This document shows positions 1-64,000 of a stretch of DNA of 64,000 nt, one piece after another. The stretch is from Ostrea edulis (taxonomy: Eukaryota). A model generated the notes under the pieces. It worked only from the letters and a program-made list of their open reading frames with translations. It was not told the origin of the DNA and searched no databases. Numbering within the stretch: position 1 is the first letter of the stretch; each line of letters begins with the position of its first letter. The position numbers and the translations under genes were made by a program. The stretch covers positions 27,156,001-27,220,000 of the forward strand of contig NC_079170.1 in assembly GCF_947568905.1 (NCBI RefSeq), read 5' to 3'.

Positions 1-1117
1 TTCTGTGGCATTTACAAGCATGTATACATTACATGTAAATGCAATATAATCCAAACAGTTTAAAACTGCAGTGCCTTAGGATATATTCTATTTCAAATCT
101 GTATCTAGATGTAATTCTATTAAAATCTATATTAATGCCTGAAAGATTTTTAGATCACAGCTCATGAATTACGTTCTGTCAGTCAATAATGTATAGCACA
201 AACATTTAAAATTGTTGGTTAAAAGACCTCAGTATCTTTACATGATTAATACGTATAGGAATATACAATTATTGATCAAGATAAATACAGTAAAATTTAT
301 ACAGTATCATTTCTCAAATCGTATTTTCAGAGTCATTAATATACTGACTCTGATCCCCTATATCGGTGTTGTGTTGTTATTATTCACGCCATGAAATCTA
401 CATGTACATGTAACAAAAAAGATCATTTGATACTTACTATTAGGTGTCTACAGTAAGTTTCCTTTAATCAGGTTTCACAGCAAATGCTCGTTGAACGTGT
501 AATTCCGAGTAAATTCGAATTGAACATGTTTTGACGAGACGCGGTGTCAACTTATTTCGTTACCATTGATATCGATACTCGGTCGTTTTAATAATAATAA
601 AAAAAAAATTGGAATATGATATGAAACAGAATTGTTCCAATGATTCACTTCTTTCACCATGTAAATAGACTACATACTATATTTATTCTTCTTATTTCAG
701 TATTTTAAAATTCAAGTAAAACTAATTTAAAAGTAAAGTTGAACAATCACGGCTTTGAACATCATTTCCCAAATATTTCTTATTTCTATTTCCCAAATTT
801 GGTCAAAAATGCTTGTTATGATCATTGAATAAGCCATTCTAGCTATTTGAGTGCATATAGCTTGATATATTCAGAGATTTATAGGTTCATGTACATTGTA
901 CATGGTCATTGGAGGTTTATTGTTGTGACGTGTATCCCGAAATGTAAATTTTTAAACATTAAATACCACAATATTCAACGTCATATTAACAAAAAAGTAT
1001 AGAATATATGGAAAAAAGAAAAACATTTCTAGAAAGCCTATATCCCGAAGATTATTATCTTCGGAAATTATCAATATCCCAGGCTAGGCCATTTTTCATG
1101 GTTCGTGGGTCATGTTC

Positions 1118-1460
1118 TTTAGAATAAGTGCTCACAATCTCAGATTTGAGAGTGGGAGGTCTGAAAAAATAACTAACACTGAAAGTGAAAAAAAGTTATA
1201 CTTGAGCGAAACAAAGTAATTTGCAATACGCATGACACGAATTGTGTGGGAGATGAGATACAATCACTTATTGGTTGTCCTTTATATACAAATGAAAGGC
1301 AGACCTTTTTCATATTTCTAAATGTAATACAAACTTTTTAGATTTCTTAAGTAAAGAAAAATTTCTGTGGTTTATGTCAAATGACGATAACATGTTAACC
1401 AAGCTGGGGAATTTTTAATCAGCATTTTGAAATGAGAAACAATAATATACATGTAAGAGG
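1118..1460 (+). mobile_element. Decayed non-LTR retrotransposon ORF2 C-terminal fragment
   Basis: Translates with frameshifts to ..RISAHNLRFESG..ERNKVICNTHDTNCVGDEIQSLIGCPLYTNER, matching the LINE C-terminal R-x-C..GDE-x-H..CP-x-Y zinc-knuckle region. Truncated on the left relative to the copy at 17925. Confidence 0.65.
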
Positions 1461-1504
1461 TAAAACTTACGGAAGCGTATTGCTGCCAATTGATATAGTT
1501 TTTT

Positions 1505-1915
1505 GCTATGTCTTACGTACGAGATACTAAGGCATACTTACGAGGTAATATGTCGAACGTACGAGATAATAAGTCGTTATAACGAGATAAGAAGTTGTAA
1601 TTTCGAGATAATAAGTCGTACGAACAAAATAACAAGTCATAATAACGACATACTAACTCGTACGGAGGAGAAACACTTAGTTGTACGAACGACATAATAA
1701 GTCGTTATAGCAAGATACTAAGTTCTAATAACACTATAACATCTCGTAATAACGAGATACTTAATCATACAAACGAGATAATAAATCGTAAGGACGAGAT
1801 AATAAGTCGTATGTACGACATAATAAGTCGTAGTAACGATATGATAAATCGTTATAACGAGATAACAAGTCATACAAACGACATACACTAAGTCGTACGT
1901 ACGAGATAATAAGTG
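1505..1915 (+). repeat. 21-bp minisatellite array, left subterminal (ACGAGATAATAAGTCGTNNNN)
   Basis: Direct reading; ORF-track products show a 7-aa period (YEIISRT). Confidence 0.9.
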
Positions 1916-2283
1916 GTTTGAACGATATAATAATCTGTAGGATGTGCAATAGATTTTTAGCCACGCAGATGCCCTTTAACTTATAGACCTCGTAAAGGTA
2001 TGCACTTCTTGTATTAGAGCCCGTTGTTAACTAGTGTACAGACAGGAACTATTTTAATTTCCTGACACGAGTTTGCGTCCTTACAAGTACTCAATAGTTC
2101 CCTTTAGTTGCAAGAATATTATGTTTCCTCAGGCGATTATGTTGTGGGGTTTTTTTTCCAAGATATTTCCGTGTTACAATTTCTATAACGTGGCCAGCAC
2201 TTGAAAACTGACCAGCAACAACAAAGTCGATCAAATGTATTTTGTAAATGTAGTCCGAGGCAAATTAACCTACTAGTAAACAT

Positions 2284-2284
<1 letters not shown>

Positions 2285-2338
<54 letters not shown>
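2285..2338. repeat. (CT)n microsatellite; paralogue at ~19210-19268
   Basis: Direct reading. Confidence 0.97.
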
Positions 2339-2340
<2 letters not shown>

Positions 2341-3784
2341 GTAATATATGGGATTAATTTTGATAATTGTATATTGTTGATTAGTTCTATGTTATAAGTA
2401 TTATCACAATGATATCTATTCTGCACAAAATTAGGAGTGTTTATAGCGTTATACACAATACGCAAAAAGAATGCATATATGTTATTAATTTATTTGTTCC
2501 ACTTAAACATCTCATTCTTGTGGTGCTTAGCCGTTACTGATGTGATAGTATGAATTTCTATATGTATTTATTGTTTTTAGATGTGATGTTTCTGTAATCT
2601 GAGGACAGATTAACAATTTCCCAGGGGAGTATGTGATAGTGTAAATATGAATTTCTATATGTATTTATTCTTTTTGATATTTTTCATTTATCGTTTTGCT
2701 AAATACAATCATGAAATTCAATTTACCGTAAGTTCAATTGCGCATCTGGAATGAGTTGGCTGAGTAAATTTTTATTTTGTTATTTCATTGGTTCTTTGAT
2801 TTCATTGGTCATTTCATATTTCTTTATCCAATAATAGTATTTTAGTATATGTATAAATCTACCGCGCTCACCTATGTAGTTAGAGCAGTAATACGTTTTG
2901 AAGAGTTACAACCAGCTGGTATCTTCCGCATCTTATGGTATGTTATTTCTATATTTAAGTATATGTTTCATTTCCATATAAAAAGCTGATATACGTAATT
3001 ATTTTGATTGCAAGTTATTTACTTTATTGTAATTTTGCTTTCAAAGTCGTAATGATTATATGTGTCTGTAAGATCTTAATCTAAATTATTTACAGAACAC
3101 ATGTACATATTTTTATAAAGTATAGTATGCTTCTAAAAGGTTTACTGTGTGTAAAATTTACAATTGTCATATTTTACTTATGTTTTTCTTTCTTGATTTG
3201 TAATATTATTTATCCGTTATTGTAGGTCAATGCCTTATTTTTTACTGAATAGATTAATAAAACCAACATCTGCCTTCCTCCTCGGTTACACTGATGTACA
3301 CATTGAAACATTGTAGATTCAATGGATCTTCTTGTTGAGTTGCTGAGCAAACGCAGTGTACATAAAAACCAATTAGACAAATTATGCGAAGATAAGGTAT
3401 TGACATATTTCATTCTTTTTCATAATTACTTGCTATTTAAGGCCGTCCGTGCTCATACTTAAATACTGTTTCTGTTTGGCTGGGGGTCATTTTCATTTGC
3501 CTGTAATTAAACATTGTTGTTTATATGTTTATGATATCCCAGGGTATGACGCTAAATGTGTAAAGATTTATCAAATTGAAAACATAGGCTTTGAACAAAC
3601 TTCATGCAAGATAACACTTATTTTAATTTATGAATAAAATGTAATATATTACATTTATACTCAATATTTTACATTGTATTTTGTAGCTTATGTTTGTAAA
3701 TACTTCTTGGGGTCTATTTTCAGTACATCGATAATAAAGTCGCGTATTAATTGTACATATAGCAAATAAAATGGTTGATACATG

Positions 3785-3905
3785 TAGGTGCTCTACACAT
3801 GGACCGGTTGATAGGTGCTCTACACATGGACCGGTTGATAGGTGCTCTACACATGGACCGGTTGATAGGTGCTCTACACATGGACCGGTTGATAGGCGCT
3901 CTAGA
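3785..3905. repeat. 27-bp tandem repeat, 4 perfect copies plus a partial (TAGGTGCTCTACACATGGACCGGTTGA)
   Basis: Direct reading; only 1 copy plus a partial at ~20942. Confidence 0.95.
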
Positions 3906-4049
3906 TCTCTGTTCTGTTGTTTATTCTTTAAGATGCTTAGAATAGAAATATTTTATGTTCGGATGAGTGTAACGAAGGAGAACATAAATATAGTGATCTA
4001 TTTATAGTATATATAATAAAAACTTATATTCACCAGTTTATACATACTT

Positions 4050-4520
4050 GTATCCTTTGCATAAAGCAAAATTGAAGATTGTTTTTGTCTACAAATCCAC
4101 AGGTAAAACTGCCTTCATCTCGTAGTGTTTGAAAGGTATTCATCCAATATTGGCTACAATGCTTTCGGAAAAATTCCCACCATGATTCGATCCTCTGATT
4201 ATGGTTGTTAGATCCACTGTTAAAAGTATAAACTTCCAACCATATGAATGTTCTTGAGAACCCATCTATACAACCGTTTAAATGCAAAATCCATATGGCT
4301 TCAATCTATCATAAGAGTTTACGTGTCATACAAAATCTGGTCTACTGCATAAGTATTTTCGCCTCTGCAGTCTGTTTCGCTGTCTTGGTTTAACGCCCCC
4401 GGGATCAATCACTTGAAGCAACAATCGAACACTCTCCCGATTAACAACAAAACCTGTCTTGATACACAACAGATGTAAAAGTTTGTATCCATTTTTTGCC
4501 AAAAGACGTCTCAAGCTTCT
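4050..4520 (-). pseudogene. Integrase-core (IS3EU-type DDE) transposase remnant
   Basis: ..VRLLLQVIDPGGVKPRQRNRLQRRKYLCSRPDFV*HVNSYDRLKPYGFC..GCIDGFSRTFIWLEVY..NQRIESWWEFFRKHCSQYWMN. W>stop, first D>N, the middle of the catalytic domain is deleted, and it ends at a GTATGT donor. Confidence 0.8.
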
Positions 4521-4669
4521 AATACTAATAACAATCCCATTATAAAAAAAACAAGCGACTGCTAAATTTCTTTGTGTTTAAATACTAACTTGAAATAAAA
4601 CTTTACAAGCACGTCAGCTGTTTATACGCTGTCCATACTTGTTTGGTGAAATTATGTAATCCATGCGGT

Positions 4670-6334
4670 TTAATTATATGTCGTAATAACGAATTATGAT
4701 CTCGTTATTACGACTTTGTATCTCGTTTGTACGACTTATCATCTCGTAATTACGACTTATTGTCTCGCTATTTCGACTTATTATATCGTACCTACAACTT
4801 AGTATCTCGTTATTACGACTTACTATGCTATTCGTACGACTAATTATCTCGTTCGTATGATTTAATATCTCGTTATTACGACTTAGTATCTCATTCGTAC
4901 GACATATTATCTCATGATAACGCATTATTATCTCATTCGTACAACTTATTATGTCGTTATTATGACTTAATATCTCGTTTCTACTACTCGTTATGTCTTT
5001 TGTCCGACTTGTTATCTGGTAAATACAACTTATTATCTTGTTATCACGACTTATTATATTGTAAGTACAAGTTAGTATAACATTATTACGTTCGTACGAC
5101 TTATTATCTCATTGTTATGACTTAAAGGTAGTGGGGACAGTTTCGCACTATAGGCCCGGTCAACGTTTCAAAAAATGAAAATACCCTATATTTGAAGTGA
5201 TATTTCATGTGTAAAAATGTATACAATCAATTTAGAATGCATGTCAAATGTAGCTGAGTGCTTAATAAAAATGTTGATATACAACATGTAGGTGTCACCA
5301 TGATTTCTAGCATATAGATGGGTGCAATTACGAAACTAAGACACGTGGTCAGTTGTTGAAGAAATTCCGGTGAAAACATGCAGGGTCCAGCAAAAGATCT
5401 GTAGCTGTGAGGAAAGGTGGATGGCCACATATGAAAGGTAAATTTTTGAGAAGGGTAGATAGGGCTTTTGATTGTGCACAGTGTCTAAATCCCCAGGTTT
5501 GGTACTGTGATGGTGTTTGGGTGGTGCGAATTAGCCCAAATGAGAGAAAATCAAAGCAAAAAGAGGGGAGCTGCTCAGAGTATGCTTTGTGCACCAGTAT
5601 TTATAGATTACATGTAATTCAGTGTCATAATTTATTAACTACACTAATATGAAATACAAGTATTGACATAAAAGGGAGATGATTTTTCATAAGTCTGTCA
5701 TAATCTGACTTTGATGTATACCCCTATCCACATGTTTCAGAACCAACGAAACTGTCCCCTGCCACCTTTACGATGAAGTTCGTGTGACATATTATGTCAT
5801 CCGAACGATTTATTATCTCGTTCGTATGATTTAGTATCTCGTTATTACGACTTAATACCTCGTTATTACGACTTATCATATCGTACTTAGTATCTTGTTA
5901 TAACGACTTAGTATGTCATTCGTACGACTTATTATCTCACTATCACGACTTATTATATTGTATGTACAACTTAGTATAACATTATTACGACTTATAATGT
6001 CGTTCGTACGACTTATCATCTCGTTTATACGACTTACGATATCGTTCGTACAACTTATTATCTCGTCCGTACGACTTATTATCTCATTAATACGACTTAC
6101 GATATCGTTTGTACGACTTATTATATCGTCCGTGCGACTTATTATCTCGTTCGTATGATTTAGTATCTCGTTATTACGACTTAGTATCTCGTTATTACGA
6201 CATACATCTTTTAATACAATTTAGTATCTCGTTATAACGACTTATCATGTCGTACGTACGACTTAGTATGTGTCGTTTATACGACTTATTATCTCGTAAT
6301 TACGATTATTATCTCATACGTATGACTTAGTATC
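4670..6334 (-). repeat. 21-bp minisatellite array, right subterminal, inverted relative to the left array and split by a MITE
   Basis: ACGACTTATTATCTCGT units at 4670-5120 and 5775-6334. Confidence 0.9.
5126..5767. mobile_element. Non-autonomous TIR element, Kolobok-like
   Basis: TIRs AGGTAGTGGGGACAGTTTCG and CGAAACTGTCCCCTGCCACCT, flanked by TTAA/TTAC, inserted in the 21-bp array. Superfamily assignment rests only on the TTAA-AGG ends. Confidence 0.7.
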
Positions 6335-6650
6335 TACGGAAACGTATAACTGCCTCTTGTTGTTGTGTTATACCTCAAAATGGCAAATTAAATTAGTGTC
6401 ATTTTCCAATGAAATGTTTATAACGTCAAAATTATGTCGACTTGTACAAGGAGATCAGAAAAAATCAATATACTTTGAATGATTTTACCGCCTTCTTCCA
6501 GCTTTATTGACTTTATTCACGTCATGATAACTTTTTGCGTAATAATATTTGCTGCAATAAAAAATGCGTAGAAATATTCTCGCAATTCTATACAAAGAGA
6601 ATCAATCATGTCGATATGATACCGTTTTTCAGGTTTTACTTTCAAAATCA

Positions 6651-6857
6651 CACGGCCTCTCACCTCTGGTCGGCGCGGGTTCGAATCCCGCTCGTGTCGG
6701 TAAGTGTGAAAGTTTCCCAGTTTACTTTCCGAAGGTCGGTGGTCTCTTCCCAGGTACATTTGTATCTGGGTTTTTTCTTCCACCAACAAAAACTGGGCGC
6801 CACCAGATAACTAAAAACTTGTTGTGTGTGGCGGAAAACATCAAACAATCAATCAAT
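6651..6857 (+). mobile_element. tRNA-derived SINE, 5'-truncated
   Basis: B box GGTTCGAATCC, central GGTCGGTGGT..CTTCCACCAACAAAAACTG domain resembling conserved-domain bivalve SINEs, (CAAT)n tail. Confidence 0.75.
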
Positions 6858-8579
6858 AAAATGAGAATGAGAGAAATGGGGAAGGGTATCCAATCTTAAT
6901 TTGACTACATTTCGGGTAATGTTTGCAAAGAAGTCATATCGCTTCAAATTCCTCGTAAACCGAGTGTTTCAACACTTACACCCACGGTTAGACACAAAAT
7001 TACCCAACCATGGATCCACACTATATACAACAACAAAACAAGGCCTACAAAATATCGACCAATACATTTTCTAATGAAACATACATCTTTCAACAAATAA
7101 AACGATATACAACATGAATGTGTTAAAACAAACACGAAAAGATTCAACGAGATATTTATTTTTTTTTGGAAACGACATCCTTAATTCATCAAAATTCATT
7201 GAAGACAAATTTTCATTAAGTTCAATTATATTATTTCAAACAAAAAAATGGGATTCAATCAAACGAAATATATCTAAAAAAAACAAATTCAGTGTATATG
7301 TATTTGACATGGAAAATTGGCTTTTCATCGGATAAAAGGATGTTATCATACATGCATTTCAACGCCTAATACCAATTTACAAATTGCAGTTGCATTATTT
7401 TATCTTATCATGACTTGACGCACACTGAAGAGCAATAAGATAATGATATAGGATAGTTAGGTTTCAGAATTAGTTTTAGATTTATTTCAATCATTGATGC
7501 ATTCATCAGAAAGTGTATTATAAAAGACGGGTTTTATCTTAAAATCGATGCAATTATTCATTTTGATTAATTTTGAAATCCAATGAAAGCTATGTAGAAG
7601 AAAGGCATACAGTTGGCATGTTTGATCCCTGACTAGAAAACTACCCTAAACCATGATCGAGAAAGCCAGAACCCTCACGGTCTAGATCTCGTCGACATGT
7701 CATCTGATATTTTCTTAACTCTACTTTCAAATTAATTTCTAATAAGAAGATATTTATACTAATTGACTTCTTAAACTTCTGATTGCCGATCACTCAATTC
7801 CAGCAGATGAAACTTTAAAAAAAAATCACTTACAATAGGAAACCTATATCACACTGCCCCGATCTTTGAAGCAAATCATTTTTGATTATACGGATATAAT
7901 TTGTTCTGAAACACTGCTAAAAGTTTAATTTAAAAACATTAAAGATTTAACTTCTACTCGTACTTTTCTATGGAAGTAACTGTCATTAGAGGCAAGATCT
8001 GCTACCAACTCTTTAAACACTAGCGCATGTAGTTGATCCGCAGCAGTAAAAGCGAAGCCTACTATGAAAAACTGCGACAGTGTAATGCAGAAAGGATAAA
8101 CATTCCGTCGCGGGGACGCAGTAAATAAGGGATCCGCGTTGGCTGAACTGTAGGTTCCTAACCCTACCGCTGATGTGTCGAGGAGTACTCGTTTGCACTT
8201 TTCTTAATTTTCTATTCTTTATAGAATTTTAGATTCATCATTGTTCGTTTTCTTCATTTGTTCATAGAAAACAATGTAAAGAATGAAAACCTTGAAAGAT
8301 GTTGCTTTCACAAATTTCGCTATAAAAACCAGTACAATAGTTTTTCATGTAATATCAAATTTCATGGAAGAAGATTTCTTTTCCCAGATACACTATTGCA
8401 ATCATACAGAAGATGTCTTGTGTCGTCATCTACCGTACATGATCCGCATGATAGAGATATATTTTTATGTCGATTACTTACACGTACCTTATTTTACCTT
8501 ACCATTCTCCCGATGAATGAAATATTTTTCTTTTTCGTATAACAGAAATCTGCTTCTTCAATAAAAATAGGAGATTAAA

Positions 8580-9570
8580 CAAAAATATTACTTTACTAAA
8601 TACCAATCTGGCCATACGCTCAAGTATTACAAAGATGCTGGAGATTTTCATTGCCAACATCTACGTAGATCGGATCTTCCAACAGTCTCTTGGAATTGCT
8701 ATAGAAATGAATTAGGTTCCTTGTTTTCTATTTTTAAGTGTCAGAATTCATTCCGACGCTTCTACATGAGAGCAAATATCTTGCTGAGGACTTTAAATCA
8801 GCATTTATATTTAGGAAAAGGCTAACATATGTTTACTTTGCTGCCTAATTCCATTCAGAATCGAAAAATATATTGTTTAAAAAATAATAAATGTGTATTG
8901 ATGACGTTATATTTATTACAATGTTCATTTCCATCCATATGTTCATTCCATATATCCCAGAGAACTCGAAGCAAAAGACACCAAATCCTTTTTCCATACC
9001 TGCTTCATTTTTGGATATTTCATGGAACATACCTGTCAACGGTAAACTAGCAAGAAGATTTTGAGACAAACGGTATGACTTCAGTTTTTCCATCGTCAAC
9101 TTCCCATATCTCTGTAGAAATATTCCATTATCATATGTGTATAGTATTTATGTCTCTCAACTTTATCAATAACATAGAGCATGTTCTGCATATGATAAAT
9201 ATTGTAATTGGGGCAGGATACTGACAAACAAGTCGGTGTTACAGTGGTTTTAACAGTCTCATTTAAAGTAAGTTTTTTCCAAATTCGATGTCCTTACAAT
9301 GATTTAATTTGCACATACTATTTCTCGTTAGGTTCAAGGCTGCCTCGTGTGTTTCATACTAATTGTTAAGCCGTTGGTTTTGCACAAATTGATTTTCATT
9401 ACGCATTACTCCGTTTACCTGATCAATATGCAGGGCGCACAGTGAATGTGCCTAGTAAACAGGAGACAGTTACTCCTAAACACATTATCCCACCTCCTGC
9501 ATATTCAGGAGTCCGTGTTTGCCCTGCTCTCAATTTCGTATTTGTTATAGAATTTGTGAGAGTTATCACT
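8580..9570 (+). mobile_element. Decayed Penelope-like element (RT 3' half plus 3' end)
   Basis: Degenerate match to the near-intact copy at 21134-21859 and to the shared 3' terminus ending ATCTTC(A/G)CCTTT. Confidence 0.75.
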
Positions 9571-10285
9571 CTTATCTTCGCCTTTTTATTCAATATTAGG
9601 AAAACAAACAAGGAATCCAATATGACATATATGCAGGATATTATAGATATAGTAGTACTGAGTTTTTCTTATTTCCTGAACATTGTTGATGCATATTGCA
9701 TTATGCAATGAAAGTCGCAAAATGTTCTTAATCCAATGTTTTACTTTCCCAATATATCGGTCATTCGATCGATTTGATGTCGTTGCACAATGAAACCTTC
9801 TAGCAATAAAAAGCAAATTTAATAGTAATTTTTATCTCGGGTGAATACTTCATAAATTCATAATGTGTTTTCCTAGTTGAATCTGTCGTATCGTCCAGAA
9901 GCTGGGTATTTTACGTTTCTTGGAAATCAACTATTTTTTTTCTGACGAGGTGTTTGGAAAGCATGCCAGAAATAAATTATCTTTAAGAGTGTCCATTTCA
10001 CGTAGAAACTCGGAACTGCTGCTTTTCAAAATAACATTTCCAATGGAAGAATGTGAAATAAAAAAGGTGTATGAGTCAGGTGATCTAAAATTAAAAACTT
10101 TTTCTGATTTACCGATAGTTATTTGACTGTAAATCAGTTTGACTGTAAGTTCAAATTGTGACATTATCTCATGGCTGTTACAAAACACGAATCAAAGTAA
10201 TTCATGAACATTTGAATTTTCTATAACTATGTCAAATACAATAGGTCTTCCTTTCCAATATCTTTTATTTCTTTTCAACAAAAGT

Positions 10286-12945
10286 TTACAGTTGATCTAT
10301 TAGAAAACCAGAAAACACATTATAATTAGACACACTACGGTCATGGATACTTGATGCACGGCCATTATTGTTCCGAATCCATATTTTGTCGCCTTTGTTT
10401 AGTAATAACTGTAAGGTCTGACTGGATTGTGGATAGGTTTTTGCATTAGAAAACACCACGGACAATCCGATATCACTCTTCATTATTCCTAGATGAACAT
10501 GATTCTCTGGGTGACTCATCAAGCTACAGGAGAAGCTGTAGAGACCGTTATAGGGGGCAGTAAAAACACCAGTTGTTGGTTGATAGGCTCCGCCCCAATT
10601 TGTCAACACGTGATGATACTTCACCACAGCGTGAGCGGTCACTGTTGTGGCTTTGGACAGAAGGGCTGTGAAAGCAACACTCGCTCCTCTCTCTGCTAAA
10701 CATGAATTACATCTTAGAACTTTGTGCATTTTGTTAATATCCTTTTAAAAATTTTAATTTTCTAAAATTTCCAAAGCGTAGAAATTCCCAATGTTGCCAC
10801 AAACAATATGCAGGGTTTATTTCATGGCATTGTATATCATCATACCTAAGCGAAATATATCTAGTGTTATAACGATTTAGGTTGCCAATACAACCTATCG
10901 TTGGGTCAAATGGTATCTAAAGTGTTTCAGACCGATTGTTAGTCCGTTTGGGACACTAATTGTGACTACAGATAACTCCGTTTACCTGATCAAGATCCCT
11001 ACTCCTCCTAGATGTATCAAGGGGACAGTTTTTACCAACTTTATTTTGAATTGCTTATTGGTGTTATCAGATTGATCACTGTTCTTTATCTTCACCTCTC
11101 TTCTAATGTCTAGTACAAGTATTCTAATCATTATTCATATCAGTATCTTGTGTACAGAAATATATTGATAACGTTATTCTAATATCATAAAGACTTTCTG
11201 CTTTCTCTTTTTCAAAATACGTAAATCTAACGTCTTTTCATTTCAAATCATTATGTGACAAAATACTCAAAACGACAATGAATTGTAACATAATTTGGCA
11301 AATGTGACCATGTACTTAATATCCTATGCCAACTACCGTCAGCAGATACTAGTAATATAGTTTTAAGTCAATATATTTGCTCATAGAAGGGAAACAATAC
11401 TCTAGTATTTTACAAGAAATAATAGTCAATCAATCTTTATCCTTTGAAATCTGCATTTGATCCAAAACTTCACAAAAACCTTTAAAGAGGTATACCCAGT
11501 AAATGATTTACTTAACCCCTATTTTTGTTCCTTGGAGATATATCAACTGCTTTCATTGAGATACTTCAAACGTATTCTATCACAACATATGCGAGAAGTG
11601 ATGTGAATCCAATGTGGATTCTCTAACATTCCAAATAACCTTTCAAAACTTTTAAATCACAAACTTTTCCCTAAAGAAGAGCATCAAAACGGATGATGTT
11701 CAACACTTTACACGATCATTCCTCACAAGGAATTAAAGACTAGCTTTTTAACATCTTAAATAGCTGCTCTTTCGATAAAAGTGAAACACCTAAATGTTAA
11801 TATGTTGTGAGATTCATTAACAAATTTCTTTCTTTGACATAATTTTCATTCTACATGTCAGTGCTCTCAAGTTGATATAAAAATGAGGCAGGAGTTCTTC
11901 ATTGACAATATCAACAAATTCTTTGGAGATCAAGTCTTTAAACAGTCCTTTGAAATTCCCAATGGCACGAATTGTGCTCATTTATTAGCCGAATTGTTTT
12001 AACATTCCTATGAGACAGAATTCATTCAAAATCTTTTACACGAGAAGAAAAAATATCTGGTTGTGGTCTGGTGTGTTTAGATATATCGACGTTTTATTTT
12101 TTATCAATGTCTATTTTTATTAATATGTTGATTTCATATATCCATATGGACTCGAAATAAAAGACACCAAAGAGTATTTTCCATACCCAATTCATATTTT
12201 GATATCTCATTGAGCACAGATGTTCACGACAACTGACAACTCAACTTTATGTTGAATTCAGCTTTCCCATCACCAACTTTGAATATTTATGTAACAATAC
12301 TCCATTATCACCTGCATATGGTGTTTATGTCTCTCAACTGATTTAATACGCGAGAACATGTTCTGTATATAATGAATGTTTAATCAAGGCAAGCTAAATA
12401 AGCTAAAGTTAGAGGGGTTTCAAAAGTCTCGGGTGTTGTCAGAATTTTGCAAATTAATACTCTAATTTGCAAATACAACCTGTCATTAGGTCGAATGCTG
12501 GCTGACGTATTCCATACCAATTGTTTGACTGCTTTTAGTATACTCATTTTGACTGCGGATTACTCTGTTTACATGATTAAGATGTAGGAATCACGGCGAA
12601 TGTGACCGGAAAAGAGGATGATTACTCCGCGTAGTCACCTTATCTCATTTCTGGAGTGTACAGGGATTCGTATTTCCCCTATTTTTTGTATTTTCCCTAT
12701 TCTTCATTTTGTACTCTTCATGGGATATTTGAGATTGATCACTGTTCATAATCTTAATAATAATAATAATATCCTTTATTTATAATCTCCGCTCTTCATT
12801 ACTCATGCGCTATATATTCAGTGGCTATTTTATCTTCATTTTATTTTTTTATTCCTTCAATTACAAAAGTAACAAGATTGTAATCATACTTACGACAACC
12901 AGAAACGAATCCCAGTACAGCAAGAAAAAGAACACACTTCATCAT
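10286..12945 (-). CDS. Secreted C1q-domain protein (C1qDC copy G1), 2 coding exons, ~153 aa
   Basis: Exon 12945-12894 encodes signal peptide MMKCVLFLAVLGFVSGC with a phase-1 C|GTAAGT donor and an upstream TTTTCAG acceptor. Exon 10695-10286 (TTTAG|CA, or NAGNAG 10692) encodes gC1q VAFTA..VLTNWGGAYQPTTGVFTAPYNGLYSFS..SQTLQLLLNKGDKIWI..NVFSGFLI. Phases are compatible and the frame is open. Confidence 0.88.
10865..11100 (+). mobile_element. Penelope-like 3'-end fragment in G1 intron
   Basis: GTTATAACGATTTAG..ACTCCGTTTACCTGATCAAGAT..GATTGATCACTGTTCTTTATCTTCACC. Confidence 0.75.
11540..12755 (+). mobile_element. Decayed Penelope-like RT fragment in G1 intron
   Basis: Degenerate FLIDNI..QQ..GIPMGTNCA and EIKDT..NIPLSPAYGVYVSQL motifs plus the 3' terminus. 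Confidence 0.75.
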
Positions 12946-13618
12946 GTTTCTTCTGAAAAACATATATTAAATACTTTACATATTTCTCTGATATGAGCGA
13001 CAAAAATTTGCAATATCTTCAGATCAGTTCACAATTTTTATTAATGTAGTCAAAATGTTGAAAGTGTTAAATTAGATGTTAGGGTCTCTATTGTCTCGTT
13101 TGCATTCGTCAAACTTATTTTCGAATCAATCATCATTATGAATCACATATTACTAATCTCCAAAAATAACCAATATATCATATCTTACAAAATATATCAT
13201 ATTGTACACAAAATCATAATATTGTAAACCATACCCAGTTGACGTACTCTTATTTATCATATTTTTCACAAATAGTTCTCAAATGCTTTCTTCATTGTAT
13301 ACCAATTACACACAAAAATACACAAAATTACTAACTTATGCATATATTATCTATTTAACTGCGTTTATCAGAATTTCATTTTAAAATCATCAATGAATTG
13401 TGTACGCTGTTTGCAACATGTTATATAGTATACAATGAAGGGTATCTTGTAGGGGAGAAAGGGGGTTAAGGGAATATGATGCTAAGATGAAAGTAATTAA
13501 ATTCTTCTGAAAATCATTTTATCACAGAAAGGAGGTCTCTCCTGTCGAAAAAATGACATCTTTTATAAATGTTAATAACTACGTTTCCATGGAAACAACC
13601 CCTGACCATAACAATATT

Positions 13619-14272
13619 ATGTAAAACTTATACGGTACCAATTTTGATGCACCAGATGCGCATTTCGATAAAATAATGTCTCTTCAGTGATGCTCATCCG
13701 AAATGTTTGAAATCCGAAATAATAATGAAGTTTTAGAGCTATTATAGCCAAAGACAGCGTACCAAAAAAAAGTGGCGTCAAATTCGTCTAAGGATAAGAG
13801 CTATGCATGAGGGAGATAATCCTTAATTTTGAAAAATGAATTTCTAAATTTTATAAGAACAATTATATATACATCTGTATTTTCAAGCTAGTAACAAAGT
13901 ACTTAGCTACTGGGCTGTAGAGACCCTCGGGGACTAACAGTCCACCAGCAGAGGCCTCGACCCAGGGGTCATAATGTAAAACTTATACGGTACCAATTTT
14001 GATGCACCAGATGCGCATATCGACAAATAATGTCTCTTCAGTGATCCTCATCCGAAATGTTTGAAATCCGAAATAACAATGAAGTTTTATAGCTATTATA
14101 GCCAAAAACAGCGTGCCAAAAAAAGTGGAATCAAATTCGTCTAAGGATAAGAGCTATGCATGAGGGAGATAATCCTTAATTTTGAAATGAATTTCTAAAT
14201 ATTATAACATTAATTAAATATACATCCGTATTTTCAAGCTAGTAACGAAGTACTTAGCTACTGGGCTGTAGA
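13619..14272 (-). mobile_element. Retrozyme-like element, ~1.8 tandem 355-bp monomers, both hammerheads mutated
   Basis: Period 355 (13621 vs 13976). Hammerhead at 13645-13696 has a weakened stem II; the one at ~14000-14050 has GAAA>GATA. Confidence 0.85.
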
Positions 14273-14809
14273 TAGTTATACTATAATTAAGAATCCCACC
14301 AACCATTTATTAGATATGTACAATCATGTTAATGTGCATGATTATGCATAACTGAATTTTGTGGCCTTCCTTAAATATTTTTGTCTGGTATTATGAAATT
14401 TTGCTGTTTGTCGTTTGGAATTACAAACATTATTGATAAAAACTGAGTCATCAATTTGATTTAAATCTGCATTATTATACATTTTATGAAGATGAGAAGC
14501 ATTTTTCTATTTCTAGGTTGTTTGTGTTACAGGGAGATAACAACAATGGAAACATGGCGGATTCGCTAACTCACTAACTCTCGTGTTATTCTATTCATAG
14601 TACAAAAACACATTCCTTCCAAAAGAAAGTATACAGTGCCTAGCACGTGTATTTTATCATATAATCCTTCATATCAAACGTAACAACATTGTTCATAGTA
14701 TTCATCATATTAGTTGTTCAAACAAACTTTTATGAAACTCAATTTTGCACTTGTCTTTTCGTGAGTTTAAATAAACTAACAGAAAATGATAGAAAAACAT
14801 TGAACTTAC

Positions 14810-14875
14810 CTACTGTGTATTAAGCCTGTGAATGAAAGATCGATTTGTCGTGGGTGCGTATGTTTTGTTTATATA
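14810..14875 (-). promoter_or_regulatory. Candidate TATA box plus short non-coding first exon of G1
   Basis: TATATAAA at 14875-14868 and a strong AG|GTAAGT donor at 14810. The G1 signal exon begins at an acceptor, so an upstream exon is required. Assignment is inference. Confidence 0.35.
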
Positions 14876-15049
14876 CAGACAGTTTTGTGTTGTCGTGTGT
14901 ATTGTTTTCATTTTAATTGCCTAAATTCCTATATAATTGACGCCAGTTACATGGAAGACTTTTTCCTTCCTATCCAGGCAGATTTCAGAGTAATAAAATA
15001 TTTTTGTAGCATTAACTTCAACCTACCAAGGATATGGAACACATATTAA

Positions 15050-17640
15050 AAACAAGAGGCTCTCAGGCCTCATCGGTCACCTGAGTATTGATTAAAAGTA
15101 TCACTAGACCAAATAGCTGTGAACTCTATGATGATTTTCCTGTTCTGCATATCTAAGGTAAATTCTAATATTCAACAGCAAAATAAAAAATATATATATT
15201 TATATATTTCTCTGAAAAACATCATTCTGATACTGTCACCATTGTAAACATCTAAGTTTTGTTTTTCATTATCAAGTTTATAGTAGGGAATAGTGTTATC
15301 AGGAAAAATGAATAAAATAAAAATAATAAATACATGCATTTTTGTCAATGCAGAAATGAATAATAAGGAGTAAAAATGCATATGTTTATCAATAAATTTA
15401 TTTAAAATAAATATTTAAACGAATAAATAATAAATGCGAATAAATAATTAAATAGAAAAATACGCAGAAATACACAGAAAGTCAGTGAAATATACAAGTA
15501 TATATTCATGATAATTATTATGTCTATGAAATATCCCTGCATATTTTATGTGAAATCTTATGAGAGTAAATCTTGCACACGCACATCTGTACCTTTTTTT
15601 TCAAAAAGTAGATATTGTCACTTTACACAATCTAAAATCACAATTATACCAAAAGATCAAATCATGTTTGATTTCTTTAACTAGATGTAAAACTAAAACT
15701 ACTTGTATATATATACTTATATCAATTGTTGCTGGTTTTTCTCTATCTTTTTTTTTTGGAGGGAGACAGTCTTATCTTATATATCTGATGGTCAATTTCC
15801 TGGATTTGATTTCATTGCATATATAATATACAATAGGTTTGAGTACAAGTTCAGACAACTTAAGAGGTCCTCACTTTCTTTCTATGAGCTTTTTGTGATA
15901 CGTCTTGCAATACCCCCATGATTTTGAATTCTAATGTGATTAACTCGAAAGGTATTATAGAACATCTGAAACCATGAATAGACCATTATGAGGATTGTAA
16001 CCTGATGGTCAAAATTTGCTAAAATTTACAATAAATCTATGATTAAAGAGGGCATCATTTTTAAAGTCTAGTAAGGATAGCTTTACCAAATTGTGTAAAA
16101 TTCTTGAAAAGCAAAAATAAATAAATGTTAAATAGACACTAATAAAAAATACCACGTTGTGTTCACAAAACTTTCAAAATATTAAATATTTCGGTGATGG
16201 GATATAGCCATCTATATTTACCTTAAAACATATTTTTGCCTAGGCTTCGATTTCCCTTCCTAAATTTAGGGAGCTCGTTCATCCATCAAAAATACATTGA
16301 GTCAATATTCATAATTTTATTCTTACATTTTTCAGTTGTCAGTTGAGTGTTCATTTTTTATTCGCTTTCCGTTATTCAAATACATGCAATGTTACTATTA
16401 GTTATTTTCAAATGCAACATTAGTTATATGGGTAAATTTACACCCTCCACTTTTTTTTTATAAAAGTAATGAATAGTAAGAATGTAAGCTTGAACTGGTG
16501 GATTGAAACCATGGCGTGAAAGTGGAAAGCTACCACTCCTCCTCCAATCTAACACTCCCAGTCTCATGCTTAACTATCTTCGAAGAAACACTGGACCAAT
16601 TGCAATCAATTTTTTTTTCACAAATCATCATTGAGCAAAGGACATTTATGTTTGTTCAATTCCGCTACCCATGAGGTAGGGTGGGGCCACAATTACAATG
16701 CACATACAGCTCTTACAGTGCTGTATTAAAAGAAACCTGTAGTTTGCTATTATACCGATGTCCTTTCTACGTATTTAATTATTCATAAAGGTTGTTTTAA
16801 ATTCTTTTATATGTTATTTGGGTAATCATATCATTACATTGGGCGTTATATATTAATAATAATAATTATGCATTTTAATTGTAATACTATGAATATTTTA
16901 TTCACATGTATGTACACATCGATTTCATATTATCTCTTCTTTCACATTTGTAAAGCGCTTTAGAGAACTAATGCTGATAGGGCGCTATATAAATCTTTTA
17001 ATTACAGAGTTTTATATGGGAATATACATGAAATGAAATTCTTCTCTAGAGTAACAGGGCCACACTAAAAGAAATCCCAATGCAAATGTTCCCATGTTGT
17101 GTGGATAAAAGAAAATTAAGCTCCCGCGACAATGGTCAGAGCATATGATATTGTCCTGCCTGTAAGTATGTCTCAACATTTAACTGTGATATTGCTCATA
17201 ACTTTTGAATAGTGATTGATAGAGCTGTCATAATTCATATCCACATTCCTTAAAGCTTGTGACAAGACCTTATTTTTGCGCCAAAGCGTTTAACCTTTTG
17301 ATCTTGGCCTTAAATAGTTCAGGAGTTTAACTTACTTTTAAGAAAACGTAACCTATCTTACCTCATGAACTATATAAGGTAGTGCTTTCACAATTTGTAT
17401 ATAAATTACCTTTAGTAGAGCTTTAAATTTCATGCACGATATTTAACCTTGTGAACTTGACCTTGGAGTATGACCTTGGAGTATGATTTTTAAAGTTTCT
17501 AACCTTGTGACCCTAACCTTGGAGTTTGAACCACTCTTAAGAAAACCTAACCTGTCAAATATGTCATGAACCTTAATAACACACTATGTATATATAAATT
17601 CTATATGGTAAAGCCGTTTATTTATTATTATGATGTTTGA
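15050..17640. mobile_element. Cluster of Helentron/HINE-like fragments
   Basis: AACAAGAGGC..CATCGGTCACCTGAG end motif at 15051 and TGACCTTG-rich core repeats at ~16480-16730 and ~17030-17640, resembling bivalve non-autonomous Helentrons. Borders uncertain. Confidence 0.5.
16949..17003 (+). mobile_element. L2/CR1-type LINE 3' tail
   Basis: TGTAAAGCGCTTTAGAG..GGCGCTATATAAAT, the conserved L2-type 3' stem-loop. Confidence 0.6.
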
Positions 17641-17644
17641 CCTT

Positions 17645-17850
17645 GTTCATATGTTTGTTTGAAGTCCCTTCGAGAACTTTTCACTCAATGAGACGTCACC
17701 AACTGTAGGTTTGTAACTATGCTTTATAAGCGCTCAGGGCCGTACCAGGGTGGATTCTTTAATATGCCAACGCCTGCCACGACAGGGGACCTCCGTTTTA
17801 AGGTAATATCCGAAAATAACGCAATACTCGCTTTTAAGGTGACCCACTAC
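17645..17850 (-). mobile_element. Degenerate SINE-like fragment
   Basis: TCGAGAACTTTTCACTCA..GAGACGTCACCA..CCTCCGTTTTAAGG resembles the reverse of a common oyster SINE body, recalled rather than searched. Confidence 0.4.
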
Positions 17851-17924
17851 ACCCAGAAATAGTTTCTCAAATCTGTACGAATTGATTTAATTATAAAAGA
17901 CATGATGATATAAAATAAGCATAT

Positions 17925-18390
17925 ATGCTAAAAAGCTGCATCACTGGCAAATTGACCACTTATTTCGATCTCAAACAAAACTTCAATACTGAAAAGTATT
18001 TATTTTTGAAAAATTATGAACAACAAAAGATAATATGCAAATTTAGAATAAGTGCTCACAATCTCAGATTTGAGAGTGGGAGGTATGAAAAAATAACTAA
18101 CACTGAAAGTGGAAAAAAGCTATACTTGAGCGAAACAATATGATTTGCAATATGCATGACACGAATTGTGTGGGAGATGAGATACAATCACTTATTGGTT
18201 GTCCTTTATATACAAATGAAAGTCAGACCTTTTTCATATTTTCAAATGTAATACAAACTTTTTAGATTTCTTAAGTAAAGAAAAATTTCTGTGGCTGATG
18301 TCAAACGACGATAACATGTTTTTAACCAAGCTTGGGGAATTTTTAATCAGCATTTTAGAAATGAGAAAACAATAATATACATTTAAGAGG
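17925..18390 (+). mobile_element. Non-LTR retrotransposon ORF2 C-terminal fragment
   Basis: KLTTYFDLKQNFNTEKYL..KFRISAHNLRFESGRY followed by a frameshifted zinc-knuckle region. Confidence 0.7.
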
Positions 18391-19208
18391 TAAAAGTTAC
18401 GGAAGCGTATTACTGCCAATTGATATAGTTTTTTGCTATGTCTTACGTACGAGATACTAAGTCATACGTACGAGATAATATGTCGTACGCACGAGATAAT
18501 AAGTCGTTATCACGAGATAACATTTCGTACGTACGAGATAATAAGTCGTTTTAACGAGATAATAAGTTGTAATTTCGAGATAATAAGTCGTACGAACAAA
18601 ATAACAAGTCATAATAATGACATACTAACTCGTACGGAGGAGAAACACTTAGTTCTACGAACGACATAATAAGTCGTTATAACAAGATACTAAGTTGTAA
18701 TAACACTATAACATCTCGTAATAACGAGATACTTAATCATACAAACGAGATAATAAGTCGTATGGACGAGATAATAAGTCGTACGTACGACATAATAAGT
18801 CGTAGTAACGATATGATAAATCATTATAACGAGATAATAAGTCATACAAACGACATACACTAAGTCGTACGTACGAGATAATAAGTGGTTTGAACGATAT
18901 AATAATATGTAGGACGTACAATAGATTTCTAGCCACGAAGATGACCTTTAAGTTATAGATCTCGTAAAGGTATGTGCTTCTAGTATTAGAGCCGAGTTTG
19001 TGTCCTTACAAGTACTCAATAGTTCCCTTTAGTTGCAAGAATATTATGTTTCCTCAGCCGATTATGTTGTGGGGTTTTTTTTTTAAGATAGTTCCGTGTT
19101 ACAATTTATATCACGTGGTCAACACTTGAAAACTGACCAGCAACAACAAAGTCGATCAAATCTATTTTGTAAATGTAGTCCGAGGCAAATTGACCTACTA
19201 GTAAACAT

Positions 19209-19269
<61 letters not shown>

Positions 19270-20129
19270 GTAATGTATGGGATTAATTTTGATAATTGTA
19301 TATTGTTGATTAGTTCTATGTTATAAGTTATTAATTAATTTTATAAGGATTATCACTATATCTATTCTGCACAAAATTAGGAGTGTTTATAGCGTTATAC
19401 ACAATACGCAAAAAGAATGCATATATGTTATTAATTTATTTGTTCCACTTAAACATTTCATTCTTGTGGTACTTAGCCGTTATTGATGTGATAGTATGAA
19501 TTTCTATATGTATTTATTGTTTTTAGATGTGATGTTTCTGTAATCTGAGGACAGATTAACAATTTTCATGGGGAGAATGTGATAGTATTAATATGAATTT
19601 CTATATGTATTTATTCGTTTTGATATTTTTCATTTATCGTTTTGCTAAATACAATCATAAAATTCAATTTACCGTAAGTTCAATTGCGCATGTGGAATGA
19701 GTTGTCTGAGTAAAGTTTTATTCTGTTATTTCATTGGTTCTTTGATTTCATTGGTCATTTCATATTTCTTTAACCAATAATAGTATTTTAGTACATGTAT
19801 AAATCTACCGCGCTTACCTATGTAGTTAGAGCAGTAATACGTTTTGAAGAGTTACAACCAGCTGATATCTTCCGCATCTTATGGTATGTTATTTCTATAT
19901 TTAAGTATATGTTTCATTTCCATATAAAAAGCTGATATACGTAATTATTTTGATTGCAAGTTATTTACTTTATTGTGATTTTGCTTTCAAAGTCGTAATG
20001 ATTATATGAGTCTGTAAGATCTTAATCTAAATTGTTTACAAAACATATGTACATATTTGTATAAAGTATAGCATGCTTCTAAAATGTTTACTTTGGGTAA
20101 AATTTACAATTGTCATATTTCACTTATGT

Positions 20130-20360
20130 AAAACTCCTACGGTACCAATTTTGATGCACCAGATGCGCATTTCGACAAATAATGTCTCTTCAGTGATGCT
20201 CAACCGAAATGTTTGAAATCCGAAATAACAATGAAGTTTTAGAGCTAATTATAGCGAAAAACAGCGGCCCAAAATGTGGAGTCAAATTTGTCTAAGGATA
20301 AGAGCTATGCATGAGGGAGAAAATCCTTAATTTTGAAATGAATTTTTAAATTTTATAACA
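20130..20360 (-). mobile_element. Retrozyme-like element, 5'-truncated, with 8-bp TSD
   Basis: ACTTATGT at 20122-20129 and 20361-20368; empty site in unit A at ~3177. Confidence 0.88.
20152..20202 (-). ncRNA. Type I hammerhead ribozyme, intact core
   Basis: Minus strand GCAUCA-CUGAAGA-GACA UUAUU UGUC-GAAA-UGCGCA-UC/UGGUGC: stem I 6 bp, stem II 4 bp, palindromic stem III AUGCGCAU, AUC cleavage triplet. Confidence 0.85.
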
Positions 20361-21133
20361 ACTTATGTTTTTCTTTCTTGATTTGTAATATTATTTATCC
20401 GTTATTGTAGGTCAATGCCTTTATTTTCTACTGAATAAATTAATGAAACCAACATCTGCCTTCCTCCTCGGTTACACTGATGTACAAATTGAAACATTGT
20501 AGATTCGATGGATCTTCTTGTTGAGTTGCTGAGCAAACGCAGTGTACATAAAAGCCAATTAAACAAATCATGCGAAGATAAGGTATTGACATATTTCATT
20601 CTTTTTCATAATTACTTGCTATTTAAGGCCGTCCGTGCTCATATTTAACTACTGTTTCTGTATGGCTGGGTGTCATTTTCATTTGCCTGTAATTAAACAT
20701 TATGACGCTAAATGTGTTACGATTTATCAAATTGAAAACATAGGCTTTGAACAAACTTCATGCAAGATAACACTTATTTTAATTTATGAATAAAATGCGA
20801 TATATTACATTTATACTCAATATTTCACATTGTATTTTGTAGCTTATGTTTGTAAATACTTCTTGGGGTCTATTTTCAGTACATCGATAATAAAATCGCG
20901 TATTAATTGTACATATAGCAAAATAAAATGGTTGATACATGTAGGTGCTCTACACATGGACCGGTTGATAGGCGCTCAACACATTCTATACCTCTGTTCT
21001 GTTGTTTATTCTTTAAGATGCTTAGAATAGAAATATTTTATGTTCGGATGAGTGTAACGAAGGAGAACATAAATATAGTGTCTATTTATAGTCTGTATGA
21101 TACCAACCTATATTCACCAGTTTATACATACTC

Positions 21134-21859
21134 TCGCTGTGACCTTCAATTCGACTTATAGATATATCGATGACGTTTTGTCTATTAACAATGATAGCTT
21201 TCATTCATATGTCGATTTGATATATCCCTGTGAGCTCGAAATAAAGGACACCACAGAGTCGTCCACTTCTGCTTCATACTTAGATATTTTATTGAAAGTA
21301 GACATTAACGGCAAACTAACAACTCAACTGTATGACAAATGGGATGATTTCAGCTTCTCCATCGTCAACTTCCCACATTTATGTAGCAATATTCCATTAT
21401 CACCTGCATATGGTGTTTATATATCTCAACTGATTCGATATGCAAGAGCTGGTTCTGGGTATAGTCAGTTTTTAAATTGAGGCAATCTACTGACAAACAA
21501 GTTGATGGTACAGGGATTTCAACAGTCTCGATTGAAGTCAGCATTTCGCAAATTCTATGGTCGTTATAACGATCTAGTTCGTCCATACAACCTTTACATT
21601 CGGTCAAATGCTGTCTGACGTGTTTCATACCGATTGTTAAGCCGTTCTTGGCATACCGATTTTGACTACGGATAACTCCGTTTACCTGATCAGGATATGG
21701 GGCTCACGGCGGGTGTGACCGGTCAACAGGGGATGCTTACTCCTCTTAGGCACCTGATCCCACATCTGGTGTGTCCAGGGGTCCGTGTTTGCCCAACTAT
21801 CTATTTTGTATTGCTTGTAGGAGTTATGAGATTGATCACTATTCGTTATCTTCACCTTG
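21134..21859 (+). mobile_element. Young 5'-truncated Penelope-like (Naiad-type) retroelement with 7-bp TSD
   Basis: RT motif YRYIDDVLSINN..EIKDTTES..YLD..LYDKWDDFSFSIVNFP..SPAYGVYISQLIRYAR, one premature stop. CATACTC at 21127-21133 and 21860-21866; absent in unit A. Confidence 0.88.
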
Positions 21860-22945
21860 CATACTCGTATCCTTTGCATAAAGCGAAATTGAAGAATGTT
21901 TTTGTCTACAAATTCACAGGTAAAACTGCCTTCATCCCGAAGTGTTTGAAAGGTATTCATCCAATATTGGCTACAATGCTTTCGGAAAAATTCCCACCAT
22001 GATTCATTCCTCTAATTATGGTTGTTAGATCCACTGTTAGAAGTATAAACTTCCAACCATATGAATGTTCTTGAGAACCCATCTATACAACCGTTTAAAG
22101 GCAAAATACATATGGCTTCAATCTATCATAAGAGTTTACGTGTCATACAAAATCTGGTCCACTGCATAAGTATTTTCGCCTATGCAGTCTGTTTCGCTGT
22201 CTTGTTTTAACGTCCCCGGGAGCAATCACTTGAAGCAACAAACGAACACTCTCCTGATTAACAACAAAACCTTTCTTGATACACAACAGATGTAAAAGTT
22301 TGTATCCATTTTTTGCCAAAAGACGTCTCAAGCTTCTAATACTAATAACAATCCCATTATAAAAAAAAAAAAAACAAGCGACTGCTAAATTTCTTTGTGT
22401 TTAAATACTAACTTGAAATAAAACTTTACAAGCACGTCAGCTGTTTATACGCTGTCCATACTTGTTTGGTGAAATTATGTAATCCATGCGGTTTAATTAT
22501 ATGTCGTAATAACGAATTATGATCTCGTTATTACGGCTTTGTATCTCGTTTGTTCGACTTATTGTCTAGCTATTTCGACTTATTATATCGTACCTACAAC
22601 TTAGTATCTCGTTATTACGACTTATTATGCCATTCGTACGACTAATTATCTAGTCCCTACGACTTATTATGTCTTTCGTATGATTTAATATCTCGTTATT
22701 ACGACTTAGTATCTCGTACGTACGACATATTATCTCATGATAACGACTTATCTCATTCGTACAACTTATTATGTCGTTATTATGACTTAATATATCGTTA
22801 CTACTACTCGTTATGTCTTTTGTCCGACTTATTATCTGGTAAATACAACTTACTATCTTGTTATCACGACTTATTATATTGTAAGTACAACTTAGTATAA
22901 CATTATTACGTTCGTACGACTTATTATCTCATTGTTATGACTTAA

Positions 22946-23587
22946 AGGTAGAGGGGACAGTTTCGCACTATAGGCCCGGTCAACTTTTCAAAAAATGAAA
23001 ATACCCCATATTTGAAGTGATATTACATGTGTAAAAATGTATACAATCAATTTAGGATGCATGTCAAATGTAGCTGAGTGCTTAATAAAATTGTTGATAT
23101 ACAACATGTAGGTGTCACCATGATTCCTAGCATATAGATGGGTGCAATTACGAAACTAAGACACGTGGTCAGTTGTTGAAGAAATTCCGGTGAAAACATG
23201 CAGGGTCCCGCAAAACATGTGTAGCTGTGAGGGAAGGTGGGTGGTCCCATATGAAAGGTAGATTTTTGAGAAGGGCAGATAGGGTTATTGATTGTGCACA
23301 GTGTCTAAATCCCCAGGTTTGGTACTGTGATGGTGTTTGGGTGGTGCGAATTAGCCCAAATGAGAGAAAATCAAAGCAAAAAGAGGGGAGCTGCTCAGAG
23401 CATGTTTTGTGCACCAGTATTTATAGATTACATGTAATTCAGGGTCATAATTTATTAACTACACTAATATGAAATACAAGTATTGACATAAAAGGGAAAT
23501 GATTTTTCATTAGTCTGTCATAATCTGACTTTGATGTATACCCCTATCCACATGTTTCAGAACCAACGAAACTGTCCCCTGCCACCT
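22946..23587. mobile_element. Kolobok-like MITE, duplicated copy
   Basis: Same TIRs and flanks as 5126-5767. Confidence 0.7.
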
Positions 23588-24459
23588 TTACGATGAAGTT
23601 CATGTGACTTATTATGTCATCCGAACGACTTATTATCTCGTTCGTATGATTTAGTATCTCGTTATTACGACTTAATACCTCGTTATTACGGCTTATCATA
23701 TCGTACTTAGTATCTTGTTATAACGACTTAGTATGTCATTCATACGACTTATTATCTCACTATCACGACTTATTATATTGTATGTACAACTTAGTATGAC
23801 ATTATTACGACTTATGATGTCTTTCGTACGACTTATTATCTCGTTTATACGACTTACGATATCGTTCGTACAACTTATTATCTCGTCCGTACGACTTATT
23901 ATCTCGTTAATACGACTTATGATATCGTTCGTACGACTTATTATATCGTCCGTGCGACTTATTATCTCGTTCGTATGATTTAGTATCTCGTTATTACGAC
24001 TTAGTATCTTGTTATTACGACATACCTCTTTAATACAACTTATTATCTCGTAATAACGACTTATTATGTCGTTCGTATGATTTACTATCTCGTACGAACG
24101 ACATTTTATCTCGTAATAACAACTTATTATCTCATACGTTATCTACGGAAACGCATAACTTCCTCGTGTTGTTGTGTTATACCTCAAAATGGCAAATTAA
24201 ATTAGTGTCATTTTCCAATGAAATGTTTATAACGTCATAATTATGTCGAATTGTACAAGGAGATCAGAAAAAATCGATATACTTTGGATGATTTTACCGC
24301 CCTCTTCCAGCTTTATTGACTTTAATCACGTCATGATAACTTTTTGTGTAATAATATTTGCTGCAATAAAAAATGCGTAGAAATATTCTCGCAATTCTGT
24401 ACAAGAAGAATCAATCATATCGATATGATACCGTTTTTCAGGTTTTACTTTCAAAATCA

Positions 24460-24667
24460 CACGGCCTTTCACCTCTGGTCGGCGCGGGTTCGAATCCTGC
24501 TCGCGTCGGTAAGTGTGAAAGTTTCCCAGTTTACTTTCGGAAGGTCGGTGGTCTCTTCCCAGATACATTTGTATCTGGGTTTTTTCTTCCATCAACAAAA
24601 ACAGGGCGCCACCCGATAACTAAAAAATTGTTGAGTGTGGCGAAAAACATCAAAACAATCAATCAAT
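24460..24667 (+). mobile_element. tRNA-derived SINE, duplicated copy
   Basis: Paralogue of 6651-6857; GGTTCGAATCC. Confidence 0.75.
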
Positions 24668-26399
24668 AAAATGAGAATGAAAGAAATGGGGAAGGGTATA
24701 AAATCTTAATTTCACTACATTTCGGGTAATGTTTGCAAAGAAGCCACATCGCTTCAAATTCCTCGTAAACCGAGTGTTTCAACACTCATACCCACGGTTA
24801 GATACACAATTACGCAACCATGGATCCACACTATATATAACAACAAAAAAGGCCTACAAAATATCGAAGAATACATTTACTACTGAAACATACATCTTTC
24901 AACGAATAAAACGATACACAACATGAATGTGTTAAAACAAACACGAAAAGATTCAACGAGATATTTTTTTTTTTTGAAACGACATCCTTAATTCATCAAA
25001 ATTCATTGAAGACAAATTGTCATTATGTTCAATTATATTATTTCAAGCAACAAAATAGGATTCAATCAAACGAAATATATCTATAAAACTAATTCAGTGT
25101 ATATGTATTTGCCATGGAAAATTCGCTTTTCATCGGATAAAAGGATGTTATCATACATGCATTTCAACGCCTAATACCATTTTACAAATTGCAGTTGCAT
25201 TATTTTATCTTATCATGACTTGACGCACACTGAAGAGCAATAAGATAATGATATAGGATAGTTAGGTTTCAGAATTAGTTTTAGATTTATTTTAATCATT
25301 GATGCATTCATCAGAAACTGTATTATAAGAGACGGGTTTTATCTTAAAATCGATGCAATTATTCATTTTAATTAATTTCGAAATCCAATGAAAGCTACGT
25401 AAAAGAAAGACATACATTTGGCATGTTTGATCCCTGACTAGAAAACTACCCTAAACCATAATCAAGAAAGCCAGAACCCTCACGGTCTAGATATCGTCGA
25501 CATGCCATCTAATATTTTGTTAACACTACTTTCAAATTAATTTCTAATAAAAAGATGTTTATACTAATTGACTTCTTAAACTTCTGATTGCCGATCACTC
25601 AATTCCAGCACATGCAACTCAAAAAAGTCACTTACAATAGGAAACCTATATCACACTGCCCCGATCTTTGAAGCAAATCATTTTTTATTATACGGATATA
25701 ATTTGTTCTGAAACACTGCTAAAAGTTTAATTTAAAAACATTAAAGATTTAACTTCTACTCGTACTTTTCTATGGAAGTAACTGTCATTAGAGGCAAGAT
25801 CTGCTATCAACTCTTTAAAGACAAGTGCATGTAGTTGATCCGCAGCAGTAAAACGAAGTCTACTATGAAAAACTGCGACGGTGTAATGCGGAAAGGATAA
25901 ACATTCCGTCGCTGGGACGCAGTAAATAAGGGATCCGCGTTGGCTGAACTGTAGGTTCCTGACCCTACCTCTGGTGTGTCGAGGAGTACTCGTTTGCACT
26001 TTTCTTAATTTTCTATTCTTTATAGAATTTTAGATTCATCATTGTTCGTTATCTTCATTTGTTCAGAGAAAACAATGTAAAGAATGAAAACCTTGAAAGA
26101 TGTTGCTTTCACAAATTTCGCTATAAAAACCAGTACAATAGTTTTTCATGTAATATCAAATTTCATGGAATAAGATTTTTTCTCCCAGATACACTATTAC
26201 AATCATACAGAAGATGTTTTGTGTCGTCATTTACCGTACATGATCCGCATGATAGAGATATATTTTTGTGTCGATTACTTACACGTACCTTATTTTACCT
26301 TACCATTCTCTCGATGAATTAAAGACTTTTCTTTTTGGCATTATAGACATATGCTTCTTCAATAAAAATACGATAACATTCATGTCTTGTGATTAGTTA

Positions 26400-27352
26400 A
26401 CAAATATATTACTTTACTAAATACCAATCTGGCCATACGCTCAAGTATTACAAAGATGCTGGATATTTTCATTGACAACATCTACGTAAATCGGATCTTC
26501 CAACAGTCTCTTGGAATTGCCATAGAAACGCATTAGGCTCCTTGTTTTCTATTCTTTTTTTAAGTGTCAGAATTCATTCAGAAGCTTCTACATGAGAGCA
26601 AATATCTTGCTGAGGACTTTAACTCAGCATTGATATTTAGGAGAAGGCTAACATATGTTTACCTTGCTGCCTAATTCCATTCAGAATCGAAAAATATATT
26701 GTTTAATAAAATAATAAATGTGTATTGATGACGTTGTATTTATTACAATGCTCATTTCCATCCATATGTTCATTCCATATATCCCAGAGAACTCGAAGCA
26801 AAAGACACCAAATCCTTTTCCATACCTGCTTCATTTTTGGATATTTCATGGAACATACCTGTCAACGGTAAACTAGCAAGTAGATTTTAAGACAAACGGT
26901 ATGACTTCAGTTTTTCCATCGTCAACTTCCCATATCTCTGTAGTAATATTCCCTTATCATCTGTGTATAGTATTTATATCTGTCAACTTTATCAATAACC
27001 TAGAGCATGTTCTGCGTATGATAAATATTTTTATTGGGGGAGGATACTGACAAATAAGTCGATGTTACAGGGGTTTTAGCAGTTTCATTTAAAGTAATTT
27101 TGCTTTCAAATCTAATGTCCTTACAATGATTTAATTTGCACATACTATCTCTCATTAGGATCAAGGTTGCCTCGTGTGTTTCATACTAATTGGTTTTGCA
27201 CAAATTGATTTTCATTACGCATTACTCCGTTTACCTGATCAATATGCAGGGCTCACGGTGAATGCGCCTAGTAAACAGGAGAAACTTACTCCTTAACACC
27301 TTATCCTACTTCCTGCATATTCAGGAGTCCTTGTTTGCCCTACTCTCAATTT
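26400..27352 (+). mobile_element. Decayed Penelope-like element, duplicated copy
   Basis: Paralogue of 8580-9570. Confidence 0.72.
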
Positions 27353-28469
27353 TGTCGTTATTTTCCGTGGACGTCCATGACGTTGATGGTCGCTGACTTG
27401 TCCTGTTACTCGAAAACGACTAAAAAGTTGACTGATAGTCGAGGGATGGACATCAAATTGTCACGCTACATCCTGTTGACGACATCCCACAATAAGTGTC
27501 CCGATAGCTCTGTTATGTTGATTTCCAGAGATTCGTGTACGTTTTTTCCATTTCAAGTTTCTCCAAACTTTCAGCGGCTTTTTTTGTGTGTACACTTGTT
27601 CGAAATGACACGCTGTGAATGTTTGCTTTGAAACTGCGTGCAATCAATGGTGACCAATTGTTTAGCAAAAACTTTAAAACACCAATCCATGACGTTCACG
27701 TATTGTAATAATCACTGATGCATTGCTTTCTCTGCACATTAGACTATTAAAACATTGTGCCCATGTGTATAGTCTTAATCATCAGGCAAGCGTTTCTAGA
27801 CTGATGGACCTCTTGTTGGTCTTTTTCAATCAAAGCATACAATGAATCAACAAATAAATGGATGCAGTTTGTGTTTAATAAATATCAGTACTGCACAAAT
27901 ACATTTATAGTTCGTTAATTAGAAAACCAGAAAAGACGTTGTAAGAGCCGTGGTCATGCAATGTTGATGTCCAGGTGTTCCAGTTTTGGATCCAGATTTT
28001 ATCCCCCTCGTTTAACAACAGCTGTAGAGTCTGGCTAGCATGTGGAAAAGTTTTAGTGTTAGAAAACACAAGGGACATCTTTTCGCCATTCTTAGTAATC
28101 TTGCCGTGGAAATAATTACTTGGATGACTCATCAAGCTACAGGAGATGCTGTAGAGACCGTTACAGGGGCGGTAAAAATACCAGTTGTTGGATGATAGGC
28201 TTCTCCCAAATTTGTCAAAACTCGATCATACTTTACCACAGCGTGAGCGCCCACTGCTGTGTCTTTGGACAGTAGGGCTGTGAAGGCAACACTCGCTCCT
28301 CTCTCTGCTAAACATGAATTATATCTAAGTACTTCGTGCATTTTGTTATTATCTTTTTTAAATGTTCATGTTCTAAATTTTCCGAAGGGTAAAAATTTCT
28401 AATATGCAGTTTTTATTTCACACCAATGCATATCATCATACCTAAGAAAATAGATCTAATGTTATAACA

Positions 28470-28730
28470 ATTTAGTTTGCCAATACAACCTATTATTATG
28501 TCAAATTCTGTCTGACGTGTTTCACACCGATTGTTAGATCGTTCTTGGCACACTGATTTTACCGACAGATAACTCCGTTTACCTGATCAAGATCTAGGGT
28601 TCATGGCGGGTGTGGCCGGTCGACAGGGGATGCTTACTCCTACATGTGTCCAGGGGACAGTGTTTACCAACTCTATTTTGTATTGCTTATAGGAGTAATG
28701 AGATTTACCATTGTTCGTAATCTTCACTTT
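28470..28730 (+). mobile_element. Penelope-like 3'-end fragment
   Basis: Paralogue of 10865-11100. Confidence 0.75.
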
Positions 28731-29129
28731 TCATCTAATGTCTAGTACAAGTATTTCAATTATTAGTCATATTAGTTACCTTCCGTGTACCAAAGTTATA
28801 TTTATGTCGTTATTCAAATAGTATGCTCTTTTTGTTCAAATTTATATCTTATGCTAGTCACTTATTAATTAATTGAAGACTTTCTGCTTTCTCTCTTCAT
28901 TTCAAATTAGTGTGTGACAAAATACTCAAAACGACAAATCATTCTAGCATAACAAGACAAATGTGACCATGTACATTTTACCCGATGTCAAGTACCGTTA
29001 GCAGATATTAGTAATATAACTTTTGATTATATTTACTCACAAAAGGGTAATTCTGAAATACATTGATTGAAATACAATATTCCAGTAATTTACATGAGAT
29101 CATGATCAATTTCTTTATCATTTGAAATC

Positions 29130-29682
29130 TGCATTTGATCCAAAACTTCACAAAGTGTGAATCAAATCCGGATTCTTCAAAATTCCAAAGAACTTTAACA
29201 AAAGTTTTAAGTCATAAAACTTCAAACATGAAGAGCATCAAAACGTAAGAATTTACAACACTTGCATTACTATTCCTCACGATAAATTACTGACTAGGAT
29301 TTTTTACATCATAAATAGTTGCTTTTTTGATAAAACTGGAACATATAAATATTCATATTTTGTGATGATTCAATAAAAAATTACTTTCTTACACATTATT
29401 TTCATTATACATGTAAATACTCTGAAGTTGATATAAAAAAGATCCAGGGGTTCTCATTGACAATATCTACGTCGTCTTTGGAGATCAAGTCTTCAAACAA
29501 TCCGGTGGAATTCCCATTGGCACGAATTGTGCTCATCTATTAACCGGCTTGTTTTTAGATTCATATGGGGCAGACTTTATAAGCGTCTACATAAGAAAAA
29601 ACGTATCTTGTTGAGGCCTAACATTTAGACATATCAGCGTTTTATCTATTAACAATGTTGATTTTTATTCATATGTTGATTT

Positions 29683-29685
<3 letters not shown>
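29130..29685 (+). mobile_element. Decayed Penelope-like RT fragment
   Basis: Paralogue of 11540-12150; CAATCCGGTGGAATTCCCATTGGCACGAATTGTGC corresponds to GIP-GTNC. Ends at (TG)n. Confidence 0.7.

Positions 29686-29730
<45 letters not shown>
29686..29730. repeat. (TG)n microsatellite
   Basis: Direct reading. Confidence 0.95.
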
Positions 29731-29731
<1 letters not shown>

Positions 29732-30142
29732 CAAATATGACAAACAGTGATCAAATTCATTGTTCTTTTCATTAACCATCCACTACAAATTCAATGTGTA
29801 TTTTCTCTTCGTTTTAGTTTTTCCCATTCATTTACAAAAATATGAAGATTGTAATTATACTTACGATAACCAGAAACGAGTCCCATTACAGCAAGAAAAA
29901 CAACACACTTCATCATGTTTCTTCTGAAAAACATATATCATAGAAATTCGACATTTCGCTGATATTATCGCCAAAATTTGCAATATCTTCATATCAGTTT
30001 ATATTTCCATTAATCCAGTCAACATGTTGAAAATGTTAAACTAGCTCTCGTCGTTTCTTTTTTCTCGTTCGTATTCATCATGCTTATTTTCAAATCAACT
30101 GTCATTATGAATCACATATTACTAATCTCCAACAGACACAAT

Positions 30143-30250
30143 GTATCATATTGTACACAATATACCATATAGTACATAATATATCATGTTGTACACAATA
30201 TATCATATTGTACACAATATATCATATTGTACACAATATATCATATTGTA
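30143..30250. repeat. 19-bp tandem repeat (TATCATATTGTACACAATA), ~5-6 copies
   Basis: Direct reading; fewer and more degenerate copies at ~13180-13225. Confidence 0.85.
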
Positions 30251-31398
30251 AACTATACCCAGTTGACGTATCATGTTGTTACAAATATTTCCCAAATGCT
30301 TTGCACAATGTCTTCAGTGTCTACCAATTTCACACAGAAATACACAAAATTACTGACTGATACATATATTATTTATTTTACTGCGTTTATCAGAATTTCA
30401 TTTTAAAATCATCAATGAATTGTGTACGTTATTTGGAACGGGTTATATAGTATACAATGGAGGGTATCTTTTAGGAAAGAAGAGTTAAAACTGATATGAA
30501 GTCTTAAATATAGTAGAATTTTCGGTGTCCGTAATTTTTTTTCTGCTTTTCCGCAATATTAGATGAATATTCCATTGCTGTATCAATCAGGGTTCGCATC
30601 GATGTTTCCGATTTATCTGCGCTGAGAGTCTCGACAGGTAACACGTACATATACATCTCCGATACTAATTTATAGGGACATGCATCAACAACAAATGAAA
30701 TCACGTTTTACAACACCAAGCACTGCTCAAAATTACAATATATCATACATCAGTAAAGCATTCTACACGTTTTGGATAAATAACTTTAGAATAATAAACT
30801 TTTCTTTACATGCATGTACGTACAGTTGCAGTAAACATGTCAAAATTATATAATAAACTTGGAGAAATATTTCATCAATTATCTTTTGATGGAATGGAAT
30901 AAGCAACGGACATAAAATTTATACCATTCCTTATCCACATTCACTTCACGCAAACTGGGAATACAGTAGTGTAAATTATGCACACGACATGCATGCTCGG
31001 CATGAAAACGCATCGAATGTGAGCGACTACTTGCCTGTGTCTACTCGTAATATCTGTGAAGTACCGTGGATTTACACGTGTACATTTGTTAAAAATACCT
31101 TAAGTAGTAGTAAAATTCCCTTTATTATAATAATCCATGAAACGTAACGATAAACTCCGTTTGTATTCCTACAGTAACATATCTTCACTATGTTTTACAG
31201 ACTGTGACACATTTACATTGTGGCCCGTGCCGATCAACTGTCTTCAGTCAAGTACCTTTACCAGAATGCTGTATTGCGCATGATCCTTGTTCTGTGATTT
31301 ACTGGTCAGAGTTTTGCAGATTTGTAATATAAGGAAATCATTTAGGTATTTAAACTGCATATGCATGTATAATTTGTATACACAATTGTGGGATTGAT

Positions 31399-31403
<5 letters not shown>

Positions 31404-31442
<39 letters not shown>
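31404..31442. repeat. (GA)n microsatellite
   Basis: Direct reading. Confidence 0.95.
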
Positions 31443-31445
<3 letters not shown>

Positions 31446-31889
31446 CAAACGTTAATCTTATGATTTTATTTACTGTTAGTTTCTCGTATGTTATTTATTT
31501 CTTAGTTACTATTCAATAGAAACTTTTTGTTTTGTCTTATATTCAAGGATGATAGGTACCCTCTGAAACATTGCTACTAGTATAAATGTACATGTACATA
31601 AAATATGGTATGGAATTCAAAATAATTGTCTTCCAGAATGAATAAATTACTTCATCTTTCTTTCGCATATAAGATTATATCCAAAAATACATCACGCGTA
31701 GAGTATTGACTGCACATTTTCACAGGTTGGCACTGCGATTACAAAAATATGATCCACGGAATTTTCATATTCAGTGTGTATGAATTTCTCAAACGATATT
31801 CTAGGTGTACCACTTTATATCAAACGAATTTTTGTTCGATAAAGTAGATGTAAAATCCACTATCGTTATGTAATTTCATAAGAAGGTCG

Positions 31890-32240
31890 TGTAGCAGTGC
31901 AAAATGTATTATCAACGCAAAATGAAATAAACTTAATTATATTTTGCGTTATCAAATTTTCCGTTCATTTTGACACAAACATTAATGACGCAAAATGTAA
32001 TAAAGGCAATTTATTTTGATCGATTGCTTTTTAGATAGTAAATACTGTGTATACAATAAAAATCTCCAAAACATATTAAGATATATACCTATGCAAATTT
32101 CACAACCATAAATTTCATGCTTACTACATTTTGCGTTGATCACGACATTTTGCTTCATTACATTCTGCGTTGGACTCGACGCAAAATGTACTAATACAAA
32201 ATGTAATCATTGCATTTATCAACTTTTGCATCGTTATCAG
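31890..32240. repeat. Cluster of ACGCAAAATG motifs in both orientations, probable MITE remnant
   Basis: Repeated (A)CGCAAAATG(T/A)A and ATTTTGCGTT; ends undefined. Confidence 0.4.
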
Positions 32241-32994
32241 GTACGCAGAATTAATAGGGTTTATTCACGATTTTAAAAAATTCAAAATGAAATCTTTGAA
32301 ATTCTTAAGCATTATAATTTCACTATGAACCCCTTTATTTTAGTCCATTTCACGATTTAATAATATAATTGAGAATTTTGTTTCAGAGAGGGTTCAACAC
32401 GTTGTCAATATCAAGCAATCAAATATAAAATTCATATTAAAATAATGCAACGTAAATATTTCTATTACCTAAGTTAGTATGTTTTCTCTAGTATCAAGTA
32501 CCTTTTTTAAATATGATTTAATTGTTGTATTGTACGAATGGTTAATCTGAAAAACCTACATGTAGATGAGGACCTTTAAGTGACGAGCGATCAAATTTGA
32601 AAAACATCCACTACTGGTCAGGAAAAGTAATGGATGTGTCATTTTGCTGATAAATGGTTATAATTTCTGCTATTGTGCTGTAGGTACTAATGCGTTCTGA
32701 TAATTACTGTTTTTGTGCTGTAGGTACTAATGAGTTCTGATAACTATTCACATTTTCACTGTTAGTACTTGTAATGTCTGTTGGTACTGGGGAATTTTCT
32801 GTCATTTGTTCCGTGACTTCTGATATTTCCTTTGTTGAGGAAAATACAGATGATTCTAAGAAATGACTAGCTATATTTGTAAAGAATTGCCGGAGAGAAA
32901 GAAAAAATCACTTTCAGAATCATTGGTTGTATTGAATACAATATTTAGAAATGTGCTTTTAATTTGCTGAATATCCAAATAAGAAAAGGAATTC

Positions 32995-33160
32995 AAATTC
33001 TATTGTCGTTATAACGATGTAATTTGCCAATACAACCTGTGTTTGGGTCAAATACTGTCTGACGTGTTTCATGCCTATTTTATGCCGTTCTTTACATACT
33101 GATTTTGACAACGCATTCCTCCGTCCACCTAATCAAGATATAGGGAATGGTTACTCCTCC
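32995..33160 (+). mobile_element. Penelope-like 3'-region fragment
   Basis: GTCGTTATAACGAT..TTGCCAATACAACC..CTGTCTGACGTGTTTCAT..AATCAAGATATAGGG. Confidence 0.7.
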
Positions 33161-33502
33161 TCACAATTTCTCAGTACTTCATAGAACTTATCAGTACAAC
33201 AGTCAAAATATCAGTAATTATCAGAACTTCTCAATACCGACGTCACAATAGCAGTAATTATTAGCATCTATCAGGAAACAATGTCAATCAGTACGTTTTT
33301 CGTCGAATAGTGCTGGCTCATGAATAAGCATGATGCCTCTTATATTTCTTTTAGAATTTGATATTCGCTAGAGGACAAAATTATTATTTTCATACTCCGA
33401 AGCCAACATTATTAAAACCTTTTGAAGATAGTTTTAAATAAGATATTGTACAATCTATTAAATATATTGTTTTTACGAATCCTAGAGTTCATTTACAGCA
33501 GT

Positions 33503-33570
33503 ACTTACCACCACAGTTTCACAGTACTATCAAGTAAGGTTCAGAATAGATCAAAATACCTACATATATA
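33503..33570 (-). promoter_or_regulatory. Candidate TATA plus non-coding first exon of G2
   Basis: GGTATATATGTAGG then a GTG|GTAAGT donor at 33509; homologous to 38500-38570 and 54920-54990. Confidence 0.4.
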
Positions 33571-33979
33571 CCATCCCGTACCCACATTTGGTGGGGAATT
33601 ACATGCATGATATCGATACTTAATTTTGTTTATGGGACTTCAGTATCATTTACAATTGTAAAGAACAATTGTTAACATTAAAAACGCAGACGTTGAAACT
33701 CATAAAATTTCATTTTGAATATAATACACCCCGTTATAGACCAGACTACCCACACATTATAAACCATTCTGTATTTCCATCTGGTTCCAATCTCCTTTTA
33801 ATGTTATCGATATTTGAATTGATCTATGCGTCATCAGCATGAGTTACATAAGTAAAGAATAATAGTAACAAAATAAGATATTGAAGTTTATAAACTACAT
33901 TGTAGAAGCATTGTTTCTTGTTATAGATTAGAATACCTGTATATTGTATACCATCCCATATCCACATCTGATGCAATAT

Positions 33980-34140
33980 TACAGAAACATTATCGATTCC
34001 CGTGCTGAGTCAGGTGATGATCACTGGATTAGAACGTTAGGTACTGCGTTTCTATATGGGTGTAATGACCAAGTAAATAATGTGGGGTATCTTTTAAGTC
34101 TACAATCAAGAATGATATTGTTTGGAATGGACAGAAATTA
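33980..34140 (+). mobile_element. GIY-YIG endonuclease C-terminal fragment of a Penelope-like element
   Basis: HWIRTLGTAFLYGCNDQVNNVGYLLS fits the W-I-x-x-L-x-T-x-x-P-Y-G-x-N motif ending PLE GIY-YIG domains. Confidence 0.6.
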
Positions 34141-34733
34141 TATAAGAGTCTGTATCAATTGACAGAATGAAAATCATCGCAAGAAATAGAGAAAGGACTG
34201 ACGAAATTACCGTGGTAGGGGTATGCTTGAAAAGAAGGGGGTAATTTACTGTAGATCACTGTATGTTGTAAAACAAGGTACTAATATAACCTATTAAAGC
34301 AATGAGACTACTTGTATATACTTTTGTACTTATTATGAGCACTTCGAATGAACTTTCAAATGCTGGTGGATTTTCAATCTCAAATCAACACAGTGAATAA
34401 ATGAGAGAGCCATATGAGAAATGAATTGGTACTCCTTTCATTTATAAGTTAGATACGTTGTCTTTTAATGGATACCCTGTAAAAGGTTTGTGTGTGAAAA
34501 AAAAAATTGACGAGGAAAGCAGTTTCAAATTCCTTTCAATTTGACCAAATATGACAAACTCGTTATGAAAGAATTTTTTCTACTGTTTTTAATGATATGG
34601 AATGTATTAAGTGCTTATATATATAGATACAGTGTGAAAATGGAAACATATCACGATTGACATAATAGAAAGGTACATTATGAATTCACCCAATCAAATT
34701 TTCTCATATACACATGTAGCAAACAGGTTATGT

Positions 34734-35129
34734 AATGTAAAACTTATACGGTACCAATTTTGATGCACCAGATGCGCATTTCGACAAATAATGTCTCTTC
34801 AGTGATGCTCAACCGAAATCTTTGAAATCCGAAATAACTATGAAGTTTTAGAGCTAAATATAGCCAAAAACAGCGTGCCAAACAAGTGGAGCCAAATTCG
34901 TCCAAGGATAAGAGCTATGCATGAGGGAGATAATCCTTAATTTTGAAATGAATTTCTAAATTTTATAACAGCAATTAAATATACATCCGTATTTTCAAGC
35001 TAGTAACGAAGTACTTAGCTACTGGGCTGTAGAGACCCTCGGGGACTAACAGTCCACCAACAGAGGCCTCGACCCAGGGGTCATAATGTAAAACTTATAC
35101 GGTACCAATTTTGATGCACCAGATGCGCA
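34734..35129 (-). mobile_element. Retrozyme-like element, 1.1 monomers (period 351)
   Basis: Full monomer plus a repeat of its end, stopping 8 nt past the cleavage junction. Confidence 0.88.
34761..34811 (-). ncRNA. Type I hammerhead ribozyme, intact core
   Basis: Same sequence as 20152-20202. Confidence 0.85.
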
Positions 35130-35165
35130 AGTATAAGATGTATTGTGTACAATATTCACTTAAAG

Positions 35166-35505
35166 AAAGGTGAAGATAACGAACACAGATCAATTTAATA
35201 ACTCCTATAAGCAACACAAAATAGATAGTTGGGCAAACACGGACCCCTGGACACACCAGAGGTGTCTAGGAGGAGTAAGCATCCCCTGTCGACCGGTCAC
35301 AACCGCCGTGAGCTCTATATCTTGATCATATAAACGGAGTTATCCGTAGTCAAAATCAGGGTTTCAAGAATGGCCTAACAATCGATGTGAAACACGTCAG
35401 ACACATTTGACCCCATGATAGGTTGTATTGGCAAACTAGGTCGTTATAACGACCTAGAAATTACGAAATGTTGACTTTAAACGAGACTGTTGAAACCCAT
35501 GTACC
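35166..35505 (-). mobile_element. Penelope-like 3'-end fragment
   Basis: AAAGGTGAAGATAACGAAC..GGGCAAACACGGACCCCTGG..CGAGACTGTTGAAA, the reverse complement of the shared terminus. Confidence 0.82.
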
Positions 35506-36681
35506 CTTATTTTCTTTGTCAATACTGTTTTGTCTCTGCTGAGAATCGAACCGAGACCTCTGGCACGACATTACAGTGCTCGACCGATCAAGCTCAATGG
35601 TTAACCCACTCGCTAGAGCTGACCAGAAGGTTATGCATTTTATGCAACTAAATTGTCGCCCCTCAGTGGGAGAGGCGTCCCAACGCTCCTGGACGTGCCT
35701 GTGGGGTGAAGTTCGTGGGACATTCACTCTCACCGGCCAGATATTACCCGGGCCACATGTTAGGAACCAAATGTAACTGCCATGTATGTACCTCAATTGA
35801 AAACTGAACCCAAAATCTCTGACACGACAGATCGAGTTAAAGAGCATCTAACACTACCACATTACAATATCCTTAATGATGTAAAATTACATTTTATGCT
35901 TCTTACAATTACTTTTATTTCATATGCTGGTTATAGATTTTATTTCATTATTTATTTTCTCTGTCTAACGTCCAAAAGATGGATTTTTCAATGAGATATT
36001 GTTTCATTATCTATATTTGTGAATTGAGAACCATAAGGTAAAATAAAGTTTAGAAAAATTCCTTATACATGATCTGATTAATGCTATGTCATACTATATC
36101 TGTTATCCATATATCTTATGAAAACATCCAAATAACGGCGAGAGAAAAAATCGAAAATGTAAACATTCGATGTTATAAAACTGCATTATAACAATTTTAC
36201 TTCCTTTTCGATCTATCTGTATTTTGTTTCTCATTTCGGGTGGTCTAGAGGGGTAGTATATCCCGAAAACAATTTATCGAAATACTCTAAAGAACCACAA
36301 CATATATCATGTATGGATTGTCCGTGCTCGTTCTAGATATTTCGGTTCATTAACGCTTGCCCCATAAATTCCATATTGAACTAGAGTGAAAAACTTGTTC
36401 TTCCCCCATGTGACCCATGTATTGAGGCAATGACCGCACGTTCTAGAGGAAGTTCAGGAATATTTTTGATATTTGTAATGCACTGTTGTCATCTTTTTAT
36501 GAAACCTATAGGAAAACCAGTTTCTCGGAATATGTATATCGTGCCATTGTGCATCGTCTCAGTTATCAGGAGAGCGTTTGTAGGTTCATGGACCTCTGGT
36601 TTTTAATGAAAGGATACAATGAATCATCACATGAATGGATGCAGTTTGTGTTTAATACAGATTCACACTACACAAATAGAT

Positions 36682-37045
36682 TTATAGTTCGCTAATTAGA
36701 AACCCAGAACACATTGTAGGTCATGAAATTTAGCTTTTATTTCCGTTCTTGTTCTACATCCATATTTTATCCCCCTTGTTTTACAGCAGTTGTAGATTCT
36801 GGATAGCATATGGATAGGTTTTAGCATGAGAAAATACAACGGACATCTTTCTACCATTCTTAGTGGACATAATTACTCATGAAGGTACATGGTATGGTGT
36901 AGAGACCGTAATAGGAGTCGGTAAAACACCAGTTGTCTGTTAATAGGCTCCTCCCCCAATTCGTCAACAGTCGATTATACTTTACATGAGCGCTCACTGT
37001 TCTGTCTTCACATACAAGGGCTGTAAAGGCAACCTTCCCTCCTAT
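36682..37045 (-). pseudogene. C1qDC copy G3, pseudogene
   Basis: GGKVAFTALVCEDRTVSAHVKYNRLLTNWG followed by frameshifts, deletions and stops. No signal exon between it and its promoter-like region. Confidence 0.85.
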
Positions 37046-37244
37046 CAGTGGTAAAACAAAATCAATGTACAAAGTCCATTTTAGTATATTAGTTTTAATG
37101 TTTATCTTCTCAACCATACAGGAAATGGTTTTTGAGGGGGCAGTACTTTTTAATGCTTCCCATCACTGCCTGTAGTATTCTATTCATACGTAAATAGAAT
37201 AAGATATTGAATGTGTAGCATTTATCCAATGAAAAGGAAGAGAA

Positions 37245-37363
37245 TAACGAACCGTGATCAATCTCATTACTCCTATAAGCAATACAAAGTAGATAGTTCG
37301 GCAAACACGGACCCCTGTACATAACAGAGGTGGGATCAGGTGCATAGGAGGAGTAAGCATCCT
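37245..37363 (-). mobile_element. Short Penelope-like 3'-end fragment
   Basis: GAATAACGAACCGTGATCAATCTC..GGAGGAGTAAGCATCC. Confidence 0.78.
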
Positions 37364-37732
37364 CTAGAATTTCATTCCCAACCCCTATATTCTATTTCAA
37401 TTCATTTATGATATATCAATGTGATTGTGATTTTTTCTAGAAAAACTTTCACACTTCGCAAATATTATATCTTTCACCTGTATGAAATTTATATTTTTTT
37501 CTGGATAAAAAGAGAGATATATGATGTTTTTCTATTCAATGATTTAGCTTCATGGGGTGCACTTATTATTGCGATTCATTTCTGCTAATTTTAAGAATGG
37601 TAAATCTGAAAAAGCTAAATGATGTATTTTAATTCAAAACGAGTTAAATATAATGCTAAATGGCTTATAATCAAGCACAATGAGTTTAATTCTTTCGTAC
37701 ATTTAACATTCGCCGCAGATATAGAATACATG

Positions 37733-38258
37733 AAAGGCGAAGATAACGAACAGTGATCAATCTCATAGCCCCTATAAGCAATACAAAATAGAGAGCGTGG
37801 CAAACATTGACCCCTGGACACACCAGGGGTGGGATCAGGTGCCTAAGAGGAGTAAACATCCCCTGTCAACCGGTAACACCCACCGTGAGCCCTTATCCTG
37901 ATCAGGTAAACAGAGTTATCCATAGTCAAAATCAGTGTGCTAAGAACGGCCTAACAATCGGTATAAAACACGTCAGACAGCATTTGACCCAATGATAGGT
38001 TGTATTGACGAACTAGATCGCTATAACGACCATAGAATTTGCGAAATGTGGACTTCAATCGAGACTGTGGAAGCCCCATGTACCATCAACTTGGTTTGTC
38101 AGTAGCTTGCCTCGATTTAAAAACTGACTATACGCTAAAGAAGCTCTTGCGTATCGAATCAATAGAGAGTTATAAACACCATATACAGGTGATAGTTGAA
38201 TACTGCTACATATATATGGGAAGTTGACGATGGAGAAGCTTAAATCATCGCGTTTGTC
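37733..38258 (-). mobile_element. 5'-truncated Penelope-like insertion with 7-bp TSD
   Basis: ATACATG at 37726-37732 and 38259-38265; empty site at ~54682. Translates YDKRDDLSFSIVNFPYICSSIQLSPVYGVY. Confidence 0.88.
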
Positions 38259-39209
38259 ATACATGTCTTTTACTCAGGAGTCAACAACTGTGAAACATTC
38301 AACAGAAATATTTCTACTTCAAGCTACTGCATTGCATTGGGGATGTTGATCTTACTAATTTTAAGGCTAAGCTTTATTTACAGTAATCATGACCACCAGC
38401 AGAGTTTATGGGTACAATAAAGTAAGGTTCTGTGGAAATATTTTCACCTGATTCTAGCTTACCCCGGTATGCTTTTTAAGGTTTATTTACAGTCATATTT
38501 ACAGTCAGCAGATTCCATCAGTAATGTTAAAAATAGATCAGAATACCTACATAGTATATACCATACCCTATCTACACCTGGTGCGAATCATAGTGGTATT
38601 CTCAGTACTTGAATTGATTTATACGACCTCAGTATCAGCCACATATGACATGAAAGGTACACTTAAGGTTATAAAACAGTATTGTTGAAATATAGCCCCA
38701 TGTTCGGCTTATCGGCGTATTCTGAATTTTTTATTCATAATTTCAGTCATATTCCTAGACGAGTATTTCGAATTACTGAAATGCTCAGGATTGTTTTTTA
38801 CATTTTTGCATTCTTTTTAGAGAAATGTTCTTACATACAAAATGCACAAGATAAACAAGGGTTTGTTGGATTATTTATGTTGAAACTAAGTTTTGGAATT
38901 AAAACAACTCACATTCTTACATAGACTAGCCCATACTTATTGTGTGTGTGAATTGTGTATCGTGGCTATGACTGCACATTCTAAAAAAGTTCAGGAACAC
39001 TGTTGCCTCTGGATATTTATTTTTATAACCTGATAATAGCACACGCAGGGAAACCGTTCCACAGAGTATCATTGTGTAATCTTGTTCTAATCATCAGAGG
39101 ATCGTTTCAATGTCAACGTTTCTCTTGGGATTTTTTTCCCTCTCAATTAGATGGAATAAAGAATTACCACATGTTAAAAGGATAGATATTTACATTTCTC
39201 AAATAAATT

Positions 39210-40240
39210 TCCAGCACAGCGATTACAAAGCAATAAAAGATACTAAATAATCAATGGTTGTTAAGCTTTGCGTCCTGACCAGGCCTGTCTTCGATTAAGA
39301 TGTCACCATCGTTGTTCTGCAGTAGGTAAAGCGTCTGACTAGCATGTGGATTCAGGGTTGGTTTTAGATGCAGAAAATAACATTGATATATTTATACCTT
39401 CTTTATGGCTTTTATCTGCACATCTTTACTTGTTCAACTCCTCAAGTTACAATACATATTGTTACGATCTATTTAAAAGGTGGTGAAAAACCACTTGTTG
39501 GCTGATAGACTCCGCCCTAATGTGTCAGCACGTGCTCATATTTAAAAAAAAATAATGGCGTTCATTGTGTGTAGTTGGACAATAGGACTGTAAAAGTTAA
39601 AATTGGCATTGTGGTATAACTTTTTTTAAATACAACACACACTGACGCTGTTCCAAATGAGATACCACGTACATGTATTACCGTATCTGATTCTGAATGA
39701 ACACGGTTAGTCTGCACATCTTGCAATTGCAAGAATTACTTCATTTTGTCGTATACATGCAGAGGATAGCCATACAATATTGACAAGTCGCAAGTCATTT
39801 TGGTTATTCATAAGAACTAAAATGTCTAATATAAGAAGTTCAGAACCAAACATGTAGAAAAACAAACAAAAAAACATCCTTTCAAAATTACTTTTGATAT
39901 CCATAAATCAATACATGAATATTCTACATTTATTAGAAAGTGATGACAATCTTATCATCATAAACATATTCAATTGTGCAAAAAAATTATCATCGGTTAC
40001 AGAATATTTAACATCATTCACTTCAAATTTCTTATGACCTGCTGTTGCAAAATAAATTTCTTTTAACTTGAAACTATTAAAATCAAGATTTGTGCGATTG
40101 ATGATTTAATATTGGATCTGCAGATCCCAAGGAGGGAGAAATCTTGGAAACCTATCCCTATTTTCGGTATACTGTCGATATTTCCCTTACAATAACATGA
40201 AATAAAACTCAATACTAAAACTACAATTTTATTGACATCC
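39210..40240 (-). pseudogene. C1qDC copy G4, highly decayed (gC1q remnant ~39210-39600, signal-exon remnant ~40188-40240)
   Basis: Fragments KYEHVLTH*GGVYQPTSG, ASQTL and LFSIF; upstream NKIVVLVLSFISCY T|GTAAGG resembles the paralogous signal exons. Confidence 0.68.
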
Positions 40241-41301
40241 CTATAACATTGCTCTAATGTATAAGACGCTCGGGTGAATTTTACGAACACTGATACTTTT
40301 TTGTTACATTTTCGAATAATTTAATTCTTATTGTATCCTTGTTTCTGATTGGTCAAATTCCAATTGAGGAACGCAAGTTATTTTTGTATAACCTGGTTTG
40401 GTATGGGGACACCCCCCCCCCCTTGACAACCAGACGCCGGGACTATTTTTTTCTCTGTCTAGAATTACACCGCAGGACTGTTTTCAGCCTTCTACGGAAT
40501 AGAAAGTCAACGTTTACAATAAGATATTTCGGTTTCATACACAAATTGTTTTCTCGTCGTCAATATTATCATCTACTTGTAATTGTACGGAAATAACTGT
40601 TATAAAAGATCTTTTGAAAATCTCTGTATGCATGGTCGAATAATAGATTAAAACTAAGATATTATATTAGAATTAATGATTTGCCAAGTAATATAAGCAT
40701 TACCTTGTTTATTTTGAAATACATTTCTCACTGGGTAAAAGGGGGGTCATTGCTTGATCCGTCTTTTAACAAAGCAAACAAGAATGCATACGTCACATTT
40801 TATTACATCACGTCAGACACATTGACATGTGGATCGCGATTTGTCATGTGCTTACATATTTTTGTGTCGAATTTACTATTAGTGACAACGTTGCATACAA
40901 GGGTAGGTTTTCATGTAATAGAAGTTTTTACAGAGTTAAAAGCCGCAAATTATTGCATTTTCTATTTGAAAATGTATTTTGGCTAGGCCTAAAGAATGCA
41001 ATTTCCCGTCTTTTCTCAATCTGTCGGAGATGAGCGACTTCAAAGTCGATCTCTATCTCTAAAGGGCAGCGAAATACGCATTACATGTATAGTCTACACA
41101 TATTTTCTATCATAACAAACTTCACCTTCGATACAATATTTCGATTAATAGGCTAGGCTCCATAGAACTAAGATAAAAGATGGCGACCTTCGCAACACAA
41201 GGGACGCCACTCGGCATATAACGAGTGGCGAAAGGCGACCCAACAGGGCAATAATAAGTGCTACTGGTTACATTGAAAGAGTGCACATGTATATATATGA
41301 C

Positions 41302-41524
41302 ATAATCATGTCATTCGATCCGCGGACTTTACGATACCATTTATTCCGTAAATGTGACTTTTTAAAACGGAATAAATAATATGATTAGTTAACATGTGTA
41401 AAAATATAAAAGTATTAGTAACTATTTAGTCCGTGTGTCGACTATCTATAATTATATATCTTTACACATATATATAACCATGATAACGATATTGTTAAGT
41501 GCGCGGATCGAATAACATGATTAT
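41302..41524. mobile_element. ~225-bp MITE with ~35-bp imperfect TIRs
   Basis: ATAATCATGTCATTCGATCCGCGGACTT and AAGTGCGCGGATCGAATAACATGATTAT. Confidence 0.7.
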
Positions 41525-41648
41525 ACCCACTGTTTTACTAATCAATAATAGTTCAATCATTAAATTTACATTTGATTTATAAATGCATTACAAAATCTAG
41601 ACAATAAATCTAACATCCAAAGTACTTCTCAATTAATTCTAAAATATA

Positions 41649-41651
<3 letters not shown>

Positions 41652-41706
<55 letters not shown>
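41652..41706. repeat. (CT)n microsatellite; paralogue at ~58165-58233
   Basis: Direct reading. Confidence 0.95.
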
Positions 41707-41718
<12 letters not shown>

Positions 41719-41902
41719 GGGGGGGGGCTGTTTAGACTAGGCTCCGCCTACATTTTCACCGCCGAACGGTCATGAGATGGGTTATTCGCTATATATACCT
41801 GCATGTCTCGTCCTCTGTAAGACATTTAAGGGGTATGTATTGGAATAAGCATTTACGTACATTACATAATATCAAATACATTATCGTATTTTTTCTCTAA
41901 AG

Positions 41903-42998
41903 GTTTTCCAAATGTAGTCTGCTGTGTTAACGGTACTTTAATCAGAATGCGATGTCCCTTACAGAATGAAGCTGAATTTATCTGTCGGAAAGGCTATTAT
42001 GCAATCAATGTTCAGGTACATTTGTACATGTATGTCAATATATTGGCTACCGGAATATTTTCGTTTTATTTTTGCATATTTTGCCCTCCTCTCAAATAGT
42101 ACAACGAACTGGATGATTTGTTTTTATCATTGAAGATGACATGTGATGGAACTTTCCGCTTCGTCCATTGTGTTGCCAAATGGCCCGGTAGTGTACATGA
42201 CTCCCGTGTCTTCAGGGAGTCCTCCTTCGCGAGATTATTTGAAACTGGTAAGACTGATAATACAAATAGATACATGTATCACAGTGATTCTATACATGTC
42301 TGTGCGTATACCAAATGACAGAAAAAAATAATTTGTCCAGTTGATTATTTTCACCTTATTTATGATGCATATTTAACGAATTCTGAATTTTCACAATTTC
42401 ATCCACTGTATTGTCCCTCCATATCCACTTCTATGCAAGTACTTGTTATTTCATCAACACAGAATTAATTAATACTCTTTTTATTAGGTGCCAGGATAGG
42501 TCTTATTCTTGGGGACCCGGGTTACGGACTGAAAAAATCCCTTATGGTTCCTTATTTGACCCCCAGAACTAGGGAAGAGGAAAAATTCAACACAGCCCTC
42601 TGTCGAACCAGGGTTACCAATGAACAGGCGTTCAACATTCTAAAAAGAAGGTTTCCTTGCCTTCAGGTTGGTGAGTGCAGTTATACAATTATAAAGATCT
42701 GATAACATACATGTAGTACCAATGAATTTGATACGATTTTTAATTCGACTTGTTGAAGTAATAAAACCAATTTATTATCACTTTCTTAAAAGGTTTGAGA
42801 GTGCAGCCCGACAGAGTCTGTGCAACAGTGATTGCATGTGTGATACTTCACAACTTAGGGATTGACAAGTGCGACATTGTTGACCCACCTCCCGTCAACA
42901 GACGTTTGATGGATGAGGTAGCCTTGCCTTATGCTGGACGTCGAAAAGAGACGAAGACTGTCCAAGATCATATCGCCAATACTTTCGTTGGACAGTAA
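41903..42998 (+). pseudogene. Harbinger (HARBI1-like) nuclease, 4 visible exons, N-terminus absent
   Basis: Exons 41903-42015, 42136-42247, 42488-42670 and 42793-42998 with GT-AG ends: GFPNVVCCVNGT..KGYYAINVQ|MTCD..WPGSVHDSRVF..GDPGY..EQAFNILKRRFPCL..ACVILHN. The DGT aspartate is N in this copy. Confidence 0.88.
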
Positions 42999-43046
42999 CC
43001 TGTATGTGAAATTCATAATCAAAATATAGTTTGATTTATGTATTTA

Positions 43047-45190
43047 TTAGCATTCTGATACGAGTTTTCCTTTCAACAGCCGCAGAACTTCTCTCTCTTC
43101 TTTTATCTTTTCCTTCTTCTCTACCAATACCTCCACTTCCATCAGCTTTCGCTTCTCAACCCTCAGAACCTCTTTCAGCATTTGAATGAGACTCTTCTCC
43201 TTCCTAGGTGGAGCGCTGGACACTTTTGATGATGCGCAGTACATGTAGGACTGTTGTGGGTCACTGAATGCCTGCTGCGAAGCGCCACCGGTTGTCTTAC
43301 CACATTCCACTTCAAGATCTAAAATAAAATGCCAATATCTTTTATTGCTTCAGTATTATATTTCGACCACAAAAAACGTAGGCAAAGGCGAATCCAGAAT
43401 TTCCAGAAACGGTGTGGGGCACATTATGTCCGGCACATGAGAAAGTCAAGTATTAGCCAAAATACTCAGCCATGTTTTAGTTGCCAAATATGGAGTTTTC
43501 ATCTATATATGCCAGTAATGCTTTGTAAATTTGGCGCGAAAGGGGGATGCCCCTCTTAATTTGCCACTGATAGTAATAGTAGTATTAAACATATAATTCT
43601 TACCACCCGAATCAAACCCTTCACTCAATCCCTCTACTGATGGCCTTCCGTCCATTGTCTCGATAATGGCCTCCTGAATAGAAGTAGGCGAAGCGGTCTT
43701 CGGCCCGCCCCACGTTTGTGGTATATTCATTTTGGAAACTTTCTCCTTGGCTTTAAAATAAACATATATTGTATTATTATTCTTTTTAGTAAGCATTTCC
43801 TAGTTTTCAAAGAATAGACATGTTGGTATGTACTTGATTTCGAGGTCGAGGAGTTGTAACTTTCTATCGTAGGACTTCCAAGTTTCTATTTGTCTATTAG
43901 ATCTATTTGTGGAGAATTTCGATTTGTGAGTATCAGAGTTGGTGAAAGATTCCAGACTACCAGATACAACAAAACATTTTTAGAAGAAATATAACTATTC
44001 ACTTCCGTTGCAATAGCTCCGATTTTCGTCAATTTTGTGAAAATTAGATGTAATAGATCACGTTAATGTTGGCCAGATTGAAGTTGTGTATTTATTGCAA
44101 TGTCGAGTGATTAAACAATTACACCACATATAATACTTGTCTATTATTACATTGTACTGTATGGAATTTTCGGGGGAGAGGGGGGTACCTACTTTCATTT
44201 TTGAATTTTCCGACCTTGTTGTCCATTTTGAAAATTAATCAAAGGTGCTAAAATCGCAAATTTTATGGTGCATGTAACCTACGCATAGTAAAAGGAGTAA
44301 TTGATCCAAAAAATGGTTACATTTATTCCACAAATATTTTTTGTAAACTGGGGGTTGGGGATATATCCATCTATGAGCTAAAAAGGATGAAAATGATACT
44401 ACAACAAAATTGATAAGAAAATCTAATCCTGTGTTATAAAAAAAATAGAGAGCTGTTAAACACAAAATTATTCTTAATCTACAGGACATACTGTCTTGTA
44501 GATTTTTTTACGCTCTTTCACCAACTCTGGGGTATGCCCATGTTCAACGAATAAGAAACCCCGTGGAAATTATATAGTACATTTTAATTCAAGTGCATAT
44601 CAATTTTTAAAGTGTTTTAATTGCAAACATGTAGTAGAAAATCTACAATTATATATGTACCTCTGTTCTTTAAATTGCCATATTGCTTCGCCGCCGCTTT
44701 CCCACTCTGCAAATAAAATATTAGGTAACTTTTCCTCTTTATACTATTATTGTTTTAAAGATACCTTTACACTACGTTTATAAAGTTGTGAATTTATTTT
44801 TAAAATTGAAAGTAATATTTGCATTTTATATATATCGAAAGTTGATTTAAATGGGGGGGGGGGATCATTTGTAACGAAATATCTAGGTATCAGTTAGAGT
44901 TGAAAGTTGCAAGTTCTTGTTAATATAAATATATCATGTAAATAAAATTGACCACTCACTCATTAACCACTCTAGCCACGGTTTCCCATTCTACCTCTCT
45001 CTCTTTTTTTCCCTCTCCCCGGTCCCTTAAACTTGCCGAACAATTTTCCTTCCAGTTTGTTAACTGTTTCTATGAGAATGGTTTGCTCCAGAGTAGTCCG
45101 CGCTGGTTTTCTTTTCACTGCTGTGGCCATTACAGGTTCCATTATTTCACACATTACCGGATGAGACATCTCGATGGGGGTATACAATAA
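43047..45190 (-). pseudogene. Harbinger Myb/SANT-like DNA-binding protein gene, frameshifted
   Basis: KRKPARTTLEQ..LFGKFKG..EWETVARVVNE|GTGAGT; KAKEK..GGP..RPSVEGLSEGFDSG; C-terminal coiled coil LRVEKRKL..EKKEKIKEE. Confidence 0.78.
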
Positions 45191-47825
45191 TGCAGCCCCT
45201 GGAGTTGACGACAAATCAATGATGTTGTATAGGATGTCTAAATCTGACATTTTTGTTGATACATGCGTACCATAATATATACCGTCATCAAAACATTTAA
45301 ACATTACGTCACAATGCCCTGTGATGATGTTACGGACGTGAAGTATAAAGAAACAAACAAACAAGGAATCTTCTAAGATTTTTATTGGGTTTTTTAAAAC
45401 CTGGCCACATACAACATTTACAATTAGTTGAGTTTTATTTGGAATGTTTTTACTCTCCTGAGTTGAGTAAAATGAACGTTCGTGGCACACTTATTTGAGT
45501 CGAAACTCAGGAGAGTAGAATTAATTTTTCTCAACTCAAATTTGAGTTGAGTAAAATCCAACGTTCGTGATCCCGGGGTCTGGTAGCACGTTGAGCATCA
45601 AATGTAACAGATTCCAGTATAAGCCTCTGTTGAGGATTGAATTCAGGATCTCTGGCACGACAGTTAAGTGTTCTACCACTCGACCTAATGGTTATCCAAC
45701 ACTACCACATCACAACATTCTCAATCATGAAAAGATGAAGATAACAAACTGTGATCAATATTATGTCAAATTATATTTCATGCTTCGACTCTGAATAAAA
45801 ATAGATTTTTTGAAATTGTTTCTTCTTTCTTATGTGGGAATTACGTATTTTTGAATGGAATATTGTTTCATTTGTAACGTTGTGAATGCAGAAACATAAC
45901 GTAAAACAAAATTCTGGAAAAAATCTAAGTGATGCTGTGTTATATTATGTATATCTACATAGTATGTTATCTATATATGCTATGACAACATCCTAATGAA
46001 AGAGAGAAGAAATCTAAAAAAAAAAAAAAAAAAAAGCACACAAAAACCCACTCGATGTTGTAAAACTGCATTATAAACATATTGCTTCCTGTTAGGCCTA
46101 TCTGTATTTTTTCATCATTTCAGCCGCTCTAATCCTCGATATTCACAGAATACTGAATTACCGAAATATCCTTAATCATATATTGTTCGACATATTTTGG
46201 TTTTTCTACGCTTTGCAACATTTTCTACGTTTATATTTGAACTAGTCAGCAGTATTGATAGTTGTGATAATTATCTATGGAGAAATCAGGACAGATGTGT
46301 CCTGTGTAAATAATTGACAATGTTTTCATATCAGCTGATTTTCCGCCTGTTTGAACTAGTCAGTAGTATGGTTATTTGTGTAAATTGTTTATGGGGAAAT
46401 CTGGACAGATCTGTTGAAATCCTGTGTAATGATAGTACGAAATATCCTATATTTGCTGATTTGCCCCTTTGTCTTTGTGAATCTTTATTTTCGTAATTGT
46501 TCCCCCTTTAATAAATAACATTTTTTATTTTCACATTGTTTTTTCTGTGTGTATGTCTGCGTGTGTTTTGCTAATTAAAGCAAAAATAGCTTTGGTGAGC
46601 TGTTTTCGTGTGCGCTGAACAGTATGAGACAAATCTGTTTATCGAAATACAGTGGAGCCTCGGTAATCCGGACGCCATTAATCCGGACGCTTCACCTTCC
46701 GGACGATTCTTCTAGGGAACGGAATTTTTATACATTATTTTGCATCATTAATCCGGAAATTCGCGTTCCGGATCCGGACGGTCACTTTTTACTACAAAAC
46801 ATTATAATGCATTGAAAATTGTACCGTTAATCCGGACGGTAATTTTGTTTAGGGAAGGTCTGTGTCGGACAATTTTAGCAAGGCGTAAATTATAAAGAAA
46901 ACAAGCCACACTGTCTAATTGAAGCGATTACCTGTACCCTGTCAACACCTCCCTCCAATTAGGTGGTGTGTGATGATAAGTCCGTTAGATAGCACGTGCC
47001 GATCGAGACATTGTATTGCCAATTTTCGCACATAAGATCGTTATTGCGTGTAGTGTTGAATTTTGTAAATAAATCTGTAGCATATTATTTTATAGTCTTG
47101 ATCAATAGCCTAATAGTATTAATAAATTAAACATCATGCCGTAATGATAAAAAAATTTTAACTGCTACACATGTCAATTATGCTGATTCGTAAATTGATA
47201 TCGGCTTATTCAAATCTAAAGAGTGTAGATTATACTTCTAGATTCTGGATTTTATACTGTTGATTGGCGTGAAATATACATGTATGTTCATGCACATGTA
47301 TATGTAGTATAAGGTTTTAACGTTTAGAATGTCACGCATGTAGAATGTACCTGTGTACGATTGATTCCTATTACGATGTTGTAGAGCTTTATTGCTTTCG
47401 GATTTTTAAACTCTGGGTAGAAGTGAGAAAATTACCATTTTAAGGAAAATCACAATTAAATTCTGTATGTACCTGTAATGTTAGTTTCACCCGAGTTTTG
47501 TTCCGTTATTATCGCATTATGAAAATAATAGATGCGCGTGACTAGATCAAAGCAGTAGTAGGTCTTAATATTACGAGCTTAAATGATTTTGTTCTCCCGA
47601 TATTGTCTTGGATAATTATAGAATAAGAAATATAAACTCTGGCAGATTGAATTTTGGTTAAAGAATGTTGTCAACTGACATGATAATCACGAAATTCTTA
47701 TATCAACTTTGGACGATGAAGATTGTTTTAACAGACCGCCGAACCCGTGAATCCTGACAGATGGAAATTACCGGCCTCTTTAAGAAGTAAAAGTGTGATG
47801 AAATGTTTGAAGTGTAAATGATTAT

Positions 47826-50800
47826 CACTCAAAGTCAATAAAAGCGTGCAATCGATGTCGCCGGCACTTTATTAGAAAATAAGCTATATCAAATCATATA
47901 TTTTGTGTGCTATACATTCATGGACCCATAGCCTCCCTAGGCATGGTATACTTTCTATTTCCCCTTTACTTATAAACTTGGTAGGAAGCATAGATACCCT
48001 AAATTTGTAACATACGTGACTGTCGCCGACTCAATTTTTAAAAGGGAACAAGGAAATATAAAAATCTGAGAGCGTGTTTTTTAATTTTCTTTGCGTTTAT
48101 ATCATTTGTATTTCCTAAATTTTCATTCAATAAAAGTTTAACACCTTTTGCGTATGATTTTAAGCAGTAGTGTATATATTACTCCATGTCGCCAGATTAT
48201 ATTATGTGATCATAGGGTCAATTAAACACCCAATATATGAACAAAGATTTCGTATTGTCTTTATGTTTTTGATCTATTTTGGCGCTAAAATATTCAAAAA
48301 CTTTGGGAAAATATTCGTCAAGCGATATTTGGATGTGGCATTGAGAAGAAGTCATCATTATTCTCAAAATTTTGCATTCTGATTTTAGAAATGTAACATA
48401 CGATACAATACTTTTTTTTATGAAAACGTATTTGCAGAGCAAATGTTACCCCTTTTATGAAAATCTCGTAGTGTACAGAGAATGAAAATATAAACATTTC
48501 TTTTGCAGAAGTCATCGGTTGGTCTGAAATTTGACAAACGTGTCAAGATGTAACATTCGTGATGTAACATTCGTTACCGAGAAATTAATTAAAAGGAATG
48601 ATATCACATTTTCCGGCGTATTTTTGCTCTCTGTCTGCATGATGTGGTATACGACATGAATGTCTACCATGAACATTTGAGTTTGAAAGTCAATACGTGT
48701 TAAACTTTGAGAATTAGGATTAATTTTCTCTTACGGTAAGTACTGTTACAACAACTGCAATGTTTGATATACAATATTGATTAAGCAGATGGAATGTTTT
48801 GGTCTGAATTTGTTCTTCTGATATCAAAGAATATATATCGTATTCCAAATATCTCGAAATCCCTCTGGTGTAAGAATTACATTGAGTAGAACGCTGGTAA
48901 CATACGTTTTTCAAAGTAACGTATGCTACTTAATGAAATGCTTGATTAGACATCAAATATTGAACTACATATTGACAAAATATCATCATTAACGATATGT
49001 TTGTTGAATATCAACTATGTTATGAAGAAACAAATGTGTTATTGTTCCCGTATTCACCAGCATATACAGATATCCTCTGCAAGAAATACAGACCATGTTT
49101 TTTCTCTTCTACTGTCCTATTTATGATACATGTAACTATGCAACTCTACATTTATCAATTTGCTAGAATTCAGCATCTTTTCATAATATACCTTAGAAAT
49201 GAAGGGATTAATCTCTGATGATTGTTCTGTGCAATCTTATAGAGAAATCATTAAAAAATATTTTATCTGAGTGTAACGTATGTTACCAGGAATTCCGTTA
49301 CGTAATATTATTCTACTTGTTCTTAATTTTTTATTTATTTTTTTCAGAAATGGCGCTTGTGAGAGCAGAAGTACAGAATAACTACCATGAAAAAAAAATG
49401 CATTAAAGCATAAGAACAACCATGAAAAAATGTTTTAGAAATAATATTATATGCTCCCCTTGTGGCAATACTGAAAAGGTAGAATGTCTGTATTGACAGT
49501 GAAAATAAAGGTTTAACTACCGGTCAAAGGCTACCATAATGATACATGTAAGTTTTGTATCTCAAAATACTTATAAGCAACTGGTCATTTGAGTAATTTT
49601 GTATGACCTTTGACCTTGTGACTTGAAATCCAATGGGGGGTCATCTATTCATAAGGGGGCACCAGTGTTTCAAGTTTGATGTTTATCAAGGAAAGACTTC
49701 TCAACGGACAATAGCGTATGTCCAGAGTAGTTTAACCGTTGTCCTTTTGACCTCAAAATCAATAGGGGACATCTATGTCTTAAGGTTCACGTTTAATATT
49801 CATTCATAACACCGCGTGGTGGATTATACTGACAGTTTCTATGGAAAGGTATTCCAAAATAAGCAACGAAAACATAAGATTCGGTATACATTTAATCAAA
49901 ATGTTGGGAAATTAAACATTTTCTTTATATTATTATTGTAGACAGATTGTTAGAAATGGGTAAATATGTTTCTTTCCATTTTTTGAATGGAAATGATGTG
50001 TTTACAGTAATGAAAGGAAAAATAAGAAACATACGTTACTTTCATTGTAGCAATCCAGGTTTCAAAACATGTGTCTGTTTTTTCTATAAGAATCATGAGC
50101 ATTTGAATAGCAAAACATCAATCTTTTACTTTTGTTTTAATAGCATATTTATTGCAAATTAACAAATTCAGAAGAAAAGACACATTTGGTATTTTTTTTT
50201 GCTTGTCTACGTTATATTTCTATTAAAATTGGTATTTCCATTGAATTAAGTGATGTCGTTATGATTTTGCAACATCAATCGTAAAGAATAACTGATGATG
50301 ACATCGTTTTGGCATAATATTTTCATGGATGTACTGTTGTGTAAGTGTTGAAACATACGTTACATAATTATAGCGCTACTTCATTTACATACATAAAAGC
50401 TATCGTTCTATATCTATTGCTAGTCTTTTGTTTTCATGTTTCATACATATTGAACTGTTCGAGAATATTTGTTAATCAATTTTATTTTCTGCCATTTCAA
50501 AGATATTGAAAGTGATATCTAGTCGTTTATTTTGCGCTCTTAAAATCTTATTGCTGACTTTTACAGCAGATAATTTCTTGTTGTGTTGATTAAATATTTT
50601 CTTTGAAAACCTGTATTTATTGTCTTTCGCAAATTAGAAAAATATATGCTCAGTCAATTCCAATACAAGTTATGGAATAATACATGGAAAATTAATGTTT
50701 ATCTTACATATTATCATGTCAAGGACTCGGTAACGATGGTTACATGTGAGAAAAATCTCGAAAAATATACCATACTTTGACCTACTGTAAAAAAAAATCT

Positions 50801-50943
50801 GTAATACTTAACTTGAAACAATTTGAGGTGAGTGTTCAACAGATATTTACCATTAATAAAGGCATGTTACCATATATATTTTGAATGGTCGATAAACCAT
50901 GATTTTGAAACCCTCAATTGCACGCTTTTATTGACTTTGGGTG
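47826..50943. mobile_element. Nested ~3.1-kb TIR element without a recognisable ORF
   Basis: CACTCAAAGTCAATAAAAGCGTGCAATCGA (47826) is inverted to TCAATTGCACGCTTTTATTGACTTTGGGTG (50914-50943). Confidence 0.62.
49590..49790. mobile_element. Helentron/HINE-like core repeat fragment
   Basis: TGACCTTTGACCTTGTGAC..AAAATCAATAGGGGACATCT. Confidence 0.55.
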
Positions 50944-51744
50944 TATGTTAGTTACTAATGATTTATTTACTTAATAGTTACATAAAGTGCTTCATTATTT
51001 GTTTTAGTGCATACGGTACACAGTTTTGTATATTTATTTGTAGGGATCATATGTATGTACAATGTAAGAACAGGCAAATACACTGAACACGTACATTAAA
51101 TTTTAGTGCTTTAAAATGCATGTAAATGTTAACATTATCATAATTTATTTACTAATGCAAATGGTCAAATCCAATGATAGAATGTGTTTAATTCACTATG
51201 CATCAATAAAGTAGGCACATATTGGTTACTTATGTAAAGATAGAAAATATGCGATTCAATTATCTGGACGCTTCATTTATCCGGACGATTTTGCTGGGAA
51301 CCAAAGTGTCCGGGTTAACGAGGCTCCACTGTACTCTGAAGTACCATCACAAAAACACAATTTGGAGATTGTCTTTCCTACTTCTAGATGCTTAAATTTT
51401 ATTCCATGTCAGTTTAATTTCCATATTGAACCAGAGGGATAACATTTTTCTTATCTAACCTTGGCAGTCTTTTAATAATATATGAACCATATAACATGGC
51501 TCTGAGAGCTTATTTTAGAGAAAATTCGGATATATTTTCACTATCTGTAATGTAATGTTGTCATCCTGTCTTGAAACCCTACGAGAGCCAGTTTTGCAGA
51601 ATACTTAAAGCGTACCATTCTGCATTGTTTTAATCATCAGATGAGCGTTTCTAGTCTCATGGATCTCTTGTTTTTCAATCAATGAATCAAAACATAAATA
51701 GATGCAGTTTGTGTTTAATAAAGATTAACACTGCACAAATAGAT

Positions 51745-52249
51745 TTATAGTTCGTTAATTAGAAACCCAGAAAATACATTATAAGAGCCGTGGTCATGAA
51801 ATTTAGCTTTTTGGCCGTTCCTGTTCTGGATCCAGATTTTATCCCCCTTGTTTAACAGCAGTTGCAGAGTCTGGCCAGCATGTGGATGAGTTTTGGCAGT
51901 AGAAAACAGGACAGACATCTTTTTGCCATTTTTAACAATATTGACGTGGACATAATTACTTGGATGACTCATCAAGCTACATGAGATGCTGTAGAGACCG
52001 TTATAGGGGGCGGTGAAAACACCAGTTGTTGGTTGATAGGCTCCGCCCCTATTTGTCAAAACTCGGTCATACTTTACCAAAGCGTGAGCGCTCACTGTTG
52101 TGTCTTTAGATAAAAGGGCTGTAAAGGCAACTTTCCTTCCTCTCTGTGGTAAAACAAAAATAAAACATATGAATGTACGAACTTCATTTGGGTAGATTGT
52201 TCATGTTCACAACCATAGTGGATAATAGCAATCTGACTAAAATACAGAC

Positions 52250-52287
<38 letters not shown>

Positions 52288-53657
52288 TAGATATATAGTA
52301 TAGGTCTGTACTTCAGTCAGATTGGGGACAATAGTTCTCGAGAGGTAGCAATTTCCAATGATTCCATCAAATACACGCAGCATTCATATGATAATACTGA
52401 CTATAATCAGACCTGAACAAAAAAGGCGAAATTAATTACCTAAACATTTCTTACATATCATCTTTTGTATTAAAGTTGGTATCCAATTGATAAGGGTATA
52501 AATTTACCTTTCCAACAGTCTCAGATGAAGGGTATACCAACATCAATTTTACGCTAGTGACAACACCTAGCTAACATTGTGTTACTATATAAACATTGTA
52601 TTCTTTTGAGAAGTGCTTAACACAGTGGTTACCAATTAATAAGCATATCTGTATATCTCGATTTATATTCCATGAATAACAATTAGTTGTATAAATAGTA
52701 TTTTGGGGTTTTTTTTATCCCACAATGTATTGACAATGCCTTACTTAAGGACGGTAATGGTGATGTAAAGCTTGTACGGTACCAATTTGGATGCACCAGA
52801 TGCGCATTTCGACAAATAATGTCTCTTCAGTGATGCTCAACCGAAATCTTTGAAAACCGAAATAACAATGAAGTTTTAGAGCTAAATGTAGCCAAAAACA
52901 GCGTGCCAAAAAAGTGGAGTCAAATTCGTCTAAGGATAAGAGCTATGCATGAGGAATATAATCCTTAATTTTGAAATGAATTTCTAAATTTTATAACAGC
53001 AATTAAATATACATCCGTACTTTCAAGCTAGTAACGAAGTACTTAGCTACTGGGCTGTAGAGACCCTCGGGGACTAACAGTCCACCAGCAGAGGCCTCGA
53101 CCCAGGGGTCATAATGTAAAGCTTGTACGGTACCAATTTGGATGCACCAGATGCGCATTTCGACAAATAATGTCTCTTCAGTGATGTTCAACCGAAATGT
53201 TTGAAAACCGAAATAACAATGAAGTAATGAATTACTTTTTAAAGAAAACGACGATTGGTAAAAGTAATTTAATGCCCAAAATAATTACGATAATTGTAAT
53301 AATATATATAATATCCATTTTTTTTTCTTTTGAGATATTTTCCATTAATTTGTTTCTTTTTGTAATGACAATGCATTACTTAAGTTAAGTAATAATGGTA
53401 TTGTAATGCCTTACTTTTTAAAGAAAAAGACGAATGACAAATGTAATTTAGTGCCCAAAATAATTCGATAGTTGAAATGAAATACACTACTTCAAAATAT
53501 TATTCCCATCAAGTCTCTTCCATACATTACAAATTTAATATATTTCTTTCTTTTGAGATATTTGCCATTAATTTGTTTTTCTTCATCATATCAGTGTAAT
53601 TGTACTTACGTCACCAGAAATGAGTCCAACTACAGCACAAAAAAGTATATATTTCAT
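51745..53657 (-). CDS. Secreted C1q-domain protein (C1qDC copy G5), 2 coding exons, 148 aa
   Basis: Exon 53657-53610 MKYILFCAVVGLISGD with a phase-0 GAC|GTAAGT donor; exon 52143-51745 after TTTTACCACAG gives RGRKVAFTALLSK..NVFSGFLINEL. Open frame. Confidence 0.9.
52230..52323. repeat. 25-bp inverted repeat enclosing a (TA)n tract
   Basis: AATCTGACTAAAATACAGACCTATA and TATAGGTCTGTACTTCAGTCAGATT, 2 mismatches. Confidence 0.9.
52790..52839 (-). ncRNA. Type I hammerhead ribozyme, intact
   Basis: GCAUCA-CUGAAGA-GACAUUAUUUGUC-GAAA-UGCGCA-UC/UGGUGC. Confidence 0.85.
53141..53190 (-). ncRNA. Type I hammerhead ribozyme, core intact, one distal stem I mismatch
   Basis: ACAUCA-CUGAAGA-GACAUUAUUUGUC-GAAA-UGCGCA-UC/UGGUGC. 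Confidence 0.82.
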
Positions 53658-53919
53658 TGTGTCTTCTTCTGAAAAACATAACGTTATAAAAAGATTTAAT
53701 TTCGATTTTTTCCTGATATTAGCACAACAACATACAATATCGTCAGATCAGTCCACAGTTTCATTATCACAGTTAAACAGTTTACAGTGGTATACCCCCT
53801 GTCAGTATCTTTGTTCACTCGGATTTATCAGGCTTATTTTTTCCAAATTTTATTGTACAATATATCAGAATCCAGCAGTTGCCCACAATTTCATTACCTT
53901 CAATTGAGTGGAGAAAGTC

Positions 53920-54021
53920 GGATATCTCTGGTTTGTCAAGGGGTCCGTGTTTGCCCAACTGTCTATTTTGTATTGCTTATAGGAGCTATGATATTGATGA
54001 CTGTTCGTTACCTTCACCTTT
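53920..54021 (+). mobile_element. Penelope-like 3'-end fragment
   Basis: GGGGTCCGTGTTTGCCCAACT..CTGTTCGTTACCTTCACCTTT. Confidence 0.8.
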
Positions 54022-54921
54022 CATCAACAATGTACCAGGTTTGAACAAGTAGATCATGGTTTACACCGATTTCCACATGTCTAATCTATTTTACCGTGTT
54101 CATCAGAATATCTTTGCATCATTATAAGGGAATTGTATACTATAAGGGATGTTGGCCGGCCTCAAGAGTCCATAGGGCCCAGAGAGGATATGTATGTATG
54201 TATTCTAGCAATGCAGTAGTATCAGAGAACAGTTTCGTGATACCTTTTGAAAACGTCAACCTGACCTGCGTGTTAAATTTCATAGCTTTTTCTTGGAACT
54301 CTCAATCTCTAGAATTTCATTCTGAACCCCTATATTCTATTTCAATTCATTTACTATATATTAATGTGATTGAGATTTTTTCTAGAAAAACGTTAACACA
54401 AATATTATATGTTTGACCTATATGAAATTTATATATTTGTTCTGATCAAAGTTGATAAAAGGAGAGATATATGATGTTTTCCTATTCAATGATTTAGCAT
54501 GGTTGTATTATGGGGTGCACGCATTGCGATTCATTTCTCCTAATTGTAAGAATGGTAAATCTGAAAAAGCTAGATGATATTCTTTAATTGAAAAGGACTC
54601 AAATTTAATGCTAACTGGCTTTTAATCAAGCACAATGAGTTTTATTTTCTCGTAGGATTTAACATTTGCTGCAGATATAGAATACATGTCTTTTACTCAG
54701 GAGTTAACAACAATGAAACATTCAACAGAAATACTTCTACTTCAAACTCATAATTAATGCATTGCATTGGGGATATAGTTCTTACTAATTTTAAGATTTA
54801 TATACAGTCACGATAACAACCAGCAGAGTTTATCAGTACTATAAAGTAAGGTTCAGCGGAGAAGTGTTCACCTGATTTGACAGTTTTACCTTATGCTTTT
54901 TGAAGGTTTATTTACAGTCAT

Positions 54922-54985
54922 ACTTACAGCCAGCAGAATTAATCAGAAATGTTACGAATAGATCAGAATGCCTACATATTATATA
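54922..54985 (-). promoter_or_regulatory. Candidate TATA box and short non-coding first exon of G5
   Basis: TATATAAT at 54985-54978; GGCT|GTAAGT donor at 54928. The G5 signal exon has an upstream acceptor. Confidence 0.45.
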
Positions 54986-55719
54986 CCATCCCCTATCTAC
55001 ACCTGGTGCGAATCAGATTGGTATTATCAGTACTTGAATTGATTTATACGACCTCAGTATCAGCCACATATGTGTAGAATAAATATTAACTTCCTTACAT
55101 GAAAGGTATACCTAAGGTTATAAAACTGTATTGTTGAAATATTGCCCCATGTGCCACTTATCGGCGTAGTCTGAAATTTTTTATTCATAATTACTGTCCA
55201 ATTCTAGATAGTCCTAGACGAATATTTCGAATTAATGAATTGTTCAGGATTGTTATCTACATTTTTCTATTCTTTTTAGAGAAATGTCCTTACATACAAA
55301 ATACACAAGATAAACAGTTTGGTTGGTTTTTTATTCTTTATGTTCATTCTAAGTTTTGGAATTTTATTTAAGCTTGTTCTGTTTCATTTTTTTTTTTCAT
55401 TTTGAATTGAAACAACTCACATTCTTATATAGACTTGCCCATACTTATTGTGTGTGTGAATTGTGTATCGTGGCTATGACTGCACGTTCTAAAGAAAGTT
55501 CAGGAACATTGTTGCCACTACATAGTTATTGTTATAAACTAATAATAGCACACGCAGGGAAACCGTTTCACAGCGTATCATTGTGTAATCTTGTTCTAAT
55601 CATCAGAGGATCGTTTCAATGTCAACGTTTCTCTTGGGATTTTTTTCCCCTCTCAATTAGATGGAATAAAGAATTACCACGTGTTAACAGGATAGATATT
55701 TACATTTCTCAAATAAATT

Positions 55720-56755
55720 ACTAACACAACGATTAGAAAGCAATAAAAGATACTAAATAATCAATGGTTGTTAAACCTTGCGTCCTGACAAGGCCTGTCC
55801 TCGATTAAGATGTCTCCACCGTTGTTCTGCGGTAGGTAAAGCGTCTGACTAGCATGTGGATTCAGGGTTGGTTTCAGATGCAGAAAATAACATTGATATA
55901 TTTATACCTTCTTAATGGCTTTTATCCGCACATCTTTGCTTCTTCAACTCGTCGAGTTACAATACATATTGTTAAGATATATTTAATAGGTGGTGAAAAA
56001 TCACTTGTTGGCTGATATACTCCACCCTAATGTGTCAGCACGTGCTCATATTAAAAAAACCATAATGGCGTTCATTGTGTGTAGTTGGACAATAGGACTG
56101 TACAAGTCACCATTGGCATTGTGGTATAACTTTTTTTTCAATACAACACACACTGACGCTGTTCCAAATGAGATACCACGTACATGTATTACCGTATCTG
56201 ATTCTGAATGAACACGGTTAGTCTGCACATCTTGCAATTGCAAGAATCACCTCATTTTGTCGTATACATTCAAATGATAGCCATACAATATTGACAAGTC
56301 GCAAGTCATGTTGGTTATTCATAAGAACTAAAATGTCTAATATAAAACGTTCAGAACTATACATGTATAAAAACAAAACAAAAAAAACATCCTTTCAAAA
56401 TTACTTTTGATATCCATAAATCAATACATGAATATTTTACATTTATTAGAAAGTGATGATAATCTTATCATCATAAACATATTCAATTGTGCAAAAAAAA
56501 ATTGTCATCGGTTACAGAATATTTAACATCATTCACTTCAAATTTCTTATGACCTACTGTTGCAAACTAAATTTCTATTATCTTGAAACTGTTAAAATCA
56601 AGATTTGTGCGATTGATGATTTAATATTGGATCTGCAGATCCCAAGGAGGGAGAAATCTTGGAAACCTATCCCTATTTTCGGTATACTGTCGATATTTCC
56701 CTTACAATAACATGAAATAAAACTAAAACTACTACAATTTTATTAACATCCCTAT
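55720..56755 (-). pseudogene. C1qDC copy G6, highly decayed paralogue of G4
   Basis: Colinear with 39210-40240. Confidence 0.65.
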
Positions 56756-57814
56756 ACCATTGCTCTAATGTATAAGACGCTCGGGTGAATTTTACGAACA
56801 GTGATACTTTTTTGTTACATTTTCGAATAATTTAATTCTTATTGTATCCTTGTCTCTGATTGGTCAAATTCCAATTGAGGAACGCAAGTTATTTTTGTAT
56901 AACCTGGTTTGGTATGGGGACACCCCCCCTTGAAAACCAGACGCCGGGATTATTCTTTTTCTCTGTCTAGAATTACACCGCAGCACTGTTTTCAGCCTTC
57001 TACGGAATAGAAAGTTAACGTTTACAATAAGATACTTCGGTTTCATACACAAGTTGTTTTCTCGTCGTCAATATTAGCATCTACTTGTAATTGTACGCAA
57101 ATAACTGTTATAAAAGATCTTTTGAAAATATATGTATGCATGGTCGAATAATAGATTAAAACTAAGATATTATATTAGAATTAATGATTTGCCAAGTAAT
57201 ATAAGCATTACCTTGTTTATTTTGAAATACATTTCTCACTGGGTAAAAGGGGGGTTCATTGCTTGATCCGTCTTTTAACAAAGCAAACAAGAATTTATAC
57301 GTCACATTTTATTACATCACGTCAGACACATTGACATGTGGATCGCGATTTGTCATTTGCTTACATATTTTTTGTGTCGAATTTACTATTAGTGACAACG
57401 TTGCATACAAGGGTAAGTTTCCATCTAATAGAAGTTTTCACTGAGTTAAAAGCCGCAAATTATTGCATTTTCTGATATTTGAAAATTTATTTTGGGTAGG
57501 CCTAAACAATGCAATTTCCCGTCTTTTCTCAATCTGTCGGAGATGAGCGACTTCAAAGTCGATCTCTATCTCTAAAGGGCAGCGAAATACACTTTACATG
57601 TATAGTCTACACATATTTTCTATCAAAACAAACTTCACCTTCGATACAATATTTCGATTAATAGGCTAGGCTCCATAGAACTAAGATTAAAGATGGTGAC
57701 CATCGCAGCACAAGGGACGCCACTCGGCATATAACGAGTGGCGTAAGGCGACCCAACAGGGCAATAATAATTGCTACTGGTTACATTGAAAGAGTGTACA
57801 TGTATATATATGGC

Positions 57815-58039
57815 ATAATCATGTTATTCGATCCGCGGACTTTACGATACCATTTATTCCGTAAATGTGACTTTTTAAAACGGAATAAATAACATGATTA
57901 GTTAACATGTGTAAACATATAACAGTATTAGTAACTATTTAGTCCGTGTGCCGACTATCTATAATGATATATCTTTACACATATATATATAACCATGATA
58001 ACGATATTGTTAAGTCCGCGGATCGAATAACATGATTAT
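57815..58039. mobile_element. ~225-bp MITE, duplicated copy
   Basis: Paralogue of 41302-41524. Confidence 0.7.
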
Positions 58040-58164
58040 ACCCACTGTTTTACTAATCAATAATAGTTCAATCATTAAATTTACATTTGATTTATAAATG
58101 CATTACAAAATCTAGACAATAAATCTAACATCCAATGTACTTCTCAATTAATTTTAAAATATAG

Positions 58165-58234
<70 letters not shown>

Positions 58235-58425
58235 GTGTGTGGGGGGGGGCTGTTTAGAGTAGGCTCCGCCTACATTTTCACCGGCGCACGGTCATGAGAT
58301 GGGTTATTCGCTATATATACCTTTCATGTCTCGTCCTCTGTAAGACATCTAAGGGGGGTGTATTGGAATAAGCATTTACGTACATTACATAATATCAAAT
58401 ACATTATCGTATTTTTTCTCTAAAG

Positions 58426-59500
58426 GTTTTACAAATGTAGTCTGCTGTGTTGACGGTACTTTAATCAGAATGCGATGTCCCTTACAGAATGAAGCTGAAT
58501 TTGTCTGTCGGAAAGGCTATTATGCAATCAATGTTCAGGTACATTTGTACATATATGTCAATATACTAGCTACCGGAATATTTCCGTTTAATTTTTGCAT
58601 ATTTTGCCCTCCTCCGAAATAGTACAACGAACTTGATGATTTGTGTTTATCATTGGAGATGGCATATGATGGAACTTTCCGCTTCGTCCATTGTGTTGCC
58701 AAATGGCCCAGTAGTGTATATGTACATGACTCCCGTGTCTTCAGGGAGTCCTCCTTAGCCAGATTATTTGAAACTGGTAAGACTGATAATACAAATAGAT
58801 ACATGTATCACAGTGATTCTATACATGTCTGTGCGTATACCAAAATGAAAGAAAAATTTAATTTGTCCATTTACTTATTAATACCTTATTTATGATCCAT
58901 ATTTAACGAATTGGGAATTTTCACAATTTCATCCACTGTATTGTCCCTGCATATCCACTTGTTCTTTCATCAACACAGAATTAATTAATACTCTTTTATT
59001 AGGTGCCAGTACAGGTCTTATTCTTGGATACTCGGGTTACGGACTGAAAAAATACCTTATGCTTCCTTATTTGACCCCCAGAACTAGGGCAGAGGAAAAA
59101 TTCAACACAACCCTCTGTCGAACCAGGGTTACCAATGAACAGGCGTTCGGCATTCTAAAAAGAAGGTTTCCTTGCCTTCAGGTTGGTGAGTGCAATTATA
59201 CAATTATAAAGATCTGGTAACATACATGTAGTACCAAAGCATTTTATACGATTTTATAAATAATTAAACCAATTTATTATCACTTTCTTAAAAGGTTTGA
59301 GAGTGCAGCCCGACAGAGTCTGTGCAACAGTGATTGCATGTGTGATACTTCACAACTTAGGGATTGACAAGCGCGACATTGTTGACCCAACTCACGTCAA
59401 CAGACGTTTGATGGATGAGGTAGCCTTGCCTGATGCTGGACGTCGAAAAGAGACGAAGACTGTCCAATATCATATCGCTAATACTTTCGTTGGACAGTAA
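58426..59500 (+). pseudogene. Harbinger nuclease, duplicated copy
   Basis: VDGT retained; a 2-aa insertion gives WPSSVYVHDSRVF; GYSGY replaces GDxGY; N-terminus absent. Confidence 0.87.
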
Positions 59501-59537
59501 CCTGTATGTGAAATTCATAATCGAAATATAGTTTGAT

Positions 59538-60216
59538 TTATGTATTTATTAGCATTCTGATACGAGTTTTCCATTCTGCAGCCGCAGAACTTCTCTCTCT
59601 CTCTTCTTTTATCTTTTCCTTCTTCTCTACCGATACCTCCAACTCCATCTCCAGCTTTCGCTTCTCAATCCTCAGAACCTCTTTCAGCATTTGAATGAGA
59701 CTCTTCTCCTTCCTAGGTGGAGCGCTGGACACTTTTGATGATGTGCAGTACATGTAGGACTGTTGTGGGTCACTGAATGCCTGCTGCGAAGCGCCACCGG
59801 TTGTCTTACTACATTCCACTCCAAGATCTAAAATAAAATGCCAATATATTTTATTGCTTCAGTATTATATTTCGACCACAAAAAACGTAGGCATAGGCGA
59901 ATCCAGAATTTCCAGAAAAGGTGTGGGGCACATTACGTCCGGCACATGAGAAATTCAAGTATAAGCCAAAATACTCAGCCATGTTTTAGTTGCCAAATAT
60001 GGAGTTTTCATCTATATATGCCAGTAATGCTTTGCAAATTTGGCGCGAAAGGGGGGTGCCCCTCTTAATTTGCCACTGATAGTAATAGTAGTATTAAATA
60101 TATAATTCTTACCACCCGAATCAAACCCTTCACTCAATCCCTCTACAGATGGCCTTCCCTCCATTGTATCGATAATGGCCTCCTGAATAGAAGTAGGCGA
60201 AGTGGGCTTCGGTCCG

Positions 60217-60260
<44 letters not shown>

Positions 60261-61700
60261 TTTGTGGTCTTTTGATTTTGGAAACTTTCTCCTTGGCTTT
60301 AAAATAAACATATATTGTATTATTATTCTTTTTAGTAAGCTTTTCCTAGTTTTCAAAGAATAGACATGATGGTATGTACTTGATTTCGTGGTCGAGGAGT
60401 TGTAACTTTTTATCGTAGGACTTCCAAGTTTCTATTTGTCTATTAGATCTATTTGTGGAGAATTTCGATTTGTGAGTATCAGAGTTGGTGAACGATTCCA
60501 GACTACCAGATACAACAAACATTTTTAGAAGAAATATAACTATTCACTTCCGTTGCAATATCTCCGATTTTCGTCAATTTTGTGAAAATTAGATGTAATA
60601 GATCACGTAAATGTTGGCCAGATTGATGTTGTGTATTTATTGCAATATCGAGTGATTAAACAACTACACCACATATAATACTTGTCTATTATTACTTTGT
60701 ACTGTATGGAATTTTCCGGGGGATACCTACTTTCATTTTTGAATTTTCCGACCTTGTTGTCTATTTTGAAGATTAATCAAAGATGCTAAAATGGCAAATT
60801 TTATGGTACATGTAACCTACGCATAGTAAAACGAGTAATTGATCCAATAAATTGTTACATTTGTTCCACAAATATTTTTTCTAAACTGAGGGTTGGGGAT
60901 ATATCCATCTATGAGCTAAAAAGGATGAAAATGATACTACAACAAAATTGATAAAAAAAATCTAATCCTGTGTTATAAAAAATGGAGAGCTGTTAAACAC
61001 AAAATCATTCCTAATCTACAGGACATACTGTCTCGTAGATTTTTTTACGGTCTTTCGCCAACTCTGGGGTATGCACATGTTCAACGAAAAAGAAACCCCG
61101 TGGAAATTATATAGTGCATTTTAATTCAAGTGCATATCAATTTTTAAAGTGTTTTAATTGCAAACATGCTGTAGAAAATCTACAATTATATATGCACCTC
61201 TGTTCTTTAAATTGCCATATTGCTTCACCGCCGCTTTCCCACTCTGCAAATAAAATGTTAGGTAACTTTTCTTCTTTATACCATTATTGTTTTAAAAAAT
61301 ACCTTTACACTACGTTTATAAAGTTGTGAATTTATTCTTAAAATTGAAAGTAATATTTGCATTTTATATATATCGAAAGTTGATTTGAATGGGGGGAGGG
61401 TCATTTGTAACGAAATTGTTGAAAGCTGCAAGTTCTTGTTAATATAAATATATCATGTAAATAAAATTGACCACCCACTCATTAACCACTCTAGCCATGG
61501 TTTTCCATGCTACCTCTCTCTCTCCTTTTTTCCTCTCCCCGGTCCCTTAAACTTGCCGAACAATTTTTCTTCCAGTTTGTTAACAGTTTTTATGAGAATG
61601 GTTTGCTCCAGAGTAGTCCACGCTGGCTTCCTTTTCACTGGTGTGGCCATTACAGGTTCCAGTGTTTCACACATTACCGGATGAGACATCTCCATGGGGG
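59538..61700 (-). pseudogene. Harbinger Myb/SANT-like gene, duplicated copy
   Basis: KRKPAWTTLEQ..LFGKFKG; frameshifts and a poly-C expansion. Confidence 0.77.
60217..60259. repeat. Poly-C tract, ~43 nt
   Basis: Direct reading; the paralogue at ~43700 has only CCCGCCCC. Confidence 0.92.
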
Positions 61701-63583
61701 TATACAATAATGTAGCCTCTGTAGTTGACGGCAAATCAATGATGTTGTATAGAATGTCTAAATCTGACATTTTTGTTGATACATGCGTACCATAATATAT
61801 AACGTCATCAAAACATTTAAACATTACGTCACAATGCCCTGTGATGATGTTACGGGCGTGAAGTATAAAGAAACAAACAAACAAGGAATCTTCTAAGATT
61901 TTTATTGGTTTTTTTTAAAACCTGTCCACATACAACATTTACAACAAGTTGAGTTTTATTTGGAATGTTTTACTCTGCTGAGTTGAGTAAAATAAACGTT
62001 CGTGGCACACTTATTTGAGTCGAAACTCAGGAGAGTAGAATTAATTTTTCTCAACTCAAATTTGAGTTGAGTAAAATCCAACGTTCGTGATCCCGGGGCC
62101 TGGTAGCACGTTGAACATCAAATGTAACAGATTCCAGTATAAGCCTCTGTTGAGGATTGAATTCGGGATCTCTGGCACGACAGTTAAGTGTTTTGCCACT
62201 CGACCTAATGGTTATTCAACACTACCACATCACAACATTCTCAATCATGAAAAGATGAAGATAACAAACGCTGATCAATATTATGTCAAATTATATTTCA
62301 TGCTTCGACTCTGAATAAAAAATGGATTTTTTGAAATTGTTTATTCTTTCTTATGTGGGAATTACGTATTTTTGAATGAAATATTGTTTCATTTGTAACG
62401 TTGTGAATGCAGAAACATAACGTAAAACAAAATTCTGGAAAAAAATCTAAGTAATGCTGTGTTATACTATGTATATCTACATAGTATGTTATCTATATAT
62501 GTTATGACAACATCCCAATTAAAGAGAAAAAAATCTATTAAAAAAAGCACTCGATGTTGTAAAATTGCATTATAAAACCATTGTTTCCTGTTAGGCCTAT
62601 CTGCATTTTTTCATCATTTCAGCTGGTCTAATCCTCGATATTCACAGAACACCGAATTACCGAAATATCCTTAATCATATATTTGGTCTTCTTGTTCGAC
62701 ATATTTTGGTTTTTCTACGCTTTGCAACATTTTCTACGTTTATATTTGAACTAGTCAGTAGTATTGATAGTTGTGATAATTATCTATGGGGAAATCAGGA
62801 CAGGTGTGTCATGTGTAAATAATTGACAATTTTTTTCATATCAGCTGATTTCTCTCATGTTTGAACTAGTCAGTAGTATGGTTATTTGTGTAAATTGTTT
62901 ATGGGGAAATCTGGACAGATCTGTTGAAATCCTGTGTAATGATAGTACGAAATATCCTATATTTGCTGATTTGCCCCTTGTCTTTGTGAATATTTTCGTA
63001 ATTTTTTCCCTTTAATAAATAACATTTTTTTTATTTTCACATTGTTTTTCTGTGTGTATGTCTGCGTGTGTTTTGCTAATTAAAGCAAAAATAGCTTTGG
63101 TCAGCTGTTTTCGTGTTCGCTGAACAGTATGAGACAAATCCGTTGACCAAAATGCTCTAAAGTATCATCACAGAAACACAATTTGGAGATTGTCTTTCCT
63201 AATTCTAGATACTAGGATTCATTAAATTTTCTTCCATGTCAGCTTAATTTCCATATTGAACCAGAGTGATAACATTTTTCTTATTTAACCTTGGCAGTCT
63301 TTTAATAATATATGCACCATATATTGCGGCTCTGAGAACTTGTTCTAGAGGAAATTCGGATATAGTTTCACTATCTATATTGTACTGTTGTCATCTTGTC
63401 TTGAGACCCTACGAGAGCCAGTTTTGCAGAATATTTAAAGCGTACCATTTTGCATTGTTTTAATCATCAGATGAGCGTTTCTAGTCTCATGGATCTCTTG
63501 TTTTTCAATCAAACAATACAATGAAACAAAACATAAATGGATGCAGTTTGTGTTTAATAAAGATTAACACTACACAAACTTAT

Positions 63584-63982
63584 TTATAGTTCGTTGATTA
63601 AAAAACCAGAAAAGACATTATAAGAACCGTGGTCATGAAATTTTGCATTCCCTCCGTTCCTGTTCTGGATCCAGATTTTATCCCCCTTGTTTAACAGCAG
63701 CTGTAGAGTCTGGCTAGCAAGTGGATACGTGTTGGCATTAGAAAACACGATAGACATCTTTTTGCCATTCTTAGTAATACCGACATGGACAGAATTACTA
63801 GCACGACTCATCAAGCTACAGGAGATGCTGTAGAGACCGTTATAGGGGGCGGTGAAAACACCAGTTGTTGGTTGATAGGCTCCGCCCCAATTTGTCAACA
63901 CGTGATCATACTTCACCACAGCGTGAGCGCCCACTGTTGTTTGTTTGGATAAAATGGCTGTAAAGGCAACCTTCCCTCCTCT
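63584..63982 (-). CDS. C1qDC copy G7, intact gC1q exon; signal exon expected beyond the window
   Basis: TTTTACCACAG|AGA GGA GGG AAG: RGGKVAFTAILSKQTTVGAHAVVKYDHVLTNWGGAYQPTTGVFTAPYNGLYSIS..NVFSGFLINEL, 399 nt, open. Confidence 0.88.
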   Translation of the reverse strand, partial: RGGKVAFTAILSKQTTVGAHAVVKYDHVLTNWGGAYQPTTGVFTAPYNGLYSISCSLMSRASNSVHVGITKNGKKMSIVFSNANTYPLASQTLQLLLNKGDKIWIQNRNGGNAKFHDHGSYNVFSGFLINEL

Positions 63983-64000
63983 CTGTGGTAAAACAAAAAT

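What the first reader, a model, noticed from the sequence alone, without database searches (positions are those of the whole stretch)
13619..53224. Hammerhead-ribozyme retrozyme family: four insertions, six ribozyme copies
A ~351-355 bp non-coding repeat (13619, 20130, 34734, 52763) contains on the minus strand a full type I hammerhead: stem I GCAUCA/UGGUGC, CUGAAGA, stem II GACA/UGUC, GAAA, a palindromic stem III AUGCGCAU too short to fold alone, and an AUC cleavage site. Established: small type I hammerheads with palindromic stem III occur with Penelope-like elements and in metazoan non-LTR retrozymes, act as dimers and yield circular RNAs. Inference: this is an oyster retrozyme, probably abundant. 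Whether this family is already described needs a search.
Basis: partly seen in the sequence, partly recalled or inferred. Interest (0 to 1): 0.85.

Follow-up and report, generated by a model that had tools for sequence, protein, structure and literature searches.

The report
Oyster hammerhead retrozyme, homologue of mussel's
The window carries four insertions of a 351-base non-coding mobile repeat with a self-cleaving hammerhead ribozyme; it is a young, roughly 10,000-copy oyster relative of the mussel "retrozyme" already shown to make circular RNAs, so it is a new member of a known kind.

Summary
Four minus-strand insertions of a 351-nt repeat carry six complete type I hammerheads and one 3' fragment. 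Three are identical and intact, two carry a stem mismatch, and one has a dead core (GAAA to GAUA).

Rfam Hammerhead_1 matches the intact copies at 31.2 bits. That is just under its gathering score of 34, which is why the whole-window scan was blank.

The genome is 894.8 Mb with 10 chromosomes, the published span of Ostrea edulis. It holds 10,086 core-intact hammerhead copies, the best of them 98-99% identical.

All insertions end at one fixed 3' base, 36 nt past the cleavage site. Their 5' ends vary, and most span 1.x units (up to about 5). An empty paralogous site proves insertion.

The unit is homologous along its length to the cloned Mytilus galloprovincialis retrozyme. The two hammerheads differ by four fully compensatory pairs and by no core base.

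Resident Penelope-like elements carry minimal hammerheads with the same "ribozyme, short tail, 3' end" layout.

Self-cleavage and circular RNA were not shown here, because the RNA data were contigs only.

Verdict: a new member of a known kind, of moderate interest. First-stage notes flag the same family elsewhere in this genome.

The parts
13619..14272 (-). Insertion 1: 1.85 units. The 5' end lies at unit position 53 and the 3' end at unit position 351. It is an older copy, about 93% identical to the young copies.
13649..13693 (-). Hammerhead copy with an intact core, a C.A mismatch in stem II and one extra loop base.
   Evidence: no Rfam hit at E<=10
14004..14047 (-). Hammerhead copy with a dead core (GAAA>GAUA) and a stem I mismatch.
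20126..20362 (-). Insertion 2: a 5'-truncated copy of 0.68 unit (from unit position 116), flanked by ACATAAGT on both sides.
20156..20199 (-). Intact hammerhead, identical to the copy at 34765-34808.
   Evidence: the Rfam filter missed it
3176..3183 (-). Empty paralogous target site (ACATAAGT) for insertion 2. The joined flanks of insertion 2 match window 2980-3374 in one piece at 94.75% identity.
34735..35129 (-). Insertion 3: one full unit plus a 44-nt upstream partial (unit 308-351). It is a young copy, with genome copies 98-99% identical to it.
34765..34808 (-). Intact type I hammerhead. Cleavage is predicted after C at 34771, that is between window positions 34771 and 34770.
   Evidence: Rfam RF00163 at 31.2 bits, E 1.4e-6
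35086..35129 (-). 5' partial unit holding only the last 8 nt of the ribozyme upstream of the cleavage site, the stem I 3' strand and the 36-nt tail.
52763..53225 (-). Insertion 4: 1.3 units with two hammerheads 351 nt apart. It lies 0.6-1.1 kb upstream of a C1q-domain exon on the same strand.
52793..52836 (-). Intact hammerhead.
   Evidence: Rfam RF00163 at 31.2 bits
53144..53187 (-). Hammerhead with an A.C mismatch at the outer pair of stem I.
   Evidence: Rfam RF00163 at 26.0 bits
35011..35085 (-). GC-rich hairpin domain of the unit (unit 1-75). It is the block best conserved with the mussel retrozyme. The same domain lies at 13899-13973 and 53039-53113.

Best explanation
This is a young, high-copy, non-autonomous non-LTR retrozyme of a flat oyster, most likely Ostrea edulis. 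It is homologous to the Mytilus galloprovincialis retrozyme.

Proposed life cycle, with shown and inferred steps marked:
1. Genomic copies are transcribed. RNA-library contigs contain the repeat (shown), but which transcript type they come from is not known.
2. Two ribozyme copies pair through the 8-nt palindrome AUGCGCAU into a double hammerhead and cut after C315. The two copies may sit in one multimeric transcript or on two RNAs. This step is inferred from the fold and from the mussel and axolotl experiments.
3. The 351-nt monomer, with 5'-OH and 2',3'-cyclic phosphate ends, is closed into a circle by the host RtcB ligase. This is inferred from the literature.
4. The reverse transcriptase and GIY-YIG nuclease of a Penelope-like element copy the RNA at a nicked target. 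The genomic footprint is shown: cDNA always starts at unit position 351 (...UUUUACAU), 36 nt 3' of the cleavage site, and 2-8 nt of target microhomology overlap that end.
5. Synthesis runs round the circle or along a multimer for 0.7 to more than 5 units and stops at variable 5' points. There is an excess of 5' ends near the cleavage site.
For: Ribozyme identity:
- The canonical core and three helices were read directly.
- Rfam Hammerhead_1 aligns full length at 31.2 bits, E about 1e-6.
- The predicted lowest-energy dimer is the double hammerhead at -35.3 kcal/mol. Two monomers give 2 x -13.2, and the monomer's best fold is not a hammerhead.

Homology to a validated retrozyme:
- The supplement of PMC7229834 prints the cloned mussel repeat.
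- Two of its blocks (25 and 24 nt) hit only the retrozyme copies in the window, with 2-3 mismatches and 0 hits expected by chance.
- The two 44-nt ribozymes share 32 of 44 bases. Eight of the 12 differences form four compensatory pairs in stems I, II and III. One is G-C to G-U, one is the free position N7, two are in loop II, and none touches the core.

Mobility:
- There are 10,086 core-intact copies on both strands against 0 for the control. The 30 best copies are 98-99% identical.
- All of about 33 independent insertions end at unit position 351 and have variable 5' ends.
- An empty paralogous site exists for insertion 2.
- Flank duplications exceed shuffled controls: 37% versus 6% score 6 or more, and they often overlap the terminal ACAT.
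- Eight of 33 5' ends fall in unit positions 308-324 (P = 1.4e-4).

Constraint:
- Subfamily-level variants lie almost only in unit 121-269. Only 1 of 14-16 lies in the GC domain, ribozyme or tail (P about 1e-4).
- The free core position N7 varies about twice as often (250) as the invariant adenines A6, A9 and A14 (146, 123, 111).

Likely partners:
- There are at least 1,102 GIY-YIG candidates.
- RT plus GIY-YIG open frames of 787 and 973 aa were found.
- At least five families of minimal type I hammerheads with a palindromic stem III were found next to these GIY-YIG loci.
- In one abundant family the ribozyme is followed by a 46-nt tail and then the 3' end or the next tandem unit.

General features:
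- No open frame exceeds 56 codons and GC is 39%.
Against: - No cleavage, no RNA ends and no circle were observed. The only RNA data were assembled contigs. Several of these run on into unrelated sequence or poly(A), so host read-through transcripts could explain them.
- The monomer circle folds no better than shuffled sequence (z = -0.33).
- The Rfam score is below the gathering threshold.
- No Penelope-like element shares sequence with the unit, so the partner is unresolved.
- The genome-wide count of 5' ends exactly at position 316 was 32, against 6-7 at two control positions. A third control gave 48 because of loop indels, and one-base deletions can mimic the signal.
- Within the family, private mutations hit the ribozyme about as often as the rest of the unit (0.017 versus 0.022 per site). 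This is expected for neutral decay after insertion and gives no evidence of selection.
Confidence: 0.85

Rival explanations
1. The repeats are not a separate non-autonomous element. They are solo pseudo-LTRs or 5'-truncated 3' ends of an autonomous Penelope-like element whose coding part was not sampled.
For: The architecture (hammerhead, short tail, 3' end, partial tandems, an occasional inverted pair as in L021) is the same as that of the resident Penelope-like elements. A 2026 preprint relates Xenopus retrozymes to such pseudo-LTRs.
Against: - In every insertion longer than one unit, position 351 joins straight to position 1 of the same 351-nt unit, for up to about 5 units.
- None of 30 loci with 1.5-kb flanks has an adjacent RT or nuclease frame.
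- tblastn of two resident element proteins against the window finds nothing.
- There is no similarity to the 3' regions of the two sampled families.
Confidence: 0.06
2. It is a satellite or segmentally duplicated tandem repeat that happens to contain a decaying hammerhead and spreads by DNA-level processes only.
For: Short arrays exist, for example 5.4 units on C2. Some copies sit in local duplications, such as the identical GAUA variants near the window and the cluster on C8.
Against: - About 10,000 copies are dispersed on all ten chromosomes and both strands.
- A fixed 3' end with variable 5' truncation, flank duplications and a clean empty site all point to retrotransposition.
- Compensatory evolution against the mussel copy shows the ribozyme fold is maintained.
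Confidence: 0.03
3. Some copies have been co-opted as sense-strand intronic ribozymes that modulate C1q-domain immune genes. An example is the pair in insertion 4.
For: Insertion 4 carries two near-intact ribozymes on the same strand as a C1q exon that begins at a splice acceptor 0.6 kb downstream. All four window copies share the strand of the three C1q exons.
Against: - The upstream exon was not located, so intronic status is only probable.
- Four of four copies on one strand is not significant, and the genome-wide strand count is even (5,077 versus 5,009).
- The copies are ordinary family members with different 5' ends, so they are independent insertions.
Confidence: 0.04

Closest known systems
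Mytilus galloprovincialis non-LTR retrozyme (genomic clone and the Mg353 monomer; Cervera and de la Pena 2020, PMC7229834)
   Same: - Similar unit size (351 versus about 353 nt) and the same order of parts.
- The same type I hammerhead with a palindromic stem III (AUGCGCAU versus ACGCGCGU).
- A GC-rich hairpin domain with near-identical blocks (23/25 and 21/24 bases).
- A shared CCUCAUGCAUAG block.
- Thousands of copies: about 5,000 in the mussel and about 10,000 here.
   Different: - About a third of positions differ, by a by-eye estimate.
- Stems I, II and III differ by compensatory pairs.
- The spacer between the ribozyme and the GC domain is about 10 nt shorter here.
- The oyster stem III is richer in A-U.
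- The mussel RNA was shown to self-cleave (about 0.1 per min), to accumulate as circles and to be ligated by RtcB. None of this has been tested for the oyster family.
- That paper calls retrozyme sequences species-specific and does not report a mussel-oyster relationship.
Amphibian retrozymes (newt satellite 2, axolotl Rtz331 and Rtz353)
   Same: Type I hammerheads with a short helix III that work much better as dimers, in tandem units of about 330-350 nt, giving linear and circular RNAs.
   Different: There is no sequence relationship. Copy numbers are more than 100,000 and arrays are long, whereas here most copies are dispersed insertions of 1.x units.
Hammerheads in the pseudo-LTRs of Penelope-like elements (Cervera and de la Pena 2014; Craig et al. 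2021, PMC8557442)
   Same: - Minimal type I ribozymes with a palindromic stem III lying near the 3' end.
- A 30-40-bp 'tail'.
- Partial tandem or inverted insertions.
- A preference for microsatellite or (TA)n targets in some copies.
- Resident families in this genome show all of these features.
   Different: The retrozyme encodes nothing and is only 351 nt long. Its stem III palindrome is 8 nt rather than 4-6 nt. It has no sequence similarity to the sampled elements.
Plant LTR retrozymes
   Same: Non-autonomous retroelements whose hammerheads excise a monomer that is circularised by a tRNA ligase.
   Different: They have type III ribozymes, LTRs, a primer-binding site and polypurine tract, 4-bp duplications, GC above 55%, a length of 600-1,000 nt, and are mobilised by Gypsy elements.

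Membership tests
Hammerhead ribozyme, type I | Conserved core: C3 U4 G5 A6 N7 G8 A9, G12 A13 A14, the A15.1-U16.1 pair, and H17 at the cleavage site. | tested here: met
   CUGAAGA ... GAAA ... U C^ was read in 5 of 6 window copies and in 10,086 genome copies.
Hammerhead ribozyme, type I | Three helices with helix I open-ended, supported by covariation. | tested here: met
   - Stem I has 6 bp, extendable by 4 bp past one bulged A.
- Stem II has 4 bp.
- Stem III is 2 bp as a monomer and 8 bp as a dimer.
- Four compensatory pairs separate it from the mussel homologue with no broken pair.
- Independent hammerheads with the same stem III and different paired stems occur in environmental contigs: 4 with 6/6 and 4/4 pairs against about 0.007 expected by chance.
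Hammerhead ribozyme, type I | Score against the curated model Rfam RF00163. | tested here: inconclusive
   Full-length alignment at 31.2 bits, E about 1e-6 on 100-500-nt stretches. This is below the gathering score of 34 and absent from the whole-window gathering scan.
Hammerhead ribozyme, type I | Site-specific self-cleavage. | not testable with these tools
   Only energy predictions are available. The mussel homologue cleaves in vitro (PMC7229834).
Metazoan non-LTR retrozyme (Cervera and de la Pena 2020) | A type I hammerhead inside a non-coding repeat of 150-450 bp with low GC, occurring as monomers up to multimers. | tested here: met
   The unit is 351 nt with 39% GC. The longest open frame in a tandem trimer is 56 codons. 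Insertions span 0.7 to about 5.4 units.
Metazoan non-LTR retrozyme (Cervera and de la Pena 2020) | Signs of retrotransposition: dispersed copies and target-site duplications, with no LTR, primer-binding site or polypurine tract. | tested here: met
   There is an empty site and a 4-8-nt duplication for insertion 2. Duplications exceed shuffled controls. The 3' end is fixed and the 5' ends are truncated.
Metazoan non-LTR retrozyme (Cervera and de la Pena 2020) | [quoted passage not shown] | tested here: inconclusive
   Pieces of the repeat occur in four mollusc RNA-seq runs and in several marine metatranscriptome studies. These are contigs only, so they give no ends, strand or circularity, and some are chimeric.
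Metazoan non-LTR retrozyme (Cervera and de la Pena 2020) | Co-occurrence with autonomous Penelope-like elements. | tested here: met
   There are at least 1,102 GIY-YIG candidates. RT plus GIY-YIG frames of 787 and 973 aa were found. At least five element-linked hammerhead families were found.
Metazoan non-LTR retrozyme (Cervera and de la Pena 2020) | Sequence homology to a characterised member. | tested here: met
   Blocks from the mussel clone hit only the retrozyme copies. The ribozymes share 32 of 44 bases with compensatory changes. Full-length similarity was judged by eye, not computed.
Penelope-like element (autonomous) or its pseudo-LTR | Physical continuity with an RT plus GIY-YIG open reading frame. 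| tested here: not met
   No coding sequence adjoins any of about 35 insertions. tblastn of two resident element proteins against the window is blank.

The most novel reading that the evidence does not exclude
The retrozyme lineage is ancient and shared by mussels and oysters. These orders separated in the early Palaeozoic (my own knowledge), so the alternative is that the element moved between them.

What is conserved is more than the ribozyme. It is a module of ribozyme, 36-nt tail and a GC-rich hairpin domain. By eye, that domain shows three compensatory pairs against the mussel copy.

On this reading the module recruits and positions a telomerase-related Penelope reverse transcriptase. cDNA synthesis would then begin at one internal base, with ...UUUUACAU serving as an alignment region that pairs with the nicked target.

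That would explain the unexplained 30-40-bp 'tail' of Penelope-like elements as the stretch between the ribozyme cut and the priming site.
Probability: 0.3. Interest if true: 0.6.

Novelty: new member of a known kind. Interest (0 to 1): 0.4.

Why it matters
Retrozymes are the main source of ribozyme-made circular RNAs in animals, and only a few families have been characterised.

- This family is young, with copies 98-99% identical, so it may still be active.
- It is abundant, with about 10,000 ribozymes making up roughly 0.4% of the genome.
- It sits in an aquaculture species that has a chromosome-level assembly.
- It has a clear homologue in the mussel. That gives a rare comparative handle on which parts of a retrozyme besides the ribozyme are under constraint.
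- Its very regular insertion footprint (one fixed start base, microhomology at the target, partial extra units) constrains models of how Penelope-type reverse transcriptases prime.

For genome annotation, it also shows that Rfam at gathering thresholds misses this whole class of ribozymes.

Tried and rejected
- Rfam gathering scan of the whole window: blank. Only permissive scans of short stretches found Hammerhead_1. One intact copy was lost by the filters, and the two mutated copies gave no hit.
- My first regex search timed out.
- The single metagenome scan used too loose a pattern. Of 120 contigs, mostly chance hits, five held real hammerheads. Three of these look like telomere-associated elements of other organisms, and none is related to this unit.
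The census therefore rests on about 33 insertions plus pattern counts.
- Read laying returned contigs only, with no RNA ends, strand or circular junction that could not also come from tandem DNA.
- The 'triple-mismatch' pattern counts for exact 5' ends are confounded by small indels. I treat them as suggestive only.
- Search for the autonomous partner by similarity: none found.
- Circular monomer fold: not unusually stable. The GC domain alone gave z = -1.3.
- A pol III or tRNA-derived SINE was considered, because there is a box-B-like GGGTCGAGGCC. I rejected it because ARAGORN finds nothing and the unit has internal T5-T6 runs.
- A computed full-length alignment with the mussel clone was left out. 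That sequence exists only as text in a supplement and has no reference, so the comparison is by eye plus two short block tests and the 44-nt ribozyme.
- A majority-rule profile of the repeat was printed once, for numbering only. After that a natural copy (window 34735-35085) was the reference.
Full report
**Observation.** A blastn search of one unit against the window finds four insertions, all on the minus strand. They are 13619-14272 (1.85 units), 20126-20362 (0.68 unit), 34735-35129 (1.12 units) and 52763-53225 (1.3 units).

It consists of GCAUCA, CUGAAGA, GACA-UUAUU-UGUC, GAAA, UGCGCA, UC^ and UGGUGC.
- Three copies are identical and intact: 20156-20199, 34765-34808 and 52793-52836.
- 53144-53187 has an A.C mismatch at the outer pair of stem I.
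- 13649-13693 has a C.A mismatch in stem II.
- 14004-14047 has the core change GAAA>GAUA and a stem I mismatch.
- 35086-35129 holds only the 3' end of the ribozyme plus the tail.

The Rfam gathering scan of the window was blank. On short stretches, however, RF00163 (Hammerhead_1) aligns end to end at 31.2, 31.2 and 26.0 bits against a gathering score of 34, with E = 1e-6 to 4e-4. The consensus of that model itself has a palindromic stem III with no loop.

**Anatomy.** Thirty-four distinct full units give a 351-nt repeat. GC content is 39%, and no open frame exceeds 56 codons even in a tandem trimer.

In unit coordinates the parts are as follows:
- The ribozyme occupies positions 278-321.
- Cleavage is predicted after C315.
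- A 36-nt tail (316-351) ends in GUUUUACAU.
- Positions 1-75 form a GC-rich hairpin domain.
- Positions 121-269 are AT-rich (33% GC).

As a monomer the 61-nt ribozyme region prefers a fold that is not a hammerhead (-13.2 kcal/mol). Two copies together fold into the classical double hammerhead, with AUGCGCAU as an 8-bp intermolecular stem III, at -35.3 kcal/mol. These are predictions, not measurements. The whole unit folded as a circle is no more stable than shuffled sequence (z = -0.33).

**Genome-wide picture.** The assembly has 894,786,893 bases with ten large contigs. This equals the published span of the Ostrea edulis genome, 894.8 Mb in 10 chromosomes (PMC10979132). RNA runs that hold the repeat are labelled 'mollusc metagenome'. 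I take the host to be the European flat oyster on this size match, not on sequence identity.

The pattern CTGAAGA-N8-18-GAAATGCGCATC occurs 10,086 times, 5,077 on one strand and 5,009 on the other. The reversed control occurs 0 times. The 30 best full units are 98.6-100% identical to the copy at 34735-35085, so the family is young. The window holds five matches to this pattern against 0.7 expected from the genome average.

**Insertion footprint.** About 33 independent insertions were examined, from the window, 30 fetched loci and chance finds in other loci.
- Every one ends at unit position 351.
- The 5' end varies.
- Most span between one and two units, some two to three, and arrays reach about 5.4 units.

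This combination is the footprint of target-primed reverse transcription from a fixed start on a circular or multimeric template.

Eight of the 33 5' ends fall in unit positions 308-324, around the cleavage site at 315/316, where 1.6 are expected (P = 1.4e-4). That gives a modal 'one unit plus tail' insertion of 382-395 bp.

A genome-wide attempt to count 5' ends at single positions gave 32 at position 316, against 6 and 7 at two controls. A third control gave 48 because of indels in the AT loop, and one-base deletions can mimic the signal at 316. The excess is therefore suggestive and not established.

Insertion 2 has an empty paralogous site. Its joined flanks match window 2980-3374 in one piece at 94.75% identity. 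The empty site reads AAAAACATAAGTAAAATATG, and in the filled site ACATAAGT stands on both sides. The duplication is thus 4-8 nt and overlaps the element's terminal ACAT.

Across insertions, flank duplications scoring 6 or more occur in 37% of cases against 6% for shuffled flanks. Many start 2-7 nt inside the element's 3' end. I read this as priming by microhomology between the nicked target and ...UUUUACAU.

Because the ribozyme cuts at 315/316 and not at 351, the start at 351 must be an internal initiation site. It cannot be the ribozyme-made RNA end. This is inference.

**Homology to the mussel retrozyme.** The supplement of Cervera and de la Pena 2020 prints the cloned Mytilus galloprovincialis genomic retrozyme. 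By eye it aligns with the oyster unit along its whole length.

I could not compute the alignment because the mussel sequence has no reference. I tested it in three ways instead:
- The mussel block CTGGGTCGATGCCACTGCTGGTGGA hits only the three retrozyme copies that contain that region, with 2-3 mismatches and 0 hits expected.
- The mussel block CCGAGGGTATCACCAGCCCAGTAG does the same with 3 mismatches.
- The two 44-nt ribozymes share 32 positions.

Of the 12 ribozyme differences, eight form four fully compensatory pairs:
- stem I, A-U to G-C;
- stem II, A-U to U-A, twice;
- stem III palindrome, U-A to C-G.

One further difference is G-C to G-U, one is the free position N7, and two are in loop II. 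No core base differs and no pair is broken.

In the GC domain I also see, by eye only, three compensatory pairs. The apical hairpin changes from GGACU/AGUCC to GGAGA/UCUCC, and one G-C changes to U-A in the stem below.

The mussel element was shown experimentally to self-cleave (about 0.1 per min), to accumulate as circular RNA in gonad and mantle, and to be circularised by RtcB far better than by itself. That paper describes retrozyme sequences as species-specific and does not mention oysters.

**Constraint within the oyster genome.** Private mutations hit the ribozyme about as often as the rest of the unit, at 0.017 against 0.022 per site. This is expected for copies decaying neutrally after insertion.

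Variants shared by several copies mark propagating lineages, and these are distributed very unevenly. Of 14-16 such variants, 13-15 lie in unit 121-269 and only one lies in the GC domain, ribozyme or tail (P about 1e-4). The region boundaries were chosen after seeing the data, but they match the blocks conserved with the mussel.

In whole-genome pattern counts the free core position N7 is changed in 250 copies. The invariant adenines A6, A9 and A14 are changed in 146, 123 and 111 copies. The twofold difference is in the expected direction but modest. It is affected by sequence context and by duplicated arrays.

**RNA.** Words from the repeat occur in several kinds of RNA library:
- four very small mollusc RNA-seq runs (3-4 million letters each);
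- one marine metatranscriptome;
- several biofilm and seawater metatranscriptome studies.

Laying four of these runs gave only contig pieces. Two contigs cross the 351-to-1 unit junction, but nearly all genomic insertions contain that junction too. Several contigs run on into unrelated sequence or poly(A). The pieces with the highest word depth cover the ribozyme and tail.

A rough argument favours real RNA over DNA carry-over. Three million letters amount to 0.003x of the genome. Even a pure DNA library would therefore give only about 34x on a 10,000-copy repeat, whereas word depths reach 230. The tool warns that such depths are poor measures, so I conclude only that the repeat is present in RNA libraries. 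Circularity, strand and ends remain untested.

**Resident Penelope-like elements.** The GIY-YIG family has at least 1,102 candidates in the genome. Open frames of 787 aa and 973 aa combine RVT_1 with a C-terminal GIY-YIG domain.

A relaxed motif scan of 36 such loci finds at least five families of minimal type I hammerheads with a palindromic stem III, either GCGC or AAUU. One abundant family belongs with the 973-aa frame. Its ribozyme (UUGUC CUGAAGA ... GAAA AU UU GACAA) is followed by a 46-nt tail ending in UUUGUAUA. After the tail comes either a (TA)n flank or the start of the next tandem unit.

This is the same 3' layout as the retrozyme. It also matches the 30-40-bp 'tail' and the partial tandems described for these elements (PMC8557442).

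No sampled element shares sequence with the retrozyme, and the window has no such coding sequence. The mobilising partner is therefore inferred as a class and not identified.

**Comparison and verdict.** The element works like, and is a member of, the metazoan non-LTR retrozymes. Every defining feature that could be tested was met, and it is homologous to a characterised member. Expression as unit-length linear and circular RNA, and self-cleavage itself, remain untested.

It is not a pseudo-LTR of a coding element. Units join head to tail to themselves, and no coding sequence adjoins them.

Full-text searches found no description of this oyster family. Repbase and Dfam could not be consulted. 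The kind is well known, so I rate it a new member of a known kind, with moderate interest.

Three points go beyond the literature I could read:
- the mussel-oyster homology of the whole unit;
- the conserved non-ribozyme module;
- the single-base start site with target microhomology 36 nt past the ribozyme cut.

Earlier first-stage notes of this scan flag the same family in other windows of this genome. I did not rely on them.

Noticed in passing
window 10286-10729, 51745-52095, 63584-63934 (all minus strand): Three C1q-domain exons (Pfam PF00386, E about 1e-22) indicate a tandem C1q gene cluster. The two exons examined begin at a splice acceptor. Insertion 4, with its two ribozymes, lies 0.6-1.1 kb upstream of one exon on the same strand, so it is probably in that gene's intron in sense orientation.
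   Followed up: partly
window 2980-3374 versus 19926-20560: A segmental duplication at 94.75% identity. One copy lacks insertion 2, so the insertion is younger than the duplication.
   Followed up: yes
window 1510-1933, 4677-5057, 5885-6335, 18440-18905, 22512-22910, 23705-24133: Six arrays of about 20 copies of a 21-nt repeat (GTCGTACGAACGAGATAATAA and its complement). They are probably internal to another dispersed element, which also repeats the small ORF triplets near 6517-6899 and 24326-24669.
   Followed up: no
window 35165-35329; also 21687-21858, 28584-28732, 37732-37904, 53926-54022: Another abundant repeat of about 170 nt lies next to the 5' side of insertion 3. It also occurs in the flanks of about 20 of the 30 retrozyme loci, and on both sides of the retrozyme in L062. 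The density near retrozymes looks 2-4 times higher than in other loci. The cause could be a preferred target or simply repeat-rich regions.
   Followed up: partly
L061 (G000:C1:110501000-110510999): A tandem array with a 3,717-bp period of a Penelope-like element. It has overlapping 406-aa and 787-aa frames (RT plus GIY-YIG) and its own minimal hammerhead (AACGC CUGAGGA ... GAAA GCGC UU GCGUU) about 100 nt before the 3' end. Other copies end in (TA)n.
   Followed up: partly
G000:C8, about 65.7-74.8 Mb, plus strand (listed): About 30 copies of a diverged ribozyme variant with a dead core (GAUA) and an altered stem II. All lie on one strand and are spread over 9 Mb of one chromosome. This looks like a locally amplified, inactive subfamily or part of a larger duplicated unit.
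   Followed up: no
L021:1362-2318: Two retrozyme insertions lie tail to tail in inverted orientation with a 27-nt overlap, next to a 33-nt tail-only fragment. This is the inverted arrangement described for Penelope-like elements.
   Followed up: no
L154:about 6700-6850; L135 and L162 are similar: Environmental contigs in which a canonical type I hammerhead with the same stem III (GAAAUGCGCAUC) sits directly after (CCCTAA)n telomeric repeats. This matches endonuclease-deficient, telomere-attached Penelope-like elements of another organism. L135 also has identical 127-nt ends, which suggests a circle or tandem of 1,349 nt.
   Followed up: partly
G000:C7:27146782-27146813 (9.2 kb before the window start): A ribozyme with the same GAUA core mutation as window 14004-14047. 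This suggests that insertion 1 was copied by a local duplication of the C1q cluster.
   Followed up: no
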